Below the pieces are notes generated by a model, which did no database searches, had not been told where the DNA came from, and worked only from the letters and a program-made list of their open reading frames with translations. From IMG/VR virus record IMGVR_UViG_3300033066_002009, positions 8,961 through 72,960 of that record: a stretch of DNA of 64,000 nucleotides. One strand, written 5' to 3'. Position numbers and translations under genes: made by a program. Shown piece by piece: positions 1 to 64,000 of this stretch; position 1 is the first letter of the stretch, and each line of letters begins with the position of its first letter. Origin of the DNA: a virus.

Positions 1-273
1 TTCTTGAGCACGCGGGCCTGCCTCCTCCTCCTTAAGCGCCAGACGGCCTCCCAGAAGGCCCAGGGGCAACGTTATAGCCCAGGTGTGGGGGTGACGGGCG
101 GCGTGGAGCTGGAGGCTCTTACGCCCCGAACCAAGAAGAATGGCGCGTACAGTCGCCTCCTTGGCCGGCGAGTCGGGAATGAACTGGTCGGCGGGGTCGA
201 ACACGATCGGCCATGCATGATAGGTTTTCACAGGGGCTCCTTTGAACGAGCTAAGGTATATCAAGGGAGATAG

Positions 274-1111
274 AGCCCGTCAAGCCTAAAAAAAGCATGT
301 GCCATGTTTACTCCCCCCTTATGACGTCGAACCTTGAAGAGTCACATGTTTATTTATCTCAATGAAATCTAAGGGTTGCGGAGGTGTTGCAAAACGGAAT
401 TTAAACGATCCAGGGAGTTTTGCGGCACAACTCTTTGAAAACACTACTAAATGTTTAACTCCCTGGAAGATCTAACGTATTTACTGACATGAAAGACCTA
501 TATAAAAGAGGGTATTTTTGGTCTTTTGTGCGTGAAAGTGCGCGTTTCCCCCTCACCTCATGACATTGCCCCACATACACCTACATGACTTTTTTACTTC
601 GCGCACACGTATCTAATGCAACTTTAGAGCTTACCACTTCAAGGGAGTCTGTTCTTGGCAGGTGGCCAAGCAGCCTGCGCACCCGCCCAGCCCCACCCTC
701 TAACTAGCAGGAGGTAGCCTGTGGCTATAGGCCCGGATCCGCGCTAACTACTCTACTACACTACATTATTTAATAAGAATGATGATGAGATGATGATGGT
801 TGACAGGGCGTCTGGATACGCTTTTTTTTGACGGTAATACGCTTACATTGTCTTACATGTAAGTCCCATGAAACGTGAAAACACTCTTCAAGGGACTTCT
901 CTAACCCCTTGTCGCAAAGGCACTTGTACAAGTTAGACTCTTAATGGTTCGACGTACTAACGTTGGTGCATTCATGGCACTAAAGTGTAAGCATGTTAGT
1001 AAAGCCAATCCTTTATTCTTCCTCGGTATAAGGCCATGCTAACCGTGCATTTAAGCCCCAAAAAACCGATAACCGGAGGCTTTCTTTTTAGCCCCAGAAT
1101 CGAGGACATCG
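274..1111. promoter_or_regulatory. 838-bp AT-rich non-coding region with palindromes and a simple repeat
   Basis: No ORF with an RBS. Contains ATGATGATGAGATGATGATGG, the perfect palindrome CTTACATGTAAG and a TTGACA hexamer. It sits upstream of the first + strand operon. Confidence 0.4.
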
Positions 1112-1513
1112 ATGCGCCTGTATTACGAGGAATTTCCCGCTGGATTGTTGCCCATGAACACCTTGTTTGCCCGTGACACTCGCAGCCTCCGCTGGGATTT
1201 TAGCGACACTGCAAGTGCTGCGTTCCTCGCACACGATGGAAAGGGCCGCATCATGGCCGTCATCAATTTCGACGCAATCGGGCGGCATCGATACGGCACA
1301 CGGCTGGTACAGCTGTACGTCGCTTGGGTGCATCCCTCACTGCGGGGCAGAGGCGTCGTGACGCAGCTGCTTGGTCTCCTGGTAGGCAAGTACCGCCCTA
1401 GTAAGTTCTGGGCTAAGGCTGTAACGCGAAACGGCGTTCGTATGCTTCGTGGGTTGGCTCGCCGCTATCCCTTGCTCAACGTGGTCAATGGTGATGTTAG
1501 GGTGCTCGGTTGA
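1112..1513 (+). CDS. GNAT family N-acetyltransferase
   Basis: RBS GAGGA before the ATG. Motif-A-like QLYVAWVHPSLRGRGVVTQLLGLLV. Confidence 0.6.
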   Translation: MRLYYEEFPAGLLPMNTLFARDTRSLRWDFSDTASAAFLAHDGKGRIMAVINFDAIGRHRYGTRLVQLYVAWVHPSLRGRGVVTQLLGLLVGKYRPSKFWAKAVTRNGVRMLRGLARRYPLLNVVNGDVRVLG

Positions 1514-1746
1514 TGGAGCGATATCGGGATTTCCGAGATGTACCTTCGGCTGATTCTCTTTTGCAATTCTGCAGGCGCTGCAGGCGCTGCAGTCGTTGGC
1601 ACCGCGTGGACCGCCCGGGCTCTTGCTTTGTAGATATCACGTATCGATACCCTAAGGAGTTCTGGGTAGCGCGGGGGATTGGTTATACGTTTGGCGTGAT
1701 CGCTGGAAATGGTAATCGCGTCATAAACCCGGGGGAAGGTATTTAA
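1510..1746 (+). CDS. Cys-rich small protein with C-terminal xYTFG motif (family A, array 1, member 1)
   Basis: Pattern CxxCxxCxxWH...GYTFGV. Start overlaps the upstream stop (ATGA). Confidence 0.55.
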   Translation: MMERYRDFRDVPSADSLLQFCRRCRRCSRWHRVDRPGSCFVDITYRYPKEFWVARGIGYTFGVIAGNGNRVINPGEGI

Positions 1747-2006
1747 TGGAGAGCCCCATTGCGTCGATGCCCGAATGGCTGCGCGACAGCAAAGTTCCGA
1801 TGTTCCTGTGTATCTCTTGTGACCATTTCCACCCCACGCATGACGCTATTACCGGTAAAGACCTTTGTTTAGCGCCTTGCCCGACAACGGGAGGCTACTC
1901 CACGTTTAGCGCGTTTTTGTATCGAAGCGGTGTTGTGTACACGTTCGGCATTCTCGACGATACGGGTAGTTCAATCCCGCTGGAGGTCTTGTCGTGGACA
2001 AGCTGA
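1746..2006 (+). CDS. family A member 2 (C-terminal VYTFGI)
   Basis: Paralog: CISCDHFHP...GVVYTFGI. Start overlaps the upstream stop (TAATG). Confidence 0.55.
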   Translation: MESPIASMPEWLRDSKVPMFLCISCDHFHPTHDAITGKDLCLAPCPTTGGYSTFSAFLYRSGVVYTFGILDDTGSSIPLEVLSWTS

Positions 2007-2260
2007 CCGAGTCCCCCCGCTTCCCTGAAGGCGGTGATTGGCTCCTTTGGTGGTGTTTGTATTGTACGCATTGGCATCCAGTTGTCTTGCCAGATGGTCT
2101 TCGTGCGTGGCAAAACGGCGGTTGTAGCGCCTTGGAGAGTTACCCAACGGCCATGGCTTTCTTTAACACTGTCGGCGCTGCGTACACTTTTGGTGTCGTT
2201 ACTTTCGTGGTTGAGGGTCTCAGATACGCCGCCAGCGGTAATCTCTATCCAGAACCGTAA
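1994..2260 (+). CDS. family A member 3 (C-terminal AYTFGV)
   Basis: Paralog: WCLYCTHWHP...AAYTFGV. Confidence 0.55.
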   Translation: MDKLTESPRFPEGGDWLLWWCLYCTHWHPVVLPDGLRAWQNGGCSALESYPTAMAFFNTVGAAYTFGVVTFVVEGLRYAASGNLYPEP

Positions 2261-2273
2261 AAGAGGCAATGCG

Positions 2274-2522
2274 ATGACATTCAAGTCTTGTTTTGAAGAG
2301 ATTGTCCTCCGTTCCCGCGTCACTTGGTGTACACGTTGCGCGGCATATCACCCTGACGTGTCAGAAGATGGCCATGACTTGAGAAATGTTCCGTGCATGG
2401 CACGAGAGCAACACAAGCGCTTAGTCTTGTTCTTTAGTGCTCGCGGCCTTGCATACACTTTTGGCGTAACCAATTACGGTGGAATCCTTTATCCACCGCA
2501 TGTTCTTTTGGACGGAGTGTAA
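2274..2522 (+). CDS. family A member 4 (C-terminal AYTFGV)
   Basis: RBS AAGAGG. Paralog: WCTRCAAYHP...LAYTFGV. The longer ORF from 2034 is judged a frame artefact. Confidence 0.55.
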   Translation: MTFKSCFEEIVLRSRVTWCTRCAAYHPDVSEDGHDLRNVPCMAREQHKRLVLFFSARGLAYTFGVTNYGGILYPPHVLLDGV

Positions 2523-2775
2523 TGTGTCGAAGCTGACGCTGGATAACAGCACCCTTATTTGGTGTACGTATTGCCGCCAGTGGCATTTAATGCCTAAACG
2601 GAGTTTCACTGGGCAGGTCGGGTCTTATGAGTGTATAGACCTTGTAAGTTACAAGACGGCGATGTCTTGTTTCCAGGACCACGGTGTGGTCTATACCTTC
2701 GGTATCATTGCAGGCCCCACATCGGGTTACCGGTATAGCACAAGCGGCGGCATTACCGTTGTCATGGGGGAATAA
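2479..2775 (+). CDS. family A member 5 (C-terminal VYTFGI)
   Basis: Paralog: WCTYCRQWH...VVYTFGI. Exact start uncertain (2479 or 2497). Confidence 0.5.
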   Translation: MESFIHRMFFWTECNVSKLTLDNSTLIWCTYCRQWHLMPKRSFTGQVGSYECIDLVSYKTAMSCFQDHGVVYTFGIIAGPTSGYRYSTSGGITVVMGE

Positions 2776-3426
2776 GTGACTCGCATGGTTTTAATGAGTG
2801 ACACACATAATCGTCACGACAGACTCACAGTCCCGGAGGGGGATATTGTCATTCACGCGGGTGACGCTACGTGGGGCGGCACTTACCGAGAGTTAAAGCC
2901 CTTCGCTGGGTGGTTTTCCGGGCTACCCCACAAACATAAAGTAATGGTTGCAGGAAACCACGACGATCTCTTGTCAATTGATCCGGAGATCGTCACTTCG
3001 CTCGGCATTCATTACTTGGCTTACGCGTCAGTGACTTTGGAAGGCCTCCTGATCTACGGTGGCCCTTTCTACACTGTTCCAGATAAGCGCGTATACCGCA
3101 TCGACGAGAGATGGGCTGCATTCAAGATTAGCGAAGTGTGGGCTGAACGCGCGTTTTCAGAGGCGCCTAGTAATCCAGATATTGTTGTGACGCATAGGCC
3201 CCCAAGAGGAACTCTCGATTGGGTGATTGGTGACGGGGTTCACGGCGGAAGCTTAGCTGTGAAGAAGTACGTGGAACGTGTAAAGCCAAGGCTCCACGTC
3301 TTTGGACACATTCATGATAGCCGCGGGAAGACCCAGACACCTGGAACCCTGACGTTGTACGTGAACGCTGCGTGCCACGACGAAAACATGAACTTCGTTG
3401 ACGGCTGTTACGTCGTCGATTTGTAA
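2776..3426 (+). CDS. calcineurin-like metallophosphoesterase
   Basis: Motifs SDTHN, GDATWGG, GNHDD and GHIHD. Confidence 0.7.
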   Translation: MTRMVLMSDTHNRHDRLTVPEGDIVIHAGDATWGGTYRELKPFAGWFSGLPHKHKVMVAGNHDDLLSIDPEIVTSLGIHYLAYASVTLEGLLIYGGPFYTVPDKRVYRIDERWAAFKISEVWAERAFSEAPSNPDIVVTHRPPRGTLDWVIGDGVHGGSLAVKKYVERVKPRLHVFGHIHDSRGKTQTPGTLTLYVNAACHDENMNFVDGCYVVDL

Positions 3427-3435
3427 GGGGCTCAA

Positions 3436-3735
3436 ATGGAATACATGGATCCCTGGCCGTACCAGGAGCTGCTGCGCTCCGCTCCCCGTTACGTGAAACG
3501 TGACGGCACCGGACGTGTTTGCATCCTCTATAGTGCGTTTTACCGAACTAGTTTTCATCGACGAGCATTTGGCCTGCCGCCACTTGAATCAGACGGACAC
3601 ATGGTATTCCGTTTTCGATGCGGTGATGATATGTCCGTCAAAGGTGTAAATCGTGGCTGTTATCATCCTCGCTTTGCTCTCTGGAAAAGGCTCTTCGCCG
3701 ATTTTCCGAACTGTATGGCGTGCATGTCGGAGTAG
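3436..3735 (+). CDS. small protein family B (C-terminal CMxCMxE) member 1
   Basis: Motifs PRYVKRDGTGRVCIL and NCMACMSE. Paralogous to the next six family members. Confidence 0.5.
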   Translation: MEYMDPWPYQELLRSAPRYVKRDGTGRVCILYSAFYRTSFHRRAFGLPPLESDGHMVFRFRCGDDMSVKGVNRGCYHPRFALWKRLFADFPNCMACMSE

Positions 3736-3751
3736 TAAAAGGATAGCCACC

Positions 3752-4009
3752 ATGTACCACATGAGCCCACGTGACTTCATAGAGGCGCTTCACCAATCCC
3801 CTAGATTTGTAAAGAGACCAGACCGTCAACGGGTTTGTATTTTGCGGTCTTGTTGGTCAACTCTAGCGAACCAAGTAGTCATGTACTACAAATGCGGGGA
3901 CATCGAGCTTTTCGATGGGGGCGCGTACAGCCGACGAAAGAGGCGTTACGCGCTTTCAGATAAGGTTTTTGTCGATGCGCCAACGTGTATGTTGTGTATG
4001 GCTGAATAA
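3752..4009 (+). CDS. family B member 2
   Basis: RBS AAAGGA. Motifs PRFVKRPDRQRVCIL and TCMLCMAE. Confidence 0.5.
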   Translation: MYHMSPRDFIEALHQSPRFVKRPDRQRVCILRSCWSTLANQVVMYYKCGDIELFDGGAYSRRKRRYALSDKVFVDAPTCMLCMAE

Positions 4010-4026
4010 CAACGCGGGAGGTTCCG

Positions 4027-4305
4027 GTGGAACATCTGTTGTACTACGAAGTGCTTCAGCGTATCCGCCACGGCCAGCCGTTCAAACGCCCGGGTACGTC
4101 ACTCGTTTGCGTCGTACACGCAATCAGTCGTTCCAGCAATGCTAAGTGCGTTTACATACGCACTAAGTGTAGGGACAGCGTACTCATTGCAGAGCCGTGG
4201 CTCGTTGGCCTGGGTACTGTGGCGTATGCGCGTATCTTGGTAGAAGAAGTAAACGCGCACGACGGCAATGTGAATTGCATGATGGGGTGCGCAGAGGGGG
4301 AATGA
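4027..4305 (+). CDS. family B member 3 (GTG start)
   Basis: RBS GGGAGG 7 nt upstream of the GTG. Motifs QPFKRPGTSLVCVV and NCMMGCAEGE. Confidence 0.45.
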   Translation: MEHLLYYEVLQRIRHGQPFKRPGTSLVCVVHAISRSSNAKCVYIRTKCRDSVLIAEPWLVGLGTVAYARILVEEVNAHDGNVNCMMGCAEGE

Positions 4306-4643
4306 TGGACAAAGGAGAGCTGCAGGTCACGGTCAAGACCTTCATGGAGGAAAGCCTCAGCGTGTTGGTATGTGCGTGCTACGTCGATGCGATGATACGC
4401 CGCGCAAGTGATGTCGTGCGCAGCCATCAGTCCTGGTGGCGTCGATTGGCCGCTCGACCGGTGCCCCCGTATCCGTTGATTGACGAGATCGTCGGATACG
4501 TGAAGTTGGCAAGCGTGCTCCCCATGGAGCGCGTGATCGGCGTCGACGCGAGAATCTTCGCACGGTACGACGACTGCAAAAGTCTTGCGGACCAGATCCG
4601 CCAGACGCAACCTGCGCACACGGTCCACAAGGAGGCCAAATGA
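4302..4643 (+). CDS. small protein family C (WWRR motif) member 1
   Basis: RBS GAGGGGG. Motif SWWRRLAARPVPP. Confidence 0.5.
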   Translation: MMDKGELQVTVKTFMEESLSVLVCACYVDAMIRRASDVVRSHQSWWRRLAARPVPPYPLIDEIVGYVKLASVLPMERVIGVDARIFARYDDCKSLADQIRQTQPAHTVHKEAK

Positions 4644-5011
4644 TGTTCGTCACAATGTCCGTGAAGAAGTTCCGCGCAGAGTGTTACGAGGCGCTCGAAA
4701 GCGCGCTGTACCTGGACCACGCCATTCGGCTGGCCACACAGGGCATCTACAACAAGGCGCCGTGGTGGCGTCGACCCTTCTTGCCTCGTTCGTCCAGCCG
4801 GTTCTGGATGATCAACAAGGTCGTCTTCCACCTCTCGGAGGTGGCGATCGCGGGCGAGGATCAGATGATCGAGGTCGAGGGCACCCTCTTCCACAGGTTC
4901 AATCAGATCAACGGCCTCGCTTCGAATATCCGCATCGCTGTTGAAGGTGGTGCCCCTGCTCCGGCTACGCTCAAGGCGATCCAATTCGACCTGGACCGCA
5001 TCAATGAGTGA
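4640..5011 (+). CDS. family C member 2
   Basis: RBS AAGGAGG. Motif KAPWWRRPFLP. Confidence 0.5.
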   Translation: MMFVTMSVKKFRAECYEALESALYLDHAIRLATQGIYNKAPWWRRPFLPRSSSRFWMINKVVFHLSEVAIAGEDQMIEVEGTLFHRFNQINGLASNIRIAVEGGAPAPATLKAIQFDLDRINE

Positions 5012-5324
5012 TTCCGCCGAGATGCCCGCCCGGGAGTTCAAGGAGAGGTGCAAGGCGACGATGGACAGCATCGCATTCCTCGCACCCATCCTCGCCGCCG
5101 TGCGGCAGGACGAACGGGCCAAGCTTCCGTGGTGGCGCCGTTTTTTCGTTCCCAAAGACACCCAGTGCCCAAGGGCGCTCGCCATTGTAGAAAACTTTTT
5201 GGCACAGGTAGACGGATTCTACGGAACCGTGATCGTGAATACGTGGATCCTAGCTGCTTTTGATGCCTGGGATCGAATCGCTGCCGAGGTGCGAGAGCCC
5301 TTCAAGGGCGCGCCTTATCGATAG
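5004..5324 (+). CDS. family C member 3
   Basis: Motif KLPWWRRFFVP. Start overlaps the upstream stop. Confidence 0.45.
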   Translation: MSDSAEMPAREFKERCKATMDSIAFLAPILAAVRQDERAKLPWWRRFFVPKDTQCPRALAIVENFLAQVDGFYGTVIVNTWILAAFDAWDRIAAEVREPFKGAPYR

Positions 5325-5333
5325 GAGAACAAC

Positions 5334-5609
5334 ATGGGCCGCTTGGTGAGCGCAAAGGAGTTCTGCGACGCCCTCCCCAGGATAGGGGAACCGATGCACC
5401 GCCTGGGAAGCAACATTGTTTGCGAGGCGAACGGAACGGACATCGGTGCGTACAGTTACGTGGTGCACCTCTTCACCCGTTGCAGAGAGTACGATGCTCT
5501 GTATAGCATCGAACCAGAACTCCTTTGCGTAGAGTTCGACCTTTCCACCGCCGTAAGTGTCGGGGGAGCCCCCGCCGTCACTTGCTTCAAATGCCTGACA
5601 ACGGAGTAA
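5334..5609 (+). CDS. family B member 4
   Basis: RBS AGGAG. Motifs PMHRLGSNIVCE and VTCFKCLTTE. Confidence 0.5.
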   Translation: MGRLVSAKEFCDALPRIGEPMHRLGSNIVCEANGTDIGAYSYVVHLFTRCREYDALYSIEPELLCVEFDLSTAVSVGGAPAVTCFKCLTTE

Positions 5610-5612
5610 ACC

Positions 5613-5930
5613 ATGGGACAGAGAGTTGCCGGATGGCGTTTTATGGAATTACTCCCGTTGCCGGGAGCCCCGATCAAGCGCCACGGATCCCCGCTGACGT
5701 GCCAAGTAAAGAAACGGCAGTTGTCTTCCAAAGGCAGCATCATCATCGTCAAGATGGAATGTGGCCAGTCCCTGGCATTTGGGTCACTCCACGACAAGGA
5801 AGGAAACTTCGTGTTCGATAGTGACGCGGCTGCAAAGGCACACGCGGATGTTGTGACATGTATGGACTGCCAGTTCGACCTCGTAGAGCCTGTGGAGGAT
5901 CCTCGTTTTTGGGAGATGGAAGGAAAGTGA
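5613..5930 (+). CDS. family B member 5
   Basis: RBS GGAG. Motifs PIKRHGSPLTCQ and VVTCMDCQ. Confidence 0.5.
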   Translation: MGQRVAGWRFMELLPLPGAPIKRHGSPLTCQVKKRQLSSKGSIIIVKMECGQSLAFGSLHDKEGNFVFDSDAAAKAHADVVTCMDCQFDLVEPVEDPRFWEMEGK

Positions 5931-6211
5931 ACCGTAGAGTCTACGCGAAAGCCTTTATGGAGACGTTGCCCCAAAAGGGACAGCCAATCCGCTTCCAACA
6001 CCACAAACTCAATCACTGCGTAAACAAACTGCTCATCGGTGGGTATGGGCAGATCGTTTGGGTAGAAACGGTGTGTTCAAAGTACCTCCCTTTCCAAAGC
6101 ACAACTCCCATAGACCGCGCAACCCCGAAGTTCAACAAAGACATTGCAGCGGCAGCGCATGCCGAAGCCGTTACGTGTTTGTACTGCGTGGCGGGGGTTC
6201 CCGCCGAATAA
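5927..6211 (+). CDS. family B member 6 (GTG start)
   Basis: RBS GGAAGGA. Motifs QPIRFQHHKLNHC and AVTCLYCVAGVPAE. Confidence 0.45.
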   Translation: MNRRVYAKAFMETLPQKGQPIRFQHHKLNHCVNKLLIGGYGQIVWVETVCSKYLPFQSTTPIDRATPKFNKDIAAAAHAEAVTCLYCVAGVPAE

Positions 6212-6220
6212 GGAGGCGCC

Positions 6221-6493
6221 ATGGGTGCAAAGCTTTCCGCGCATGAATTCTGTCGGAGGTTTCCGGACTACGACCGCCCCATAAAGTTACCGAACAGCCC
6301 CTTAGTACATCGCCTTGTCAGTATTGACCCGTACGCATCTCATGGCTTCATCCGAGCGAACGCAAAGTGTGGCCATGTTTACCGATACCTCCCTACTTCG
6401 CGAAAACGCGGTAAGCCCATGTACGACGCCGCCGAGCTTCACAAAGTCTCGGCGTCCTTAGTGACTTGCATGTTGTGTGAGGTGTCGGAATGA
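6221..6493 (+). CDS. family B member 7
   Basis: RBS AAGGAGG. Motifs PIKLPNSPLVHRL and LVTCMLCEVSE. Confidence 0.55.
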   Translation: MGAKLSAHEFCRRFPDYDRPIKLPNSPLVHRLVSIDPYASHGFIRANAKCGHVYRYLPTSRKRGKPMYDAAELHKVSASLVTCMLCEVSE

Positions 6494-6511
6494 CTACCTC
6501 AGATTTCCGAC

Positions 6512-7030
6512 TTGCCTTTTGTGCATTACGTAGTTCTTCCCCGATTCCCTTCGAGGTTTCCGATGGAACAGCTGTGTCTCCCTGAGTTCGAGCCCTGGGT
6601 TGATGAACGTAACAAAGATTTGCTCGCGTCTTTCAAAGCGCGATTGCCCCAGCTCAAGGCGCTGCTCGCTAAGGTAGAGAGTCACTGGCGGATGGAGGAC
6701 ATGTTCTACCGTTTCTATCATCATAGTTTCAAGGTTTTCTACATGCAGAACGACACGGCAGAAATCGTCAAGCTCTTGCGGGAGTTCGCCGGAAAGCGGG
6801 GGCTTAGTAAGGCGTTCCTCGATATTGTCGAAAACGGCGCTAAGCAGAAGTTCAGTTGGGAAACTACCAATAAGAACTGGGCCGCAGAGACGCAGCCGAT
6901 CCTCGAGGCATTTTTTCACGCCCACTACTTTCTCAAGCTCATCTGCCAGTACGCAGAACAGCTTGAATACGCGCCCTGCCAGTTGCCGAGTGGTTGGGCC
7001 GTAGTGCTCTACCTTTACAACACCAGATGA
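6512..7030 (+). CDS. hypothetical protein
   Basis: 172-aa ORF on the coding strand of this array. No recognisable motif. Confidence 0.45.
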   Translation: MPFVHYVVLPRFPSRFPMEQLCLPEFEPWVDERNKDLLASFKARLPQLKALLAKVESHWRMEDMFYRFYHHSFKVFYMQNDTAEIVKLLREFAGKRGLSKAFLDIVENGAKQKFSWETTNKNWAAETQPILEAFFHAHYFLKLICQYAEQLEYAPCQLPSGWAVVLYLYNTR

Positions 7031-7263
7031 CCCACGATATTGATGTATATACGTTTGGACATCTGAGCACGTTCGCTGCTCCTCCATTCTATTACGTTTG
7101 CAGTTACTGTCGCATAAAGGTAGCACGTGACAGTAACGTCGTGCGGTCTTGGTGGTCTTGCCTGTATTGTTACAGCGGGACGTGTGGGGTGCACGGAACT
7201 TTCCTCAACGGGCCTTGTCCCGGCGCTAAGGATGAGGTTCGAAATGTCAAAGACTCCTCCTAA
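7027..7263 (+). CDS. N-terminal xYTFG zinc-finger small protein (family A, N-motif subtype)
   Basis: Sequence MTHDIDVYTFGHL followed by CSYC...CLYC...C..C. Start overlaps the upstream stop (ATGA). Confidence 0.55.
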   Translation: MTHDIDVYTFGHLSTFAAPPFYYVCSYCRIKVARDSNVVRSWWSCLYCYSGTCGVHGTFLNGPCPGAKDEVRNVKDSS

Positions 7264-7411
7264 AGCTCTCAACCCATGGCCTCCTCTTGCCCCCACTGAC
7301 GGCGAAACTAACTTCGAGCCTCCGCGGCCCCTTTTCCATGGATCTGTTGTGCACACGACGCAAAATGGAGAAGGGGCTATGGCGCGCCTCAGAAAGAAGA
7401 CTCGTACATGA
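7244..7411 (+). CDS. small hypothetical protein
   Basis: RBS AGGATGAGG then ATG. 55 aa. Confidence 0.3.
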   Translation: MSKTPPKALNPWPPLAPTDGETNFEPPRPLFHGSVVHTTQNGEGAMARLRKKTRT

Positions 7412-7794
7412 GCCGGACGTTCCGTCACGTTGACAACCCGAAACGTATTTGGCTTGCCCCTGCGGATTACCCCAGGTACTCGTCGACTAAATCATATTGG
7501 AATGACATTACCCGCGGCTGGGATTACGAAGTCTGGGAGATACCTATAACAAAAACAAAAGAATATTACACGTTCGGAGCCTCATCGCGCCTGGCGTTTG
7601 CAGCGGATTCGCCCAGCTATTCGTGGATCCACCGAGACCATAGAACCCGTGGAAAATCCTGCGGAGGCCCAGAACGCTGTTTCCGAGAATTGCGGAGGCT
7701 TTTCTTACGAGAAGCCTTGGAGGCTTGTACGGCGGCTTATTCTCGCCCACGCATTGGAAGCCCCTGTCGAGTTACTTGTCGGCCTGGGCCGTAG
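7408..7794 (+). CDS. hypothetical protein containing a YTFG motif
   Basis: Contains EYYTFGASSRL. Confidence 0.4.
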   Translation: MSRTFRHVDNPKRIWLAPADYPRYSSTKSYWNDITRGWDYEVWEIPITKTKEYYTFGASSRLAFAADSPSYSWIHRDHRTRGKSCGGPERCFRELRRLFLREALEACTAAYSRPRIGSPCRVTCRPGP

Positions 7795-7803
7795 GAGACT
7801 CCC

Positions 7804-8028
7804 GTGGCAAGAAAGAAACACGCCCCAGATTCTTACACTTTCGGTCGATTTGGATATGACTGTGCCTATTGCGGCGCGTCGCTCTCATCTTGGTATTCTT
7901 GTTTTTGGTGCATGAGCCCGCACTGTAACTGGCACGTCCTCCACGGTGCTTACGTCTGCACTAATAAAGGCACGTGCCCAGTTCCACGGCATATGTGGGT
8001 AAAAGGCACTGACAACCTAGGAGGTTAA
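7804..8028 (+). CDS. N-terminal xYTFG zinc-finger small protein
   Basis: Sequence DSYTFGRFGYDCAYCG...CFWC...CNWH. Confidence 0.55.
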   Translation: MARKKHAPDSYTFGRFGYDCAYCGASLSSWYSCFWCMSPHCNWHVLHGAYVCTNKGTCPVPRHMWVKGTDNLGG

Positions 8029-8029
8029 T

Positions 8030-8650
8030 GTGCCCAAGGAAGAGCTTCACTTGCACCACTGCAAGTGCACACCGAATGCCCTCATTCCGGCGGTGGGGTC
8101 CGCTGACGAGGTCAGTGAGGCGCCCAGGGTGTGTCCGAATTGCGATGCGCGCACGGCCCACTTCGTCCGACTCGCTACGGCCGAGGAATACACGGCGTTC
8201 TCTCCGCAGCTGGCCGAGCGACACGCGAAGAGGGACTCGGGGTTCGCGTACCGCCACATGTATTTCCAGCAGAACCAGGATCGCCTCGCGCACTACATAC
8301 GGCGTGCCCGGGCGCTGGCCGCGGAATCAAACGTCCCTCACTGCGCGGTGTGTATCGACCCCGATGACACGCCGTGGCGGCCGCTCGTGGACCTCCTGAT
8401 GCCCCGGTACGACTGGGAGGCCGTCCGAGCCACGGTCCCCGACCGCCGTCCCGCCGCGAACAGCGCAATTCCGCTCGCCTTCCTGCAACGCTGGATCGGC
8501 CGTTTCCGCCCCCTGCTCCTCAATGGCGGCGTGCTGATCTGCCCCAATGGGCCGGAAGACGCCGCGGAAGTGGACGTGTTCGTGATGGCCAAGGGGGGCA
8601 TCGCCAAGTACGCCTGCCGCATCCCGGAGGAGGCGATCCATGTCAACTGA
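8030..8650 (+). CDS. hypothetical Cys/His-containing protein (GTG start)
   Basis: RBS AGGAGG 5 nt upstream of the GTG. High-GC coding region. Contains CKC, CPNC and CAVC. Confidence 0.5.
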   Translation: MPKEELHLHHCKCTPNALIPAVGSADEVSEAPRVCPNCDARTAHFVRLATAEEYTAFSPQLAERHAKRDSGFAYRHMYFQQNQDRLAHYIRRARALAAESNVPHCAVCIDPDDTPWRPLVDLLMPRYDWEAVRATVPDRRPAANSAIPLAFLQRWIGRFRPLLLNGGVLICPNGPEDAAEVDVFVMAKGGIAKYACRIPEEAIHVN

Positions 8651-9044
8651 TTGCCCGGACATGGCAAAGCGGATGGCCGCCCTGGCCAGCGAACAGGACC
8701 GCATGGCGCACCTTCTGAAGATCTGCGTCGTTGCGCGAGCGGCGCGCCTCGCCGATGGTCGAATGGCTACGCCGCTGTGCGCCGTGATCCTCTTTCCGGA
8801 GGATCAAACGGCAGCGCGCTTCGAGCGATTCATCGCGCCGCTCGGCTTCACGGTCATGTTCCCCAATGATAGGGCCTACGCATCGTTCGCAATGCCTCAG
8901 AGGCTCGTCCAGGCTTTCATCGAAAGTGAAGACCTGTTCGAGCACCACTCCGAGGGAGACCCCACAACATCGAATGTTCGCGCCTACATCATCGGGGAGA
9001 ATGGCGTGACCGTAGCCACCATCGATGAGTCGACGCTGCCGTGA
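8640..9044 (+). CDS. hypothetical protein
   Basis: 134-aa ORF overlapping the upstream gene end in the operon. Confidence 0.45.
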   Translation: MSTDCPDMAKRMAALASEQDRMAHLLKICVVARAARLADGRMATPLCAVILFPEDQTAARFERFIAPLGFTVMFPNDRAYASFAMPQRLVQAFIESEDLFEHHSEGDPTTSNVRAYIIGENGVTVATIDESTLP

Positions 9045-9241
9045 GTCGCAAGAAGGACGAGGAGCACGGGCCCGATGGGTACACCTTCGGGTTCGTGTAT
9101 TTTGCTAACACTGTACAAAGAAAATGCCGGCGTTGTGATCTACCAGTGTATTTCACACGAGGTAGGTACTGGTGTATGTTTTGTGGTTCCTCTGCCTGTT
9201 GTAACAATCACAGGCTCTGCAAAGAAAGGATGTGTAAATGA
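9041..9241 (+). CDS. N-terminal xYTFG zinc-finger small protein
   Basis: Sequence DGYTFGFVYF...CRRCD...CMFCGSSACC. Confidence 0.55.
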   Translation: MSRKKDEEHGPDGYTFGFVYFANTVQRKCRRCDLPVYFTRGRYWCMFCGSSACCNNHRLCKERMCK

Positions 9242-9900
9242 CCCCGGATAATCAGAACAAGCGCATTCGAATTATGCTGGTCCTGAATTGTGTCGCCTTC
9301 GCCATTGCCGGCGCGAACATCATTTCGGCGGCCTATGCCAATGATCGAAGTGCCAGCGCCCGCGCTATGCTGACGGAAGCCAGCGCCTCTTTGGCCCACG
9401 CAAATGCCGTTCTCGAGCAAGCGAAAGCCGCGCGAAAGCAGGAGTGCGCAGAGCTGATGACGCCGCCGCCCGCCCCCTCCGAAGGCGCTGCACCGGCTCC
9501 TTCAGAAGGCCCACCAAACCCACGTGATCGTGTGGTCCACTGGAGCATCAAGGACATGCGTGTCGGCGTGGCCACGGTGTTCGGCGGAACCGCGACGGAT
9601 CACCTGGACAACCCTGATGACCGCCTGGCATGCGCCTGGCCGGTTTGGGGTATCAGAAATCGCCGACTCCAGCCCGATGATCTCGTGGTGGCGACGTACG
9701 TTCTCCCCTGCGGAACCAACGTCCTTCTTCATCTGCCTCGGACCAATAAGTCAGTCATGGCCTTGGTTGGTGATCGAGGACCGGGACGCACGAAGCACAA
9801 CCCTGAACTTCGTCAGACGGATCTCGACATCTCTGAAGCTGCCGCAAAGGCATTGGGCCACAACGGCAAGGAGGAAATCGTATGGGGGGTGGTCAAGTAA
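9238..9900 (+). CDS. secreted RlpA-like double-psi beta-barrel (DPBB) domain protein, putative cell-wall-active
   Basis: N-terminal hydrophobic segment, Ala/Pro linker, then VGDRGPGRT...DLDISEAAAKALG. This resembles the RlpA/3D domain. Confidence 0.45.
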   Translation: MTPDNQNKRIRIMLVLNCVAFAIAGANIISAAYANDRSASARAMLTEASASLAHANAVLEQAKAARKQECAELMTPPPAPSEGAAPAPSEGPPNPRDRVVHWSIKDMRVGVATVFGGTATDHLDNPDDRLACAWPVWGIRNRRLQPDDLVVATYVLPCGTNVLLHLPRTNKSVMALVGDRGPGRTKHNPELRQTDLDISEAAAKALGHNGKEEIVWGVVK

Positions 9901-10160
9901 AGCGATACCACCGACTGGAGGCATACACCTTTGGCGTGCCAGACTCTGTTCTGCGCACGCCATTGTTTTGCCTGTTGTGTCATGTGGCGCTGTTTCTGCA
10001 CGGCAAGTCCATCTACGACGGTTCCCTTTATTTACGTTGTAAGAAATGCATGAGCCGATTGTGCACTTCGCAGATACATCGAGAGAATTGTTTGTACGAG
10101 CCTGACGCCATCATAACGTCGCCGCCATTTCAACAGTTGACACAGGAGGAGTTTGAATGA
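9882..10160 (+). CDS. N-terminal xYTFG zinc-finger small protein
   Basis: Sequence EAYTFGVPDS...CLLCH...CKKCMSRLC. Confidence 0.5.
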   Translation: MGGGQVKRYHRLEAYTFGVPDSVLRTPLFCLLCHVALFLHGKSIYDGSLYLRCKKCMSRLCTSQIHRENCLYEPDAIITSPPFQQLTQEEFE

Positions 10161-10453
10161 CGATCGCGTTGTTTGTTTTTGCGGCTTGGACCGCTTGTGC
10201 CGCCACGGCGGCATATCTCGCTGGCCTGTCAAAAACCGCGTATGACGGCGAAGATGTTTTTGTCATGTGCCTGTTCGCGCCGTTGTCGCTGGTTTACATG
10301 ACCGCCAAGATTGCGCATGAGTCAGGAGACCGGAAATTCCGGCTCGAACGGGAGGCGATAAATCACGCAGCTGCCCTGCGAGAGCAGCGCCGTCTTTGTG
10401 AACTGGAAGCTGCGAAGGATGAACTCAAGGAATTCAAGAGGCTCAGCAAATGA
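10157..10453 (+). CDS. small membrane protein
   Basis: Two hydrophobic helices, then a charged coiled segment. Confidence 0.4.
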   Translation: MTIALFVFAAWTACAATAAYLAGLSKTAYDGEDVFVMCLFAPLSLVYMTAKIAHESGDRKFRLEREAINHAAALREQRRLCELEAAKDELKEFKRLSK

Positions 10454-10785
10454 AGATCATCGGACGGCTTGAGGATGGATATATCTTGAGTGCCACGAAA
10501 GCCGAGGTCGCACACATCGCAGGATGGGCACATCACCAGACCATGTACGAAAGCGCGGCAAGCGCCGTTCGTCATCGTGACCGATATGAGTTCAATATCG
10601 GCACAGTGATTGATATTGGCGACTGCTGGCGACGGTTCAACGCTTTTCTCCAGAGTGTTGACGCTCGAAAGACCGCCGCGAAGACGTTGCAATCGCTCAT
10701 CGACGCTTTGGAGATCCCGATGCCGTTGATCGACGGCGACAAGCACGAACCGGCCAAGGCACCGACTGTCCTTGAAATAGATTAG
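10450..10785 (+). CDS. hypothetical protein
   Basis: 111-aa ORF overlapping the upstream stop. Confidence 0.4.
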   Translation: MKIIGRLEDGYILSATKAEVAHIAGWAHHQTMYESAASAVRHRDRYEFNIGTVIDIGDCWRRFNAFLQSVDARKTAAKTLQSLIDALEIPMPLIDGDKHEPAKAPTVLEID

Positions 10786-10788
10786 ACC

Positions 10789-11037
10789 ATGGCTCACCGG
10801 CATTCCGTTGATTATTATACCTTCGGATTCGGGTACACACTGGTCCACCGTCGTGTCATGTGCGCAGTTTGCTTCGCGGAGGTTGGCCTCTATTTTTCCT
10901 CTGACGCGAGAGACCCCATTTACCCGCGCTGTCTTTGGTGCGGTGGCTTAGAGTGCCATGACCGGACCAATCCCTGTTCTTTCCGAGGAGGCTATTTCAA
11001 CCATGTTGTGGGAAATTCTGGTTCCGACGGTCCGTAA
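10789..11037 (+). CDS. N-terminal xYTFG zinc-finger small protein
   Basis: Sequence VDYYTFGFGY...CAVCF...CLWCGGLEC. Confidence 0.55.
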   Translation: MAHRHSVDYYTFGFGYTLVHRRVMCAVCFAEVGLYFSSDARDPIYPRCLWCGGLECHDRTNPCSFRGGYFNHVVGNSGSDGP

Positions 11038-11314
11038 TGATGGAAAGCCGTTTCGAACGCGCTATCACCGCGTGTGGGATCAAAAGGTCCGTGCAATAAG
11101 CGGTGGAATTACCATCATGCCGGTGGCCAAGGGTCAATGGGTGTCTCCCGATGGCGCTCTTTTCCAAGAGCGCATGATCCCCGTTCGGATCGTCGCAACA
11201 AGAGCGCAGATCGAGGCGATCGTAGACATCACGCTGCGCTATTACGACCAGCTGGCGGTTCTCGCGTACAAAGTATCCGATGAGGTCATATTGCGGCACA
11301 GGCAAGGAGGGTGA
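11003..11314 (+). CDS. hypothetical protein
   Basis: RBS GAGGAGG then ATG. 103 aa. Confidence 0.45.
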   Translation: MLWEILVPTVRNDGKPFRTRYHRVWDQKVRAISGGITIMPVAKGQWVSPDGALFQERMIPVRIVATRAQIEAIVDITLRYYDQLAVLAYKVSDEVILRHRQGG

Positions 11315-11317
11315 CGC

Positions 11318-11539
11318 ATGGTGCTACATCGTTTAGCTAGTGTAGGTTACACGTTCGGCTGGGCTTACAAGTTTGATAAAGAGCTACCCCTGTGCGCAAA
11401 CTGCAATATTCCACTGTTTGGCACGATGGTACCGCCCACTTGTCGGTGGTGTATGGGTTTAACATGCGCCGGTCACACGCTTGAATCCGCGTGCGCGATC
11501 AATCTTCGGAAGGCATACAGCATTAAAGGAGGCCCCTAA
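11318..11539 (+). CDS. N-terminal xYTFG zinc-finger small protein
   Basis: RBS AAGGAGGG. Sequence VGYTFGWAYKF...CANCN...CRWCMGLTC. Confidence 0.6.
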   Translation: MVLHRLASVGYTFGWAYKFDKELPLCANCNIPLFGTMVPPTCRWCMGLTCAGHTLESACAINLRKAYSIKGGP

Positions 11540-11754
11540 TGCACCCGTGCACCACGATCGCATACACGTTTGGTTGGGCGTCAAGTTACGACGCCAATCC
11601 GCCTACTTGCGAAAGGTGTGGTATCCGTCTTTTGGTAATCGACGGAATCCCCGCGTGTCACTGGTGCCTGTCTGACTCGTGTGATGGACACGGCAGCGGG
11701 TCTTGTTGTGACCTGGGTACCTGGCCTCAGCGTACTTCTAAACGGTCGGGCTGA
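11539..11754 (+). CDS. N-terminal xYTFG zinc-finger small protein
   Basis: RBS AAAGGAGG. Sequence IAYTFGWASSY...CERCG...CHWCLSDSC. Confidence 0.6.
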   Translation: MHPCTTIAYTFGWASSYDANPPTCERCGIRLLVIDGIPACHWCLSDSCDGHGSGSCCDLGTWPQRTSKRSG

Positions 11755-11987
11755 TGCAAGGTCATTATTTAGAGGGATACACATTCGGACACGCTTACCG
11801 GCTAGATCATGCTTTAGCTCTCTGCACGCTTTGTGGGATGGTAGTTACCCTGGATAGGTGGGACTTACGTTGTTATTGGTGCCACGCCATTGATTGCCAA
11901 GGCGACCACTTTCATGTCCCGCGTTGCAAGGAATTGACTGACTATGCGATCGCATCTACAAAATCCGATTTTGCGGCGGCCCGCTGA
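11754..11987 (+). CDS. N-terminal xYTFG zinc-finger small protein
   Basis: Sequence EGYTFGHAYRL...CTLCG...CYWCHAIDC. Confidence 0.55.
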   Translation: MQGHYLEGYTFGHAYRLDHALALCTLCGMVVTLDRWDLRCYWCHAIDCQGDHFHVPRCKELTDYAIASTKSDFAAAR

Positions 11988-12000
11988 CAAAGGAGCTGTA

Positions 12001-12528
12001 ATGGATCCACTTCGACATGTAAAATTCTTCGCAGCTACGAAACATCGAGGACAGGAATACGCGCTAGGGTTGCCGTACACTCATCACCTTGCAAATGTGG
12101 AGGCGGTATTAAGGCGTTTCGGAGTCGGAAACCCTTTCCACGATCCGGGTAACTACGTGGCGCAGGATGACGAGGACGTGCTAACGGCTGGCTGGCTTCA
12201 CGATATCGTAGAGGACACGGAAACGTCAATCAAAGAAGTCGAGGAAATGTTCGGCCCGCGCGTGGCCGTCCTCGTTTCCGCCGTAACGAACGAGCCCGGG
12301 CCCAATCGAAAGGTGCGAGCCGCACTTACATACCCGAAGATCCGCGCTTGCCCCGGGGCTACAATGCTCAAGCTCGCGGATCGTATCGCTAATGTCGAAA
12401 TAGGTGGAAATCTCGTCTCGATGTATGCGAAAGAGTACGAGGATTTTCGCCGAGCCCTGTACACTGCAGGAGAAAACGAGGCCATGTGGGCACACTTAGA
12501 CGCATTATTGCTCGCATCAAAGGTGTAA
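12001..12528 (+). CDS. HD-domain phosphohydrolase (RelA/SpoT-type (p)ppGpp hydrolase-like)
   Basis: RBS AAAGGAG. Motifs YTHHL and GWLHDIVEDT. Size and motifs fit a small alarmone hydrolase. Confidence 0.6.
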   Translation: MDPLRHVKFFAATKHRGQEYALGLPYTHHLANVEAVLRRFGVGNPFHDPGNYVAQDDEDVLTAGWLHDIVEDTETSIKEVEEMFGPRVAVLVSAVTNEPGPNRKVRAALTYPKIRACPGATMLKLADRIANVEIGGNLVSMYAKEYEDFRRALYTAGENEAMWAHLDALLLASKV

Positions 12529-12779
12529 CGGGCGACGCTTATTGTGAGCACTATTCATTCGGTACCCTCACGTTGAGGGGCCAGTGGGTACCCGGTCCAG
12601 AATTGTTCTTTGGCCGATTCACAATGGTCGGCCACTGGTGGAGTGACAATGTTGTTGTAGACGGGATACCTTCGTGGCCCCTTAAATCCATACTCCTTGA
12701 GGAAGTAGGGCACTTCAGTGTTTGGGCAAAAGAAAGGGGTATCCGTGAATATCACGAGCGTGGACGAATACCTCGATAG
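12486..12779 (+). CDS. hypothetical protein with YSFG motif
   Basis: Contains CEHYSFGTLTL. Confidence 0.35.
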   Translation: MGTLRRIIARIKGVTGDAYCEHYSFGTLTLRGQWVPGPELFFGRFTMVGHWWSDNVVVDGIPSWPLKSILLEEVGHFSVWAKERGIREYHERGRIPR

Positions 12780-13029
12780 ATACACGTTTGGGGTTGTCGT
12801 GCCGGAGGGCGCGAACATACAGTCCCTGTGTATCTTTGAATTTACTCGAGACATAAACTCAAAACCCGTCCGGACAACTCGCGCAAATAACACACTAATG
12901 AAGCATTTTAAGGGAGAGGCCGACAATGAAGCGCAAAGCAGAGCGTGGCTGCGGGCGCTAGCAGCCTCCAATGATTTCATGCGCTGGTGTATTTGGAGAG
13001 GAATCCATGAGCATATTTTTCACGAGTGA
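12745..13029 (+). CDS. hypothetical protein with N-terminal xYTFG motif (GTG start)
   Basis: RBS GAAAGGGG. Contains DRYTFGVVVPEG. Confidence 0.4.
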   Translation: MNITSVDEYLDRYTFGVVVPEGANIQSLCIFEFTRDINSKPVRTTRANNTLMKHFKGEADNEAQSRAWLRALAASNDFMRWCIWRGIHEHIFHE

Positions 13030-13591
13030 CGAGCATTATTACCACGAGAACATCATCAAGTTCGCAAAGCGCCCCTTCTCAGGTCTCCCTGAGATGCACG
13101 AAGCGCTGATTGCGGGGCACAACGAAGTGGTCAAGTCAAATGACGAGGTTTACCATCTAGGTGATATCGCGTTCTGCGACGTCGCCCACCTGCGAGAGAT
13201 TGTACGCAGGCTCAATGGTAAGCACCACTTGATCTACGGAAACCACGACGCCAAGCGACTCCTTGGCGTGCGGCCAGCGCTTTACGGCTTCGAGACCGCC
13301 CGTGCGTTTCACGAGATCCGTGTGCCTGACGAAACCGTGACCAAAGGGCGCTGCAAGGGCACGCAGCCTATTGTCCTACTTCATTACGCCATGCGTGTGT
13401 GGAACAAGTCGCACTACGGAGCGTGGCAGCTTTACGGCCACAGCCACGGCACGCTCAAAGATGACCCTCATGCCCTTCAGCTCGACGTAGGCGTGGATTG
13501 CTGGGATTACAAGCCAGTGTCATACGAGCGTGTGCGTGAGGAGATGAAGAAGAAGCTCTTTATTCCCGTTGATCAGCACGGAGCGGACTAG
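13007..13591 (+). CDS. calcineurin-like metallophosphoesterase (second copy)
   Basis: RBS GGAGAGG. Motifs TSDEHY, GDIAF, GNHD and GHSHG. Confidence 0.65.
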   Translation: MSIFFTSDEHYYHENIIKFAKRPFSGLPEMHEALIAGHNEVVKSNDEVYHLGDIAFCDVAHLREIVRRLNGKHHLIYGNHDAKRLLGVRPALYGFETARAFHEIRVPDETVTKGRCKGTQPIVLLHYAMRVWNKSHYGAWQLYGHSHGTLKDDPHALQLDVGVDCWDYKPVSYERVREEMKKKLFIPVDQHGAD

Positions 13592-13833
13592 TGGACGGGT
13601 ACACTTTCGGCGTGATGTCCCGTAACGGGACCGTGTCCACTGAAATGCGCCCGCGATTTGACCCATGGATCCGGCATCTTTTTCAAGTTGGCTTACGTTC
13701 CTAGGCCTGAAAAGCGCGATAAAAAATGCCTGACGTCTATACCTTTGATATTTCTATTCGAAATGGCAGCGTACTTATAGGGCACGGACTCCGTTATTCG
13801 GCGCTGCTCAATCCAGTTACTTGAGAGGAACTA

Positions 13834-14427
13834 TTGAACAAGCAAGAGGAACTGACGCACCGCAAAACTCTCCTCGGCGCTAGCGAGATTATCGACCGGC
13901 TATGGGTTGGCCGATTCATCCCCGCTAAGATGTCCTCCTGTTCCGCCAATGGCCGACAGATGCAAGACGCAGGATTTGACGTGTACGTTCCGTGTGCGGC
14001 GGAGTATCAAGGGATTTTCGACAAAAGGAGTTGTCACCACCTGCAGGTCATACCTTGCCCACTTCACGACAATTATTGCACCGTCAGTCGCGCAGAGAAG
14101 TTGCTTTTGATCCACGACGTTGTAGACAAGATCGTCAACCTTCACCGAGCCGGTAAACAGATCCTCGTTTGCTGCGCCGAGGGTCGAAATAGAAGCGCTT
14201 TGGTTGCGGCCCTTGTGGTCAAACGTCTTAAGGCAGTGTCTGGAGAAGAGGCCGTTGCGCGCTTGCGAGAACAGAGAAATCCTTATTTTTGGAATCGTTC
14301 GACAAGCGCGTGGGGGTTTCCCTCTAATCAATCTCCGTATAACTATGTCCTGACTAATGAGACATTCGAAGAATACGTGAAGACCGAGCAACCGGTTTCA
14401 CCGGATAAATTCTCCGATCGTGGGTAA
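13834..14427 (+). CDS. dual-specificity/protein-tyrosine phosphatase (CX5R)
   Basis: RBS GAGAGGA then a TTG start. Active-site motif VCCAEGRNRSA (HCxxGxxRS). Confidence 0.6.
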   Translation: MNKQEELTHRKTLLGASEIIDRLWVGRFIPAKMSSCSANGRQMQDAGFDVYVPCAAEYQGIFDKRSCHHLQVIPCPLHDNYCTVSRAEKLLLIHDVVDKIVNLHRAGKQILVCCAEGRNRSALVAALVVKRLKAVSGEEAVARLREQRNPYFWNRSTSAWGFPSNQSPYNYVLTNETFEEYVKTEQPVSPDKFSDRG

Positions 14428-14457
14428 AAGAAGCTGACAACCAAAAAAGGAGCGTGC

Positions 14458-14844
14458 ATGAAGTCGAAAGGCCTGACGGTGGTGGAGTTGATGGTCGGTA
14501 TGGTGGCGCTGTTCGTGCTCGGCGTCATCGCAGCGGCGTTCATGGGGGTCTTCAAGATCGAGCACCAGGACGTCCTCCGCGACAACATGCAGAAGTACAG
14601 TGTCAGCATGGGCTACACCTTCCTCGGCGGGTCGTGTTCCGGCGTCGACTCTGACGGCGATGGCTACGTCAGCTGCGACGCGCGCGTCCAGGAGGGCGTT
14701 GACTCGCGTGCCATCGCACTCGATTGCGAGACCACTCGCGGATGGCGCAGTGTGCTCAATGCCGGCGCGTGCCGCGAGTCGAAGAATCGCGGCATCAACA
14801 ACATCGGAATCGGCGGCGCCAAGCCCGCCAACGGAGGCGACTGA
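14458..14844 (+). CDS. prepilin-type N-terminal domain protein (type IV pilin/pseudopilin-like)
   Basis: RBS AAAGGAG. N-terminus MKSKGLTVVELMVGMVALFVLGV matches the class-III signal (G|FTLIELM) plus a hydrophobic helix. Confidence 0.5.
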   Translation: MKSKGLTVVELMVGMVALFVLGVIAAAFMGVFKIEHQDVLRDNMQKYSVSMGYTFLGGSCSGVDSDGDGYVSCDARVQEGVDSRAIALDCETTRGWRSVLNAGACRESKNRGINNIGIGGAKPANGGD

Positions 14845-15083
14845 TGGCAGAGGAACGCCCAAAGAGAGTCGGACGGCCTGTTCGTGGCCCCGAAGGGCAG
14901 AGCATCTTCCCCTTCGAGATCGGGGATACCATGCCGGAACACCCAAGGCCCCTGACAGCAGCTGACTGGCTCGATATGATGACGACGCTGGGGTGGACGG
15001 AGTACGCGATGGACGGCTGGATCACCGAACTCCGGTGGGTCAGCATCGCTGATGCGCGGAAGCGACTCCTGCCCGACGGGTAG
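14844..15083 (+). CDS. hypothetical protein
   Basis: 80-aa ORF followed by a strong terminator. Confidence 0.4.
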   Translation: MAEERPKRVGRPVRGPEGQSIFPFEIGDTMPEHPRPLTAADWLDMMTTLGWTEYAMDGWITELRWVSIADARKRLLPDG

Positions 15084-15107
15084 AAGGCCGCGAACAACGT
15101 ATCACAA

Positions 15108-15143
15108 GAAGGCGCCCGTGCCGTGCGGGCGCCTTCTTTTTTG
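15108..15143 (+). terminator. rho-independent terminator
   Basis: Hairpin GAAGGCGCCCGTGCCGTGCGGGCGCCTTC followed by T6. Confidence 0.7.
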
Positions 15144-15152
15144 CTCTTTGGA

Positions 15153-15163
15153 GGTAAAAGAAT
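15153..15163 (+). promoter_or_regulatory. promoter-like motif GGTAAAAGAAT (extended -10-like)
   Basis: About 22 nt upstream of the RBS of the radical-SAM gene. The same motif recurs at 22810, 24323, 51104, 21264, 17365, 14423, 35818 and other sites. Confidence 0.5.
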
Positions 15164-15184
15164 TTGCCACCGAGGAGGCCGCTA

Positions 15185-16048
15185 ATGCTCGTCAAGGTCA
15201 CGAACGATTGTGAAATGGGATGCTCCCACTGCATGGAGGACAGCCGTCCGAAGACGGGTCAGCACATGACTCTCGAGGTCTTCGCCAAGACGCTCGATCT
15301 GATTCGACGTCTCGAGACCGAGGCGCGGCGGCGCGTCAACTACCGCGTCGTGCTTCTGAGCGGTGGCGAGCCCACGGACAATCCCAACATCATCAAGATG
15401 ATGGAGATGGTCTGCGAGCACGATCTGGGGCTGGTTCCGTGGCTGCTCACCCACGGGATGTGGATGGCCGACCCCGCGCGCCGCAAGGAGCTGATGCGCC
15501 GCGAGTGGAAGCACACGTGTTACCAAGTGACGAACGACCCGTTCTTCTATCCGAAGGACGTCATGGGGAGCAACTACACCAGCGAAGAACGCGTCGCTTC
15601 GATGAACATCGCCTTGCAGGACCCTCGGATCGTCGCAATCGGGAAGGTCACCATGATTTTCCCGATCGGTCGTGCGGCCACGAATTCCCGTGTCCTGCGG
15701 AATTCACCGGCGCCACCGCGCACGATCCCTACCTCCTTCAACTTCCGCGAGCTGACGCGCCGCACGGGCGATGTCCGCGAGGCCATCGGCATCTACCGGC
15801 AGAACGCAGTGACTGGGGGGCTCTCCGGACACTGCGCTCCGTCGGTCACCCACGAGGGCAAGCTCGTCGCAGGGGAGAGCCGCTTCTGCTGGGAAGTGGG
15901 CACGGTGGATTCGTCCTCGGCTGAGATCACGGCGAACGTGATCGCGATGGGGTCGTGCAACCGCTGCGGGCTCGAGGACAGGCTCGACGACCGGTTCCGA
16001 AAAATCATCGGGCTCCCGCCCAAGGAGGTGGCTAATGATGAGCACTGA
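15185..16048 (+). CDS. radical SAM domain protein
   Basis: RBS GAGGAGG. CxxxCxxC motif CEMGCSHC and LLSGGEPT. Confidence 0.65.
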   Translation: MLVKVTNDCEMGCSHCMEDSRPKTGQHMTLEVFAKTLDLIRRLETEARRRVNYRVVLLSGGEPTDNPNIIKMMEMVCEHDLGLVPWLLTHGMWMADPARRKELMRREWKHTCYQVTNDPFFYPKDVMGSNYTSEERVASMNIALQDPRIVAIGKVTMIFPIGRAATNSRVLRNSPAPPRTIPTSFNFRELTRRTGDVREAIGIYRQNAVTGGLSGHCAPSVTHEGKLVAGESRFCWEVGTVDSSSAEITANVIAMGSCNRCGLEDRLDDRFRKIIGLPPKEVANDEH

Positions 16049-16628
16049 CGAGCTGAAGGGCCTCGTCGAGCGGCTGTTCAATGTGGCGCAGTATCCGGAG
16101 GTCGCGCCGCTCAAGGATGCGATTCGCGTGCAGGGCATGGCGACCGCGTTCCTCCTCTCGACGACGTTCCTGCGTGACAAGTTCCCGAACGTTGATGTGC
16201 AGCGTCACGCGGGACGAATTCTCGATGCGGTCGAGAGCGGCAAGGTCTTCCTCTCGGTCGACTCGGCGTTTGACGCGCTGCACTTCCTGAGCGTGCACAG
16301 GACGGAGGTCCCGACGTCATCGCCGCCCCAGTGCTTCTCGACCATCATCTTCCCCGTCAACTGGCTGGAGATGTTCTCGTCCGATCCGGTGACGCAGCTC
16401 GGTGCGATCATCCACGTGGGAAGCCACGCGGCTGACGCAGCCGCCGGACGAATCCCTCCTGGGTTCGAGAACGAGGCAAAGGCCCGCGCTCTCGCATGGG
16501 AGGCGGAGTTCTACTTCGCCGTCGCGCAGCACATTCAGGGGTGGATTCCGAACGAAGGACAGCGCCGCGTCATGGGGCTCTACCCCGACGGAATCGAGAC
16601 TTCGAAGATCAAGATGATGATCTGGTAG
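16035..16628 (+). CDS. hypothetical protein
   Basis: RBS AAGGAGG then ATGATG. 197 aa. Confidence 0.5.
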   Translation: MMSTDELKGLVERLFNVAQYPEVAPLKDAIRVQGMATAFLLSTTFLRDKFPNVDVQRHAGRILDAVESGKVFLSVDSAFDALHFLSVHRTEVPTSSPPQCFSTIIFPVNWLEMFSSDPVTQLGAIIHVGSHAADAAAGRIPPGFENEAKARALAWEAEFYFAVAQHIQGWIPNEGQRRVMGLYPDGIETSKIKMMIW

Positions 16629-16642
16629 GAGAGGGACGACAC

Positions 16643-16897
16643 ATGTTCGAGAAGCTGATGTTGGCCTACAACCGCTGGCGCTACGGCATCAAGAAGTACA
16701 ATCTCGCGCTGCACTACAAGGGTATCACCTACGTCTGCGCAGCTCACGAGTTTTCGTGCCCCCCTGGTGATCTTGAGGAAATCCAGCGGGACGTCGCCGG
16801 AGAAGAGATCGCGAACTTCCTCGCGGCGAAGGGCGCATTCGCTGACGGGGCTTCGGCGCAGCTTCAGTATCAGTGGTTACCCACTTCGAAGCAGTGA
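16643..16897 (+). CDS. hypothetical protein
   Basis: RBS GAGAGGG. Confidence 0.4.
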   Translation: MFEKLMLAYNRWRYGIKKYNLALHYKGITYVCAAHEFSCPPGDLEEIQRDVAGEEIANFLAAKGAFADGASAQLQYQWLPTSKQ

Positions 16898-16959
16898 CGT
16901 TCAACGCCGTGCAACGAGAAACGGTGTCATCGCGGCACCGTTTCTTTTTAGGAGCCAAA

Positions 16960-17190
16960 ATGAAAACGAATCACAGACGAGGATTTATCGCAAAGAGTGA
17001 CCCTACGGCAGAGGCCGGTGTAGTCAGCGCCAAACTTTCCGATGGAACGCGTGTAATGGCGTTTTTCAACGGCCATTCAGTTAATGGTAATCAAGGACGG
17101 GCTCGCGCAAAGAGCGGAGCAAAGCGCAGGCTTCACTCGCTTTCACGCATGGCTGATAAACGATTGACAAAGAATGGAGTCGAAGAGTGA
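16960..17190 (+). CDS. small basic hypothetical protein
   Basis: RBS TTAGGAG then ATG. Confidence 0.4.
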   Translation: MKTNHRRGFIAKSDPTAEAGVVSAKLSDGTRVMAFFNGHSVNGNQGRARAKSGAKRRLHSLSRMADKRLTKNGVEE

Positions 17191-17400
17191 GAACTCGGAT
17201 GAAGACTGGCCACGTCCCAGGTGACCTCGGTCAGTCTGTGAAATAAGCCTTGCTGGAGGGCCGACACCCAAGTAGGCGCCTTAGCAAGTCTTTCAAGAAG
17301 ACGCATTTGATGAAGGAGCGTGCGGTTCTCAAAGAGAGGGTTCGCAAGGAACTCAAGGCCTATAGGTAAAAGTATATAGACCCCTTCAAAAGGAGCCCCC

Positions 17401-18270
17401 ATGTACCTGCGCAGCTTTTCTCTCACCGTAGTTTTCATCATCTGCAGTGGCGGTGTTTGTCACTCGGAGGAGCCGATGCCGGCATCTTTGCCGGCGATCA
17501 ATGAGAAGTTCGACCGCCTGTGGGACGTCATTTCCAAGGATGATGACCTCCGTGCCAGATGGTACACCTCGTCCGCTCTTGAGCGGCACCAGGACGCCTG
17601 GGTACGTCTTCGTGCGGAAGCCGCCGCTGTGGTGCTCCGTCCGCGTACGAATGCCCAGTTGGTGAGTTCGAGAAGTGTGATCCGACTCTCGCAGGGCATG
17701 GTTGACGGGAGGCCTGTTCTCCTGCGCACAGATCGGTATGTCCGCAAGGTGGACTTCGGCGTCAACCCACAGCGTGCTCGACTGGGTAGAATCCTCGATG
17801 CGCAGTTCGGTACGCGATATCCGTCTGATGAGACGTGTTTCTATACGTCCGAGACAGAAGACGGCTCCCGTACGAGGGTCCCGAACTCAGAGTGCCCGAC
17901 GTTGTACCAGTCCCCTCCTTCGACTACTTCGAAGTCCGCCGCCCTGAGGATCGTCGAAGCGTCTTTCCCGCAGTACGCTGGGAAGACCATCTACGTACAC
18001 AATACCTGGGAATACGCGCACAAGTACAACAGCGTCGCCTATGCCGACTATGAAGAAGAGACGTGGGCCGTCCCCGGCAAGCGCTACATCGATTTCGAGA
18101 TTGATGCGCCGGACATCATCAAGGATCCCCCTGTCGGCGCGTTCCTGGTCGGCGGAGACCCTGGTGCGGCTATTCATTTCCAGAAGGTCGGTCACGGATG
18201 GGAGGCCCACATTGTGGTAAACAACTCAGCACCCCTCCTCATCGACGTCACGTTCCATCGCAAACAATGA
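17401..18270 (+). CDS. secreted hypothetical protein
   Basis: RBS AAAGGAG. N-terminal signal peptide MYLRSFSLTVVFIICSGGVCHS. Confidence 0.55.
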   Translation: MYLRSFSLTVVFIICSGGVCHSEEPMPASLPAINEKFDRLWDVISKDDDLRARWYTSSALERHQDAWVRLRAEAAAVVLRPRTNAQLVSSRSVIRLSQGMVDGRPVLLRTDRYVRKVDFGVNPQRARLGRILDAQFGTRYPSDETCFYTSETEDGSRTRVPNSECPTLYQSPPSTTSKSAALRIVEASFPQYAGKTIYVHNTWEYAHKYNSVAYADYEEETWAVPGKRYIDFEIDAPDIIKDPPVGAFLVGGDPGAAIHFQKVGHGWEAHIVVNNSAPLLIDVTFHRKQ

Positions 18271-18287
18271 ATAGGCGGTAAAAGGAG

Positions 18288-18929
18288 ATGCAGTTCAACC
18301 AGCCACGGAGGCCACAAGTGAAAGCGATTCTGGGCTACGAGATCCGTACGCGCCACACCCTCGAGGTGGACACCCCGACGCGGGAAATGACCTACGAGAA
18401 CGTCAAAGCGGCGCTCATCGCCGCGGGCATCCCGGAGGCGGAGCACGGCAACGTCAAGCCGATGAGCTTCGACCCCATGCCCGACGTCGGTCTTCGCGTC
18501 TGGCTGAAGGGCGAGACCGACTCCCGCAATCTGGGATACGGTTTCTACGCGGGGAATGTCGATGTCTTCGTCGCCGCCGACCACCAGGGAGAGCCAATTC
18601 ACATCGTCGAGAACGAAGCTGACCTGCCCCGCCTGTCGACGCTCCCCGCCGGGTCCACCCTGCAGATGGCCAAGGACGTCATGAAGTTCACCACGTCCCA
18701 CGGAGCCACGTTCTACAGCCTGAACACCGAATGGGATGCCGCGTCGCCGGATCCCGAGCCGGCCCAGGGGCTCACCGCCGAGCAGGCCGCCACCGCCGCG
18801 TCCACCAGCGAGCTGGTCAACGTCTTCGAGGGTGTCCCGGGCGTCACGATCGCCGGGGAACCGCTGCCCGACGTTCCGCCGCTCCCTGAGGTGCCGGCCA
18901 TCCAGGAGATCGCCGAGTCGGCGTCGTAG
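18288..18929 (+). CDS. hypothetical protein with Pro-rich C-terminus
   Basis: RBS AAAGGAG. Confidence 0.5.
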   Translation: MQFNQPRRPQVKAILGYEIRTRHTLEVDTPTREMTYENVKAALIAAGIPEAEHGNVKPMSFDPMPDVGLRVWLKGETDSRNLGYGFYAGNVDVFVAADHQGEPIHIVENEADLPRLSTLPAGSTLQMAKDVMKFTTSHGATFYSLNTEWDAASPDPEPAQGLTAEQAATAASTSELVNVFEGVPGVTIAGEPLPDVPPLPEVPAIQEIAESAS

Positions 18930-18936
18930 GCTGGCC

Positions 18937-19191
18937 ATGGGGGTGGCGGCGGTAGTGAGGCAGTACCTGGACCCGGATGTTCGGGTCCAGGGGCAGGAAG
19001 AAGTGTTCACCAAGACGGTGGTCGGTGTCGATCTTCAGCTCGTGGTCGACTACGGATCACGCGACGTGCGTCTCGTAATGCTCCCGGCAACCCTGAGCGC
19101 GGATGAGAGCTACCGGCTGTCGATCGTGCTCGATCATGCGCATCAAGCCATGAAGGAGGTCTGTCAACTCCTTCGCAGCCAAGCGCACTGA
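18937..19191 (+). CDS. hypothetical protein
   Basis: 85-aa ORF. The alternative frame starting at 18736 is judged a GC artefact. Confidence 0.35.
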   Translation: MGVAAVVRQYLDPDVRVQGQEEVFTKTVVGVDLQLVVDYGSRDVRLVMLPATLSADESYRLSIVLDHAHQAMKEVCQLLRSQAH

Positions 19192-19257
19192 ACACCCACC
19201 TGACAAGGGGCACCCGGCCGCCTCGCCGCGATTCGTCCCTTGTTTTTTGGAGGTCAA

Positions 19258-19476
19258 ATGGCAGACGGAAGCCAGACGTATACGTGGGGATTTCTGGACA
19301 TCACCTACAAGTGTGCTGCGTGCCGCGGCCTTATCTGGCCCGATATGGCAGTGCACGGATTGACGGGACACGCGTGTCAAGAATGTGGGCGGTTCTTTTG
19401 TCATAATTGCTATGACCCAGACATCGAGACCCGGCATGCGCAAAGTTATTGCTATTGCCATTGTAAGGTGAATTAA
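19258..19476 (+). CDS. N-terminal xYTWG zinc-finger small protein
   Basis: RBS GGAGG. Sequence QTYTWGFLD...CAACRG...CQECG...CHNC. Confidence 0.55.
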   Translation: MADGSQTYTWGFLDITYKCAACRGLIWPDMAVHGLTGHACQECGRFFCHNCYDPDIETRHAQSYCYCHCKVN

Positions 19477-20003
19477 TGGCTCACCATCCGGATTTGTATA
19501 CCTTCGGTCCGTCTAACTCTGGAGAATTAGCTGCGTATCCTTTTTGTTGCCGCGATTACTTTGTACTCCTTAAATCGTTAGGCCCTATCGTTTCCTACGT
19601 TTGCAGCGGATGCGGTGAGACCTTTCACTTAGCCTGTTATTACACTGGTAGGGGTCAGGGTGTTTGCAAGAAACCAACACACAGAAAGGTAAGTAAATTG
19701 GGAGATTTTAACAACGACCATATCGAAGCATTGCGCCGGGGAGAGACCGTTCGTATCCGGCCGCACGGCAACTCAATGTTGCCGCGTATCAAAAGTGGCC
19801 AGCTCTGTGTCATCCAGCCTATTGGGGACCACGAGTTGGAAAAGGGAGACGCCGTCCTTTGCACGGTCAATGGGAGGCGATACCTTCACAAAATTTATGC
19901 TATTCGAGGTAACCAGGTTCAAATCGGAAACAACCATGGACACGTAAACGGTTGGACGACAAAGGAGAAGGTTTACGGGTTGTTGGCCGCTGTGGAGGAT
20001 TAG
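19476..20003 (+). CDS. xYTFG zinc-finger domain fused to an S24 (LexA/UmuD-like) peptidase domain
   Basis: N-terminus DLYTFGPSN...CSGCG. C-terminus HGNSMLPRIKSG...RYLHKIY, i.e. a Ser-Lys dyad motif GxSM...K. Confidence 0.55.
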   Translation: MAHHPDLYTFGPSNSGELAAYPFCCRDYFVLLKSLGPIVSYVCSGCGETFHLACYYTGRGQGVCKKPTHRKVSKLGDFNNDHIEALRRGETVRIRPHGNSMLPRIKSGQLCVIQPIGDHELEKGDAVLCTVNGRRYLHKIYAIRGNQVQIGNNHGHVNGWTTKEKVYGLLAAVED

Positions 20004-20005
20004 TT

Positions 20006-20521
20006 ATGCCAAGGTATCTCATTCAGACCTTTTCCTCTGATCCAGGTGGTGAAGATTTCAATTTCTCTTACGCAATAGTGGAAATAGATAAAGAACTCGC
20101 TGAAATCATTTTGCGGCGTCGAGAGCTTTATAACGACGTTGCCTTGTGTGAGCCAAGCCTTTGCGTAATGCTTTACATGTCTTTTGTCGATGAGTGGTAT
20201 TCTTCGTTAAAGGATAAGGACGGTAAGTCGGTTTTGCCGGAAGATCTTCAGCAATTCTTCGACGGCCACAACTGGGTTAAGTTGCCAGATGACTTCGAGA
20301 TGCCGCCCGAGCCTGAGAGTGAAGATTCGGATTATTACCGAGTCACGGAAAACAATTTGATGCGGATTATGGACGACGGCGTTTTGTGGAGCTGTATCCC
20401 AAGGCACAGCACTATCAAAATAACAACCGAGGCGCTCCCTTACTGGGTTGTGCAGGAGGTACTTGGAATTGGTGAAGCAAGTGATAGTGATCCGGAAGGA
20501 TCTAAAAATGAGGCGCGGTAA
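20006..20521 (+). CDS. hypothetical acidic protein
   Basis: RBS GGAGG. 171 aa. Confidence 0.45.
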   Translation: MPRYLIQTFSSDPGGEDFNFSYAIVEIDKELAEIILRRRELYNDVALCEPSLCVMLYMSFVDEWYSSLKDKDGKSVLPEDLQQFFDGHNWVKLPDDFEMPPEPESEDSDYYRVTENNLMRIMDDGVLWSCIPRHSTIKITTEALPYWVVQEVLGIGEASDSDPEGSKNEAR

Positions 20522-20867
20522 GGAGATTGCGCAAGGAGCCCATGCGGCAATGAAGTGGCTGTCGGACCGTCTCTATTTTTCCAAAGGGTATAATGAGACA
20601 CATACCCGAGAAATGGCCGGCGGACTTTCAGACGCTGAATTTGAGTGGCTTGAGGGCTCTTTTACTAAGGTCTGCGTTCAAGTTGATTCGAAGGAAGAAC
20701 TGTTGGATGTGTACCGTTCAGCACGCGCTTTGGGAATAGTCGCTTCGTTGATTACGGACGCCGGTCTCACTGAATTTAGCGGCGTTCCGACGGAAACTTG
20801 TTGCGCGATCGGACCTGATTACGCAGAGAGAGTGGACGAGGTTACGGGACACCTTAAACTCTACTGA
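20472..20867 (+). CDS. peptidyl-tRNA hydrolase PTH2 family
   Basis: RBS AGGAGG. Motifs VIVIRKDLKMRRGKEIAQGAHAA, TKVCVQVDS...ETCCAIGP and C-terminal TGHLKLY, which is the PTH2 signature. Exact start uncertain (20463-20509). Confidence 0.6.
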   Translation: MKQVIVIRKDLKMRRGKEIAQGAHAAMKWLSDRLYFSKGYNETHTREMAGGLSDAEFEWLEGSFTKVCVQVDSKEELLDVYRSARALGIVASLITDAGLTEFSGVPTETCCAIGPDYAERVDEVTGHLKLY

Positions 20868-20901
20868 TCGGTGGTATCAGTAGTAGACAAAGGAGGCTTC
20901 C

Positions 20902-21198
20902 ATGCCCGTAGCGACCGTGACCAAGACCGTTCCGAAGAAGAAGACCGCGGTAAAAACCAAGCTGGTGACCGACGAGCAGTTCGATCGAGCCATCATCGCG
21001 CTGACCAAGCTGAATGACTCGCAGCTCGGTCGCCTGTGGGAGGCGGTTCGTGTGGAGACGCGGCTGCGCTTCTTCAACAGCGGCCTTGCGTCCGCGATTC
21101 GTGCGCTGCAGGAGTTGTCGCAGGACAACCCGGTGGCCAAGGCGTCGCTTACCAAGGCGATCGCGGCAATCGAGGCCAAGACCTGGCAACGGAAGTAG
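20902..21198 (+). CDS. Lys-rich small protein (possible DNA-binding)
   Basis: RBS AAAGGAGG. N-terminus KTVPKKKTAVKTK. Terminator immediately downstream. Confidence 0.5.
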   Translation: MPVATVTKTVPKKKTAVKTKLVTDEQFDRAIIALTKLNDSQLGRLWEAVRVETRLRFFNSGLASAIRALQELSQDNPVAKASLTKAIAAIEAKTWQRK

Positions 21199-21214
21199 CT
21201 CGGCCAGCAGACGG

Positions 21215-21249
21215 CCGGACACTGTTGTTTTGGTGTCCGGCTTTTTTTA
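21215..21249 (+). terminator. rho-independent terminator
   Basis: Hairpin CCGGACACTGTTGTTTTGGTGTCCGG followed by a T run. Confidence 0.7.
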
Positions 21250-21314
21250 GTTTCCTAAACTATTGGTAAAAGGAACAGCCACGCGGTTAATTTAATAGAG
21301 ACATGGAGGCCACC

Positions 21315-22760
21315 ATGAACCGTCCAACGTTGGTTGAACAGAAATGGCTCCCGGTGACGCCGGGGGTCGAGATCGACCGAATTCTCGGAGGGCGTTATCG
21401 GATCCTACGAGTAATCGGGGAGGGAGGAATGAGCAAGGTGCTGCTCGGATATGAGCACCTGCCGACGAAGGAGCCGGGCCCGCTCCTAGCACTTCGGCTG
21501 CTCCACCCGGAGTGGTTGGTGAAGGCCGATAATTTCACGCGGGAGCACTACCGGATTCGCTTCAACGCGGAGACGGAACTCCTGCAGAAGATGGTGGCGC
21601 ATCCTAACCTCGTGGGGTTCCAGGGCTCTGGAACACACACGGCGCCCGAAACCCCCGGGACGCCGCGACTGGAGGTTCCCTTCCAGGCTCTCGAGTACAT
21701 CGAGGGCCTCTCAACGGAAGCGCTGCTCAAGAAGCACGCAGGCATCCAGCCCGTCGCCGCAGTGCGCGTCGTGACTATGGCGGCGGCGGGTCTCGGTCAC
21801 GCGCACAAGCACGGGGTGATCCACCGTGATGTTTCCCCCGGAAATATCATGGTCTCCATCACCGGTGATGCTAAGGTCATCGACTTCGGCGTCGCCATCA
21901 GTAACAAGCTGAGGCGTCACACCGCGGTAGACGAGCGTGGGACTCCCAAGCTCGTGTACGGCAAGCCTGCCTACTACGCGCCAGAGCAGTTCATGACGCG
22001 GGCCCTGGACCCGAGGACCGACATCTACGGCCTCGGTCTCGTGCTCCTGGAGCTGATCACTGGCAGGCAGGCAATTCCACCGGATACCCGGATCCAGGAC
22101 CTCCTGGTGGCTCGCGATCGACTGGCGGCACAGCTCTGGGAGCGCTACACCGCCATCCCCGCAGAAGTGCTTCGTGTGGTGGAGCGGATGATCGCTGTCT
22201 CTCCGGATGATCGCTTCGGGAGCATGGAGAATGTCATCACGGCTCTCGAGCGTGCGATGCCTGAATCCGCGCTGACAACGACGCGCAACTTCATCGCCCG
22301 GTTCGCTCAGGTGGGTGTCTGCCTGGACCAGGCTGCGGACCATTCGCGGGAGTTCATCAAGGTGGTCCTCTCCGAGCCCATGCCGGTCCTCGATGGTACC
22401 GTATCCGCGAGAATCGAGCCGGCATCCGAGCACACGAAGGTGGGGGAGGTCGCCCCGCTGAATCTCCTTCCGCCGCCTGCGGCACCAGCCGACCTTCCAA
22501 GGATCGCCGCCGATTTCCTCGACGATCGGCGAACGCAGGCTCGTCCGGCACCGCAGTACACTGTGCCCATGAAACTCGTGGGCACGCCGATCGTCAATCG
22601 GGCCGAAGCCGCGCTCCCAGAGCTGCCGCAGGAGCCCCCTGCGGCCATGACGCTGCCGCCGGCCAATCAGTCCTACATCCGCCTTGGCATCATCATTGGT
22701 AGCATGGTCATTCTGCTGTTGAGCGCCATTCTGATTCTCCTGGTGCTCCGAATGCCTTGA
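21315..22760 (+). CDS. eukaryotic-like Ser/Thr protein kinase with C-terminal membrane anchor
   Basis: Motifs HRDVSPGNIMV (HRDxxxxN), DFGVA and APE. C-terminal hydrophobic helix IIIGSMVILLLSAILILLVL. Confidence 0.75.
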   Translation: MNRPTLVEQKWLPVTPGVEIDRILGGRYRILRVIGEGGMSKVLLGYEHLPTKEPGPLLALRLLHPEWLVKADNFTREHYRIRFNAETELLQKMVAHPNLVGFQGSGTHTAPETPGTPRLEVPFQALEYIEGLSTEALLKKHAGIQPVAAVRVVTMAAAGLGHAHKHGVIHRDVSPGNIMVSITGDAKVIDFGVAISNKLRRHTAVDERGTPKLVYGKPAYYAPEQFMTRALDPRTDIYGLGLVLLELITGRQAIPPDTRIQDLLVARDRLAAQLWERYTAIPAEVLRVVERMIAVSPDDRFGSMENVITALERAMPESALTTTRNFIARFAQVGVCLDQAADHSREFIKVVLSEPMPVLDGTVSARIEPASEHTKVGEVAPLNLLPPPAAPADLPRIAADFLDDRRTQARPAPQYTVPMKLVGTPIVNRAEAALPELPQEPPAAMTLPPANQSYIRLGIIIGSMVILLLSAILILLVLRMP

Positions 22761-22844
22761 TCGTAGGGAGGAGGGAGAGGCCGTGTCGACGGTCTTTCCC
22801 TTCTTTTGAGGTAAAAGAATTCGCCACACTCACAAGGAGGCCAC

Positions 22845-23774
22845 ATGTCTGAGACCCAGAAGAAGGAAAAAGCCCATGGTGCTCCGGGACACCACGAGAA
22901 TCACGGGCACCATTCCCAGGGCATGCGCCCGGAGGGGATTTCCCCGCAGGCGTGGGAGCGCAAGCTCCGGGAGCGCCGCCTGAACGCCCCATTGGGACCG
23001 TCTCTCGCGGATACGGAGCGGGCCCGGCTCTCCCCCCAGGTCATCGCCTTCCTGGGCAAGGAGCGCGCAGCCATGCTGCAGGTGGTCGACGTCTTCGAGA
23101 CGCAGGCTGCGGAGCGTGGCGCCGACAAGGATCTCGCCGGCCCGGATCTCATGCCCAAGCACGTCAGTATGGTGGTTGGCCCCGTAGTCGCGGCTCTCGG
23201 CAAGTACGGCGCGGAGGCCATCGAGAAGGCTGCCGGACTCGAGGGTGCCATCACCGAGGGCGCGGTCCTCGGCGAGGCTGATCTCGCGGTCGGGGAGGGA
23301 CTGATCGAAGGAATGGCCGGCGAGGGTGCCGCTGCGTCCGCGGTCGGCAAGCTCGCCAAGACGGGTCTCAAGGCCCTGGGGGGCAAGATCAGCCTGGGAC
23401 TCGCGGGCTGCGTGGGTCTCGCCACCACCATCGGGGCGACACTCGAGAAGATCCACGGGGACAACGTCAAGCGGTTCGACAAGGCCGCCGCGCATACCAT
23501 CGCGCAGCAGATGCGCGCTGGTATCGGTCAGGCCCTGGACAACTACACGGCCTGGGCAGCCTCCCCCGACGCCGACCCGGCCGAGATGCGGGCGCTCATG
23601 TCGACGCCGCCCTTCCAGGCCGAGCCGATCCTCCGAATCATGGAGAGCCAGCTCGCGGCGCGTCTGGGCGACGGCCCCGGCGTCACGCGCGAAGAGGCCA
23701 AGAACGCCAAGGGTCACGTCGAGAGCAACGTGACCGGCGACCTCAAGGCCATCGCAGATCGGCAGGCGCCGTGA
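22845..23774 (+). CDS. hypothetical protein (His-rich N-terminus)
   Basis: Promoter motif GAGGTAAAAGAAT, then RBS AAGGAGG, then ATG. Confidence 0.55.
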   Translation: MSETQKKEKAHGAPGHHENHGHHSQGMRPEGISPQAWERKLRERRLNAPLGPSLADTERARLSPQVIAFLGKERAAMLQVVDVFETQAAERGADKDLAGPDLMPKHVSMVVGPVVAALGKYGAEAIEKAAGLEGAITEGAVLGEADLAVGEGLIEGMAGEGAAASAVGKLAKTGLKALGGKISLGLAGCVGLATTIGATLEKIHGDNVKRFDKAAAHTIAQQMRAGIGQALDNYTAWAASPDADPAEMRALMSTPPFQAEPILRIMESQLAARLGDGPGVTREEAKNAKGHVESNVTGDLKAIADRQAP

Positions 23775-23986
23775 TGGTTCCCCCGCCTCCGGTCAGCCCC
23801 AATCCCCTCGATTCTCCGAACCCCCCGAATCTCCTCACGGGGAGCCAGATCCTGGCGGCCACCGTGTTCGCCATCGGGATCGGAGTTGCATCCGCGCTGT
23901 TCTTCGACAACTGGCCCCTCGGTCTCACAGCCGCGCTGCTCACGGGAGCGCTGCGCTACGAGTGGTCACGGGCCAAGAAGGGCTAG
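23771..23986 (+). CDS. small Pro-rich membrane protein
   Basis: Two hydrophobic helices. Confidence 0.4.
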   Translation: MMVPPPPVSPNPLDSPNPPNLLTGSQILAATVFAIGIGVASALFFDNWPLGLTAALLTGALRYEWSRAKKG

Positions 23987-23990
23987 GCCG

Positions 23991-24236
23991 ATGGGGCTCC
24001 AGCTGCAATCCGTGCCGATCAGCCCGAAGTACGTCTGCGCCCACTGCAGTGATTCGTTCGGGGTCTTCGCCAAGGTGGTTCGCTGCCCGATCTGTGAATA
24101 TCCCATCTGCACGATGTGCGAGGACCCCTGCCCACCGCTGATCGAAGCAGTACCGACAGCCGTAGACGCCGAAGACGAGCGGACGGATCCTATCGTGCCT
24201 CTCACCGCGGACATGATCATCGAGTACACCGAATAA
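23991..24236 (+). CDS. zinc-finger small protein
   Basis: Sequence CAHC...CPICEYPICTMCEDPC. Confidence 0.45.
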   Translation: MGLQLQSVPISPKYVCAHCSDSFGVFAKVVRCPICEYPICTMCEDPCPPLIEAVPTAVDAEDERTDPIVPLTADMIIEYTE

Positions 24237-24253
24237 GGGTGCATGGATCGTCA

Positions 24254-24298
24254 GAAGGAGGGCCGGCGAACACATCCGCCGGCCCTCCTTTGTTTATC
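24254..24298 (+). terminator. rho-independent terminator
   Basis: Hairpin GAAGGAGGGCCGGCG...CGCCGGCCCTCCTT followed by a T-rich tail. Confidence 0.65.
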
Positions 24299-24346
24299 GG
24301 TTGTGATACTGCCTTAACTGACGGTAAAAGAATTAAGGAGGTTTCC

Positions 24347-24691
24347 ATGGCACGATTGTTTGTTTACATAAACACAGGGCCAAATTGGCTCTGCATTGGA
24401 ATTTTGCAGCCCGGTGATCCGCCCGGAACCTGCACAGACAACAGCAACACTCCGTCCAAGATCCTGTTCGGAATTGGCCCTGGCGGTGAGGCGGCGGTCA
24501 TCCGCCGAATTCCGTCGGAAAACACCGAGGACATCAGCCCCGAGGTTCGAGTCGTGAAGTCATTGGCGGGCGATACCCTCGCGCGCCTCGCCCTCAATGA
24601 GTCCTATGAAACGTCAATAATGACGCCCAGGGGCTATCGAGTTCGAATGAAGTGGCATTTCGCTGAAGACCCGGTAAGTGCTAATGGCTAA
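24347..24691 (+). CDS. hypothetical protein
   Basis: Promoter motif ACGGTAAAAGAAT, then RBS AAGGAGG. Confidence 0.5.
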   Translation: MARLFVYINTGPNWLCIGILQPGDPPGTCTDNSNTPSKILFGIGPGGEAAVIRRIPSENTEDISPEVRVVKSLAGDTLARLALNESYETSIMTPRGYRVRMKWHFAEDPVSANG

Positions 24692-25112
24692 ATTCGAGAT
24701 CGGTGCGTGCTACGACACAGCGGTATGGGAGTCCGCCAATGGTAGGCGGATTCCCATTTCCGTGATGACTCGAACACATATTGCTAACTCTTGTCTTTTA
24801 CTTTCAAGAAAGCAATCTATTGCGGGGTATGAAATCCACATTTCTGACGCCGCACGTGAATGGTGGCTTCACGCGTTCGCACTCGAAATTGAACGAAGGG
24901 ACGCAGATTTCCCGCTACTCTGTCTTGAGCCTAGTATGTGTTTTTCCGATAATTTCTATAGTTTTGGATTCCAAACCAGGTCTGGCCATGTTTTTGCGTT
25001 TTTTTCCCCTGTGTCAGAGTCCCTAATTCGTTTCAACCCCCAATACGTTTGCGATCACTTCACGTTTGGTCACGTGAATTCGGTGACAGGAGAGCGGACA
25101 TGGCATCAGTGA
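24678..25112 (+). CDS. hypothetical protein (YSFG/FTFG motifs)
   Basis: Contains NFYSFGFQ and HFTFGHV. Confidence 0.4.
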   Translation: MLMAKFEIGACYDTAVWESANGRRIPISVMTRTHIANSCLLLSRKQSIAGYEIHISDAAREWWLHAFALEIERRDADFPLLCLEPSMCFSDNFYSFGFQTRSGHVFAFFSPVSESLIRFNPQYVCDHFTFGHVNSVTGERTWHQ

Positions 25113-25312
25113 GGTTCGTAAACACGCATCGAGAAGAGTACTATTCGTTTGGTTTCTCGTCGGACGACGACGGTGACGTGCATAAGTGGGACTCACTGTG
25201 TCAACTCGAGTGTCTCGCATGTGATTGTTCGTTTGACGATCGTTGCCTGCGCGATGGCTGTGTTCATTGCGCGGAAACGCGCGCGCTGTTCCAGCGCGAT
25301 GACGATGACTGA
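25100..25312 (+). CDS. N-terminal xYSFG Cys-rich small protein
   Basis: RBS AGGAGA. Sequence EEYYSFGFSS...CQLECLACDC...CLRDGCVHC. Confidence 0.5.
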   Translation: MASVRFVNTHREEYYSFGFSSDDDGDVHKWDSLCQLECLACDCSFDDRCLRDGCVHCAETRALFQRDDDD

Positions 25313-25401
25313 TCAATTCTTGGTACAAGTAAATGACATAGCAAATGCTGACACCTGATGACCCCTCCGGGGGTTGTCGATTTTTTTCATCAGGAGACGT
25401 C

Positions 25402-25677
25402 ATGCCGAAATTTGTCGACAGCTCAGAAGTCCACAAATACCGTTCAAAGAAAGACACAAAGACTTGGTGCAGGGGTAAAAAAGGCGTCCCACATTCGCCG
25501 CGTTGGCGACGTTACGATGAGCTGACTCACGCGTCTAGTGTGTTAAAAGGACGGGCGTCTTGGCTTGTGTTCGTGTGTGATAAATGTGGCCGTGAAATCG
25601 ATACTTATTTTACTTTATTCGGACAACACGTTCAAGACCCGCCCGTTGAGGGCTCAAGAAAGCCTCGCGCGCACTAA
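25402..25677 (+). CDS. zinc-ribbon small protein
   Basis: RBS AGGAGA. Sequence WCRGKKG...CDKCG. Confidence 0.45.
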   Translation: MPKFVDSSEVHKYRSKKDTKTWCRGKKGVPHSPRWRRYDELTHASSVLKGRASWLVFVCDKCGREIDTYFTLFGQHVQDPPVEGSRKPRAH

Positions 25678-25691
25678 CCAAAGGAGCTGAC

Positions 25692-26339
25692 ATGCACACG
25701 CACACCCCGTCCACGAATTTCATCAACCAACTCGTCGAGCAGACGGGGGACCCGTCAATCGCGGCTCAGTTGCCGCCGGATGACCCTCGACGTCAGCAGT
25801 CCGAACGACTCGGCATCGCTTTCTCCTCTATGATGTCGTTTCTCGGCACTCATTTCCCGGAACAACGCATCAATTCTCTTGCGAGTACCGCAGGGGAAAT
25901 CCTGCGCATGGGGAAGGTTTTCGTCGCGATGACGAACGAAATGGAAGATATCTTCTTCACAGCACTTCTTCCAAAGCCGGGGACCATGGAGAACGGTTAT
26001 CCGGTTGCAGCGCGTGCTGCGATACTTCTCCCAGTGCGATGGGATCAAAAGGTCCGCTCGGATTATTTCCTTCAGCTCGGTGGGGTGCTTTTCCAGGCTA
26101 GTATGGCGGTCGATTTCTACAATGAACGCCATTACGCGGACGTTCCCGGCCCCAATATTGGTCTTCGTGCTGCGGCGTGGGAGGCCACGTATCTGGAAAA
26201 GCTGCGCGAGACCAATCCGGGCATTCCGCTCAGTGAGCACCAGACGATGACTTTGGCGCGTTTTCCGGGCGGATTCAACAATCCGAAAACGGCCAAAGAC
26301 CTTCTCTACACGTATCGCAATATCACGAGGCCCTCTTGA
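25692..26339 (+). CDS. hypothetical protein
   Basis: RBS AAAGGAG. Confidence 0.5.
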   Translation: MHTHTPSTNFINQLVEQTGDPSIAAQLPPDDPRRQQSERLGIAFSSMMSFLGTHFPEQRINSLASTAGEILRMGKVFVAMTNEMEDIFFTALLPKPGTMENGYPVAARAAILLPVRWDQKVRSDYFLQLGGVLFQASMAVDFYNERHYADVPGPNIGLRAAAWEATYLEKLRETNPGIPLSEHQTMTLARFPGGFNNPKTAKDLLYTYRNITRPS

Positions 26340-26638
26340 CCGGCGAAGCGCTGAAGGAGTTTGTAGACACTCGAATGGCCTCAATGCTTCGACGCCCTGG
26401 CATGTGGGCCGGAGTTCCGGAGTCCCTCGAAGCACAGATTCTCACGTTGTTGGAGGTACGAGATTTTGTCGAGGATGAAAAAACGCGCACTGACAATGTC
26501 TTGAGCAGGTACCAGCGATTCTGCCACAAATACATGCCGAGCAAGCCAGGGCCAGTTCCCCTTTCCACTGTCCTTAGTCTGGACGATTTGGCGACAGCAT
26601 TGACCGCGTTTGTAGCGGTGGAAAAAGTGCGCGAGTAA
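26336..26638 (+). CDS. hypothetical protein
   Basis: Start overlaps the upstream stop. Confidence 0.45.
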   Translation: MTGEALKEFVDTRMASMLRRPGMWAGVPESLEAQILTLLEVRDFVEDEKTRTDNVLSRYQRFCHKYMPSKPGPVPLSTVLSLDDLATALTAFVAVEKVRE

Positions 26639-26863
26639 CACACCGTCGCGCGCAAATACTCGAATCCGTTTTAGCCCCGCCACCCCGCCGGTAGCCAGGG
26701 TGGCAGTTTCATGTGGATGAAGGTGTCGTGTCCGCCGCAAGGGGCGCGGCTACTCCCCGGTGTGCCCCGCTACTAGAGCACTCGGCCTCCCGGACAAGCA
26801 GGACCGAGGAGGGAGAAACGATACTATCTGTAGCATTACCCTTCAAAAGAAAGGATTTGATCG

Positions 26864-27493
26864 ATGATGGTTTTGCTCTCGTGTGAGTACGATGGAAATA
26901 ATCCGAAAACGTATTCAGGAATAAGTGTCGAGCTGCCGGGGCTCGGGATCAAAGAAGCGTTCAAAGGCGAAAGCATTCCCGCGGACTATTTGGCGGCGAG
27001 TGCGTTCGCCCATCTGGCAGCGCCAGATGGTTTCACACTGGTCGTCTCTCCGACTATGGAACTTTTCATGAGGGACGGTGGAGACGCGATTTTGCCCGAT
27101 GGGCTTCCTTCGGCGGAACAGATGGAGAAGGCGTCAATGGTCGCGCGAGACCGCGCGTACAATATCGCCAAAGAGCGAAGCGGCAGTGTCCCGTTTCCCG
27201 TCGGCCATCGTATAGTGGCCCTGTCTCACTCGGACGACAAGTGTGTCTACATCTACGGGTATGGCTTTTTCGTAGGGACGGAAATTCCTCCACCGGAGAC
27301 GTACGTGGATGGACATGACATGTCACAACTGAAACTCCCGCTGGGGAAATTCCTGCTCGACAATGGGACCGTTGTATGGTCTTTCCAGTGCGCTATCGGG
27401 CCGATCGAGGGGTTTCAGGAAGAACTCGTCAAGGGTCGAGACGTGATTGAAATCGCTTTTCCATACATTCCGGAGCGCCCTTTCGCGAATTGA
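26864..27493 (+). CDS. hypothetical protein
   Basis: RBS AAAGGA then ATGATG. Confidence 0.5.
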   Translation: MMVLLSCEYDGNNPKTYSGISVELPGLGIKEAFKGESIPADYLAASAFAHLAAPDGFTLVVSPTMELFMRDGGDAILPDGLPSAEQMEKASMVARDRAYNIAKERSGSVPFPVGHRIVALSHSDDKCVYIYGYGFFVGTEIPPPETYVDGHDMSQLKLPLGKFLLDNGTVVWSFQCAIGPIEGFQEELVKGRDVIEIAFPYIPERPFAN

Positions 27494-27496
27494 ACG

Positions 27497-27658
27497 ATGA
27501 TTATCGCATCCACAATAGCTGTTCTTGGCGCGGGTTTCCTTGTAATCGCTGACCGCAAACCGGACTGGATGAGCCATTCGGTAGAGCGAGGTTTGATCGG
27601 CGCGGGCATCCTTTTGTTCTTGATCGCAGGCTACATCGCTTTCTTGCCGGTAGTCTAA
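27497..27658 (+). CDS. small two-helix membrane protein
   Basis: 53 aa with two hydrophobic segments. Weak RBS. Confidence 0.3.
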   Translation: MIIASTIAVLGAGFLVIADRKPDWMSHSVERGLIGAGILLFLIAGYIAFLPVV

Positions 27659-27799
27659 AAAAAACATGTAAGACGGTACAAGTGTGGGACGCCCGGCTTT
27701 CACCGATCGGAGACGGCAGCTTCAGGCCTAGTAGTTCTTTCGAGATCGAAGTGCCTGCCGCTCCCCATGTACCTGGAGTCTGAAAGTTGAGGTGTTAAA

Positions 27800-36676: not shown

Positions 36677-37216
36677 CTACGCCTCTTCTTCCATCTCTCC
36701 GTGCCAATACATTACATCACGAAGCCACGTTCTCCACTGATCCGGCATCCCTGGCCGCCACGTCAATGTAATCCTCAACGTCCCTGGCATTTTCTTGGGC
36801 CGAACTGGAGTGGACAAAAGTCGCATCCCTACTTTCGCGGGGCTGTGCATTCCCTTTTTTTGATTACAGGGCATGCAGCACACGACGATGTTTTCCCAGT
36901 TCGTCTTTCCGCCTAACGCACGCGGCGTTACGTGGTCGTACGTGAAAGCGTCCCGCGGGACTTTCTGCCCACAGTACTGACAGCAGCCCTTGTCTCGGGT
37001 GTAGATGTTCTCCTTCGAGAACCTCACGGCCCTATTGGTGCGAGACACAATCTTTAGAAGCCGGATAACTGCCGGCATCCTTAACTCAAATGTAATATAT
37101 CTGTCAGGGTATTCTTCGACTACTTCGGCCTTGTTCTTGATAATCAAGCGCAAAGCCCTGCTCCATTTTACGCGAGCATGGGGCGCCCAGCTCGCGTTCA
37201 GCACAAGCGTTTCCAT
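36677..37216 (-). CDS. HNH homing endonuclease
   Basis: Minus-strand RBS AAGGAG. Motifs CCQYCG, YDHVTP and GGKTNWENIVVCCMPCNQKKG. Confidence 0.75.
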   Translation of the reverse strand: METLVLNASWAPHARVKWSRALRLIIKNKAEVVEEYPDRYITFELRMPAVIRLLKIVSRTNRAVRFSKENIYTRDKGCCQYCGQKVPRDAFTYDHVTPRALGGKTNWENIVVCCMPCNQKKGMHSPAKVGMRLLSTPVRPKKMPGTLRITLTWRPGMPDQWRTWLRDVMYWHGEMEEEA

Positions 37217-37242
37217 TTACTCGCTCCTTTCCATCGTAACAG

Positions 37243-37316
37243 TGCCCACGGTGAGATTCGAACTCACACTTGACGGGGTTTGAATCCGTTGCCTCTGCCA
37301 GTTGGACTACGTGGGC
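37243..37316 (-). tRNA. tRNA with Leu anticodon CAA but short variable arm (type-I architecture). A31/C39 mismatch.
   Basis: Acceptor GCCCACG/CGTGGGC, T-arm GTGAGTTCGAATCTCAC, loop TTCAAAC, variable region only 5 nt. Confidence 0.55.
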
Positions 37317-37321
37317 GTTTG

Positions 37322-37403
37322 TGCGGTTGGAGGGAGTCGGACCCTCACGTCACTAGGACACTGGCTTCTAAGACCAGCGCGTATACCATTTCGCCACAAC
37401 CGC
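37322..37403 (-). tRNA. tRNA-Leu(TAG), type II
   Basis: Acceptor GCGGTTG/CAACCGC, loop CTTAGAA, long variable arm. Confidence 0.85.
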
Positions 37404-37442
37404 AAGATTATTTAAATATTGGTAATAGTAAATGTACGTCTA

Positions 37443-37547
37443 TATGGAGGCCACAGATGGATTGGCGAAGTTGAGTGAGAAATTCGGAGGGGCCCTGTGG
37501 TTCCGGTTAAACGCAAACGACGAACAACAGCTCTCCGAATTTTTTTA
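37443..37547 (+). ncRNA. candidate small RNA (AT-rich promoter-like region to terminator)
   Basis: TTGGTAATAGTAAATG upstream. Long hairpin ATTCGGAG...CTCCGAAT followed by T7 at 37541-37547. Confidence 0.3.
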
Positions 37548-37548
37548 G

Positions 37549-37623
37549 TGGCACCAGAGGGATTCGAACCCTCACTCAACAGTACCTCAAACTGTCGCCT
37601 CTGCCAAGTTGGGCTATGGTGCC
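37549..37623 (-). tRNA. tRNA with Leu anticodon GAG but type-I (short variable arm) architecture
   Basis: Clean cloverleaf. Acceptor GGCACCA/TGGTGCC, anticodon stem ACAGT/ACTGT, loop TTGAGGT, variable region TGAGT, T-arm GAGGGTTCGAATCCCTC. Confidence 0.75.
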
Positions 37624-37628
37624 GTTTG

Positions 37629-37702
37629 TGCTCAGGGTGGGAGTCGAACCCACACTCCGCGGGGCTTAAATCCGCTGACTCTTCCAGTTGGTCTACCTGA
37701 GC
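37629..37702 (-). tRNA. tRNA with Leu anticodon TAA (or 9-nt loop), type-I architecture, A31/C39 mismatch
   Basis: Acceptor GCTCAGG/CCTGAGC, T-arm GTGGGTTCGACTCCCAC, loop TTTAAGC. Confidence 0.55.
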
Positions 37703-37707
37703 ATTGG

Positions 37708-37780
37708 TACGGCCCGTGGGGATCGAACCCACCGCGACTTCCGTGTAAAGGAAGCATCACCTCCAGGTGAACTGGGCCGC
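37708..37780 (-). tRNA. tRNA-Val(TAC)
   Basis: Acceptor GCGGCCC/GGGCCGT, loop TTTACAC, CCA encoded. Confidence 0.8.
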
Positions 37781-37784
37781 ATGT

Positions 37785-37794
37785 TGGTATAAGG
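37785..37794 (+). promoter_or_regulatory. promoter-like motif TGGTATAAGG
   Basis: Precedes the 5' stem of sRNA-A by 6 nt. Confidence 0.5.
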
Positions 37795-37798
37795 AAAT

Positions 37799-37899
37799 GC
37801 AACGGGAACGCCGGTCGCACGACCGCTCGTGGAAACTTCCTGCCATGGTTGCTCGCCTTGGGCGGACAAGCTACATCGGCTCCCGTTGCAGTTTTTTTT
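37799..37899 (+). ncRNA. structured small RNA A (~101 nt; 5'/3' closing stem; Y-RNA-like architecture)
   Basis: The 5' sequence GCAACGGGAAC pairs with GCTCCCGTTGC immediately before T9. No ORF. Confidence 0.5.
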
Positions 37900-37901
37900 A
37901 G

Positions 37902-37970
37902 TCGCCGTGGAGATATTCGAAATCTCGTGACCGTTCTTATGAGGAACGTCCCTGTCCTACAGTCACGGCG
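37902..37970 (-). tRNA. tRNA-Met-like (CAT) with truncated D-arm (69 nt)
   Basis: Acceptor CGCCGTG/CACGGCG, anticodon stem CGTTC/GAACG, loop CTCATAA, T-arm GAGATTTCGAATATCTC. Confidence 0.55.
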
Positions 37971-38055
37971 ATTGGTTGCGGGACCAAGTGTTGCACCTTG
38001 GATCGGATCTGGCTTATGAGGCCGATCTGGGAAACTATGCCTACCCTTCCCGCGG

Positions 38056-38127
38056 TGTCCCTGGCCGGATTCGAACCGGCTCTTGTCGCTTAGGAGGCGA
38101 CTGCGCTGTCCATTACGCTACAGGGAC
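38056..38127 (-). tRNA. tRNA-Arg(CCT)
   Basis: Acceptor GTCCCTG/CAGGGAC, stem GTCGC/GCGAC, loop CTCCTAA. Confidence 0.8.
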
Positions 38128-38134
38128 GTCTTGG

Positions 38135-38206
38135 TGTTCTCGGCGAGATTCGAACTCGCAATACAGGCTTCGGAGGCCCGCGTGATGTCCATTTCACCAC
38201 AAGAAC
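38135..38206 (-). tRNA. tRNA-Arg(CCG)
   Basis: Loop CTCCGAA, D stem GTGA/TCAC, CCA encoded. Confidence 0.85.
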
Positions 38207-38211
38207 GTTGG

Positions 38212-38285
38212 TGGCCCTAGAGGGACTCGAACCCCCACAATCCTGGTTCCGTAGACCAGTGCACTGTCCATTATGCTATAGAGCC
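38212..38285 (-). tRNA. tRNA-Arg(ACG)
   Basis: Stem CTGGT/ACCAG, loop CTACGGA, CCA encoded. Confidence 0.85.
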
Positions 38286-38290
38286 ATTTG

Positions 38291-38374
38291 AGGAAGATGG
38301 AGGATTCGAACCCCGAGCCTTTCGACCCACCAGTTTTCAAGACTGGCTGTCCCTGCCTGTGGACTGCATCTTCC
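38291..38374 (-). tRNA. tRNA-Ser(TGA)
   Basis: Stem CCAGT/ACTGG, loop CTTGAAA, long variable arm. Confidence 0.85.
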
Positions 38375-38389
38375 ATTTTACTACTATAG

Positions 38390-38460
38390 TGCCGATAGCA
38401 AGAGTCGAACTTGCGTCTCGCCCTTACCGGGGGCGAATTCTCCCATTGAACTATACCGGC
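38390..38460 (-). tRNA. tRNA-Thr(GGT)
   Basis: Stem CGCCC/GGGCG, loop CCGGTAA. Confidence 0.85.
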
Positions 38461-38465
38461 ATTGG

Positions 38466-38537
38466 TGGACCCGAAGGGAATCGAACCCTCAGCCTTCGGC
38501 TTGCAAAGCCGCTGCACTCCCGTTGTGCTACAGGCCC
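38466..38537 (-). tRNA. tRNA-Ala(TGC)
   Basis: Loop TTTGCAA, G3:U70 wobble in the acceptor stem, CCA encoded. Confidence 0.85.
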
Positions 38538-38541
38538 ATTG

Positions 38542-38612
38542 TGGAGTTGAAGGGAATCGAACCCTCATTCCGGCGATGCGAACGCCGTGTTCTCCCGTTG
38601 AACTACAACCCC
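38542..38612 (-). tRNA. tRNA-Ala(CGC)
   Basis: Stem CGGCG/CGCCG, loop TTCGCAT, G3:U70. Confidence 0.85.
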
Positions 38613-38618
38613 GTTCAG

Positions 38619-38690
38619 TGCGCCCAGAAGGAATCGGACCTTCTACCCCTCCCACGTCAAGGGAGTGTTCTGCCAGTGAACTATGGGCGC
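38619..38690 (-). tRNA. tRNA-Val(GAC)
   Basis: Acceptor GCGCCCA/TGGGCGC, stem CTCCC/GGGAG, loop TTGACGT. Confidence 0.85.
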
Positions 38691-38880
38691 GAACGTTTCT
38701 TTCGAGCAGGCACTACATCCGTTAACACGTCTTTAGGCCGTTCCTCATCTACCGTATTGCTGCAGTCTTGGCAATACGTGATTAATCTTTTTTCTGTTAC
38801 GTGTACAAATAGCTCAACTTTCACGCCGCGGTTAGTGAGGCAGTTCGGACAGATCCTCATCAGTTGATACTACCATTTAG

Positions 38881-38951
38881 TGGAGCCGGCGGGAATCGAA
38901 CCCGCGTTCCGACAATGCCATTGTCGTGTCTTCCCGTTGGACGACGGCCCC
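38881..38951 (-). tRNA. tRNA-Ala(GGC)
   Basis: Stem CGACA/TGTCG, loop ATGGCAT, G3:U70. Confidence 0.85.
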
Positions 38952-38953
38952 TT

Positions 38954-38964
38954 GGTATAAGGGA
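38954..38964 (+). promoter_or_regulatory. promoter-like motif TGGTATAAGGG
   Basis: Drives the downstream small Cys-rich gene. RBS AAGGAG follows. Confidence 0.5.
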
Positions 38965-38985
38965 TTGAACAGACAAAGGAGTGTT

Positions 38986-39222
38986 ATGACCCCGCGAATT
39001 GCATTTGTCGTTCTGTTGGTGTCCTTGGCTATTCTTGTAGGCGGGATGTTCAACATGACCCGCTTCACAAGCACGGCTGACGCCTCCTGCAGGGAACCGG
39101 CCACCGACCGGAATGGCTTCACCGAGTGCTCCAAGTGGGTCGCATGGTGCACCTGCATGGGAGGCAACATATCATGCGTCAGCACGGACCGCGTGAGCAA
39201 GGTGCACTGCATCCTGCGGTAA
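38986..39222 (+). CDS. small secreted/membrane Cys-rich protein
   Basis: RBS AAGGAG. N-terminal hydrophobic segment, then CREP...CSKWVAWCTCMGGNISC. Followed by a terminator. Confidence 0.5.
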   Translation: MTPRIAFVVLLVSLAILVGGMFNMTRFTSTADASCREPATDRNGFTECSKWVAWCTCMGGNISCVSTDRVSKVHCILR

Positions 39223-39236
39223 TCGAAGACCACATT

Positions 39237-39268
39237 GGCCGCGACGCTTCGGCGTCGCGGTTTTTTTG
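39237..39268 (+). terminator. rho-independent terminator
   Basis: Hairpin GCCGCGACGCTTCGGCGTCGCGG followed by T7. Confidence 0.7.
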
Positions 39269-39277
39269 GTTAAAATT

Positions 39278-39351
39278 GTGCCCCGAGTTGGAGTCGAACC
39301 AACATATTCGGCTTTTCAGACCGATACTCGTACCACATGAGTTATCGAGGC
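39278..39351 (-). tRNA. tRNA-Phe(GAA)
   Basis: D stem ACTC/GAGT, loop CTGAAAA, T-arm GTTGGTTCGACTCCAAC. Confidence 0.85.
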
Positions 39352-39354
39352 GTG

Positions 39355-39549
39355 TTAATCAATATTTGCCGAAGCGTCCCGTGGCACACAAACTCCTCGA
39401 CCGGCATCTGTCGTAATGTGGCAAATTGGGTAGTTGGTTTGTTTGCACGGCGAACATCCGGTTCCACAACACACGTTTGGACCCGTATTTTCGGTCGTGA
39501 GGCACCCCGGTGTGGTTAATGCGCACAATGCAAATAAGAGCGTTTTCAT
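39355..39549 (-). CDS. small secreted Cys-rich protein (possibly leaderless)
   Basis: Signal-peptide-like N-terminus, then CCGTGCSPC. Minus-strand TATAAT lies 6 nt upstream of the ATG. Confidence 0.35.
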   Translation of the reverse strand: MKTLLFALCALTTPGCLTTENTGPNVCCGTGCSPCKQTNYPICHITTDAGRGVCVPRDASANID

Positions 39550-39564
39550 GCGTTAATTATAGGG

Positions 39565-39637
39565 CGCCCCTGATGGGAATCGAACCCACCCAGTCTTGAT
39601 TGACAATCAAGCGTTCCCGCCAGGGAACCTCAAGGGC
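39565..39637 (-). tRNA. tRNA-Asp(GTC)
   Basis: Stem CTTGA/TCAAG, loop TTGTCAA, discriminator G. Confidence 0.85.
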
Positions 39638-39644
39638 AATTTGG

Positions 39645-39717
39645 GTGAAAATCGGGGGTCGAACCCGAACCTCCTGGTTCACAGCCAGGCGTGCACAGCC
39701 GGTACACCATGATCACC
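39645..39717 (-). tRNA. tRNA-His(GTG)
   Basis: Stem CCTGG/CCAGG, loop CTGTGAA, extra 5' G opposite discriminator C, T-arm TCGGGTTCGACCCCCGA. The acceptor stem has two mismatches. Confidence 0.65.
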
Positions 39718-39725
39718 GTAAATAC

Positions 39726-39736
39726 GGTAAAAGAAT
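39726..39736 (+). promoter_or_regulatory. promoter-like motif GGTAAAAGAAT
   Basis: Precedes the 5' stem of sRNA-B by 7 nt. Confidence 0.5.
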
Positions 39737-39739
39737 TAG

Positions 39740-39879
39740 TCGAGACGGACCTACAGTATCCTCCCCACGGCTTGTCAGCCCATTGGGCGGTGGTCTTCCG
39801 TTCTGCCGGGACCCGATCCTCCCTCGCAAAGGGCGGGCGCCACCACGAGGCTCTCCTGCCTCCGTCTCGATGTTTTTTT
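39740..39879 (+). ncRNA. structured small RNA B (~140 nt; 5'/3' closing stem)
   Basis: The 5' sequence TCGAGACGGA pairs with TCCGTCTCGA immediately before T7. No ORF. Confidence 0.5.
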
Positions 39880-39881
39880 GG

Positions 39882-39952
39882 TCCGCCACCAGGGAATCGA
39901 ACCCCGATTGCTCGCTAATCAGGCAAGCGTCCTACCGTTGAACGAGTGGCGG
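39882..39952 (-). tRNA. tRNA-Ile(GAT)
   Basis: Loop CTGATTA, CCA encoded. Confidence 0.85.
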
Positions 39953-39959
39953 ATGTTGT

Positions 39960-40010
39960 GGCCAAAAAAAGAGGAGGCGCAAGCGTCTCCTCTTTCCGGC
40001 CCCCTTTCGG
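39960..40010 (-). terminator. rho-independent terminator (two hairpins) for the coiled-coil gene
   Basis: On the - strand: AGGCCCCCGAAAGGGGGCC and GGAAAGAGGAGACGCTTGCGCCTCCTCTTTTTTT. Confidence 0.6.
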
Positions 40011-40018
40011 GGGCCTAA

Positions 40019-41056
40019 CTACGCGCGGCCGGGCTTCTGCTGCCCCGCGCCGTTGCTGCCCTGCTGGAAGGCCTGCGCGGCCTCGTACGCCTTGCGGTCC
40101 GAGACGGCCTCGAACGCCTTGCTGGTCATGTCGGCGATCCTGCCGTGCGCCTCGGCCAGCTTCTGGTTGGCCGCAGCCAGCTGCGACTGCAGGCTCTCGT
40201 TCTGCGCCTTGAGCTGCGCCACGTTCGCATCGGCGAGCGCCTGGGTCTTCTCGAAGCCCGCCTTCTCCAGCGCGAACTGCGCGTTCATCTCCTTCGAGAC
40301 GGAGCTGGTCGCGATCTTCACCGCGGTGTCGACCGCCTTCTTCACCTCGGCGTCGAAGCTGGCCGCCTTCTCCTGCAGCTGCTTCAGCTCGACCTCGCGC
40401 GTCTTCAGCGCCTCCTCGCGGGTCGCCCAGTCCTTGGTCAGCGCATCGATGCGGTCGCGCTCCTGATTCTTGCGGACGCGCATCTCATCTTCGAACTTGT
40501 CCAGCACGGCGCGCTGAGCCTGGGCCGTCTTGTAGTTGAACTCCTTCTCGTCCCGCGCGTGGCGCTCGTTGGCCTCGGCCACACGGGCGCTGAAGTCCTT
40601 CTGCCACGCGTCCTGCTGCTCCTCCCAGCGCGCCTGGGTCTGCTGCACGTTCCGCTGGAACTCCGTCACCAGTCGATCGTGGTCGGCGACCAGCTCGAGG
40701 ATCGTCTTCTTCGCGGTATCGACACCGTAGAGCTGCTCGATCTCCTCGGTGATCGCGTCCTTGAGCGCCTGCACGTCGTCCAGCTCCTGCCACGCCGCCG
40801 TGAGCTTGGGGACGATCCCCTGGATGATGCTGGAGAGGTCGAGGCCGGTCTTGGTGAGATCGGTCACGAGGCTCTCGAGGTTGGCACCGCCGATGCGCTT
40901 CTTGATGCCGCTGATGCGCTCGTCCTCGATGGCCTGCTCCTTCGCGATCACCGGGGAGATCGGCGCAGCCACCTCGGCCTGGAGCTGCTCGAAGGTCTTC
41001 TTGGCCGCCGTCTTGGTGCCGCCGCTCTTGCTGCTCTTGCCACGCGTATTCGCCAT
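40019..41056 (-). CDS. coiled-coil protein (Gln/Glu/Ala/Lys-rich heptads)
   Basis: Minus-strand RBS AGGAGA. About 345 aa, predicted alpha-helical coiled coil throughout. The start could instead be at 41074. Confidence 0.55.
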   Translation of the reverse strand: MANTRGKSSKSGGTKTAAKKTFEQLQAEVAAPISPVIAKEQAIEDERISGIKKRIGGANLESLVTDLTKTGLDLSSIIQGIVPKLTAAWQELDDVQALKDAITEEIEQLYGVDTAKKTILELVADHDRLVTEFQRNVQQTQARWEEQQDAWQKDFSARVAEANERHARDEKEFNYKTAQAQRAVLDKFEDEMRVRKNQERDRIDALTKDWATREEALKTREVELKQLQEKAASFDAEVKKAVDTAVKIATSSVSKEMNAQFALEKAGFEKTQALADANVAQLKAQNESLQSQLAAANQKLAEAHGRIADMTSKAFEAVSDRKAYEAAQAFQQGSNGAGQQKPGRA

Positions 41057-41162
41057 GTTCCTGGTCTCCTGCAAAAAAAGATGCGTACGTTGACGCCGCA
41101 GACGTCACCACGACTTCTGCGTTGTGCATCTTCTTCTACCAAGCACTTGACGTTTTTAATGG

Positions 41163-41236
<74 letters not shown>

Positions 41237-41332
41237 ATGCTGCGTTGCGCCTCCTACCCCGAGCTTTCCAGCGGAATGAACCGCTTCGGGTGTAGTACCC
41301 ATGCAGGTTGGACGGCGCTCCTCCGTGATTGG

Positions 41333-41406
41333 TCGGCGTAGCTGGATTCGAACCAGCGATCCCTCGCTCCCAAAGCGAGTGCGATACCAGACTTCGCTAT
41401 ACGCCG
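41333..41406 (-). tRNA. tRNA-Pro(TGG)
   Basis: Stem CTCGC/GCGAG, loop TTTGGGA, CCA encoded. Confidence 0.85.
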
Positions 41407-41425
41407 AATTTAGGTAAAAGGTTTT

Positions 41426-41548
41426 GCGGATACACGTCTTATTGGCGGTATGGCTGCCAATGTTTGAAGCGATTTACCGGCACGAGAAGAGCCCCGGTGC
41501 AGCTGCGTTGGTCCTCATATCGGGCTCATCGATAAGCCGTGTGTCCGC
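41426..41548 (+). ncRNA. structured small RNA C (~123 nt; 5'/3' closing stem; no T-run terminator)
   Basis: Motif AGGTAAAAGG lies 6 nt upstream. The 5' sequence GCGGATACACG pairs with CGTGTGTCCGC at the 3' end. Confidence 0.4.
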
Positions 41549-41553
41549 GTTAG

Positions 41554-41625
41554 TACCCCGTACCGGATTCGAACCGGCGTCCTCGGATTGAAAGTCCAAG
41601 TGTCCTTCCCATAGACGAACGGGGT
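41554..41625 (-). tRNA. tRNA-Glu(TTC)
   Basis: Stem TTGGA/TCCGA, loop CTTTCAA. Confidence 0.75.
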
Positions 41626-41631
41626 GTCCAG

Positions 41632-41702
41632 TGACCCTGGAGGGAATCGAACCCTCGTTTTTTGGCTGAGAACCAATTTGCCTACCATTAGCAGACAGGG
41701 CC
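41632..41702 (-). tRNA. tRNA-Glu(CTC)
   Basis: Loop TTCTCAG, T-arm GAGGGTTCGATTCCCTC. Confidence 0.8.
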
Positions 41703-41747
41703 TAATGCGGGTAAAAGTTAGTAAGGACCCCTCACAAAGGAGAGTGC

Positions 41748-42401
41748 ATGAAGACGTTGATCGTTACCCTGGCCCTGCTGGTGCTCCCTGCCGCGGCAGG
41801 CTGCGACATTCCAAGGCCGCCAAACGGCAGCATCACCTGCAGTCCCATGTTCCAGTGCCCCGAAGACGCCGACAACCCTGGCACGTTCATGAAGTGCTGC
41901 TGGGACAATCGCTGCTACCGCGGCGACTGCCCACCGATGGCGCCGGGCGCCAGTCCGGTGTGCCCCGACAAGCAGAAGGACGCCCGGGAGGTCGACATCG
42001 ACTGCGGCGCCGCGTCCTGCCAGACGTGCGCGGTCGGCAAGATGTGCGAGTCGGACGCCGACTGCGCCAGCAACTTCTGCTACAACAGTCGATGCACGGC
42101 CACGCAGGATCCCTGCAACAACGGGGTCATCGACGGCCTCGAGACTGCCGCCGACTGCGGTGGCGGGGAATGCCCCCGCTGCGGCAATGGCAAGGGATGT
42201 ATCAGCGGCAACGACTGCGTGTCCACGCACTGCATCGGCATGGTCTGCACTTCGATGAACCTCTTCTCGCCCCTCGACGACGTCGACTTCAAGGGGCAGG
42301 AGAGCCGGGTGCCGTGGCACCTGCGTCCGCTCAAGAAGATGACGGACGACGACTGGCGACAGGCCGTCGAGGCAGCGGAGAAGTCCCAACGTTCCACCTG
42401 A
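41748..42401 (+). CDS. secreted lipoprotein with tandem Cys-rich repeats (CxxCxxGxxCxxDxDCxSxxC)
   Basis: Motif GGGTAAAAGTT, then RBS AAGGAG. Signal peptide with lipobox LPAAAGC. Three or more Cys-rich repeat modules reminiscent of myxobacterial-type Cys-rich repeats. Confidence 0.6.
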   Translation: MKTLIVTLALLVLPAAAGCDIPRPPNGSITCSPMFQCPEDADNPGTFMKCCWDNRCYRGDCPPMAPGASPVCPDKQKDAREVDIDCGAASCQTCAVGKMCESDADCASNFCYNSRCTATQDPCNNGVIDGLETAADCGGGECPRCGNGKGCISGNDCVSTHCIGMVCTSMNLFSPLDDVDFKGQESRVPWHLRPLKKMTDDDWRQAVEAAEKSQRST

Positions 42402-42432
42402 TGTAGACGGGCGGGGTGTATCAAGCCCTGGG

Positions 42433-42464
42433 AGGGTCCGGCTGTATCGCCGGGCCCTTTTTTT
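42433..42464 (+). terminator. rho-independent terminator
   Basis: Hairpin GGGTCCGGCTGTATCGCCGGGCCC followed by T8. Confidence 0.7.
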
Positions 42465-42466
42465 GG

Positions 42467-42534
42467 ACCACCGCCGGGGAGTTGAACCCCGCTACGCCGG
42501 GTTGCAATCGGCGGCCATCCCGGATGCGCGGCAG
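42467..42534 (-). tRNA. tRNA-Cys(GCA)-like with shortened D-arm (68 nt); alternatively reads as TGC
   Basis: T-arm CGGGGTTCAACTCCCCG, discriminator U, loop TTGCAAC with A31/C39, G3:U70 in the acceptor stem. Confidence 0.45.
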
Positions 42535-42540
42535 ACTTTG

Positions 42541-42612
42541 CTCCAGAGGTAGGACTCGAACCTACGTCTCACCGGTTAACAGCCGGGCGCTCTGCCATTG
42601 AGCTACACTGGA
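42541..42612 (-). tRNA. tRNA-Asn(GTT)
   Basis: D stem GCTC/GAGC, loop CTGTTAA, discriminator G. Confidence 0.8.
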
Positions 42613-42625
42613 ATGAAACTACGGG

Positions 42626-42697
42626 AGCCGGCTACGAGAATCGAACTCGTTACCACCTGCTTACAAGGCAGGCGCTCTGCCAATGAGCTATGCCGGC
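42626..42697 (-). tRNA. tRNA-Thr(TGT)
   Basis: Stem CCTGC/GCAGG, loop CTTGTAA. Confidence 0.85.
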
Positions 42698-42715
42698 ATT
42701 TTGGTATAAGTATTT

Positions 42716-42826
42716 GACGACCGCGGGCAAGAAACTCAGGCCAAGGCTGACCGCAGTACTTGGAGCCAAAAGCTCCGCTCTCTGACGGATCCTCGGCAAA
42801 GGGGTAAGCCCGCAGTCGTCTTTTTT
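42716..42826 (+). ncRNA. structured small RNA D (~111 nt; 13-bp 5'/3' closing stem)
   Basis: TGGTATAAG lies 6 nt upstream. GACGACCGCGGGC pairs with GCCCGCAGTCGTC before T6. Internal hairpin GGAGCCAAAAGCTCC. Confidence 0.55.
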
Positions 42827-42828
42827 AG

Positions 42829-42899
42829 TTCCGGGACAAGGACTCGAACCTTGATAGGCGGCTTCAGAAACCGCCGTCCTGCCATTAGACGATCCCGGA
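42829..42899 (-). tRNA. tRNA-Gln(CTG)
   Basis: Acceptor TCCGGGA/TCCCGGA, loop TTCTGAA. Confidence 0.8.
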
Positions 42900-42917
42900 A
42901 TGTTGGTACAAGGATTT

Positions 42918-43023
42918 GACCCTACCACGCACGGTGTTGAGCCTCGTGCTCCTCTCCTCGCGCCCCCATACCCCGTGGGGGAGTTCGGCGTTCCGCTGTG
43001 CGTGACTGGGGTCACTATTTTTT
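42918..43023 (+). ncRNA. structured small RNA E (~106 nt; 5'/3' closing stem)
   Basis: TGGTACAAGG lies 6 nt upstream. GACCC..ACGCACGG pairs with CCGCTGTGCGT..GGGGTC before the T run. Confidence 0.5.
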
Positions 43024-43025
43024 AG

Positions 43026-43096
43026 TTCCGGTGGAAGGAATCGAACCTCCGTAGCAGGCTTCAAAGTCCCGCGTCCTGCCATTGAACGACACCGGA
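43026..43096 (-). tRNA. tRNA-Gln(TTG)
   Basis: Acceptor TCCGGTG/CACCGGA, loop CTTTGAA. Confidence 0.8.
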
Positions 43097-43169
43097 AAAA
43101 CTACTTACGCCCTGTTAGCCGCACACGCGGGCGTACCGTGTCACTCACTAAGACGGCGTTTCATCTTTG

Positions 43170-43240
43170 TGCGGGTAGGGAGAATCGAACTCCCGTGACC
43201 AGTTTGGAAGACTAGCGTTCTACCATTGAACTACACCCGC
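43170..43240 (-). tRNA. tRNA-Gly(TCC)
   Basis: D stem GTTC/GAAC, loop CTTCCAA. Confidence 0.85.
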
Positions 43241-43245
43241 GTTAG

Positions 43246-43318
43246 TGCCCCCGGTGGGAGTCGAACCCACAACTAACCGATTAAAAGTCGGCTACGCTGC
43301 CAATTGCGTCACGGAGAC
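43246..43318 (-). tRNA. tRNA-Lys(TTT) second copy
   Basis: D stem ACGC/GCGT, loop CTTTTAA, T-arm GTGGGTTCGACTCCCAC. Confidence 0.8.
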
Positions 43319-43323
43319 GTTGG

Positions 43324-43395
43324 TGGCGTGGGCTGGATTCTCACCAGCACTTCGAGCCTCTAGGGCTCGCGTCTTAAAAATTTGACCACCGCGCC
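43324..43395 (-). tRNA. degenerate tRNA-like element (anticodon loop CCTAGAG; D-loop lacks GG; T-loop TGAGAAT)
   Basis: Acceptor GGCGCGG/CCACGCC with CCA encoded. Perfect anticodon stem CGAGC/GCTCG. The conserved D-loop and T-loop nucleotides are absent. Confidence 0.4.
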
Positions 43396-43400
43396 ATTAG

Positions 43401-43473
43401 TGCCCCCACTCGGGTTCGAACCGAGATCACCCGGTTAAGAGCCGGATCGATTAGCCAATTATCGGATGGAGGC
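43401..43473 (-). tRNA. tRNA-Arg(TCT)
   Basis: D stem CGAT/ATCG, loop CTCTTAA, T-arm CTCGGTTCGAACCCGAG. Confidence 0.85.
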
Positions 43474-43585
43474 ATTGTGCAGGGCAACAGCCCTGCTATT
43501 TCGTCAAATTCCACTATTCTTTTTTCAGTTTGCCCGACTACACGGTTTTCGCATTTCGCTACTCAACTCGCCGGGTAAAACTCAG

Positions 43586-43670
43586 TGGAGCGGATAGGAC
43601 TCGAACCTATGAAGACCCGAAGGTCGACTGATTTACAGTCAGCTGTCTTTGCCGCTTGAACAACCGCTCC
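43586..43670 (-). tRNA. tRNA-Tyr(GTA), type II
   Basis: Acceptor GGAGCGG/CCGCTCC, loop CTGTAAA, long variable arm. Confidence 0.85.
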
Positions 43671-43716
43671 ATTAAAGCTCGATATTTATATACGGCCTCG
43701 AAGACCGGGTCGTTGG

Positions 43717-43788
43717 TGCGGATGGCGGGAATCGAACCCGCGGCCTGATGCTTGGCAAGCACCCGTGGTACCACTCCACTACATCCGC
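43717..43788 (-). tRNA. tRNA-Gly(GCC)
   Basis: D stem GTGG/CCAC, loop TTGCCAA, CCA encoded. Confidence 0.85.
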
Positions 43789-43792
43789 GCAG

Positions 43793-43863
43793 AGCCCTAG
43801 GGGAGAGTCGAACTCCCATTGCCTGTGTACGAAACAGGCAGTCTACCGTTGACTTACCAGGGC
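43793..43863 (-). tRNA. tRNA-Thr(CGT)
   Basis: D stem AGTC/GACT, stem CCTGT/ACAGG, loop TTCGTAC. Confidence 0.85.
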
Positions 43864-43864
43864 G

Positions 43865-43934
43865 CATGTCGCCAGGGAATCGAACCCTGAAGCAGGAGTT
43901 TTGGAGGCTCCATGGTGACCATCACCTGCGACAT
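43865..43934 (-). tRNA. tRNA-Trp(CCA)
   Basis: Acceptor ATGTCGC/GCGACAT, loop CTCCAAA, short D-loop. Confidence 0.7.
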
Positions 43935-44112
43935 ATGTACATCGTAAACGAAAAAGGCCGGACCTTTTTGGGGCCCGGCCTTGGAAGTTCCCTTGTTAGG
44001 GGGTTTTCTTCTTAGGCGGGGCTCCGAGACCAATCGAGATTTTCGGACCCGTTCACGCGCTGCGACTTACCTGCCGGGTAAATGCCCGCACTTCCGCACG
44101 TATAATGCATTG

Positions 44113-44229
44113 CCATAGCGCTAGTGCGCTTGGCTTTGCTTACGGATGGTGTGGGTGAAAACAACATGATGAAACAACCTTAGCAGGGCGCCGTTTCGGC
44201 GTCAAGTATTTTTTTTTAGGTACAAGGTG
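44113..44229 (+). ncRNA. candidate small RNA F (TATAAT promoter to terminator, ~115 nt, no ORF)
   Basis: TATAAT at 44101-44106. Hairpin GGCGCCGTTTCGGCGTC followed by T9 at 44221-44229. Confidence 0.35.
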
Positions 44230-44243
44230 TAGAGGAGGATCTC

Positions 44244-44609
44244 ATGCACTTGCTCAGCCCGCTCCATGCCTTCGTCTTCACGGTCGCCGGGTTCCCGGAG
44301 TCGCGGTATTGCCTGACTATCCACCGGTTCCCCGAAATGCTCTTCGGGGTCCGCATCGCGGAAGGGGATTCCCTGTTCATGCAGAGCATGCGGGCTCCCG
44401 AGACGTTGTTGATCACCGATGTCGGAGCCCGAAAGGCCGCGGTGTTTTTCCCGCCGCCCCTCAACGGTGCCTACAGCGTGGCCTTCGACATCCGGAGAGC
44501 GGGCATCGGGGAGGACGGCCCTGCGTTCGAGGCCGTGATCGACTGGATCTACAAGAACCATACCCGTCTCGAAGACTACCCCGGAGAACTCCACGTCCAC
44601 ATAGAGTAG
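44244..44609 (+). CDS. hypothetical protein
   Basis: RBS GAGGAGG. Terminator downstream. Confidence 0.5.
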   Translation: MHLLSPLHAFVFTVAGFPESRYCLTIHRFPEMLFGVRIAEGDSLFMQSMRAPETLLITDVGARKAAVFFPPPLNGAYSVAFDIRRAGIGEDGPAFEAVIDWIYKNHTRLEDYPGELHVHIE

Positions 44610-44629
44610 GTGAGATGAGGCGACAGCAA

Positions 44630-44656
44630 AAGAGGGGCGAGAGCCCCTTTTTTTGT
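44630..44656 (+). terminator. rho-independent terminator
   Basis: Hairpin GAGGGGCGAGAGCCCC followed by T8. Confidence 0.7.
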
Positions 44657-44714
44657 TTACATGTTGATAACTTCTTTGCTAGGGTTGTTAGATAAACACG
44701 GAGGGACCTGTAAA

Positions 44715-45173
44715 ATGGCTGTCAGTTGGGACCGATATTTCATGAATATTGCGAGCGTTGTGTCGACAAGGGCGACCTGCGATCGCAAACACGTTGGGGC
44801 GGTAATTGTAAGTAAAGACCGAACGATTCTTTCCACAGGTTACAATGGTGCCCCACGAGGTCTTCCGCATTGTGACGACGTTGGGCACGAATTGAAAGAA
44901 ATGGGTGGGAGGGCAAGTTGTGTCAGGACCGTTCACGCAGAGGCCAACGCCATTGCGCAAGCTGCCTGTAATGGCGTCGCTCTCGCCGATTCCGTTATCT
45001 ATACGACTGCGAGCCCTTGTTATGACTGCATGAAGTTGATCATCAATGCAGGCATCAAGCGAGTCATTTGCAACGAGTTTTACGAAAGCCGCTATGGCGT
45101 ATCCGGCGACATGGTCGCTTTGTCCGCGAGTGCCGGCGTTCCGATGGAACTGCTTGACAAAGGAAGTGATTAA
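44715..45173 (+). CDS. dCMP deaminase (cytidine/deoxycytidylate deaminase family)
   Basis: RBS GGAGGG. Motifs HAEANAI and PCYDCMKLI (zinc-binding HxE...PCxxC). Confidence 0.75.
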
Positions 45174-45541
45174 TGGGCGAAGAAAATACCGCACTCAAAT
45201 TGCCAGTAGTACAAGATTTTTTTGATACGCGGCCAACTACGCGGGCTGATTGTTTATCTGGTGGGATAAACGAAGCCCGGCCTTGCCCCTACGTATCCTG
45301 CCGATACCACCTGTATCTTGACCTTTCTGAGGCAGGCACGTTGCGCATAAATTTTCCAACCGTTGAACCCGAAGATATGGGCCAACTCGCAGAGACGTGC
45401 GCACTTGACGTAGCAGCACGTGGTGGTGTCACCCTCGAGGAAGTAGGCCAACTGATGAATGTTACGAGAGAACGCATCCGACAGCTCGAAGCCGCGGGAA
45501 TCCGGCGCATGAGACGCCCTGTCGCGCTCATAACCGAATAG
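45173..45541 (+). CDS. sigma-70 region 4 (HTH) domain protein
   Basis: C-terminal [31 protein letters not shown] matches the sigma region 4.2 HTH. Confidence 0.5.
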
Positions 45542-45565
45542 TGAATTCACCTCTATAATTAGAGG

Positions 45566-47368
45566 GTGCCCACCAAAATCGGAGTAGCCGCCGCAAGAGC
45601 GGCCCTCGGCATCCCCAGCCGAGATTCCATACACCCAATTCCTGACGTGAAAACGCCTAGGACTTGGGAGTATGGGCTCCACGAGCACGACGCGGATCGT
45701 CGTGGCCTCCATCTAGATCTCCGCCTTGGTGACCCAGCTACAGGTCACGCACATTCTTGGGCTCTTCAACCTAAGATGCCTGCACCGGGAGACGTCGCGT
45801 GGGCGATTCAACAGCCCACTCATACGGTCGAGTACATGGACTTCAAGGGCCGTATCCCGGAAGGATACGGCAAAGGCGACGTTGTCTTGAAAGACCGCGC
45901 CAAGACAGAGATCCTGAACGCAACGCCAGACCACATTACGTTTGCAGTCTACCGAGGGCAGGGTCCGGAGGAATACACGCTTCACCGTATCGATGGAAAC
46001 AAATGGAAATTCTACAACCGCACACTTACGCGAGACAAGGTTCCAGATCTCCCTCTAGACAAACCCAAGTATAAAGACGGTGACTACACTTCCCTGGATC
46101 CATCTAAGGAAGAGACGGTTTGGTCGGCCAAGATTGATGACGCCCACAACTTGTTCTTCCTGCCCAAGGATGGACGTGTTCGTGTAATTTCGTATCGCCC
46201 AACTTCTCGCCCGTCTGGCGTAATCGAGCACACGCATAAGATCGAGTCTTTGCACAACACTTGGACGCCTAAGGATGTTGCAGGCACTGTTTTACGTGGT
46301 GGCCTGTATGCTCTTAATCCAGAGACGGGCAATGCGACACCTAATAACGTCCTTGCCGGCATGCTCAACGCGAACGTCTGGAAATCCAGGGATGCCCAAA
46401 AGGTGCACGGTAAGCTTATCCCTGTGATCTACGACGTTGTCATGTACAAAGGGCGTGAGATGTCAAATGCTCCTTATGAAGAAAAGCTTCATGTGTTGCA
46501 GGAAGTAAATAAGGCGATTCCGTCCTTGGTTCTTCCGCGTATGGCCAAAACCCGGGACGAGAAGATCAAGCTAAAAGATGACATCGCCGCTCACCGTCTT
46601 CCAGAGACAAAGGAAGGGCTTGTCGTCTGGCCTTTGAAATCTGGTGATGCGCCGATCAAGGCCAAGATTACCAAAGAACACGACGTGTACGTAAAGGAGA
46701 TTTTCCCTGGAGAGGGCAGGTTAAGTGGGGCCTCTGCCGGCGGCTTTACCTACGCACACGACTCTGACGGCGATGAAGTTGGGCGCGTTGGCACCGGTCT
46801 TTCTGATTCTCTTCGCCGTCACATGTGGGAAAACAAAGATAATTACAAGGGCATGGTTGCCACAGTGAGTGCACAAGATAAATACGACAGTGGTGCACTC
46901 CGCGCTCCATCATTTTTAGGGTGGCATTTGGATAAAAACGATCAGACGCGTCTCGATGCCGTCAAACACTCAGGGGAGTCCCTGGGGAAACAGGCGGCAA
47001 TGGTTGCGGTTCAGAGGCCTTTTAGCCCGATCGAATCTATGGCGTTTCCGGGGTTTTCTCTTGGAAAGGCAGCCGCGCATGCGCATATCCGAATGGAAGA
47101 GCGCAGTAGTGTAGACCCGAAATATGTGGATACGATCAACAATTTCCTGCGGAAGAAAGATCTTCCACGCATGCAGATGCATTTGATGCTGCCAGACGGG
47201 GCTGTGATGCAGATTATCCCGATTGGCAGGAAAACGCATGTTGTGTCGACAGTTTTACCAAAGGGCACACGCCCCAAGGGTCCCCCACTAGGGGCGGTTC
47301 TTTCCCGTGGAAAGATCCCTATTGCGCCTCTTCTGAAGAATCGTATTGACGTCGCCATCGATCCGTAA
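45566..47368 (+). CDS. ATP-dependent DNA ligase with N-terminal LigD-type 3'-phosphoesterase domain
   Basis: GTG start with RBS AGAGGG. The N-terminal HEHDADRRGLHLDLRL...HSWALQPKMP resembles the LigD PE motif (HxHDxxxLHYDxRLE). Ligase motif I KDGRVR is present (KxDGxR). Confidence 0.6.
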   Translation: MPTKIGVAAARAALGIPSRDSIHPIPDVKTPRTWEYGLHEHDADRRGLHLDLRLGDPATGHAHSWALQPKMPAPGDVAWAIQQPTHTVEYMDFKGRIPEGYGKGDVVLKDRAKTEILNATPDHITFAVYRGQGPEEYTLHRIDGNKWKFYNRTLTRDKVPDLPLDKPKYKDGDYTSLDPSKEETVWSAKIDDAHNLFFLPKDGRVRVISYRPTSRPSGVIEHTHKIESLHNTWTPKDVAGTVLRGGLYALNPETGNATPNNVLAGMLNANVWKSRDAQKVHGKLIPVIYDVVMYKGREMSNAPYEEKLHVLQEVNKAIPSLVLPRMAKTRDEKIKLKDDIAAHRLPETKEGLVVWPLKSGDAPIKAKITKEHDVYVKEIFPGEGRLSGASAGGFTYAHDSDGDEVGRVGTGLSDSLRRHMWENKDNYKGMVATVSAQDKYDSGALRAPSFLGWHLDKNDQTRLDAVKHSGESLGKQAAMVAVQRPFSPIESMAFPGFSLGKAAAHAHIRMEERSSVDPKYVDTINNFLRKKDLPRMQMHLMLPDGAVMQIIPIGRKTHVVSTVLPKGTRPKGPPLGAVLSRGKIPIAPLLKNRIDVAIDP

Positions 47369-47456
47369 AAGCCCCGCGCCTTCGGTATAAGACCAAGCAC
47401 AAGCCGCAGGGGTTTCACCCGGCGCCCTGCGATAGTTTGGCAAAGGAGGTTTCTTT

Positions 47457-47684
47457 TTGGACACGAGCGAGGAGACGTGTACGGAGACGCGGGGTGTATC
47501 CACGGCGCGGCGGAGGCATTGGTACGGCCATTGTCCTCACTGCAGTTTTGTATTTGACTGCAAGGGCTGCCCCGATGATGAGATACGTTGCCAAGACTGC
47601 GGAGGATTCTTTTTTCTCGAAGACATCGGATCGTCTTCTTCTACGGAAAATGGACTGTCCTCCGTAATGGCGCGTGCGGTGTAA
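47457..47684 (+). CDS. zinc-ribbon small protein (TTG start)
   Basis: RBS AAAGGAGG. Sequence CPHCS...CKGC...CQDCG. Confidence 0.4.
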   Translation: MDTSEETCTETRGVSTARRRHWYGHCPHCSFVFDCKGCPDDEIRCQDCGGFFFLEDIGSSSSTENGLSSVMARAV

Positions 47685-47710
47685 CTGTGGCTTCAAACCC
47701 TGTCAAAGGA

Positions 47711-47974
47711 ATGGAACCGTGGTGGCTCATAAAACGTAGAAAGGCAAGGGCCGCCCGCCGTGATAAAAATCCTTCACCTTTCTCGGCCACCGTAGTGGGT
47801 ACAGCACATCAGGGTCATTTGCCAGGTCTTGGCATGTGGCAGGAAGTGGCCGCAGCCGTTGCAGCAGAATTCGGACTATCGTTTCCAGACCCTTCTCACA
47901 ATGACTTTGGTTTAAAAATGGCAGAGGCGCAAAAAACTTTCATGGACAAAGGTTGGATTCGACCGAAGAAATAA
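47711..47974 (+). CDS. hypothetical basic protein
   Basis: RBS AAAGGA. Confidence 0.35.
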   Translation: MEPWWLIKRRKARAARRDKNPSPFSATVVGTAHQGHLPGLGMWQEVAAAVAAEFGLSFPDPSHNDFGLKMAEAQKTFMDKGWIRPKK

Positions 47975-47975
47975 C

Positions 47976-48024
47976 TCGGGGGGGCCCGAGTGTTAAATCA
48001 CCCTGCCCCCCCCTTTTTTTTTGG
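47976..48024 (+). terminator. rho-independent terminator
   Basis: Hairpin CTCGGGGGGGCCCGAG and a G/C-rich stem followed by T10. Confidence 0.6.
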
Positions 48025-48112
48025 TGCCACCGTGTGTAAAGTCGCCTGACTTGGTCAAGCATCCAAGGTTTGCCTATAATTCACTTAACTCGTATATTGC
48101 GAGGGAGCCAAC

Positions 48113-49147
48113 ATGCTACTAATCGTTAGAAACGCAGCGCCCAATCTTGTCACCCTTCAGGACATGACGGGCCTTTCTATCCCTCTTTTTACTATGTCAA
48201 TTCCCACCAATTCAACGGTGGCAGCGACGATCGACACACGTACGCTGGAGGCCATCCAGGGACAGCTCGATCAGCTCTCGGCACTTGGGGCATTGACTTG
48301 GACGACTCATGGTGGCGCGAGCGGTGATAATTTCAGCATCGTCAGGCTTGCTACTGCAGCAGCGTTAGCCGCGTGTACATATGACAATGGAACCGCAGGT
48401 GCAGGAGCGACTCTCACCGCCAATGCCAATGGTGCGCTTGCGAACATCGATGGTGTTGCGGCGGTTGTACGCGACCGCGTTCTCGTAAAAAACCAGGTTG
48501 CGGCAGCTCAGAACGGTATTTACGATGTAACGAGTTTGGGGGGTGCCTCGTCTAAGTGGACTCTAACTCGCGCTGCCGACGCAGATGTCCTTGCCCGCGT
48601 ACCTGAGGGTACTTTGGCGGTTGTTCAAGATGGCACGGATAACCATAACACAATCTTCGAGCTATCTTCGACAGTTACTACAGTAGGCACAAGCGCCCAG
48701 ACCTGGACGGCGAGCCCACTGGCGGGCTCACCACCAACGGGTGCGGCTGGGGGTAGTCTTTCGGGTACTTACCCGAATCCCGCGATTGCGGCTGATGCCC
48801 TATCGGCAGACGCCACTGGGCGCGCAATGATCGCAGCCGGCTTTTTCAATGCCGCGACGCTCTCCGCCAAGGTCGCGGCAGCATCAATCCCAGGCGCGCT
48901 GATCGATAAGACGAAATTCCTAATCCTATTCTGCGGCCTTGGCGCTGACGCGTCTGGCGGTGCGGCTAATGCCACGGTTACCGGTGTTGCGAGCGGTGAC
49001 AAGGTTATCGCGGCGGTAAACTTGACGGATCTCACGATGGTAACCTCGACATTTGCGTCAACCGCTAACGGTGCCAATACGATTTCTCAGCTTAACACGA
49101 ACCTGTCTGCGAAGAAGATTCTCTGGTTGGTACTATCTAACCAGTAA
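48113..49147 (+). CDS. tail fibre-like protein (Ala/Gly/Thr-rich)
   Basis: TATAAT at 48081. RBS GAGGGAG. Low-complexity Ala/Gly/Thr-rich composition typical of fibre proteins. Confidence 0.45.
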   Translation: MLLIVRNAAPNLVTLQDMTGLSIPLFTMSIPTNSTVAATIDTRTLEAIQGQLDQLSALGALTWTTHGGASGDNFSIVRLATAAALAACTYDNGTAGAGATLTANANGALANIDGVAAVVRDRVLVKNQVAAAQNGIYDVTSLGGASSKWTLTRAADADVLARVPEGTLAVVQDGTDNHNTIFELSSTVTTVGTSAQTWTASPLAGSPPTGAAGGSLSGTYPNPAIAADALSADATGRAMIAAGFFNAATLSAKVAAASIPGALIDKTKFLILFCGLGADASGGAANATVTGVASGDKVIAAVNLTDLTMVTSTFASTANGANTISQLNTNLSAKKILWLVLSNQ

Positions 49148-49165
49148 TTAACAATTTCTATAGTA

Positions 49166-49198
49166 AAAAAAAGGCCCCATTTGGGGCCTTTTTTATTG
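49166..49198. terminator. bidirectional terminator
   Basis: A8 run, then GGCCCCATTTGGGGCC, then T6. Confidence 0.7.
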
Positions 49199-49284
49199 TA
49201 ATGCAGTACCAATAATTCCGCCTCCCGAGTGCTCCAAATGCCGGTGTATAGCGGGTATAAGAGTTATGAAAGGGAGGATTAGCT

Positions 49285-49419
49285 ATGGACACAGTCTGGC
49301 CACGACTGTGCCATGCGCTTGTCCAGATAAACCCGCTAATCATGTGGGTTCTCGATCCGGGAGGATTGCCTCCGGGGACGTGGACAGACTTGATTCGCCG
49401 GGCCCTGGCGGCGTAGGGT
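49285..49419 (+). CDS. small ORF (44 aa)
   Basis: Motif GGGTATAAGAG followed by RBS AGGGAGG and ATG. Confidence 0.3.
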
Positions 49420-49522
49420 CACATAGGGAGGTCGCCTGCCACGGCGACTTCTCTTTTTTATTTGACTAGTTGACACTGCGTACTTTGACATTGTACGGTG
49501 CAAGTGAAAGGACATGATACAT

Positions 49523-49868
49523 GGGAGTGACACGGTTTCGACAGGGATGAACGGAAAGACAAGCTGCGCGTCGAGGACGTCGTCAACCTCGTAAATACTG
49601 ACGACAAAAACAAATGCTAACGACAACGTCGACGGCAACGTGGTGAACCTGGCGGCTTTCCGTGCTAGCAAGATGGCAAAGCGTCAGGTCGGTGGTGGCA
49701 GCGTGCAGTTCCAGGCCGCGGCCTAAGCAGTGACTGTGGCTCCCTGTGGCCTACAAAACACAGGACTGTTGTGTGTAAGGCAGGCGGCGCTGGACCTCTT
49801 CCAGCTACACGCGTAGATGCTTTCTAGCCGCATTCTTGGACCCGGGTTCGACTCCCGGCACTTCCACC
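49523..49868 (+). ncRNA. ssrA: tmRNA (SsrA), one-piece
   Basis: The 5' sequence GGGAGTGACACGGTTTCGACAGGG pairs with the 3' acceptor CACTTCC. The 3' T-arm is GGACCCGGGTTCGACTCCCGG, followed by ACC. An internal tag reading frame starts at GCT AAC GAC and encodes ANDNVDGNVVNLAAFRASKMAKRQVGGGSVQFQAAA*. Confidence 0.75.
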
Positions 49869-50119
49869 TAGCGGAATGATTCCTTAGATCCTAGGCCCTC
49901 CGAGGATAGTTCCGCGAGCGTGAACGCCGACGACAAATAAAGGCGTGACTCTACAGAGAGAAGTAGCGCGTCAATTCGCGAGATCGATTGCCCTTTCACG
50001 AACCGGGATACTGCACGTGCGTTAACGTCTAACGAGACAGGCGTGACGGTGGGGAGAGTACCCACTTTTTTTAGCCTAGAGGCTGGCATGTTTTCAATTA
50101 CGCTTTTAATTATCAGTCG

Positions 50120-50353
50120 ATGAGGATGAAATTCGTGAAGGGAAGGAAATCAAAAGTGCCTGTTTTCGAAGAGAAATATGGGTATAGTGTAGTTACTCAA
50201 GATGGCCGAATCGTTAGCCACCACCGCGACATCTTAGATGCGATGCCGGTCTTGCGTACATTCTATTGTGCGAAGTTGTACAGGAACGCCGATTCAGTAC
50301 TTCTTTCCTGGATGACCCCTCCGATAAGCGTCTCTAACAGAAGGCCCTTTTAA
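50120..50353 (+). CDS. hypothetical protein
   Basis: ORF only. Confidence 0.3.
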   Translation: MRMKFVKGRKSKVPVFEEKYGYSVVTQDGRIVSHHRDILDAMPVLRTFYCAKLYRNADSVLLSWMTPPISVSNRRPF

Positions 50354-50355
50354 TA

Positions 50356-50643
50356 ATGAGCCATACCGACGCAGGGCCTCCTGTACAGATTATCGGAGAG
50401 GCCTGTGCAATTCCTAAATTGATTGAATTCACTGCGCCTACTCGACAAGTCTCTATCCGTAACACGGGAACAGAGGCGATGTGGTTTTCGTTTGATGGCG
50501 TGCATTGGTTTGACATCGCCTGCGGCACCAGTTGGGATGACCGCGTGAAGGTGGATAAAATGTGGGTAAGGACGCAAACGGGTTGGACCACGTTCGTTTC
50601 CACGGGAATCCGATTTAATTCCCTGCCGCTTGGTGGTAGCTAA
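50356..50643 (+). CDS. hypothetical protein
   Basis: 95-aa ORF linked to the neighbouring ORFs. Confidence 0.4.
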   Translation: MSHTDAGPPVQIIGEACAIPKLIEFTAPTRQVSIRNTGTEAMWFSFDGVHWFDIACGTSWDDRVKVDKMWVRTQTGWTTFVSTGIRFNSLPLGGS

Positions 50644-51104
50644 TGCCGTTTACGCATTATCCCAAGCTCGAGTTCAACATCATCGGCGCCTGGGTATCAC
50701 CTGCACCCCCGGATAAACCTAATTTTTTGCAAATGCCTCGGTTCTCTCGGGTGAACCTACTCAACAATATTGAGTTATCCGATGATCCCCCGATCCTCTA
50801 CCATTCTGCCCAGAATTTCACCCGTTTTTTCGGTTCCGTCGCCTCTGATAAAAAGGTGGAGCTTCGTTTTGACTTCTCAAATGATGATGTCCATCTCTTA
50901 GATGGAAATCCCGTCTCTGACGAGAACATCTCAAAATTGAACTACGATGCGGAGGCCATGGTTTTGAACTATGACCCATCGAAGCAAGGCGCAACAGGTA
51001 AGTATTTGGTCACGATCTATGGGCGTTGGCTTCGTGTGCAACTGAAGTTCCCCGACGGGGTTCCTTCGTACGTGCGCGCTTACGTACGTGCTTCCGTGTT
51101 CTAG
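50643..51104 (+). CDS. hypothetical protein
   Basis: Start overlaps the upstream stop. Confidence 0.45.
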   Translation: MPFTHYPKLEFNIIGAWVSPAPPDKPNFLQMPRFSRVNLLNNIELSDDPPILYHSAQNFTRFFGSVASDKKVELRFDFSNDDVHLLDGNPVSDENISKLNYDAEAMVLNYDPSKQGATGKYLVTIYGRWLRVQLKFPDGVPSYVRAYVRASVF

Positions 51105-51130
51105 GTAAAAGAATACGGAGGTATCACTGG

Positions 51131-51355
51131 ATGCCGATCATTGCATTGAAGTCCGCCGTAAGCGGAACAGTATGGGCTCACTCGACAAGCCCAGGGCAAG
51201 AAGTCACAGAGGGTAGCGGCGTCCTCATCGTGGAATCCATGAAGATGGAGATTCCGGTGGACGCCACCTGCGATGGGGTGGTGGTGTGGCTCAAGCCCGT
51301 CGGAGAGTCGATGAACGAAGGGGAGATGGTAGCGACGATCGAAACGAAAGACTAG
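51131..51355 (+). CDS. biotin/lipoyl attachment domain protein (BCCP-like)
   Basis: Motif GGTAAAAGAAT, then RBS GGAGG. ESMKMEIPV matches the biotinyl-lysine motif E(A/S)MKM. Confidence 0.5.
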   Translation: MPIIALKSAVSGTVWAHSTSPGQEVTEGSGVLIVESMKMEIPVDATCDGVVVWLKPVGESMNEGEMVATIETKD

Positions 51356-52323
51356 CGCGTCAGGCTACTGACGGCCTTCGCTGCTAGGATTCCAAGAGGA
51401 ATGGATCCTAGCGCGAGGGCCGTTTCTGTATTTGAAAGAGGGCTCTGAAGATATGGTGTCCATCCAGAGCCAGAAGTTCTCTGCCCCTTTACGAGTGAAA
51501 GCAGTTTTTCGTGCCGGCTCATGTCCGCAGGGCTCATTCCTTTTTCTTCCAACATTTTGTCAAGTCGCTGCTGATCCCATCCTTCACGGGGGCGCAATTT
51601 CATCAAAGCACCTCCGCCCAGATCGATGGGGTCGCCCGCCAAAGTGTCAAAGGCTGACGCACCTACTTGCCCTGCCAGGTTGTAATCCAGCATGTCTGAC
51701 GCATAGGCACCGCGACCACGTCGGATAATCTGTTGCTTTATCAACGCAGGATCTTTTTTAATATGGAGAACCGCGTCGAACACTTCTGGATCGTAGGCCC
51801 GCAATAGGTTAAAATGTTCCAAGATTTCCCCTGCCCTTGGCGGTCTTGGCATTGTTTCGATGTGACCGCCACCTAGCGCTGTATTCACGGCGTTGTTTGG
51901 AAGCCAGTCAAGCCCGTAGTGCTTCATCCCCAGTTGTTGTGAGATAGCACGGCTTAATGTTGTTTTACCGGTCCCAGGCGGCGCGTCTACTGCAAATCGA
52001 AGTGTTGCAGGGTCTACACCGCGCTGCTTTAATACTTCTCCAATTCGGTCAGCTGTTGCCAACGCGTTCGAAGGAATCTCAGACGCGGCGTCCTGTTGTT
52101 GCAGATCGCCTTTTCTAGAGACAGTATTTTTTAGTGTCGCGCGGATCCCTGGCTTTGACAGCATGAGCCCGCCAATCGTCGCTGCAGGAATACCAATCCC
52201 CGCCGCCCACGGTAGGGCCTTCTGCCACCCAGGCCTACCATCGTCTTTTTCAATCTTGAACTTGAAGGCGAATTTCTCTAAACCACGAAAAGCACCCTCG
52301 TTGTAAGTCGCCGCTAAGGTCAT
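51352..52323 (-). CDS. membrane-anchored P-loop NTPase (kinase or zeta-toxin-like)
   Basis: Walker A motif PPGTGKTT. N-terminal hydrophobic helix. Confidence 0.5.
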   Translation of the reverse strand: MTLAATYNEGAFRGLEKFAFKFKIEKDDGRPGWQKALPWAAGIGIPAATIGGLMLSKPGIRATLKNTVSRKGDLQQQDAASEIPSNALATADRIGEVLKQRGVDPATLRFAVDAPPGTGKTTLSRAISQQLGMKHYGLDWLPNNAVNTALGGGHIETMPRPPRAGEILEHFNLLRAYDPEVFDAVLHIKKDPALIKQQIIRRGRGAYASDMLDYNLAGQVGASAFDTLAGDPIDLGGGALMKLRPREGWDQQRLDKMLEEKGMSPADMSRHEKLLSLVKGQRTSGSGWTPYLQSPLSNTETALALGSIPLGILAAKAVSSLTR

Positions 52324-52326
52324 TAA

Positions 52327-52749
52327 TCACCGAGGGACGGGTGGCGGAGGGATTGGTCGACGACTAATAATTGTATCGGGTGCACGTACTCCGGTTGGTG
52401 AAATATTCAACCTTTTGCTGACTCCACCGCCTTTTGCGGCCATTTGTGACGCGATACTGTGCTGGATCTCTTTGAATCCGCCCGGCCCTAAAAGTCCCTC
52501 TAGTTCCAGCATTTGCTGGAGGCCCAGCCCTGCCGCCTTTGGGTTGGCTTCTTCCTCAAGGTAATGGGATAGCCCTGTATGGGGAAGGGGCGGCGGGACA
52601 GGGGTCATCGGCCCTGCCATGGTAGTTTCCGGTGGAATATCCTTTGCAGCTTCCACTGCTTCAGGAAATTGGTCAGCTAGCGTTGGGGCGTCTAGCGCAA
52701 ATTTCGAAAATACCCTACGGACGCCTGTCACGTATTCATACGTAAGCAT
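52327..52749 (-). CDS. hypothetical protein
   Basis: Minus-strand ORF. Minus-strand TATAAT near 52757. Confidence 0.4.
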   Translation of the reverse strand: MLTYEYVTGVRRVFSKFALDAPTLADQFPEAVEAAKDIPPETTMAGPMTPVPPPLPHTGLSHYLEEEANPKAAGLGLQQMLELEGLLGPGGFKEIQHSIASQMAAKGGGVSKRLNISPTGVRAPDTIISRRPIPPPPVPR

Positions 52750-52907
52750 GCTCTAATTATAGACCCATGACCCAGGCCTCTAAAGGACTCTAAACGGCTA
52801 GCTGCTATTGGGTATAAGGAAGTGTCATCGGAAGTCCGGCCACGGGCTTCCGAAGTCTGCGTTCCGAATGGACGCAGGCTTTGCAAACCTCAGACGGGAG
52901 AAGAAAG

Positions 52908-53225
52908 ATGCGTATGCCGAAGATGGTCCAGGGTTTCACGAACGGCTTCCTCGCGGAGTTGCCGGGTGTCACGTTCCGCCGGCAGCTCAACCCTCTCAAG
53001 AGCAACTTCCTGACCCGCAGGCCCAAGGTCAACATCGGCGCGGGCATCGGCGCCATGGTCGCTCTCGTCGCGATCAACGCGGCCAGCGAGCAGATCGCCT
53101 ACGGGTTGCGCTACATCATGGCGTGGGCGGGCAGTCGGTCGGCCCGCACCGCGATCCGCCGCCAGCGGCGCGAGGAGGAGGCGGCCGAGGGGCTCGGCGC
53201 CGCGCGCAGCGAGCGCCAGGGATAG
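52908..53225 (+). CDS. small membrane protein with Arg-rich tail
   Basis: Motif GGGTATAAGGA at 52810. RBS GGGAGAAG. Confidence 0.4.
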   Translation: MRMPKMVQGFTNGFLAELPGVTFRRQLNPLKSNFLTRRPKVNIGAGIGAMVALVAINAASEQIAYGLRYIMAWAGSRSARTAIRRQRREEEAAEGLGAARSERQG

Positions 53226-53246
53226 CGGGTCTCGCCGCTCAACGAG

Positions 53247-53280
53247 AAAACGGGCCCTTCGCGGGGCCCGTTTTTTTTTA
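53247..53280. terminator. bidirectional terminator
   Basis: A4 run, then CGGGCCCTTCGCGGGGCCCG, then T9. Confidence 0.7.
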
Positions 53281-53967
53281 GTATGCCCCGCCCATCCCGG
53301 GCGCGCTTACAAGGTTCTTGTATGTTTGGTCTTGGTCGTAACCGATCGACCCCGCGTAGAGCAGCCCAGCACCTGCGGCAAGGGCTCCAGGGATTGCGTA
53401 GCGCCCCACAGCCCGGCGCGCGCCCATCACCCCCTGTGCTGCGCGTTGGCCGACGCCTGGGCGCATCGGCGGTGGCTTTGGCACATCTTGTGGCGCAAGC
53501 TTCCCCATCCCTGCCATGCCAGGGTTTGCATTAAAGCTGCGCTGGCCCATCGCCTCTACTTCAGCCATCATTGGGTCAGTGCGTCCCGTTACGCGTGCCC
53601 CAGAGTTGGTAGGGGCGCGATCGGCCGCTGTCGGTTCTTGTGCCGGCACTGGACGCTGTCCCGCTGACGGGTTTGATGTGGGGGCCCCTGCTCGAATCTC
53701 GCCCATTCGTGCGCGAGCATTTGCCGCTTCAAATGGGTTTGAAGACGGGTGATTGGCGACAGCCTGCAGTCTAGCCATTCGCTGTGGCGACGCTGTTTTT
53801 TGAACCAGTGTTTCTAGACCGGTTAGCATCATTGTCCCTGGTTTGCTGGCAGTTGTGCCTTGCCGTCGTTTGCGATATTGCGTCCTAGCCTTGCACCGAG
53901 GGCTCCGCCTCCCATCATTCCGAGTACACCACCCGCAACTGCACCGGGGTTTTCTACTCCTTGCCAC
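53278..53967 (-). CDS. hypothetical protein (Ala/Pro/Gly-rich)
   Basis: Minus-strand ORF in the lysis/structural block. Confidence 0.4.
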   Translation of the reverse strand: MARSRKPRCSCGWCTRNDGRRSPRCKARTQYRKRRQGTTASKPGTMMLTGLETLVQKTASPQRMARLQAVANHPSSNPFEAANARARMGEIRAGAPTSNPSAGQRPVPAQEPTAADRAPTNSGARVTGRTDPMMAEVEAMGQRSFNANPGMAGMGKLAPQDVPKPPPMRPGVGQRAAQGVMGARRAVGRYAIPGALAAGAGLLYAGSIGYDQDQTYKNLVSAPGMGGAY

Positions 53968-54209
53968 TTATCTGGTGCGCCCATCGCCTGTGCCAGGAGT
54001 TGTCCGAGGGCTGCGCCAGTGATTCCGCCGCCAATTTGGCCAAGCCCAGCCCCGGTCCCGGTTCCAATCATGCTCTTGGCACTATCATCCCCGTAACCCG
54101 ACGCTGCGCCAGAGAGCGCGGGCCCGTATAGGGGCACACCGCCAAGCCATGTAGCGGCGTCCGAGATTTTCTCGAGCATGCCCTCAAGACCTGTACGTAG
54201 ATGGTTCAT
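53829..54209 (-). CDS. Gly-rich membrane protein
   Basis: Gly-zipper-like GxxxG repeats. Overlaps the downstream ORF. Confidence 0.35.
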   Translation of the reverse strand: MNHLRTGLEGMLEKISDAATWLGGVPLYGPALSGAASGYGDDSAKSMIGTGTGAGLGQIGGGITGAALGQLLAQAMGAPDKWQGVENPGAVAGGVLGMMGGGALGARLGRNIANDGKAQLPANQGQ

Positions 54210-54571
54210 GCGTAAGCGTCGATTTTTAGAATGGCAGGGATCGTAGTAGTGACTGTAAGTGTTGATAGAATTCCCTGTTGAGTGTTTGCAAGCAGGATAT
54301 ACCCCATCCCTGCCGCGAGGGGAATAGCGTCACTTCCGTTGATCTTGACCGTACACGAACCGAGGGTGCACTTTAGAAGGGTAATCTTGGCGCCACCTGT
54401 AGACAGCGTTCCGAGATTTACGGCTTGGTCTGTCACGGGTGTATCGTACTCTAGCTGCGCGGACAGCTTTTGTGAGTACACGAGGGAAAGCGCAAGGGAA
54501 ACGGCGGAAGGTGTTGCTCCTTCGTCGGCCGGGTAGTTTAGTGCACCTGTGATCGTCGCGGTCTGTGCCAT
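54206..54571 (-). CDS. hypothetical protein
   Basis: Minus-strand ORF. Confidence 0.4.
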   Translation of the reverse strand: MAQTATITGALNYPADEGATPSAVSLALSLVYSQKLSAQLEYDTPVTDQAVNLGTLSTGGAKITLLKCTLGSCTVKINGSDAIPLAAGMGYILLANTQQGILSTLTVTTTIPAILKIDAYA

Positions 54572-54612
54572 TTTTGCCCTCTATTTTGATCAATTATAGA
54601 GGATTGGTTCGG

Positions 54613-55086
54613 CTATGTGATAGCGGAAAACGGCACGCCTTGGCCGGCCCATTGCGCTATCCGCCCGTTCGGTGCTCGATCACGGATATCAATGTGGACC
54701 CATCCGGTGTAAAGGCCCAAGCCACCGATTTCGATTTTCTTGGCGGCAAGCAAAGCGCGAATCGTCTTGTGCACGGCTAACGGAGCAAGCCCTTCCACGG
54801 ATATGTCGGCGGCGCGGCCAGCGACGTGCTGAGAATTTTTAGCTACGCCTGTCCCTGATCCGTCAGCTTCTCGCAGCGAGGCGTTATGGGACGGCGTTCT
54901 GTAGCCTGAAACGACGGTCACGGGGCGGTTCCCGCACGCGGCTCTCACCGCTTCAAGCACAGCACAAAGCGGCTTCAACCGGCTTTCAATCCAGTTGGAT
55001 GGGTATGGAGTTCCGTCATGACATTGGAACTCTTTTAAATTGAAGTGCGTTGAAATGCCGTCAGACATCTTTACTGTTGAAGCCAT
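54613..55086 (-). CDS. peptidase M15 family endolysin (L-Ala-D-Glu / D-Ala-D-Ala peptidase-like)
   Basis: Zinc-binding motifs SGYRTPSHNA...SQHVAGRAADI...GWVHIDIR (H...D...H). Confidence 0.7.
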   Translation of the reverse strand: MASTVKMSDGISTHFNLKEFQCHDGTPYPSNWIESRLKPLCAVLEAVRAACGNRPVTVVSGYRTPSHNASLREADGSGTGVAKNSQHVAGRAADISVEGLAPLAVHKTIRALLAAKKIEIGGLGLYTGWVHIDIRDRAPNGRIAQWAGQGVPFSAIT

Positions 55087-55087
55087 T

Positions 55088-55393
55088 TTAACCCGCTACG
55101 AAATGACATGTGGGATCGAGACAATTTTTAATCACGCAATAAACGTTTTCAGGCATCACTATGCATCCTTGTGCTGCAGCAGAACAACGAACGCAGTTCC
55201 TGCCTTCCGACGTAAAAATTCCATCACAAGACGATTCGGGCACAAGCACTTCAGTAGTAGTGCAAATAGATGGCGTAGCGTTCAAAATTGGCGTGACCGG
55301 AATCGGGGCTTTTACACAACTGTACTGTGACAACAAAAGAATGGTTAACACCCCTCTTAAGTGAGTCACATTTCCTCCCGGCGAATTGTCCAA
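55088..55393 (-). CDS. Cys-rich small protein
   Basis: 10 Cys in 101 aa. Confidence 0.35.
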   Translation of the reverse strand: MDNSPGGNVTHLRGVLTILLLSQYSCVKAPIPVTPILNATPSICTTTEVLVPESSCDGIFTSEGRNCVRCSAAAQGCIVMPENVYCVIKNCLDPTCHFVAG

Positions 55394-56142
55394 CAGTCCT
55401 TTACAAAACCGTCAGTGAACATTTTATAGGGCATGTATCCGAATCCCCTATCTCCCCAGTCTTCGCCCCAAGAGTTCTGAAAACAGACCAAGCCAAGGTC
55501 GTCGTCATACCCTACCGCCAATACGGCGTGTCCACCGTAAAATGCTTCTGCCGGTTCGGGGTACTTCACTACCCCTGTTCTAGTACACTCATCGGATATA
55601 AAATTGGCAGGTACGAAGAACCCAAAAATAACAGGGAACCCCTGTGCAATAGACGCCTTAGCTGTAAATAGATCCGGACATCTATAGTAGAACAAGACCC
55701 GATGATTTTTGGCCTCGTTTTGCGCGTTTAGCGAAGGCTCTACGGAGAACATCGATTCGTCGTATGGCCACGTTGCCTCCAAAGGGGAACCGTACGTCGC
55801 CAGCACCTTCATGACGTCCCGGATCCGGCAACCGGAATCCACCGACGCAGGTACGCCTTCCTCCGTCCTGGAGTAGTAGTAAGAAAACAGTCTCGAGAAT
55901 ATTGGGTCTTGTTTCTGATCCTTTGTATACAGAAAGCCCATCGCTTCGCATGAGCTGTTTGTCGTGCATGTGCCTAACCGTCCTTGGTCCCTGATCGGTG
56001 GACAAAGATTCCGTAAACTTACGTTTTTCGGGAGCGCCGCATTGCGCATTGCGGCCATGAATTTGTCACGAGAGTCCTTCGTGTCGGGTTGCCACCCGCT
56101 CACGTGGCGTAATTTATCACCAACACGAAGGAGCGGAACCAT
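55366..56142 (-). CDS. papain-like cysteine peptidase (C1 family)
   Basis: Motifs DQGRLGTCTTNSSC (QGxCGSCW-like), GGHAVLAVGYD and NSWGEDWGDRGF. Confidence 0.6.
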   Translation of the reverse strand: MVPLLRVGDKLRHVSGWQPDTKDSRDKFMAAMRNAALPKNVSLRNLCPPIRDQGRLGTCTTNSSCEAMGFLYTKDQKQDPIFSRLFSYYYSRTEEGVPASVDSGCRIRDVMKVLATYGSPLEATWPYDESMFSVEPSLNAQNEAKNHRVLFYYRCPDLFTAKASIAQGFPVIFGFFVPANFISDECTRTGVVKYPEPAEAFYGGHAVLAVGYDDDLGLVCFQNSWGEDWGDRGFGYMPYKMFTDGFVKDCWTIRREEM

Positions 56143-56535
56143 TTACGGGGCTACCTTGTAGACTACGCCAGGGCGCTCCTTGGCCTTCCATTTTTCATAC
56201 GCTGACAGGAACTTGCCCTCGCCGCTGGTGAGCCGTGGAACTGTTGAAAAGTCGGAAGCTAGCGCCGCGATGATACACTCTCCGTCGCTCAATGCTGCGT
56301 TAGTCAAGGCGGCCAGGAGTGCCGGTGTATCAAATGTCCCCGTTGCGATCAAATTAGTCACAATGGCAGTACCACGTGCGGTTTGTTCCCCTGCAGCTAC
56401 TTTTGTGCAATCTACAATTTGCCGCGCTACCTTGCATTTAGGATCATCTAGGTGCGCTTTGTCCCAGCAATAACAACTTGGAACCAGCCCTAGAAACAGA
56501 AGTGCTAGAAACAAACCAGTGTACGAACGCATCAA
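56143..56535 (-). CDS. putative lipoprotein
   Basis: Signal peptide and Cys (LVPSCYC). Confidence 0.4.
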   Translation of the reverse strand: MMRSYTGLFLALLFLGLVPSCYCWDKAHLDDPKCKVARQIVDCTKVAAGEQTARGTAIVTNLIATGTFDTPALLAALTNAALSDGECIIAALASDFSTVPRLTSGEGKFLSAYEKWKAKERPGVVYKVAP

Positions 56536-56957
56536 TTAATCTCCTTTTTCATGACATCAGTGGAAAGCTTCATTTCGCGCACCCTAGACTCAACGTAGCT
56601 GCCCAACAATTTATCCATATCGCCGTTTTCATCTAGGCCAAGTACTGCCTTGATTTCCGCCAACCCCCTAGGTCCGAGATGTGCCCTTGCACTTTCAATC
56701 GCGGCGCTCTTTGCTTTCGCCATTTCTGCCACCGTTGCGTTGTCAGGCAAGTTACTTACGTACGCTTGCTCAACCTCATTGACTGCGGTGTACGTGATTT
56801 GGTCTAGCCGCGAAAGAATCCCTCGAATTTTTTCGTTTGTAACCTTTGCAGCAATCAGATCAGAAACCCGTTTTGCCACCAACCCAAGTAGTGCCACTAG
56901 AATCGGCAAGACAATTTTTAGTGACGCTACGGCGAATTCCATTAACTGTTCTTTCAT
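56532..56957 (-). CDS. membrane protein (holin/spanin candidate)
   Basis: N-terminal transmembrane segment, then a helical region. Adjacent to the lysis enzymes. Confidence 0.4.
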   Translation of the reverse strand: MKEQLMEFAVASLKIVLPILVALLGLVAKRVSDLIAAKVTNEKIRGILSRLDQITYTAVNEVEQAYVSNLPDNATVAEMAKAKSAAIESARAHLGPRGLAEIKAVLGLDENGDMDKLLGSYVESRVREMKLSTDVMKKEIN

Positions 56958-57220
56958 GGAATACTCCTCTCCACAGATGCCGGAACGCTAATAGACTGCT
57001 TTTCTGCTGGCTTGTTCTTGAATTTATGTGCGTAGCCAGCTTTCCATTGTTTTGACCCAGGGTACGTCGGGATGATTACGCCAAAGATGTGACCGCCTGT
57101 AAGCAGCTTTTCCAGGGCCGTTGAACCGCATTTGGCACACACAGGTTGTTCACCTGTTCCAAGCAGTTGTTCTGCACAAGTTCCGCAATCTCGACATTCG
57201 TAATCATCCATCTTGGGCAT
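56954..57220 (-). CDS. zinc-ribbon protein
   Basis: Sequence CRDCGTC...CAKCGS. Confidence 0.45.
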   Translation of the reverse strand: MPKMDDYECRDCGTCAEQLLGTGEQPVCAKCGSTALEKLLTGGHIFGVIIPTYPGSKQWKAGYAHKFKNKPAEKQSISVPASVERSIP

Positions 57221-57487
57221 TTATTCACCGAATAACTTTCGTTGCATTTCTTTGAACAAGTCAGCCATTTCTGTAGAAAGACCTTGTGTTGGCGCAGCAA
57301 TTGCCGCCGCCGCAGCGAGTCTGGCAAAGGCATCCGCAAACCAACGTTCTGTTTCTTGGTATTCTTCTTTCGTGCACACTCCCTTTTTTACGAGAGTATG
57401 GATGATGGCGTGTTGGGATATGAGAGTACCCCGCAGCAGGTCCGCTGCACGGTCGTCTAGTGCGGCTTTTTCGCTCACAGTTGTCAT
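57221..57487 (-). CDS. hypothetical protein
   Basis: Minus-strand ORF. Confidence 0.4.
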   Translation of the reverse strand: MTTVSEKAALDDRAADLLRGTLISQHAIIHTLVKKGVCTKEEYQETERWFADAFARLAAAAAIAAPTQGLSTEMADLFKEMQRKLFGE

Positions 57488-57514
57488 TCTACTCTAGATC
57501 CAATCTGCTGCAAA

Positions 57515-59386
57515 TCAGCATACGGCAACACCCGTTTCGCTAGCGCGAGGGTTAGCAGGGTCCGTACTATCCACCGATAGCATGTTTTCAGCGAACGCGT
57601 TTTTAGGCGCAGCATTGGCGGTAATCGATGCCGAAGGAGCGGCCTTAAGGTCATCGCTAAATGCGATCTGCTCCGCTTGCGTGATTATCGGTTCGATCGC
57701 ACTTAGCGCCAAGGATAGGGCGCTACGTTGCTGCCCTTGCGGTGTAATCGATAGCCCGATAGGCGTGGATGGCGCGACAAGCGTTGACGCACCTGGCGTG
57801 TTTGTCGTCGTGCCGAACATTGAATTTAGAAAACTGATCGCAGGGGAAACGTCTGCTTGACGAGGTCCTCCGGCGACGATTACAACTCCGATAACGTATT
57901 CATTCCCGTCGAACGGCGGCCGAGATTTATCCGTTGCGTCTGTCAGGCGGATTGCCAGCTCTCCCAATAAAAACGCGTCACCGCCGACACCGTGAAATTC
58001 AGTGGCGTAGACACTCGGTACTGATTGCAGTGCTGTCGTCAAAGCCTGAATCTTACCGGACAAGGTCGTGATCTTTGACACCAGGGCCGTTGTATTTTTT
58101 TGCAAAGCGGTCAACGCATCAATCACCGTATTTGATGATGCGCCTGTCGCCCTAGCTTGTAATGTTGCGAGGGCAGTTTTAATGCTGACAGATACGTCCG
58201 GGACCACGTCAATCGCTGACCCGTACGCAGTCCAGTCTGGGGGTACTCCTCGCGAATTCGGGGGGATTCTTCGCGTGTCCACTCGCCTAACTGCGGATAC
58301 AAGGTCCCACGGCAATTCCTTGTCTTTCCCACCCTCCGTGAGGGTCACTTTCCACGCTACGCAATAGTAGTAGTCTTTCGAGACTTCAAGGATCCCTTCG
58401 TCTACGTATGACGCGTTTCCACCGGAACCAATTGCAACAACTTTTGTGTTCCCGACTACCAGGCCCTCGGTCAGTGCACTGGTTCCAAGGAGGTCAATAA
58501 CGTTGTGAGCATTGTTCGCTGTTTTATCGGTCGTACGGATAACGGCATATTTCGTTACACGCATACTCACGCCTGGAAAGTATGGCGAAGAGAACGTCGC
58601 GCGCGGTGGATCCCAGTCGAGTCTAACGCCCATTTTCTGCGAGCGCGGAAGCGTCGTGGTCATTACTTTTAAATTGGCCGGAACTGGCACAGTAGATCGC
58701 GCAAGCCCGCCACTCGGTGGTCTGAATACTGCGTTAAACGCCGCGGCGGTTTGGAGCACTTCGTAAAAAGAAGTTGTTCCGGCTACAAGGGCTGCACAGG
58801 CGATGTAGTCTCCAGGGCTCTCGTATGCCGGTCTATTTGGGTCTTTGAGGTCATACATGGCGGAAGCCACGGTCCGGTAAAACCCTTTGTTACCGCCAGT
58901 CCCTGTTGACATCAACTGAGCATAGGCATTGTTCGCACTTGTTACAGACGTCCCAGTGACGTTCTTTGAGTCGGCCGTTACAGTGGTCCCTGTTTGCGCT
59001 GTCGCTTCACTGAAGCTTATTTTTGTCTCTTGCCATGAGAATCCGAGCCCCGCCATGTAGTCGGTTAAATTAGGTGGGAGTGTAATGGTGGTCGGCGCCG
59101 CAGGAAGACTCCGCGGCACCGGCACAAACAGCACATGTAGTTTTCCTGCCTGTAGAAGCCCCTCGATCGTAGCCGTTAACGCCGAGACAGCTACCCCAAC
59201 GAGATCGACGTTATTTCCACTAGATACTAGGCGAGCCTCGGTTTTGGCCAAATCTAGGGCCAGGTTCAAGGCATCAGAGATAGTTTTTGCGATGTCCCCG
59301 ACGCCTTTAATCGCGTCAGTTGCTTCTGACGGGATTACCTGTGAGAGGCTGAGCTTTCCCCATTTATCTGACATTTTGCCCACCAC
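57515..59386 (-). CDS. large tail/fibre-associated structural protein
   Basis: 623 aa, Thr/Ser/Ala/Gly-rich, located in the structural block. Confidence 0.45.
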   Translation of the reverse strand: MVGKMSDKWGKLSLSQVIPSEATDAIKGVGDIAKTISDALNLALDLAKTEARLVSSGNNVDLVGVAVSALTATIEGLLQAGKLHVLFVPVPRSLPAAPTTITLPPNLTDYMAGLGFSWQETKISFSEATAQTGTTVTADSKNVTGTSVTSANNAYAQLMSTGTGGNKGFYRTVASAMYDLKDPNRPAYESPGDYIACAALVAGTTSFYEVLQTAAAFNAVFRPPSGGLARSTVPVPANLKVMTTTLPRSQKMGVRLDWDPPRATFSSPYFPGVSMRVTKYAVIRTTDKTANNAHNVIDLLGTSALTEGLVVGNTKVVAIGSGGNASYVDEGILEVSKDYYYCVAWKVTLTEGGKDKELPWDLVSAVRRVDTRRIPPNSRGVPPDWTAYGSAIDVVPDVSVSIKTALATLQARATGASSNTVIDALTALQKNTTALVSKITTLSGKIQALTTALQSVPSVYATEFHGVGGDAFLLGELAIRLTDATDKSRPPFDGNEYVIGVVIVAGGPRQADVSPAISFLNSMFGTTTNTPGASTLVAPSTPIGLSITPQGQQRSALSLALSAIEPIITQAEQIAFSDDLKAAPSASITANAAPKNAFAENMLSVDSTDPANPRASETGVAVC

Positions 59387-59517
59387 GAGCGACTAACAAC
59401 GACATTGCTCGATCAAGTTGTTCTTTTAATTCCAGGCGCGCAATCCTTAACAACAGGACCCGAAGGCCGATCAAATCCTTGAGGACGTTGTTGTCTCCCC
59501 ATTCTTTAGGCGACGCG

Positions 59518-61023
59518 TCAGGCATTTTTAACCTTAGTTGAGGTGTACTGTTGTGCAGAAAGCACATTAGACACGAATTGGTTCAGGAGGGCTTGTGACG
59601 CCTGTAGGCCCGTTAGGGTCTGTGCAGTAGGCCCGCCCTGTGTTCCCGCCGACAGGGCAATCAACAATGTTTGTAGGAATCGTCCAAGATCACGTAGAAA
59701 CGTGTCGAATAGGGGAAGCGGGTGACTCGCCCCTTGTCCGACGTCAATAGACGCGCCGTCTAATTCCATCTTTCCATTGGCTTTATTTACAATCTTTCCG
59801 CCGGATTCAATTGAGACGTCACCCAGTTGTGTTCTCAAAGCCCAGCCCGCCTGTGCAGATACGTTCGCGCCTTTTGCAGGGTCACCAAGGCTAATCTCCC
59901 AACCACCGTTTAGAACGGTAGTAGAGATCGCAATATTCCCTTTTTTTGCCTTAGACGAGGGACCGCCTGAAATAACTTCATTTCTCACGCCACCTACGCT
60001 CACAACTTCGTCACGGTTTGTCGTGGCTGTTCGATCATTACCTACTGTGAGGCTGGCGTCTCCCCCGACGTTTTGTGCGAGGGACTGCCTCACGTCAATA
60101 GACTGAGAACCGCCAACCGAGGTCGTATCGTTGCCGTCTACGTCGATATATCGGTCACCCTCGTGTCGCTCGGTCGAGCCACCGGATTTTCCTGAAGAGA
60201 ACTCCGTACCGCCTTTCCCGTAAAATTGAAGATGCCCGTCAGGGTCAACGTGCATCCTGAACAGCGGGCGACCGTCGTTATCGGTGATTTCAAAATTAAA
60301 CAGGCCACCTGAGGCTCCTAGGTCTAGGCGGATTGTCCAGTGTTCTTCACCTACACCGGTTTCAGTTTGTTGGTTAGACCCCGCACGTAGAATGAAAGAC
60401 GTTTTCCCACCGTCATTTTCGACTTTCCACCAGCCGAAATCCGTTACGGCCTGCATACGCTGGGCTACCAGTCGCAATAGCCCCGTTAGGCCGAGGGATT
60501 GTACTAAAGCGTTAGGGCTTCCTAAGTGCGCGATACCGCCATTTAGCACGCCAATCGCTTGACCCTCAGTGCCGTAGCGTACGAAATCTCCTGCCATCAG
60601 GTCACTAGGTGCGTCAGCAGGTCTGTAGTTACTCCGCCCTTGTATCGGTTGCAGCGGATTGTCGTCGCCGAGCCCAGGAACCCCTGTAAGGCTTGGGCGA
60701 AGAGGAGAGTCAACCTGGCGGCCGCCTGGCTCAAAACACCCGACAATTACTGGTGTAAACCCAAGATCCCACGAGATCACCACGTCTGTCCCAGGTTCCA
60801 GCATCTCCACGGAGCGCGGGCCACTGCGAAGCTGGGGGACGTCGGGTAATAGACGGCCTTCGTTTGTACGGACGTCCGCAGAGTGTGTACCTACGTGGTA
60901 CGCAACGACGGTTCCAGCTTCCCAACTTCGGCCGTCGGAGCCGCGTGAAAGCGCCGCCGCGCCCATCATCTTATCGATGGGGCGCGGCTTTAAGGGATCT
61001 TTATTATTTCGGCGGGGTGCCAT
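59518..61023 (-). CDS. baseplate/tail structural protein
   Basis: 501 aa, Gly-rich beta-strand composition. Confidence 0.45.
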   Translation of the reverse strand: MAPRRNNKDPLKPRPIDKMMGAAALSRGSDGRSWEAGTVVAYHVGTHSADVRTNEGRLLPDVPQLRSGPRSVEMLEPGTDVVISWDLGFTPVIVGCFEPGGRQVDSPLRPSLTGVPGLGDDNPLQPIQGRSNYRPADAPSDLMAGDFVRYGTEGQAIGVLNGGIAHLGSPNALVQSLGLTGLLRLVAQRMQAVTDFGWWKVENDGGKTSFILRAGSNQQTETGVGEEHWTIRLDLGASGGLFNFEITDNDGRPLFRMHVDPDGHLQFYGKGGTEFSSGKSGGSTERHEGDRYIDVDGNDTTSVGGSQSIDVRQSLAQNVGGDASLTVGNDRTATTNRDEVVSVGGVRNEVISGGPSSKAKKGNIAISTTVLNGGWEISLGDPAKGANVSAQAGWALRTQLGDVSIESGGKIVNKANGKMELDGASIDVGQGASHPLPLFDTFLRDLGRFLQTLLIALSAGTQGGPTAQTLTGLQASQALLNQFVSNVLSAQQYTSTKVKNA

Positions 61024-61060
61024 GCCACACGATCATGTCGCGTGGATGGGAGAAGTCAAC

Positions 61061-61333
61061 TTACTTAGACGGATGTTCGAGGTGCCCTACGCGTACTTCG
61101 AGATTGATCAGCTCTCTCTCGTTGTTCGTGATACGCATGTCCATCAACGCGATCTGCTTGTCCTGCTGCGCGGTGGACTCCTGTAGCCGTAGAATTCCCT
61201 GCTTAAGCTCTAGAACCGCAGACTTCAGTACAACTACTGCCTCGGAAAGCTTCGTGAACGTAATTACGAAGCCTACGAGGGCCACAAGAAGCGTGAACAC
61301 ATTTCCAACAAGGGGCAATATCCAAGAAGGCAT
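61061..61333 (-). CDS. small membrane coiled-coil protein
   Basis: N-terminal transmembrane segment plus heptad repeats. Confidence 0.35.
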   Translation of the reverse strand: MPSWILPLVGNVFTLLVALVGFVITFTKLSEAVVVLKSAVLELKQGILRLQESTAQQDKQIALMDMRITNNERELINLEVRVGHLEHPSK

Positions 61334-61379
61334 TTACAAGGCTCCGCGGCTGGTGGCTTCAGCCGTGTTTGTGCGAGGA

Positions 61380-62141
61380 TTAGGCTTCTGGTTCGGTTAC
61401 GCCGCTGTTATCCTCGGTGTGGATCTCCTTTGCGCGATCATCGGCAAAGTTGAGAATGGTGTCAAGATTTCCGACAGTGATGGGAGACCCGCCCGCATGC
61501 GGACGGATGCCTGATGGGCTGTTTTCACCAAATGGAAGTAGGCGATCAGAGACACCAGTAACGTTTTCCAGAATCAGGTTCTGGCCCGCGTTCCAGCCGA
61601 TTGAATAGCTATTGATCATTGTTAGTTCCGCGTAGAAGCCGCCGCAATATCCGTGAGTCTTGTCGCGGAAAACGCTCGCTAGGCCGAATGGCACTAGGAA
61701 CAACTCTGAATCAAGGTTGATGTAGTATTGCTGATTGCCGCTTGACGCCGTTGCTACGTCGTCGAACTTCGAGGGGTCAACTCCACCCTTTACGGCGTTG
61801 TGGTACAGCACACGGAGAAGGTTTCGACCGTTTACGAACAGTCGTCCCATTGACCACTGGGTTTGAGCCTTTCCAGACACGTAGAAGCTGCGTCCGGACC
61901 CAATCGCCATCATCGGCTGAGTCGGCTTACTCTGTGTGAATTGGACCGCCTGTAGCATGCCGATCGCTAGAAGCGAGGTAGCGCCACCTTGCGTCAGGCC
62001 CTGAATACGGGCGGGACCCGCCAAAACAAGGGTGTCATCCGGGTGCGCCGCAGTATACGCGGCGTTGTCCATTACGCGCTCAACATAAGACTCCTGGAAT
62101 TGCCAGGTGTCGAAATTTCTAACTACTCCAAGAGTGGACAT
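61380..62141 (-). CDS. structural protein
   Basis: 253 aa in the structural block. Confidence 0.4.
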   Translation of the reverse strand: MSTLGVVRNFDTWQFQESYVERVMDNAAYTAAHPDDTLVLAGPARIQGLTQGGATSLLAIGMLQAVQFTQSKPTQPMMAIGSGRSFYVSGKAQTQWSMGRLFVNGRNLLRVLYHNAVKGGVDPSKFDDVATASSGNQQYYINLDSELFLVPFGLASVFRDKTHGYCGGFYAELTMINSYSIGWNAGQNLILENVTGVSDRLLPFGENSPSGIRPHAGGSPITVGNLDTILNFADDRAKEIHTEDNSGVTEPEA

Positions 62142-62153
62142 TCTTTAATCCTT

Positions 62154-62804
62154 TCACCCGCCGTGTAAGGCGCCTAGACCTTGCCGGGCAACCTGTAAGC
62201 CCTTGACGCCACCAATAGTAGCACCAAGTCCGCTCGTTAGTGTTGAAATCGGAATGCCCCATAAATTTCCTTGAGGGAGCATTTGACCGAGTCCGTGGCC
62301 AAGCAGGCCACCCGCCGCGATCCCAAGAGAAGAACCGAGAAGATGCTTTCCGACTCCGGGCATTCCACCGGCACGGTAGCCTTCCATGGCGGGATAAAGA
62401 GGACCCATTATGTCCCCTAAAACAACGTCGCGCAGTCCTTCGTGTTCATTTCCGGCGGACCCAGTTTTTCCGGCGGAAAGCGCGGGGCTAAAAAATTGGG
62501 CTCCCGCAAGTGCCCACGGGGGAATGTCCTCGCTGGTTGGGTCGATGGCGTAGGGCGCACCCGCGGGCATCGCAGATGCCCGCTGACGTTGCTGGGTTTG
62601 TTGCGCTCCGAGATGCCGCCCAATCACGTTACCCATGAAAGTGGGAATCGTGCCGGCAAGAATTGGGAGAGCAAACCCCGCATTCGGGTGCTTCTCTTTG
62701 ATGTACCCCGCTGTAAGCGCACCAGCAAGACCACCAAGAGTAGTTCCGAGCGTACCCGGATCGATGGCCATATTGGCGGCCTTCTGTCCGAGCGACTTTG
62801 TCAT
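62154..62804 (-). CDS. Gly-rich structural protein
   Basis: 216 aa. Confidence 0.4.
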   Translation of the reverse strand: MTKSLGQKAANMAIDPGTLGTTLGGLAGALTAGYIKEKHPNAGFALPILAGTIPTFMGNVIGRHLGAQQTQQRQRASAMPAGAPYAIDPTSEDIPPWALAGAQFFSPALSAGKTGSAGNEHEGLRDVVLGDIMGPLYPAMEGYRAGGMPGVGKHLLGSSLGIAAGGLLGHGLGQMLPQGNLWGIPISTLTSGLGATIGGVKGLQVARQGLGALHGG

Positions 62805-63235
62805 TAGCGGCCCCCGGAGAGCCTATCCATTGCGTTGCCCGCGACGTGTCCAACAGCCGCATCAGCAATCTGACCAACGGCGCCCGTGCCGAGACGCTTG
62901 CCTACGCTAGGAAGGGCTGCACGCATTAGGGGCCCAGCAGCGATATTTGCCACGGTACCGAGGAAAGCCATTTTGTATCGGTTCAACACTGATTGAACCC
63001 CCTCTTGGTACGCACGGTCAGCGTGAGCCATCTTCATGCCCCCACTAACCATCGGCCCCTCTTGGAGCATCGCGCGCATTTTAGGAACGGCAGGGTTGGC
63101 TGCACCACTAAGACCTGAGAGCAAAGAAATGTTAGCTAGCTTCATTTCTTGTCCCACTGACCATGTCTCAACAGAGGCCCCTGCTTCCGCAGCACCCTTT
63201 GTTAGATCAGCAATGATCTTATCGAGATAGGTCAT
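62804..63235 (-). CDS. structural protein
   Basis: Stop overlaps the start of the downstream gene. Confidence 0.4.
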   Translation of the reverse strand: MTYLDKIIADLTKGAAEAGASVETWSVGQEMKLANISLLSGLSGAANPAVPKMRAMLQEGPMVSGGMKMAHADRAYQEGVQSVLNRYKMAFLGTVANIAAGPLMRAALPSVGKRLGTGAVGQIADAAVGHVAGNAMDRLSGGR

Positions 63236-63243
63236 TTAAGCCC

Positions 63244-63813
63244 TTATGCGACGAGATGTAGTTCGATGGTGTTAAGCGGCTTCGGCAGCCCGATTGAGAG
63301 CTTGATCACAATGCGGTCCGCGAAGTTAACAGATACACCAATCGATGAGATCGTCCCGTTGAGCAGAGGAGGCCCGATCTTCGCGAGAGTCCTCAGCTTG
63401 AGGGTATCGATACCCGTGTTCAATGCCGCCCTCAAGAACGTGAGGGCTTCTGGCGTAATGTTGTACACGCCCAAGAAGTCCTGGAGGATATCAACAAAGA
63501 ACATCGATACATAGTCGAAGTTCTTAACTACCGAGTATTCACCACTCTCTAACGTTGACGGGTCCGTCGTCAGTTGGTGAATGGTGAACGGAAGTGCCGC
63601 GGGGTTCGCCTGATTGAAGACGTACCAACCGCCCTGCATGAGATCCGTCATTTGCAGATCGGTGAAGTACGTGTTGGCGTGGAAGATCTGCGAAATCGCA
63701 GCAACACCGAGGAATGTGAAGCCCTGGTGAGGCGGCAGGCCTGCCGTCATACCACCAACCGCACAGGCCAGGTAATATCCCGGCTGTGTTCCGGTAACGC
63801 CGCTCACAAGCAC
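63244..63813 (-). CDS. structural protein
   Basis: 189 aa. The open frame continues to the window end, so a further upstream gene is likely. Confidence 0.4.
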   Translation of the reverse strand: MLVSGVTGTQPGYYLACAVGGMTAGLPPHQGFTFLGVAAISQIFHANTYFTDLQMTDLMQGGWYVFNQANPAALPFTIHQLTTDPSTLESGEYSVVKNFDYVSMFFVDILQDFLGVYNITPEALTFLRAALNTGIDTLKLRTLAKIGPPLLNGTISSIGVSVNFADRIVIKLSIGLPKPLNTIELHLVA

Positions 63814-64000
63814 GCTATCCGGCCAAACAAGAATCGTACGGCGGCTCTTGAACGACTGTGCTACCTGTACAAGTGCCGTAATCTGATCATCCTTCGAAAG
63901 ATTGCGAATGACCTGATAACGGATGGCGCCCTGGCTAATGAGGGACAGCGGCGCGTCACCGCTCCGGGGTGCAAGGTGCGGGAGTTCGTTTGCTACAGTG

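Follow-up and report, generated by a model that had tools for sequence, protein, structure and literature searches.

The 64-kb stretch of DNA analysed here (hereafter the window) is derived from a huge, tRNA-rich phage, and an accessory block on its + strand carries a number of small open reading frames (ORFs) which share the short motif YTFG. If these ORFs are genuine genes, then it needs to be asked whether their products belong to one family or whether the same peptide is carried by different proteins, and what such a peptide could be doing. The results described below confirm that about 21 small proteins of this kind constitute a real, lineage-restricted and fast-diverging set, and most of them are probably, as judged from their ligand patterns, two-zinc finger proteins.

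Occurrence of the motif and its conservation at the protein level

When all six frames of the window were searched for Y[TS][FW]G, 21 sites were identified on the + strand and none on the − strand, which bears out the proposal in an earlier note on this DNA that at least 20 small ORFs carry the motif. The corresponding nucleotide pattern, TAYACNTTYGG, has 17 matches, again confined to the + strand, compared to 0.24 ± 0.53 in shuffled sequences. The motif occurs in each of the three + frames, in every instance within an open frame, and none of the 21 ORFs is interrupted by a stop when translated from the coordinates listed in Table 1. The information content of the motif has a period of three, codon positions 1-2 carrying 1.6-2.2 bits and fourfold wobble sites 0.1-0.2 bits. 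Variation is limited to synonymous positions, with ACN and GGN each using all four bases, and the codons of the Ser variants (TCA, TCG and AGT) represent switches between the TCN and AGT families. Based on information content and comparison of the copies, there is essentially no DNA conservation in the motif flanks, and no long DNA repeats were found between the copies. The variation at wobble sites, together with the switches in Ser codon family, indicates that selection acts at the protein level, as the wobble differences had earlier been taken to mean.

Most of the ORFs, for which a lack of ribosome-binding sites had been named as a possible reason for doubt, show a Shine-Dalgarno-like sequence and overlaps of start and stop codons of the ATGA type; these features along with independent gene calls support their expression. 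In a codon-usage test of reading frame, the annotated frame was not clearly favoured in about half of the members, these ORFs being compositionally odd, and matches to sigma-70-like promoters and terminators were not enriched over shuffles. The motif genes are real and they are conserved at the protein level.

Three architectures of the motif-containing proteins

The motif is mostly located 7-25 residues from the N-terminus, at a distance which is not fixed, and it is C-terminal in one group of proteins. Three architectures can be distinguished among the 21 ORFs, viz. groups A (n = 5), B (n = 11) and C (n = 5), which are described in Table 1.

The five group A ORFs, in the region 1510-2775, have the form WCxxCxxWH…C…YTFG (finger W-C-x2-C-x2-[WFY]-H) with the motif toward the C-terminal end, in accordance with what had been described for this array, and they can be aligned along their full length. 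In these proteins, YTFG follows a helix and lies about 20 residues past the last ligand. The AlphaFold2 model of the third member, which is of low confidence (pLDDT 62), predicts a zinc-knuckle hairpin, a helix, YTFG and then a β-hairpin.

The eleven group B ORFs share the pattern H-x4-6-YTFG…CxxC…CxxC-x4-C-x2-H…C. In an alignment of 23 group B sequences, the Y, the G and five Cys are invariant, and the spacing is regular (H-x4(6)-YTFG-x2 or x9-15-CxxC-x8-26-CxxC-x4-C-x2-4-H-x2-16-C), so that by sequence there are eight candidate zinc ligands in an order resembling that of C1, FYVE and AN1 fingers. This eight-ligand pattern suggests two zinc sites rather than the simple zinc ribbon that was initially envisaged. 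A His at −5 to −7 relative to the motif is present at 22 of the 26 sites with a double CxxC, versus 1 of the 17 sites lacking it (Fisher p = 5e-7). As the upstream His tracks the finger, the YTFG of group B sits between candidate zinc ligands and is not a free tail; the suggestion that it is a free short linear motif does not hold for this group, in which His and CxxC co-vary in its flanks. Between YTFG and the first CxxC there are either 2 residues (as in six relatives from contig L002, where CxxC begins two residues past the motif Gly) or about 11, the latter being seen in most members. A two-class distance of this kind would not usually be expected of a rigid structural element, and it counts against the model proposed below. 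The same is true of the possibility that a conserved Tyr, Phe and Gly beside a zinc knuckle are simply the mini-core of a small finger.

One group B variant (19476..20003) continues in frame from its finger part into an S24 peptidase domain (19698-20003; Peptidase_S24 E = 4.3e-6). In the relatives, the S24 peptidase stands alone, as a protein of about 101 aa beginning MGDFNN, and at the position of this start the window retains an in-frame TTG with AAAGG ahead of it. The gene upstream of S24 in the relative is unrelated.

The five ORFs of group C are heterogeneous, and all are without a finger. They have only 13-19 residues in common, around the motif, and the motif is also kept in fingerless proteins at syntenic positions in both phages considered below.

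Table 1. The 21 motif-containing ORFs of the window, with their sequence features and supporting evidence
Member	Coordinates	Strand	Length (aa)	Motif and ligands	HMM E	Other evidence
A, member 1	1510..1746	+	78	CRRCxxWH…C…GIGYTFGVIAGNG	group A, 1.3e-26	Alternative ATG start at 1513; gene call on Logan contig L087
A, member 2	1746..2006	+	86	CISCDHFHP…C…VVYTFGILDDTG	group A, 5e-32	Shine-Dalgarno-like GGGGGAAGG; gene call on Logan contig L087
A, member 3	1994..2260	+	88	WWCLYCTHWHP…C…AAYTFGVV	group A, 8e-31	Shine-Dalgarno-like GGAGG
A, member 4	2274..2522	+	82	WCTRCAAYHP…C…LAYTFGVTNYGG	group A, 9e-30	Gene call on Logan contig L087
A, member 5	2479..2775	+	98	WCTYCRQWH…C…VVYTFGIIAGPTSG	group A, 2e-30	GTG start at 2479 gives 98 aa; independent gene call begins at 2524
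B, finger	7027..7263	+	78	H-x4-YTFG-x13-CSYC-x16-CLYC-x4-C-x2-H-x7-C	group B, 3.6e-16	
Odd member, no finger	7408..7794	+	128	EYYTFG mid-protein, no double CxxC		No match in Pfam; only motif region common to other members
B, finger	7804..8028	+	74	H-x4-YTFG-x5-CAYC-x9-CFWC-x4-C-x2-H-x7-C	group B, 1.8e-13	Shine-Dalgarno-like TAGGAG; gene call on L001
B, finger	9041..9241	+	66	HGPDGYTFG…CRRC…CMFC-x4-C-x3-H…C	group B, 1.1e-17	Logan gene caller preferred overlapping frame, 9075-9251
B, finger	9882..10160	+	92		group B, 1.5e-17	Shine-Dalgarno-like AAGGAGGA; protein P0003 in public collection
B, finger	10789..11037	+	82	HSVDYYTFG…CAVC…CLWC-x4-CH…C	group B, 6.5e-17	Absent from Logan gene calls; weak ribosome-binding site
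B, finger	11318..11539	+	73	H-x6-YTFG-x11-CANC-x12-CRWC-x4-C-x2-H-x5-C	group B, 3.8e-20	Shine-Dalgarno-like AAGGAGGG; weak FYVE match, E = 0.015
B, finger	11539..11754	+	71		group B, 1.2e-18	Start overlaps preceding stop (ATGA); Shine-Dalgarno-like AAGGAGG
B, finger	11754..11987	+	77		group B, 9e-19	
C	12486..12779	+	97	CEHYSFGTLTLRG (YSFG), no finger		Gene call on L001; about 16 aa in common with other members, nothing more
C	12718..13029	+	103	LDRYTFGVVVPEG, no finger		Gene-call and motif-region comparison
C, mini-ORF	13591..13704	+	37	VDGYTFGVMSRNG		GTG start overlaps phosphoesterase gene stop; absent from gene calls; least certain gene of the set
B, variant	19258..19476	+	72	YTWG, no upstream His	6.7e-10	Shine-Dalgarno-like GGAGG; protein P0005 in public collection
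B, variant	19476..20003	+		Residues 1-74: HHPDLYTFG, degenerate first knuckle	4.7e-10	In-frame S24 domain (see text)
C	24678..25112	+	144	YSFG plus second site FTFG		
Cys-rich member	25100..25312	+	70	HREEYYSFG…C-x3-C-x2-C-x-C…C…C-x2-C		Protein P0004; syntenic positional orthologue L084:2447 (33 % identity) carries YYTFG

Compared with the earlier listing of members, nine rather than ten motif ORFs are counted in 7027-11987, and the ORFs at 12486-12779 (YSFG) and 24678-25112 (YSFG plus FTFG) had been overlooked. The arrangement described for the members outside group A, viz. a motif some 10 aa into the protein with two CxxC pairs after it, applies to 11 of these 16 ORFs but not to 7408-7794, 12486-12779, 12718-13029, 13591-13704 and 24678-25112.

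Relationship among the groups, divergence and distribution

Profiles of groups A and B share 11 columns, all around the motif, and comparison of the profiles of groups A, B and C detected nothing in common beyond the motif region. Due to this limited overlap between A and B, the YTFG element behaves as a module that is independent of the finger. The earlier note regarded all members as one family, and gave a failure to align beyond the tetrapeptide as grounds for rejecting it; the 21 ORFs do not constitute a single family, as relationship holds within the groups, but between them (11 columns for A and B, 13-19 residues for group C) alignment fails in part.

The paralogues are 26-31 % identical and lack 1:1 orthologues, whereas the orthologous flanking enzymes show 42-73 % identity. 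The motif genes are thus diverging faster than their neighbours, which agrees with their description as tandem, rapidly diversifying small Cys-rich paralogues. The absence of a recognisable annotation is likewise upheld, as searches of Pfam, PHROGs, PDB, GenBank phage records, IMG/VR and GTDB genomes gave no significant match for the motif proteins. The only relatives found are on L002 and L084, two contigs of one phage of lower GC content (43 % versus 55 % here), which has a further 22 motif sites, on the + strand, in arrays syntenic with those of the window. The retention of these sites in a phage whose GC content is 12 percentage points lower excludes both chance and an explanation at the DNA level. 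Within the collections searched, the motif set is restricted to these two phages.

Comparison of group B with known zinc-binding domains

No significant fold match was obtained for the motif proteins. The sub-threshold Pfam matches are mainly to interleaved two-zinc fingers (FYVE ×3, AN1 ×2, C2HC5 ×2 and PHD-like), and about 13 of 35 weak PDB matches are to FYVE, with others to C1, B-box, RING and AN1. The best PDB profile match is the C1 domain of GEF-H1 (E = 3.5e-4). However, when the N-terminal element was removed, the core-only profile lost this match and its best match was FYVE (E = 0.015), so that the assignment of a fold class rests on the ligand pattern and not on demonstrated homology. 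The AlphaFold2 models, which were built on shallow alignments, have low confidence (pLDDT 64 and 62), the group B YTFG segment falling below about 50; in the model of 11318..11539 (pLDDT 64) the predicted finger core reaches 71-76 and the N-terminus is below 50.

The likeness to C1 domains (PKC/GEF-H1 type, PF00130) lies in the eight ligands with an N-terminal His first, H…CxxC-x~12-CxxC-x4-L-x2-L…C (L = ligand), which for group B would imply two interleaved zinc sites. In C1 domains the β1-β2 loop, which contacts the ligand and the membrane, lies between ligand 1 and ligands 2-3, and YTFG of group B occupies the corresponding segment. However, ligands 6 and 7 of group B are Cys and His instead of His and Cys, the gap from His to CxxC is 10 or 17-23 residues versus 12 in C1, the Pfam C1 model matches no member even at E ≤ 10, and the PDB match hinges on a YTNG/YTFG coincidence. 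The binuclear treble-clef families (FYVE, AN1, PHD and RING) are the source of the recurrent weak matches, and CxxC…CxxC-G-x2-Φ-C-x2-[H/C] of group B resembles the FYVE/AN1 central 'CxxCgxxfCxxC/H'. Again, all matches are under the curated thresholds (for FYVE, a best score of 15.8 bits against a cut-off of 27.8), the basic RHHCR and WxxD motifs of FYVE are lacking, group B has one Cys and the N-terminal His in place of the terminal H-x-C pair of AN1, and, unlike these families, it consists of phage proteins of 66-92 aa that stand alone and are encoded in tandem.

Alternative explanations for the shared motif

We tentatively favour the explanation that these are lineage-specific, fast-evolving small zinc-finger and other proteins, in which YTFG is a portable contact element for a common partner. 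If the motif were instead purely structural, then all members would stem from one ancestral mini-domain in which Y, F and G form a tiny hydrophobic core and turn by the zinc knuckle, comparable to the aromatic residue ahead of the first Cys in classical fingers, and they would be independent or neutrally evolving duplicates without a shared partner. The location of YTFG between candidate ligands, the CxxC two residues past it in the six L002 members, the tandem arrays, which imply descent by duplication, and the tendency of small fingers to retain just their ligands and a few aromatics are all consistent with this. We nevertheless consider it somewhat less likely, as YTFG is equally invariant in the fingerless group C proteins of both phages and in its post-helix position in group A, most members accommodate about 11 additional residues between it and the knuckle, and the three groups have no other profile-detectable likeness. 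The explanation that YTFG is the chance reading of a DNA or RNA element (promoter, recombination site or repeat), or that the ORFs are spurious, could draw upon the strand specificity of the motif, its proximity to gene starts and the equivocal codon-usage test. It is effectively refuted by the solely synonymous variation, including Ser encoded by both TCN and AGT, the unconserved flanks, the open frame at every site in three frames, the lack of promoter or terminator matches above shuffles, and the retention of the protein pattern in the lower-GC phage.

It is improbable, in our view, that [DE]-x-YTFG is a sorting or processing tag read by a phage machine such as a protease (the S24 or papain-like enzymes of the window, or a prohead protease), a capsid scaffold or a compartment, leading to cleavage, packaging and ejection, or degradation of many unrelated small proteins. 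Such a tag would be comparable to the capsid targeting sequence found on the diverse internal proteins of T4. A short constant element near the N-termini of diverse small proteins, the in-frame fusion of one member to S24 and the papain-like protease at 55366-56142 would fit such a role. However, cleavage at or before YTFG would lose the His that co-varies with the finger, the position of the motif is variable and in group A C-terminal, no L/I-x-E type site is present, and the S24 fusion looks incidental in view of the stand-alone orthologues, the retained TTG with its Shine-Dalgarno-like sequence, and the unrelated gene preceding S24 in the relative. Far less probable still is that the Cys-rich ORFs are RiPP-like precursors, with YTFG as a leader or follower recognition sequence and thioether or cyclophane cross-links made by the radical SAM enzyme at 15164-16048. 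It is typical of RiPPs that their precursors occur in multiple copies, each combining a variable core with an unchanging recognition motif. Both phages have the radical SAM gene a few kb downstream of their arrays, and its weak NCBIfam matches, all far under cut-offs, include peptide-maturase radical SAM families. However, homologues of this enzyme also occur in 81 other huge-phage loci (~0.8 Mb in total), and not one of these contains a group B homologue or more than a single YTFG site. The eight conserved ligands have the paired CxxC/His spacing of zinc fingers, the proteins are 66-100 aa long, and a peptidase or transporter cassette is not present next to them.

Possible biological significance of the motif proteins

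Short constant peptides on diverse phage proteins have a precedent in the T-even internal proteins, where a capsid targeting sequence is common to otherwise diverse small proteins clustered, like the YTFG set, in a variable region (PMC3012670). Unlike in those proteins, YTFG has no fixed N-terminal position, being C-terminal in group A and between candidate zinc ligands in group B, and a protease site is not recognisable. In large phages, small early proteins are also encoded by multigene families and in host-takeover modules, e.g. that of SPO1. Many small, co-oriented and tightly packed genes in an accessory block beside host-manipulating enzymes are common to both, but the YTFG genes differ from SPO1-type modules in being paralogous, with an invariant motif and a metal-ligand pattern.

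According to the contact-element explanation favoured here, group B would be a new small-finger family at the core of the set, each protein putatively binding two zinc ions through His, CxxC, CxxC, x4-C-x2-H and the final Cys in an interleaved layout as in C1, FYVE and AN1 fingers. The invariant [DE]-x-Y-T-F-G-Φ, located between the His, as first ligand, and the first CxxC, may then form an exposed aromatic strand or turn anchored by the metal sites; both the zinc stoichiometry and this exposure are inferred. The same segment of about 10 residues (YTFG-Φ-Φ-x3-G) would have been carried onto two further kinds of small protein, viz. group A with its single WCxxCxxWH site and the heterogeneous, fingerless group C. 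If YTFG provides a constant contact for one common partner, which could be a phage or host protein or a surface, then diversification of the remainder of each protein may confer different specificities or targets. The set could in this manner serve, early in infection, as adaptors or inhibitors inside the cell, and its genomic context makes a role in host takeover or anti-defence a candidate function.

Conservation of the YTFG gene set at the protein level

In the window there are 21 occurrences of the motif Y[TS][FW]G in the three plus-strand reading frames and none in the three minus-strand frames, and its DNA form, TAYACNTTYGG, has 17 matches, all on the plus strand, against 0.24 expected from shuffled sequences. 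The observation of a set of small YTFG ORFs in the earlier note is thus confirmed with minor corrections: nine motif ORFs, rather than ten, are counted in 7027-11987, and two members that had been overlooked (12486-12779 and 24678-25112) are to be added. Clean translation is obtained for all 21 ORFs at their coordinates. When the 21 sites are aligned by the motif, a period of three is seen in their information content, with 1.6-2.2 bits at codon positions 1 and 2, about 1 bit at the twofold wobble sites, 0.1-0.2 bits at the fourfold sites, and essentially none in the flanking 45-60 nt. The Ser codons in the YSFG-type variants are TCA, TCG and AGT, and no long DNA repeats between the motif copies were found in the window. 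The free wobble positions, the bare flanks and the lack of long repeats indicate that selection acts on the proteins, as the earlier note had maintained, and on these grounds a DNA repeat or regulatory motif was rejected.

A Shine-Dalgarno-like sequence is present upstream of most of the motif ORFs, and in several of them ATGA start/stop overlaps are seen. An independent gene caller, as applied to two Logan contigs identical to the window, predicts all five group A genes (see below) and most of the others. In the public gene calls, an overlapping frame (9075-9251) has been taken in place of the family member 9041-9241, and the member 10789-11037 is missing; for both of these members the match to the family HMM has E ≤ 1e-16, and automatic annotation therefore under-counts the YTFG family. 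Scans of the window for promoter and terminator consensus sequences gave no matches above those in shuffles. The multigene set is real and it is conserved at the protein level.

Architectures and candidate zinc ligands

The motif ORFs belong to three groups, which are listed in the table together with other features of the window. In group A, the finger W-C-x2-C-x2-[WFY]-H…C, whose four candidate ligands are indicative of one site, is followed by a short helix and by G-x-x-YTFG-[VI]-[VI]-x3-4-G near the C-terminus. Group B was aligned with proteins of a second, related phage, which is represented by two contigs (L002 and L084). The residues that are invariant in this alignment are the Tyr and Gly of the motif and five Cys, and the spacing is H-x4(6)-YTFG-x2 or x9-15-CxxC-x8-26 (mode 12)-CxxC-x4-C-x2-4-H-x2-16-C. 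The ORFs of group C, which lack a finger, have in common a stretch of only 13-19 residues, roughly [DE]-x-YTFG-Φ-Φ-x3-G, where Φ is a hydrophobic position. When the profiles of groups A and B are compared with each other, no more than 11 columns around the motif can be aligned. The Tyr of the motif is located at residue 7-25 in groups B and C and at about residue 60 in group A. An invariant element of about 10 residues is carried on three unrelated scaffolds, and group B, with its eight candidate ligands, represents a finger family that is new. The earlier note had regarded these ORFs as one zinc-finger family, which would be in doubt if its members failed to align beyond the tetrapeptide; such a failure is observed between the groups, but not within them.

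One of the eight candidate ligands in group B is a His preceding the motif. In the pool of all 43 plus-strand motif sites from the window, L002 and L084, a His is present 5-7 residues before the Tyr in 22 of the 26 sites that have two CxxC pairs downstream, but in only 1 of the 17 sites that lack them (Fisher p = 5e-7), whereas sites of both kinds share an acidic residue at −2. This co-variation of the His with the finger, together with the eight conserved Cys/His positions, suggests that two zinc ions are bound per group B domain and that the second site is completed by the N-terminal His. As the upstream His belongs to the finger, the YTFG of group B lies between ligand 1 and ligands 2-3, and in six proteins of the second phage a CxxC starts two residues past its Gly. 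Hence, the YTFG of group B is predicted to lie within a folded domain rather than in a free tail, which argues against the suggestion in the earlier note that it acts as a free short linear motif.

Features of the window referred to in the text
Feature	Position	Strand	Remarks
Group A	1510-2775	+	five ORFs, alignable end to end
Group B		+	eleven window ORFs, aligned with thirteen proteins of the second phage
Group C (finger-less)	7408-7794, 12486-12779, 12718-13029, 13591-13704, 24678-25112	+	motif without finger
YTFG finger + S24 (LexA/signal-peptidase-like) domain	19476-20003	+	in frame, no stop codon
Second-family ORFs	3436-3735, 3755-4009, 4027-4305, 5334-5609, 5613-5930, about 5918-6211, 6221-6493	+	
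GNAT acetyltransferase	1112-1513	+	flanks group A
Metallophosphoesterase	2776-3426	+	flanks group A
RelA/SpoT-like HD_4 protein	11944-12528	+	
Metallophosphoesterase	12971-13591	+	
DSPc dual-specificity phosphatase	13834-14427	+	
Radical SAM enzyme	15164-16048	+	unclassified
Peptidyl-tRNA hydrolase, PTH2-like gene	within 11944-22760	+	
PknB-like Ser/Thr kinase	21303-22760	+	
Major-vault-protein-like protein	30956-33595	+	879 aa; MVP shoulder domain E = 1.6e-24
tRNA array and tmRNA	33688-43934 and 49523-49869	tRNAs mostly −	full-length tmRNA, 131 bits

Comparison with known finger families

The earlier note reported no recognisable annotation, and this is borne out, as Pfam and PHROGs scans of ten members, and subsequently of all 23 group B members, gave no match above threshold. 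The sub-threshold Pfam matches of the 23 group B proteins, when searched individually, are to FYVE in three proteins, to AN1 and C2HC5 in two each, and to PHD-like, Prok-RING and zinc-ribbon models in one or two each. In a PDB-wide profile search, the GEF-H1 C1 domain is the best match (E = 3.5e-4) and ranks ahead of many FYVE domains (E = 0.03-10). The signature of C1 domains is H-x12-C-x2-C-x13/14-C-x2-C-x4-H-x2-C-x7-C. The order and number of ligands in this domain (PF00130) are the same as in group B; however, ligands 6 and 7, which are H-x2-C in C1, are swapped in group B (C-x2-H), and the His-to-Cys gap of 12 in C1 is replaced by one of 10 or 17-23 residues. None of the 23 group B members matches PF00130 at E ≤ 10. 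Further, in the GEF-H1 alignment YTFG is set against a YTNG that immediately precedes the C1 His, and the match is lost when the N-terminal YTFG element is trimmed. The C1 domain is therefore retained solely as an analogy of ligand layout.

With the core-only profile, the best PDB match is the FYVE domain of ZFYVE19 (E = 0.015). The Pfam FYVE profile (PF01363) is matched by 3 of the 23 members, all below threshold (best E = 0.015, 15.8 bits against a cut-off of 27.8 bits), and no basic RHHCR patch was found before the second CxxC in the group B alignment. FYVE domains have eight Cys ligands and the WxxD, R(R/K)HHCR and RVC motifs, whereas group B has a His as ligand 7 and only one terminal Cys. 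The central CxxC-G-x2-Φ-C-x2-H of group B corresponds to the core of both FYVE and AN1 fingers. The first six ligands of AN1 (PF01428; C-x2-C-x9-12-C-x1-2-C-x4-C-x2-H-x5-H-x-C) and their spacings also fit group B, but the terminal H-x-C of AN1 is absent, and the AN1 matches, seen in 2 of the 23 members, are sub-threshold (best E = 0.031). AF2 models, which were built from shallow alignments of window proteins only, have a pLDDT of 64 for group B (71-76 in the finger core and below about 50 in the YTFG segment) and of 62 for group A. Judged from these comparisons, the family is new and could be assigned to none of the named families compared, and its predicted ligand layout resembles that of two-zinc interleaved fingers. 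Its novelty is within known kinds, viz. two-zinc fingers and the lineage-specific multigene families of large phages.

Distribution and divergence of the family

Word-index searches of 5.8 billion proteins, in which the family alignments served as queries, returned only the phage's own proteins, and tblastn searches of 50,697 GenBank phage records with three members gave no match. The pattern H[QKG]P[ED][GA]YTF(G) has zero matches in IMG/VR, and of its 10 matches in JGI metagenomes and 9 in GTDB genomes none was confirmed. An exhaustive HMMER search of 1.84 billion representatives identified one true foreign member (P0010, E = 3.7e-4), the remaining matches being Cys-repeat noise. A literature search gave nothing relevant on YTFG in phage or on arrays of zinc-finger paralogues in jumbo phages. 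At three huge-phage metagenome loci outside the window (L006, L013 and L030), 8-16 copies each of a DNA repeat read as identical tetrapeptides in several frames, and these may be tandem or CRISPR-like arrays.

P0010 is carried on L002, a 10-kb contig with a GC content of 43 %, compared with about 55 % in the window, and L084, from the same sample, is likewise syntenic with the window. These two contigs contain 22 further plus-strand motif sites, 13 of which are group B fingers in the alignment, and three finger-less proteins of the second phage adjoin the same DSPc phosphatase gene that neighbours group C in the window. The mean identity of the fingers, both within each phage and from one to the other, is 26-31 % (maximum 47 %), whereas the flanking enzymes are 42-73 % identical, in agreement with the rapid diversification claimed earlier. 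No 1:1 finger orthologues are recognisable between the two phages, and the number of finger copies between shared anchor genes varies. As far as can be judged from the sequences, the family is lineage-restricted, expanded and fast-evolving.

Genomic setting

The window seems to be a segment of a huge phage. No GenBank phage record matches it at the nucleotide level, and it contains 39 tRNA genes, mostly in one minus-strand array, and a tmRNA gene. A vault-shell-like protein, which is unusual in phages, is also encoded; its only relatives among GenBank phage records are in uncultured phages of 462 kb (LR756500) and 735 kb (LR756501/LR756503), whose proteins are 35 % identical to it over the whole length. 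The YTFG arrays are situated in a co-oriented plus-strand block of signalling and nucleotide enzymes (cluster at 11944-22760), a context that fits, but does not prove, an accessory or host-manipulation role. Taken as a whole, the interpretation of the earlier note is partly supported, its host-takeover or anti-defence role being a hypothesis. Phospho-regulation of the motif through its Tyr-Thr is also conceivable.

Some other features of this region may be recorded. Between the two YTFG arrays there is another set of paralogues, unrelated to the first, which comprises seven small plus-strand ORFs (3436-6493; 85-105 aa) with the consensus F.E.LP..G.P.KR.G..LVC…C…VTCMxC..E. About 880 nt without called genes (231-1112), between a minus-strand gene and the start of the plus-strand block, contain imperfect 45-nt inverted-repeat arms (299-343 and 936-980) and could be a regulatory or origin-like region. 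A 128-aa plus-strand ORF (14458-14844) has a type IV pilin-like N-terminus (MKSKGLTVVELMVGMVALFVLGV…) and contains GYTFLGG, a near-miss to the motif.

One YTFG finger is fused to an S24 domain. In more than 100 relatives, many of them on contigs of 100-450 kb, a protein of about 101 aa consists of this domain alone, and most relatives among the matches listed are stand-alone proteins of about 100 aa whose similarity is confined to the S24 half of the query. A TTG at 19698, where the orthologues start with MGDFNN, is preceded by AAAGG; as this start is kept, both the fusion protein and a separate S24 peptidase may be made. A repressor of the LexA/CI type (DNA-binding domain plus S24) was rejected, as the finger is present only in the window protein, and the fusion was discounted as a functional clue, given the stand-alone orthologues and the retained internal start with its ribosome-binding site. 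A close stand-alone S24 homologue is found on a 60-kb Logan contig (L086, from SRR21686411), where a type I-C-like Cas5d/Csd1/Cas7/Cas3 cluster (14121-19984) is located about 4 kb downstream of its gene.

Possible functions of the YTFG element

Because the element is equally invariant in proteins without a finger, it probably has a constant contact role, and the interpretation that we favour, although with less than even confidence, is that YTFG would engage one common partner while the remainder of each protein diversifies around it. In group B, it would form an aromatic strand or turn that is exposed and is clamped in place by the metal sites; in C1 domains, the equivalent position is the ligand-binding β1-β2 loop. 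That the motif adjoins a zinc knuckle could instead mean that it is a purely structural mini-core; however, it is kept in proteins that have no finger and an 11-residue insertion is tolerated, and we regard this explanation as possible but rather doubtful. The wobble pattern and the maintenance of the motif across phages of different GC content in effect refute an origin as a DNA-level element or in spurious ORFs, the probability of which is close to nil. Scarcely more credible is the proposal that the YTFG proteins are RiPP precursors of the radical SAM enzyme, as this enzyme is widespread without YTFG genes: its homologues were found at 81 other huge-phage loci, which together amount to about 0.8 Mb. 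Not one of these loci has two or more YTFG sites, enriched similar tetrapeptides or a group B homologue, and a link to the enzyme was therefore rejected.

A sorting or processing tag can be modelled on the T4 capsid targeting sequence, which is the sole conserved part of otherwise diverse internal proteins (PMC3012670). However, cleavage would take away the co-varying His, the position of the motif is variable and in group A it is near the C-terminal end, and the S24 fusion looks incidental, given the stand-alone orthologues and the retained TTG start. Further, internal proteins of the T4 type begin with a leader of fixed position and about 10 aa in length, which ends at a prohead-protease site; such a leader is missing from the YTFG set, and no L/I-x-E site was found in the YTFG proteins. 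This explanation thus appears quite improbable. A broader and bolder proposal, which we consider unlikely though somewhat less so, is that YTFG serves as a portable tag for sorting or docking, which would give more than 40 otherwise unrelated small proteins one common fate, with the variable zinc fingers as payloads. By analogy with the T4 sequence and with the RxLR/PEXEL effector motifs of eukaryotic pathogens, the proteins might be delivered into the virion and then ejected into the host, might be recruited to a compartment built by the phage, which also encodes a major-vault-protein-like shell protein, or might all capture a single hub protein of the host.

The small-gene blocks of huge phages are large, their functions are not known and they offer few handles for study. 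The present set offers an element of four invariant residues, a clear metal pattern of eight ligands and 40-odd natural sequence variants in two phages, and it is a compact system for testing whether one partner is targeted by a whole gene family; its interest is moderate to good, since the invariant motif allows a sharp and cheap experiment. If the motif is a structural mini-core, the set would be merely another lineage-specific expansion. If it is a sorting tag, it would represent a new means by which a phage addresses many effectors together, and would provide a usable targeting peptide. If two zinc ions are bound in a C1/FYVE-like manner, a class best known in eukaryotic signalling would extend to stand-alone phage proteins.

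Follow-up and report, generated by a model that had tools for sequence, protein, structure and literature searches.

The late promoters of phage T4 consist of the element TATAAATA, which is read by gp55 together with gp33 and the gp45 clamp. T7-type promoters are longer, with 17-23 conserved positions between -17 and +6. Promoters of the sigma70 family almost always carry T at -7, and sigma region 4 reads -35 elements. In addition to tRNAs, the tRNA gene cluster of phage T4 encodes the stable RNAs C and D, which are small, structured and of unknown function. Middle and late genes in Thermus phage P23-45 have -35-independent extended -10 promoters that work with gp39 (PMC3950348). In bidirectional bacterial promoters the -10 elements of the two strands overlap, typically with a spacing of 18-19 bp (bioRxiv 10.1101/2020.01.31.928960). 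Here we describe a short motif that recurs in a window of 64,000 nt of phage DNA, together with the units that it precedes and its relation to these systems.

Recurrence and genomic placement of the motif

The core of the motif is GGTANAAG, 8 bases of the form GGTA-any-AAG, and motif positions are numbered from the first G of GGTAHAAG. When both strands of the window were scanned, GGTAHAAG gave 26 matches, all on the plus strand, while dinucleotide shuffles gave 3.36 ± 2.02 for both strands together and none of 100 shuffles reached 26. The recurrent plus-strand motif of the original prediction is therefore confirmed (26 core copies versus 3.4 expected), and the core lies within ±1 nt of all 21 coordinates given there. 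Five exact copies had been missed (at 1025, 7998, 25322, 27675 and 44219), and the literal 11-mer TGGTAWAAGRA proved over-specified, with 3 exact sites compared with 6 for TGGTAWAAG. The core followed by TG at positions 12-13 occurs 14 times versus 0.24 expected. In the flanks, which had not been used for site selection, T12 was present in 16 and G13 in 21 of the 26 copies; T precedes the core (T(-15)) in 8/26. In an unbiased 7-mer scan, GGTAAAA, GTAAAAG and GGTATAA ranked among the leading words with strand specificity, alongside T-runs, tRNA T-arms and the Shine-Dalgarno sequence. Degenerate copies are present at 20873, 37421 and 4239. The single minus-strand copy, GGTAGAAG-aaga-TG at 41133-41140, is also degenerate and precedes the minus-strand ORF 40019-41056, so that the orientation of the motif follows the gene. 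Database searches with the phage sequence found no relatives for testing conservation of the motif.

All 26 exact-core copies are intergenic in our gene set, in which features occupy 71% of the window, and six of them are intergenic also by independent gene calls on Logan contigs. They sit just upstream of a gene or of a small hairpin RNA, and within the 13.5-kb structural module none runs in the direction of the genes. The start codon lies 24-50 nt from the beginning of the motif in 15 of the 16 tabulated ORF-linked copies, a set that includes the degenerate copy at 20873. The exception, GGTATAAG..TG at 1025-1038, lies 87 nt ahead of the GNAT ORF 1112-1513 and is one of the copies that are intergenic in the Logan gene calls too. 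The start codon is at motif position 32 for the copy at 7998-8011 (ORF 8030-8650), and ATG is found at position 35 for 14423-14436 (ORF 14458-14844) and 22810-22823 (ORF 22845-23774), at 32 for 15153-15166 (radical SAM ORF 15185-16048), at 36 for 17365-17378 (ORF 17401-18270) and at 29 for the degenerate copy GGTATCAG at 20873-20886 (ORF 20902-21198). The copy at 18277-18290 has GTG at position 41 (ORF 18318-18929), and that at 47384-47397 is followed by AAGGAGG and then a TTG start of the Cys-rich, zinc-ribbon-like ORF 47457-47684. Further copies precede the small ORF 49285-49416 (copy 49254-49267, terminator 49425-49454) and, at the edge of the minus-strand structural block, the plus-strand ORF 52908-53225 (copy 52811-52824). 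The copy GGTACAAG at 25322-25335 is followed by a terminator at 25356-25379, the same sequence at 27675-27688 lies 370 nt ahead of ORF 28045-28971, and the unit that begins at 29893-29906 is closed by a terminator at 30323-30348.

At none of the 16 ORF-linked sites does the Shine-Dalgarno sequence start before motif position 12, and at four sites it starts at 12-14. Among the closest, it starts at position 12-13 with ATG at 24 for the copy at 24323-24336 (ORF 24347-24691), at 13 with ATG at 26 for 35818-35831 (ORF 35844-36047) and at 13 with ATG at 27 for 51104-51117 (ORF 51131-51355). This short and fairly fixed distance would also suit a motif acting in RNA 5' leaders, as an endoribonuclease processing site or the operator of a translational repressor rather than as a DNA promoter. 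Such a role appears highly improbable to us, because several copies come right after strong terminators or beside tRNA genes of the opposite strand, where no upstream transcript would supply them; furthermore, the motif is not part of the hairpin RNA structures, and it is itself -10-like and followed by a pyrimidine-purine start step. The copy at 15153 begins 14 nt past the strong terminator 15106-15138, the copy at 21265-21278, ahead of the Ser/Thr kinase ORF 21315-22760, follows the terminator 21213-21242, and the copy at 44219-44232 follows the hairpin 44187-44203 and its T-run. These pairs leave no room for another promoter. The last copy heads a plus-strand gene run of ORF 44244, a dCMP deaminase, a sigma region-4 protein and a ligase.

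Putative start site and candidate readers

Position, orientation, spacing and putative start site strongly support promoter function as originally proposed, and we consider it probable that a class of -35-independent phage promoters is built around the motif as its core. Numbered as in sigma70 promoters, the motif would read G(-14) G(-13) T(-12) A(-11) N(-10) A(-9) A(-8) G(-7). Transcription would start at the conserved T-G step, about position 13 and ~5-6 nt past the motif, as suggested by three mutually independent lines of positional evidence: the T12/G13 step, the limits that the Shine-Dalgarno sequences set and hairpin stems that start at G13. The class would then drive plus-strand non-structural units with early/middle-type functions, namely the genes of the kinase and the radical SAM enzyme, the block coding for the dCMP deaminase, the sigma region-4 protein and the ligase, and numerous small ORFs, as well as short hairpin RNAs between minus-strand tRNA clusters.

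An analysis of positional conservation upstream of the 26 copies revealed no conserved -35 element. In ten copies, tRNA genes extend over the -35 region, covering all of it in eight and a part of it in two. Apart from the last base, the best copies (TGGTATAAG) agree with TGnTATAAT at all 8 specified positions. Every one of the 26 copies has T(-12) and A(-11), but G(-7) is equally invariant, as is G(-14). Due to the invariant G(-7) and the presence of the T of TG in 8/26 only, the motif is not a strict member of the extended -10 class. The 5-nt discriminator that the putative start implies is short, which counts against the promoter reading. The reader would probably be an RNAP holoenzyme with a sigma70-family factor, either the host primary sigma in extended -10 mode, possibly phage-modified, or a phage sigma encoded outside the window. 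The phage-specific or phage-modified holoenzyme suggested originally is plausible, since ordinary host promoters are far less uniform than the core, which has an invariant G in the place of T(-7).

The near-invariance of the core over 26 copies, the lack of a -35 element and a G(-7) unlike sigma70 promoters would also fit a promoter of a phage-encoded RNAP, T7-like single-subunit or phiKZ/AR9-like multisubunit. Here GGTANAAG would form a recognition block from -13 to -6, followed by the AT-rich melting segment RAWWT at -5 to -1 and an initiating G at +1, and the polymerase gene could lie outside the window, since the contig is at least 108.5 kb long and the window accounts for 64 kb of it. We regard this as possible but doubtful: about 8-14 positions are conserved as opposed to 17-23 in T7-type promoters, the best copies are close to TGnTATAAT, and the presence of a gp5-like baseplate hub suggests a phage with a contractile tail and not a T7-like podovirus. 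A scan of 81 proteins from the window found no sigma region 2, gp55-like or RNAP gene.

Returning to a sigma70-family reader, the protein of 122 aa encoded at 45173-45541 (plus strand) had been proposed as specificity partner of the motif. It is a genuine sigma70 region-4 domain and consists of this region only, but partnership is not supported, because the motif copies have no conserved -35 element, the target of region 4. Its family is represented in bacterial or prophage contigs by about 1,900 homologues (50-65% identity), and the motif is absent from the one homologue neighbourhood that was inspected (L003). Since the gene lies downstream of the copy at 44219, its product is not needed for the first round of transcription of the class; a role in remodelling RNAP is conceivable.

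A promoter of the sigma54 type, in which a GG element is followed by a TTGC-like one further downstream, has next to no probability. The best copies do read TGG...TTTGC, e.g. TGGTATAAGGATTTGCC at 36214, and the putative host lineage is Myxococcota (the host is possibly a myxobacterium), which use sigma54 heavily. However, the spacing is GG-N11-G and not GG-N10-GC, C follows the G in just 9/26 copies, and the central TANAAG would be left unexplained. Moreover, transcripts starting 12 nt downstream would begin at the start codon or beyond it at 24323, 44219, 35818 and 51104, and would lack the Shine-Dalgarno sequence.

Other promoter-like sites are also present. TATAAT, previously described as rare, was found 8 times versus 9.1 expected and is thus unenriched rather than depleted. 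A separate set of sites, TTGAC-N17-19-TAnnnT, looks like host-type promoters.

Predicted hairpin RNAs within the tRNA array

The phage encodes 39 tRNAs as well as a tmRNA and a major vault protein. Small RNA units are interleaved in antisense orientation within an array of 37 tRNAs. Five of them are predicted hairpin RNAs of ~100-135 nt whose terminal stems begin exactly at G13 and end just before the T-run, leaving out the motif. The first (37799-37899; 37786-37899 with its motif) ends in T8 and has a fold z-score of -4.1. It is followed by RNAs at 39739-39878 (with motif 39726-39878; z -2.9), 41426-41552 (41413-41552; z -4.3, the minus strand giving just -1.4), 42716-42827 (42703-42827; z -4.8) and 42918-43024 (42905-43024, motif GGTACAAG; z -4.3, minus strand -1.1). 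Plus-strand z-scores thus range from -2.9 to -4.8, and the ncRNAs reported downstream of the motif hold up on folding as predicted structures. Mutual comparison revealed no homology among the five. The copy at 36215-36228 precedes a non-coding unit of ~450 nt that is closed by the terminator 36640-36669, and the degenerate copy GGTAATAG at 37421-37434 is followed by a hairpin and T-run.

For ten copies, the distance to the 5' end of the leading tRNA of a minus-strand cluster is 2-18 nt, and for six of these it is 5-7 nt. The distance is 2 nt to tRNA-Ala for the copy at 38954-38967 (ORF 38986-39222, terminator 39237-39262), 6 nt to tRNA-Ser for 35818, 7 nt to tRNA-Glu for 41710-41723 (ORF 41748-42401), 17 nt to tRNA-Leu for 37421 and 18 nt to tRNA-Ser for 36215. 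This adjacency raises the question of bidirectionality, in which the motif would also initiate transcription of the adjoining tRNA cluster, from the 5' end of the mature tRNA or close to it. The tRNA 5' end is about 19-20 bp from the putative plus-strand start, close to the typical spacing of 18-19 bp, and no other recurring promoter-like element precedes these clusters. Nevertheless, bidirectionality seems quite improbable. The bottom strand, which reads YCTTWT or TATACC/TTTACC, has neither A(-11) nor T(-7) in either register, so that the reciprocal A(-11)/T(-7) pair and a fixed 18-bp offset are both missing; the gap varies from 2 to 18 nt, and eight other tRNA clusters have no motif copy. 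The plus-strand units fill the whole spacer between minus-strand tRNA clusters, which explains the adjacency, and a TTGACG-N17-TAAGGT at 44205 (minus strand) could drive the whole tRNA array.

The small RNA units that the motif brings to light in the tRNA array are the more unusual outcome of the analysis. Each unit, being perfectly complementary to the spacer of an opposing poly-tRNA precursor, could guide double-strand-specific cleavage of the RNase III type or tune tRNA output via convergent transcription. It is unlikely, in our view, that the hairpin units are functional antisense RNAs and that the motif is at the same time read by an uncharacterised sigma or phage-remodelled RNAP that needs G(-7) and the G-G at -14/-13.

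Comparison with known systems

The motif is a real feature but of a familiar kind. With its help, transcription units can readily be mapped in a phage that has no sequenced relatives, and it sets apart at least three promoter-like classes in the genome. As a compact, -35-independent promoter with an unusual, invariant G(-7), it would allow a direct test of the way in which the last position of the -10 element is read, by sigma region 2 or by a phage factor.

With the P23-45 promoters the motif shares a -10-like element, G(-14), the lack of a -35 element and many copies before phage genes. It differs from them by G at -7 in every copy, an invariant G(-13), T(-15) in only 8/26 copies and the putative 5-nt discriminator; no gp39-like factor was identified. 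As in T7-type promoters, an upstream conserved block is followed by AT-rich positions -4 to -1 and a putative initiating G, although the conserved region is much shorter and no polymerase gene was seen in the window. As in bidirectional promoters, a gene on the opposite strand has its 5' end close by, about 19-20 bp away from the putative start, whereas the key bases of the bottom strand are asymmetrical and the spacing varies. The hairpin RNAs are comparable to RNAs C and D of T4 as small structured RNAs among phage tRNA genes, but unlike them they lie opposite the tRNA strand, each with its own putative promoter and T-run. T4 late promoters and the motif are both short, nearly invariant -10-only elements that define a class of phage genes. 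A T4-type late promoter was rejected on account of the different sequence, a structural block without the motif and the lack of a gp55-like hit among the 81 window proteins scanned. In contrast to T4 late promoters, the motif precedes non-structural genes of early/middle type, and a second motif, CTATAATT, which is found before structural genes, is the closer analogue of the T4 late promoters.

Occurrence and anatomy of the GGTAHAAG motif

The core word GGTAHAAG occurs 26 times in the window, always on the + strand, compared with 3.36 ± 2.0 copies expected on both strands. With TG required at positions 12–13 (first G of the core as position 0), 14 copies are found versus 0.24 expected. All 26 core copies lie between genes according to a gene set covering 71% of the window, and six of them do so in the independent Logan gene calls as well. 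In an unbiased 7-mer scan GGTAAAA, GTAAAAG and GGTATAA rank right after T-runs and the tRNA T-arm word, beside the Shine-Dalgarno word. Every coordinate listed in the original prediction carries the core within 1 nt, and five further exact copies had been missed (1025, 7998, 25322, 27675 and 44219). The consensus written there, TGGTA(A/T)AAG(G/A)A, proved over-strict, with 3 exact matches to this 11-mer and 6 to the 9-mer TGGTAWAAG, and TATAAT boxes, described as rare, are present at chance level (8 found vs. 9.1 expected). With a weight matrix, degenerate copies were picked up at 20873, 37421 and 4239, together with the sole − strand copy (41133–41140). Because this lone copy precedes one of the region's few − strand genes, the orientation of the motif follows that of the gene. 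Searching the literature for the motif as a string brought up nothing but noise.

The sites were aligned on the core, and the flanks were not used in site selection. Among the 26 copies, T is found at position 12 in 16 and G at position 13 in 21; the segment between the core and this T12-G13 step is A/T-rich, and beyond the step lies a weak start region, G-[A/C]-C-A-[A/C]-C. Across the aligned copies the −35 region has no conserved positions. In ten copies the distance to the 5′ end of a − strand tRNA is 2–18 nt, and their −35 region is tRNA gene sequence, wholly in eight and partly in the two at 17–18 nt (36215 and 37421). Therefore, the signal can include no specific −35 element.

Three independent features of the sequence point to a transcription start at about position 13. 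Pyrimidine-purine pairs are typical of bacterial start sites, and the T12-G13 step is such a pair. The terminal stems of five hairpin RNAs predicted downstream of motif copies begin exactly at G13. None of the 16 ORF-linked sites has a Shine-Dalgarno sequence starting before position 12, and since it begins at position 12–14 in four of them (24323, 35818, 44219 and 51104), a start later than about position 13 would delete it. A −10 placed instead at AAGRAW, with transcription from position 17, was rejected, as the Shine-Dalgarno sequence would be lost at the same four sites.

Strong terminators lie directly upstream of the motif copies at 15153 (15106–15138), 21265 (21213–21242) and 44219 (44187–44203), and unit-closing terminators were found at 25356, 30323, 36640, 39237 and 49425, which together give a regular layout of terminator, motif, unit and terminator. 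That the motif acts as an element at the RNA level is unlikely because several copies come after terminators or abut opposite-strand tRNAs.

Predicted hairpin RNA units in the tRNA array

The window contains 39 tRNA genes, of which 37 are on the − strand within 35.7–43.9 kb (35727–43934), arranged in about 18 clusters. Many of the inter-cluster spacers hold a + strand unit in which a putative promoter is followed by a hairpin RNA of 100–135 nt, or in one case by a non-coding RNA of 450 nt, and then by a T-run (37799–37899, 39739–39878, 41426–41552, 42716–42827, 42918–43024 and 36228–36675). The long imperfect hairpins of 100–135 nt follow five "orphan" motif copies (37786, 39726, 41413, 42703 and 42905). 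In four of the five the stem ends just before a run of 6–8 T, while the 41413 unit ends with GTTA instead. Folding of the predicted hairpin RNAs is better than that of shuffled sequences (z-scores −2.9 to −4.8), and two of them fold much better as + strand than as − strand. None of the five aligns with another, and an Rfam search of their spacers at permissive E-values returned no family. An HNH endonuclease gene (36677–37216, −; HNH_5, E = 2.7e-17) also lies inside the tRNA region and adjoins the 450-nt non-coding unit.

The closeness of motif copies and tRNA genes could mean that the motif is a bidirectional promoter serving the − strand tRNAs as well. The geometry is tempting, with about 19–20 bp versus the typical 18–19 bp (bioRxiv 10.1101/2020.01.31.928960), but A(−11)/T(−7) are missing from the bottom strand, the gaps between motif and tRNA vary (2–18 nt), and a motif copy is absent at eight tRNA clusters. 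We therefore reject this reading; the adjacency is better explained by + strand units that fill each spacer completely. No −35 or other element common to the − strand tRNA clusters was found. Terminator-like − strand hairpins were seen immediately upstream of the array's first tRNA (43954–43982; tRNA-Trp, 5′ end 43934) and of tRNA-Ile (39953–40018; tRNA at 39952).

Each of the inter-cluster RNAs would, as a + strand transcript, match a poly-tRNA precursor spacer perfectly in antisense. These predicted antisense units, interleaved in a tRNA array, are the most unusual thing uncovered via the motif.

Genome setting and other promoter-like classes

Genes lie on the + strand from 1 to ~51.3 kb and on the − strand from there to 64 kb. 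The − strand block includes a gp5-like baseplate hub, holin and peptidases, and the + strand block contains many small ORFs, a Ser/Thr kinase, a radical SAM enzyme, a dCMP deaminase, a ligase and a full-length homologue of the major vault protein (MVP). The kinase (21315–22760, +) belongs with other + strand ORFs to a eukaryote-like signalling/protease set, which also comprises a dual-specificity phosphatase domain, a papain-family peptidase and metallophosphoesterases (phrog_547, twice). A strong AGGAGG Shine-Dalgarno sequence precedes nearly all + strand genes and is mostly missing in the − strand structural genes (51352–63813).

A search of 50,697 phage records, by megablast with 20 kb and by tblastn with the hub protein, found no related phages, and scans of IMG/VR and JGI metagenomes with window proteins gave no relatives. 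The sole match of a 309-aa window protein among 5.8 billion proteins was itself, on a 108.5 kb JGI contig; the source contig could be extended by only about 0.9 kb to the left and 3 kb to the right (~4 kb in total). The window represents part of a phage-like genome without a close sequenced relative.

For the MVP homologue (30956–33595, +; 879 aa; MVP_shoulder, E = 1.6e-24), 670 homologues were found, and the best matches other than itself share 59% and 54% identity. Judged from gene content and a reading of the intergenic DNA, the contigs of its nearest homologues look bacterial rather than phage-like. Of five MVP-homologue loci, three (L004, L007 and L008) have a single copy of GGTAHAAG, and L005 and L006 have none. 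The one report of viral MVPs is a preprint (bioRxiv 10.1101/2023.11.10.566534). MAG names among the closest MVP homologues point to Myxococcota, and our guess of Myxococcota as host lineage is drawn only from the names of MAGs holding the closest MVP and region-4 homologues.

Two further promoter-like classes were found. Sites of the form TTGAC-N17-19-TAnnnT, which look like ordinary host-type −35/−10 promoters, lie before the tmRNA gene, itself on the + strand (49470, +), and before two − strand genes embedded in the + block (29858 and 283, both −); one at 44205 (−) possibly precedes the tRNA array. The second recurrent motif, CTATAATT, is present in five copies (45553 and 48074, +; 52756, 54593 and 39556, −) before structural-type genes and the ligase, and is a candidate late promoter. 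Two copies are followed by an ATG at a distance of exactly 6 nt, suggesting leaderless mRNAs. A temporal scheme of three classes, from host-type via GGTANAAG to CTATAATT, is something we infer and not a result.

Probable promoter class and the proposed sigma partner

The protein gp45173 (45173–45541, +) had been put forward as the partner of the motif. It does contain a genuine sigma70 region-4 domain, next to a Cys-rich N-terminal half. Sigma region 4 reads −35 elements, and no −35 is conserved at the motif copies, which speaks against a role in specificity. The position of its gene downstream of motif copy 44219 counts against this role as well. The family comprises about 1,900 homologues with 50–65% identity on bacterial and prophage-like contigs, some of them named Deltaproteobacteria; in the single family neighbourhood inspected, L003, there was no motif copy, a further point against such a role. 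The CTATAATT copy at 45553 comes immediately after the gene, and gp45173 could be an RNAP-remodelling factor or a regulator of the next promoter class. No sigma region 2, gp55-like or RNAP proteins were detected among the 81 window proteins scanned. The factor that reads the motif could be a sigma that is divergent or phage-encoded, or else a phage RNAP whose gene lies outside the window.

A sigma54 promoter was rejected: the motif has the spacing GG-N11-G and not N10-GC, and at four sites the start would fall past the start codon. Numbered as a sigma70 promoter, the core would read G(−14) G(−13) T(−12) A(−11) N A A G(−7). T at −7 is almost universal in sigma70 promoters. Because the motif has an invariant G in place of T at −7 and only a weak T(−15), it does not qualify as a strict member of the extended −10 class. 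We regard it as a real, statistically solid and well-positioned putative promoter of a novel phage with an unusual G at −7, most likely representing a −35-independent, extended −10-like class. The final base is the only difference between its best copies, TGGTATAAG, and the extended −10 consensus TGnTATAAT. Phages use −35-independent extended −10 promoters to escape the shut-off of −35-dependent host promoters, and an example is Thermus phage P23-45 with its middle and late promoters and the protein gp39 (PMC3950348).

What the first reader, a model, noticed from the sequence alone, without database searches (positions are those of the whole stretch)
37243..37702. Three adjacent tRNAs with leucine anticodons (CAA, GAG, TAA) but type-I (short variable arm) architecture
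tRNA 37549-37623 folds cleanly with anticodon stem ACAGT/ACTGT, loop TTGAGGT and a 5-nt variable region. Its neighbours at 37243-37316 and 37629-37702 read as loops TTCAAAC and TTTAAGC with an A31/C39 mismatch. Bacterial tRNA-Leu normally has a long variable arm, and a canonical type-II tRNA-Leu(TAG) sits between them at 37322-37403. These could be identity-switched tRNAs that are charged with another amino acid while reading Leu codons. Alternatively they could be unusual Leu isoacceptors.
Basis: seen in the sequence. Interest (0 to 1): 0.6.

Follow-up and report, generated by a model that had tools for sequence, protein, structure and literature searches.

The report
Short-armed leucine tRNAs in phage array
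The three short tRNAs are real and most likely ordinary leucine tRNAs of a widespread "armless" type that is native to actinobacteria and carried by many phages, not tRNAs that insert a different amino acid.

Summary
Three minus-strand genes (37243-37316 CAA, 37549-37623 GAG, 37629-37702 UAA) are high-scoring tRNAs with 5-nt variable loops. A type II tRNA-Leu(UAG) lies between them.

The identity-switch idea is not supported.
- All three keep the bacterial LeuRS recognition set: A73, U8:A14, A15:U48, G18G19, A20a and a 3-bp D stem. None has G3:U70.
- Their D-arm motif retrieved more than 120 viral and more than 120 bacterial loci. In these, 225 of 226 motif-bearing tRNAs are 73-79 nt long with Leu anticodons, covering all six.
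- In Actinomycetota these tRNAs are lone chromosomal genes. tRNA(CAA) here is 93% identical to the one in Amycolatopsis.
- A Streptomyces type I tRNA-Leu(CAA) has been shown to be leucylated (Fan 2019).
- A covariance model built without the window scores the three at 77-86 bits. The next best window tRNA scores 60 bits or less.
- In two conserved phage proteins, TTG, CTT and CTC codons align with Leu in homologues as often as CTG does. TTA has only three columns.

Verdict: new members of a known but little-discussed kind. Leucylation in this host is inferred, not shown.

The parts
37243..37316 (-). tRNA-Leu(CAA), type I. It is 74 nt up to A73, with a 5-nt variable loop CAAGU, an A31.C39 mismatch and no encoded CCA.
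   Evidence: ARAGORN. Rfam tRNA 50.8 bits. Family model R1 85.7 bits. It is 93% identical to the chromosomal tRNA-Leu(CAA) of Amycolatopsis.
37322..37403 (-). [quoted passage not shown]
   Evidence: ARAGORN. Rfam tRNA 58.3 bits. Family model R1 gives only 39.5 bits.
37549..37623 (-). tRNA-Leu(GAG), type I. It is 75 nt up to A73, with G37, variable loop UGAGU and one extra U in the D loop (AACUUGGCAGA).
   Evidence: ARAGORN. Rfam tRNA 58.0 bits. Family model R1 77.1 bits.
37629..37702 (-). tRNA-Leu(UAA), type I. It is 74 nt up to A73, with variable loop GGAGU and an A31.C39 mismatch.
   Evidence: ARAGORN. Rfam tRNA 49.7 bits. Family model R1 81.2 bits. It is 81% identical to a Solirubrobacteraceae tRNA-Leu(UAA).
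35727..43934 (-). Context only: the minus-strand tRNA array in which the four Leu genes sit. It holds 37 ARAGORN calls. Ser and Tyr genes in it keep their long arms.

Best explanation
The three genes are working leucine tRNAs of the type I (short variable loop) kind, carried in the tRNA array of a large phage.

They keep everything a bacterial leucyl-tRNA synthetase is known to read:
- discriminator A73
- the U8:A14 pair
- the A15:U48 Levitt pair
- G18G19 and A20a, in a D loop spaced like that of type II tRNA-Leu
- a 3-bp D stem

They lack only the long variable arm, which bacterial LeuRS does not require. The host LeuRS, or a phage LeuRS outside this window, charges them with leucine. They then read UUG (CAA), CUC/CUU (GAG) and UUA/UUG (UAA). 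Together these make up about two thirds of the Leu codons in the phage genes sampled. In this way they supplement or replace the host tRNA pool during infection.

What is shown: the genes, the fold, the identity elements, family membership, and the Leu meaning of TTG, CTT and CTC (TTA only weakly, from three columns). What is inferred: expression, charging with Leu in this host, and the benefit to the phage.
For: 1. Real tRNAs. Rfam scores are 50-58 bits and ARAGORN gives clean cloverleaves.

2. Identity elements. All three have A73, U8, A14, A15, G18G19, A20a and U48. Their 3:70 pairs are C:G, C:G and U:A. This is the E. coli LeuRS identity set listed in PMC9976931. [quoted passage not shown]

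3. Family membership.
- The D-arm pattern TAGNCCAAYTGGNAGAGNC retrieved at least 120 IMG/VR loci. There, 111 of 112 pattern-bearing tRNAs are 74-79 nt long with Leu anticodons (tag, caa, taa, gag, cag, aag).
- The same pattern retrieved at least 120 genome loci, where 114 of 114 are such tRNAs.
- Of the 315 pooled type I Leu tRNAs, 313 have A73, 309 have U48 and 3 have G3:U70.
- Stems covary. 98.2% of cells are paired against 65% in shuffles and 33-47% when slid, and the covariation score is 0.896 against 0.218.

4. Covariance model. Model R1, built from 46 members without the window sequences, scores A, C and B at 85.7, 81.2 and 77.1 bits. The best other window tRNA scores 59.8 bits.

5. Native in bacteria. 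Of 89 Actinomycetota loci, 86 hold the gene as a lone chromosomal tRNA. tRNA A is 93% identical to the Amycolatopsis gene and 91% to the Gordonia gene. The type I tRNA-Leu(CAA) of S. coelicolor is leucylated by its LeuRS in vitro, and attempts to delete its gene failed (PMC6614811).

6. Codon meaning. In alignments of two window proteins, each with 119 homologues, I measured the fraction of homologue residues that are Leu at each column:
- TTG 0.64 (n=12)
- CTT 0.61 (n=14)
- CTC 0.47 (n=42)
- TTA 0.33 (n=3)
- CTG 0.57 (n=34)
- CTA 0.36 (n=3)
- non-Leu codons 0.04
- Ile/Val/Met/Phe codons 0.11
.

7. Only Leu has lost the arm. Ser and Tyr tRNAs keep long arms in this window, in phage wV8 and in the pooled loci, with rare exceptions. 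This fits the synthetases: SerRS is known to need the arm and LeuRS is not (my own knowledge plus PMC9976931).

8. Cultured phages carry annotated short tRNA-Leu genes. Examples are Bixzunavirus, Felixounavirus, T5-like phages and Streptomyces phages.
Against: - No charging or expression data exist for these genes.
- The host is unknown.
- E. coli LeuRS did not leucylate the Streptomyces type I tRNA-Leu(CAA) (PMC6614811). Acceptance of a type I tRNA-Leu therefore depends on the synthetase and cannot be assumed for every host.
- tRNAs A and C have an A31.C39 mismatch, and C has G37 after A36.
- The codon test has few TTA columns (n=3).
- The codon test cannot exclude low-level misincorporation alongside host tRNA-Leu.
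- tRNAscan-SE isotype models could not be run.
Confidence: 0.85

Rival explanations
1. Identity-switched (mistranslating) tRNAs. They have the body of another isotype and an anticodon mutated to Leu. They are charged with a different amino acid and insert it at Leu codons.
For: The only support is the type I shape, which is atypical for bacterial tRNA-Leu. Deliberately mistranslating tRNAs are known in Streptomyces (my own knowledge, not checked here).
Against: - There is no G3:U70, so the anticodon-independent AlaRS route is closed.
- There is no long arm, so the SerRS route is closed.
- The D-arm signature is tied to Leu anticodons in 225 of 226 tRNAs and covers all six Leu anticodons. Single anticodon switches would not produce that pattern.
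- The nearest non-Leu tRNAs are only 62-69% identical, against 76-93% for the nearest type I Leu tRNAs.
- TTG, CTT and CTC codons align with Leu in homologues.
- In Actinomycetota the same kind of tRNA is a lone chromosomal Leu(UAA), Leu(CAA) or Leu(UAG) gene.
Confidence: 0.03
2. Non-decoding tRNA look-alikes. They would be pseudogenes, or decoys that soak up a host tRNA-targeting nuclease or a modification enzyme, and would not be used in translation.
For: The window does hold several aberrant tRNA-like elements at 43321-43395, 37902-37970, 37975-38050 and 35344-35420. A and C have an A31.C39 mismatch.
Against: - All three have intact acceptor, D, anticodon and T arms, U33, a purine at position 37 and the conserved tertiary positions.
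- They score 77-86 bits on a family model whose stems covary.
- The A31.C39 mismatch is tolerated in 11 of 148 family members.
- Their anticodons match codons the phage uses heavily, with CTC+CTT at 48% of Leu codons.
Confidence: 0.05
3. These are functional Leu tRNAs, but the trait under selection in phages is the missing arm itself. An armless tRNA-Leu would escape host anti-phage nucleases that recognise or cut type II tRNAs, or would be portable between hosts. This reading adds to the best explanation and does not exclude it.
For: - Outside Actinomycetota the family sits mainly in dense tRNA arrays (19 of 31 loci) and in phages of many hosts.
- Phage tRNAs that escape tRNA-cleaving defences are documented (PMC10264068, PMC11555353).
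- Defences that cut the variable loop of tRNA-Tyr are documented (PMC13096335, PMC12673091, abstracts).
- The array in L248 has the same split as the window, with four type I Leu genes and one type II Leu(UAG).
Against: - No nuclease specific for the tRNA-Leu variable arm is known to me in bacteria.
- The type II Leu(UAG) is kept in the same array.
- In Actinomycetota the type I form is simply the host's own form. Plain capture of host genes would explain tRNA A, which is 93% identical to the Amycolatopsis gene.
Confidence: 0.15

Closest known systems
Streptomyces coelicolor type I tRNA-Leu(CAA) (Fan et al. 2019, NAR, PMC6614811)
   Same: It is a bacterial tRNA with a Leu anticodon, a 5-nt variable loop, U8:A14 and G18G19. 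It coexists with type II tRNA-Leu and has been shown to be leucylated by the single host LeuRS.
   Different: The S. coelicolor tRNA has C48 (variable loop ACAGC), whereas the window tRNAs and the family found here have U48 paired with A15. The S. coelicolor gene is chromosomal, not phage-borne. Three anticodons are type I here, against one in S. coelicolor. I could not align the S. coelicolor sequence itself.
Single-copy chromosomal type I tRNA-Leu of Actinomycetota (Mycobacterium, Nocardia, Gordonia, Corynebacterium, Amycolatopsis, Arthrobacter and others; found)
   Same: These genes share the D-arm motif, A73, U48 and the 74-nt layout. tRNA A is 88-93% identical to their tRNA-Leu(CAA).
   Different: They are lone host genes, usually one isoacceptor per locus. 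The window has three in a phage array. tRNA B(GAG) has no close bacterial counterpart, with a best match of 76%.
Short tRNA-Leu genes annotated in cultured phages and in mycobacterial tRNA clusters (Bixzunavirus, Felixounavirus wV8, T5-like phages, Streptomyces phages; Behra et al. 2019, PMC6582537)
   Same: These are 74-79-nt tRNA-Leu genes in phage or mobile tRNA arrays, often next to HNH endonuclease genes, as here (ORF 36677-37216). In wV8 all three Leu tRNAs are type I while Ser and Tyr stay type II.
   Different: Nucleotide identity to the window genes is only about 72-80%. The phage lineage is different: the closest protein relatives of the window are uncultured 462-735-kb phages.
Animal mitochondrial type I tRNA-Leu
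   Same: It has a short variable loop and A73/A14-based leucine identity (PMC9976931).
   Different: Mitochondrial tRNAs have a degenerate D/T elbow and a dedicated LeuRS. The window tRNAs have a fully canonical elbow. ScoLeuRS does not charge human mitochondrial tRNA-Leu.
Engineered E. coli minimal tRNA-Leu without the variable arm (cited in PMC9976931)
   Same: They show that E. coli LeuRS needs A73 and the D/T tertiary core but not the arm or the anticodon. These are exactly the features kept here.
   Different: They are laboratory constructs, not natural genes.

Membership tests
Type I tRNA-Leu family (Actinomycetota chromosomes and phage tRNA arrays) | tRNA cloverleaf with a 4-5-nt variable loop and no variable-arm helix | tested here: met
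   ARAGORN folds give variable loops CAAGU, UGAGU and GGAGU.
Type I tRNA-Leu family (Actinomycetota chromosomes and phage tRNA arrays) | Leu anticodon (NAG or YAA) in a 7-nt loop with U33 | tested here: met
   The anticodons are CAA, GAG and UAA. The loops are UUCAAAC, UUGAGGU and UUUAAGC.
Type I tRNA-Leu family (Actinomycetota chromosomes and phage tRNA arrays) | D-arm signature U8 A9 G10 N C12 C13 A14 A15 Y U G18 G19 N A G A G N C25 (3-bp stem, 11-nt loop) | tested here: met
   A and C match exactly. B matches apart from one extra U before G18 (AACUUGG). The signature is Leu-specific in 225 of 226 tRNAs.
Type I tRNA-Leu family (Actinomycetota chromosomes and phage tRNA arrays) | Discriminator A73 and U48 (partner of A15) | tested here: met
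   Both are present in all three. In the family, 313 of 315 have A73 and 309 of 315 have U48. Neither position was part of the search pattern.
Type I tRNA-Leu family (Actinomycetota chromosomes and phage tRNA arrays) | Scores on a family covariance model well above other isotypes | tested here: met
   Model R1, built without the window sequences, gives 85.7, 81.2 and 77.1 bits. The best other window tRNA scores 59.8 bits and the type II Leu scores 39.5 bits.
Type I tRNA-Leu family (Actinomycetota chromosomes and phage tRNA arrays) | Charged with leucine by LeuRS | not testable with these tools
   This has been shown only for S. coelicolor tRNA-Leu(CAA) (PMC6614811). Indirect support here comes from codon-to-residue alignments.
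Canonical bacterial type II tRNA-Leu | Long variable arm (more than 10 nt, with a helix) | tested here: not met
   The three have 5-nt variable loops. The neighbour at 37322-37403 does meet this feature.
Canonical bacterial type II tRNA-Leu | A73, A15:U48, G18G19, A20a and a 3-bp D stem with the N13-AAYUGGNAG-A22 layout | tested here: met
   The layout is the same as in the type II tRNA-Leu genes of L265 (GGAAUUGGUAGAC). The identity set is taken from PMC9976931.
Identity-switched or mistranslating tRNAs (body of one isotype, anticodon of another) | Identity elements of a non-Leu isotype, such as G3:U70 for Ala, a long arm plus G73 for Ser, or a closest body from another isotype | tested here: not met
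   The 3:70 pairs are C:G, C:G and U:A. The discriminator is A73. The nearest non-Leu tRNAs are 62-69% identical, against 76-93% for the nearest type I Leu tRNAs.
Identity-switched or mistranslating tRNAs (body of one isotype, anticodon of another) | The codons concerned correspond to a non-Leu residue in conserved proteins | tested here: not met
   TTG, CTT and CTC columns are 0.47-0.64 Leu in homologues, against 0.04 for non-Leu codons. TTA has only 3 columns.

The most novel reading that the evidence does not exclude
Armless tRNA-Leu may be a mobile, phage-favoured design. The missing variable arm would let the tRNA escape host defences that recognise type II tRNAs, or let it work with the LeuRS of many hosts. 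On this reading the A15:U48 version spread from Actinomycetota through phage tRNA arrays into phages of Proteobacteria, Cyanobacteria, Planctomycetota and others. If so, the textbook rule that tRNA-Leu is type II everywhere except animal mitochondria is broken on a large scale by viruses.
Probability: 0.15. Interest if true: 0.6.

Novelty: new member of a known kind. Interest (0 to 1): 0.3.

Why it matters
For this window the result is reassuring. The phage does not recode leucine codons, so its genes can be translated with the standard code. The three genes should be annotated tRNA-Leu.

More widely, the searches show that type I tRNA-Leu is not a curiosity of one Streptomyces species. It is the normal form of at least one Leu isoacceptor across many Actinomycetota. 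It is also common in phage and mobile tRNA arrays.

[quoted passage not shown] In the searchable library only one paper uses the term "type I tRNALeu". This matters for three groups:
- Annotators, because isotype-model mismatches for these genes are not pseudogene signals.
- Researchers studying LeuRS-tRNA co-evolution.
- Designers of orthogonal tRNAs.

Tried and rejected
- **Nine-nt anticodon loop or pseudogene reading.** Rejected. ARAGORN, Rfam and the family model all place a 7-nt loop with U33, and the scores are high.
- **Alanine identity through G3:U70.** Rejected. The pair is absent.
- **Phage LeuRS in the window.** None found. The large ORFs are a major-vault-protein-like protein, a kinase, a LigD-like ligase, a gp5-like protein and an HNH endonuclease. 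The rest of the 108.5-kb source contig could not be fetched. The look-up returned only an 11-kb Logan contig.
- **T5 as an experimental precedent.** Rejected. T5's own annotated tRNA-Leu(UAG) is type II at 85 nt. Only some T5-like phages have the short form.
- **Fourth short 'Leu(tag)' at 43321-43395 as a family member.** Rejected. It scores 38 bits on R1, lacks G18G19, has C33 and folds with a 5-nt loop. Its D-arm 17-mer has only two chance matches in IMG/VR.
- **Promoter and terminator scan around the Leu cluster.** Uninformative.
- **Literature searches for a description of phage type I tRNA-Leu.** They found only passing remarks.
- **Host assignment.** Unresolved. tRNA A points to Actinomycetota. 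The homologues of the vault-like protein that carry a taxon name are from Myxococcota-type MAGs.

Full report
**1. What is there**

ARAGORN finds 39 tRNA genes in the window. Of these, 37 lie in a minus-strand array between 35.7 and 43.9 kb. The finding's three genes are called tRNA-Leu(caa), tRNA-Leu(gag) and tRNA-Leu(taa). A type II tRNA-Leu(tag) lies at 37321-37403.

The Rfam tRNA model matches exactly the finding's coordinates, at 50.8, 58.0 and 49.7 bits against a gathering score of 29.

Read on the minus strand, each gene has:
- a 7-bp acceptor stem
- U8 A9
- a 3-bp D stem closing an 11-nt loop (C-AACUGGCAG-A in A, C-AACUUGGCAG-A in B, C-AACUGGAAG-A in C)
- a 5-bp anticodon stem, with an A31.C39 mismatch in A and C
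- a 7-nt loop with U33
- a 5-nt variable loop ending in U48
- a canonical T arm
- discriminator A73

The only omission is that the genes are on the minus strand.

**2. Identity elements**

According to the identity review PMC9976931, E. coli LeuRS reads A73, the A15:U48 Levitt pair, G18G19 and A20a, together with the D/T tertiary core. It reads neither the anticodon nor the long arm, and arm-less and anticodon-less variants of E. coli tRNA-Leu remain active.

All of these elements are present in A, B and C. The D-loop layout is the same as in ordinary type II tRNA-Leu genes, for example those of locus L265.

The 3:70 pairs are C:G, C:G and U:A, so the anticodon-independent alanine route is closed. 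Without a long arm the serine route is closed as well. The other synthetases that accept A73 tRNAs mostly read the anticodon (established knowledge), which here is a Leu anticodon.

**3. A large family, not three oddities**

I used the D-arm motif TAGNCCAAYTGGNAGAGNC as a probe.

Of the 112 ARAGORN tRNAs containing it, 111 are 74-79 nt long (some with an encoded CCA) and carry Leu anticodons: tag 50, caa 25, taa 25, gag 5, cag 4, aag 2. The exception is one Met(cat) call.
- In one genome per GTDB species it again hit at least 120 stretches. All 114 tRNAs containing it are 73-78 nt long with Leu anticodons.

Pooling all fetched loci gives 315 type I tRNAs with Leu anticodons. Of these, 313 have A73, 309 have U48 and only 3 have G3:U70. 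None of these positions was part of the probe.

In 148 distinct 74-nt members, 98.5% of stem cells are standard pairs, against 41-49% when the partners are slid. On a 46-sequence alignment, the count of structure pairs gives:
- 98.2% paired, against 65.0% in shuffles
- 295 cells changed on both sides, against 73 in shuffles
- a covariation score of 0.896, against 0.218 in shuffles

These are tRNAs under purifying selection. Their body type is tied to leucine anticodons across all six Leu codon readers. Single anticodon switches would not produce that pattern.

**4. Membership of the window genes**

I built covariance model R1 from 46 family members, leaving the window sequences out. It scores A at 85.7 bits, C at 81.2 and B at 77.1. 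The best other tRNA in the window, a tRNA-Lys, scores 59.8. The neighbouring type II tRNA-Leu scores 39.5.

The nearest neighbours of A are chromosomal tRNA-Leu(CAA) genes:
- Amycolatopsis, 93% identical
- Gordonia effusa, 91%
- Corynebacterium, 88%

C is 81% identical to a Solirubrobacteraceae tRNA-Leu(UAA). B is 76% identical at best, to phage genes. The nearest non-Leu tRNAs are 62-69% identical.

**5. Where the family lives**

Of the 120 genome loci, 89 are from Actinomycetota. In 86 of those the gene is a lone tRNA within its 8-kb stretch. The anticodons are mostly Leu(UAA), followed by CAA and UAG, and the sequences are nearly identical across genera. That is the signature of a core, vertically inherited gene.

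Of the 31 loci from other phyla, 19 are dense tRNA arrays with 5-34 tRNAs in 8 kb.

Among cultured phages, a consensus query finds annotated short tRNA-Leu genes in:
- Bixzunavirus mycobacteriophages
- Streptomyces phages
- Felixounavirus
- T5-like phages
- a 469-kb Sinorhizobium phage
- cyanophages

In phage wV8 all three tRNA-Leu genes are type I, while Ser and Tyr remain type II. The same holds in this window, where the Ser genes are 84-88 nt and the Tyr gene is 86 nt.

An independently retrieved IMG/VR array, L248, repeats the window's arrangement. Its CAG, CAA, UAA and GAG tRNAs are type I and its UAG tRNA is type II.

**6. What is published**

Fan et al. 2019 (PMC6614811) studied S. coelicolor.
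- Its tRNA-Leu(CAA) is type I.
- It is leucylated by the single ScoLeuRS and by human mitochondrial LeuRS.
- It is not leucylated by E. coli LeuRS.
- The authors failed to knock out the gene.
- It needs U8:A14 and a 5-nt variable loop.

Behra et al. 2019 (PMC6582537) remark that a tRNA-Leu(TAG) in a horizontally acquired mycobacterial tRNA cluster has a short variable loop. An HNH endonuclease gene is predicted within the larger tRNA-gene cluster of the same strains.

I found no paper that describes the phage family as such. [quoted passage not shown]

**7. Direct test of recoding**

I aligned two conserved window proteins, each with 119 database homologues. They are the vault-protein-like ORF at 30956-33595 and the LigD-like ligase at 45566-47368. 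For every codon I measured the fraction of homologue residues that are Leu at that column.

| Codon class | Read by | Leu fraction | Columns |
|---|---|---|---|
| TTG | type I tRNAs | 0.64 | 12 |
| CTT | type I tRNAs | 0.61 | 14 |
| CTC | type I tRNAs | 0.47 | 42 |
| TTA | type I tRNAs | 0.33 | 3 |
| CTG | other tRNAs | 0.57 | 34 |
| CTA | other tRNAs | 0.36 | 3 |
| all non-Leu codons | - | 0.04 | - |
| Ile/Val/Met/Phe codons | - | 0.11 | - |

The codons served by the type I tRNAs therefore mean leucine. TTA is undersampled.

In 18 ORFs, Leu makes up 8.9% of codons. The split is CTC 29%, CTG 24%, CTT 19%, TTG 13%, CTA 10% and TTA 6%. The three type I tRNAs thus cover about 67% of Leu codons.

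**8. Mechanism and confidence**

The best-supported account is plain. These are leucine isoacceptors that LeuRS recognises through the acceptor end and the D/T core. The phage carries them, together with some 35 other tRNAs, to sustain translation of a genome whose codon use probably differs from the host's.

The main uncertainty is the synthetase. E. coli LeuRS rejected the Streptomyces type I tRNA. That tRNA has C48, whereas the family found here has the A15:U48 pair that E. coli LeuRS requires. Felixounavirus phages of E. coli and Salmonella rely on type I tRNA-Leu only.

If the host is an actinobacterium, as the 93% identity of tRNA A suggests, type I tRNA-Leu is simply the host's own format. 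I put 0.85 on leucine identity and function. I put about 0.03 on identity switching and about 0.05 on non-decoding look-alikes.

A further hypothesis does not exclude the best explanation. It holds that arm loss itself is selected in phages, as escape from defences that target type II tRNAs or as portability between hosts. It remains open at about 0.15.

**9. Verdict**

The three genes are new members of a known kind, though one that is under-described. Interest is modest for this locus. The breadth of the family is the more useful by-product.

Noticed in passing
window 35186-35238 (+): A stand-alone 53-nt element matches the L11-binding GTPase-associated-centre hairpins of bacterial 23S rRNA (RF02541 positions 1095-1146, E=1.4e-5, posterior probability about 1). 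It lies inside the tRNA array. The 36-nt core GGAGGUUGGCUUAGAAGCAGCCAUCCUUUAAAGAGU recurs in 18 IMG/VR contigs with unrelated flanks, often right next to tRNA genes, so it is not rRNA contamination. It may be a phage-encoded rRNA-domain mimic or decoy. I found no literature on it.
   Followed up: partly
window 37902-37970 (-) and 37975-38050 (-): ARAGORN missed two cloverleaf-like elements with CUCAUAA anticodon loops (anticodon CAU). The first has a 4-bp D stem with a 3-nt loop and a normal T arm (fold z=-3.2; 25.8 bits on R1). The second has an 8-nt T loop. ARAGORN calls no tRNA with a CAU anticodon (Met, fMet or Ile2) in the window, so these may be non-canonical CAU tRNAs.
   Followed up: partly
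window 43321-43395 (-): This is an aberrant 'tRNA-Leu(tag)' call. It has no G18G19, a T loop of UGAGAAU, C33 and an encoded CCA. Its minimum-energy fold has a 6-bp anticodon stem with a 5-nt loop CUAGA. It scores 50.7 bits on Rfam tRNA but only 38 bits on the type I Leu model. Its D-arm 17-mer has only chance matches in IMG/VR.
   Followed up: partly
window 35344-35420 (+) and 35631-35699 (-): Two further tRNA-like cloverleaves fall below the detection thresholds. The first scores 28.6 bits on Rfam tRNA (gathering score 29) and has a CUUAGAA loop, giving a UAG anticodon. The second has a good acceptor stem and T arm but an irregular anticodon region.
   Followed up: partly
window 30956-33595 (+): An 879-aa ORF has a major-vault-protein shoulder domain (1.6e-24). 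It is 35% identical to ORFs of uncultured 462-735-kb phages and about 40% identical to proteins of Myxococcota-type MAGs. It uses only CTC, CTG and TTG for Leu, unlike neighbouring genes, which hints at recent acquisition from a high-GC donor.
   Followed up: partly
window 36677-37216 (-): An HNH endonuclease ORF (HNH_5, 2.7e-17) directly abuts tRNA-Leu(CAA). HNH genes also sit among the tRNA genes of T5 and wV8, and in the mycobacterial tRNA clusters described in PMC6582537.
   Followed up: no
L248 (IMGVR_UViG_3300025536_000012, 136.9 kb): This viral contig holds 35 tRNAs in 9 kb. It has the same Leu arrangement as the window (CAG, CAA, UAA and GAG type I; UAG type II) and also carries the rRNA-like element. 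It may be a relative of the window's phage.
   Followed up: partly
genome loci L126-L245: Type I tRNA-Leu shows a two-way distribution. In Actinomycetota it is a lone chromosomal gene in 86 of 89 loci. In other phyla (Planctomycetota, Cyanobacteria, Myxococcota, Acidobacteriota and others) it sits mostly in arrays of 5-34 tRNAs per 8 kb. One hit is on a contig binned as a Nitrososphaerales archaeon (L217).
   Followed up: partly
window 38878-38951 (-): An Rfam tmRNA match (47.9 bits, gathering score 47) coincides with tRNA-Ala(GGC) at 38880-38951. It spans 74 nt against a 374-position model, so it is a tRNA-like-domain false positive and not a tmRNA.
   Followed up: no
window 21303-22760 (+) and 45566-47368 (+): The window also encodes a Ser/Thr protein kinase (Pkinase, 9e-29). 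In addition it encodes a LigD-type 3'-phosphoesterase fused to an ATP-dependent ligase, with many homologues on large contigs.
   Followed up: no
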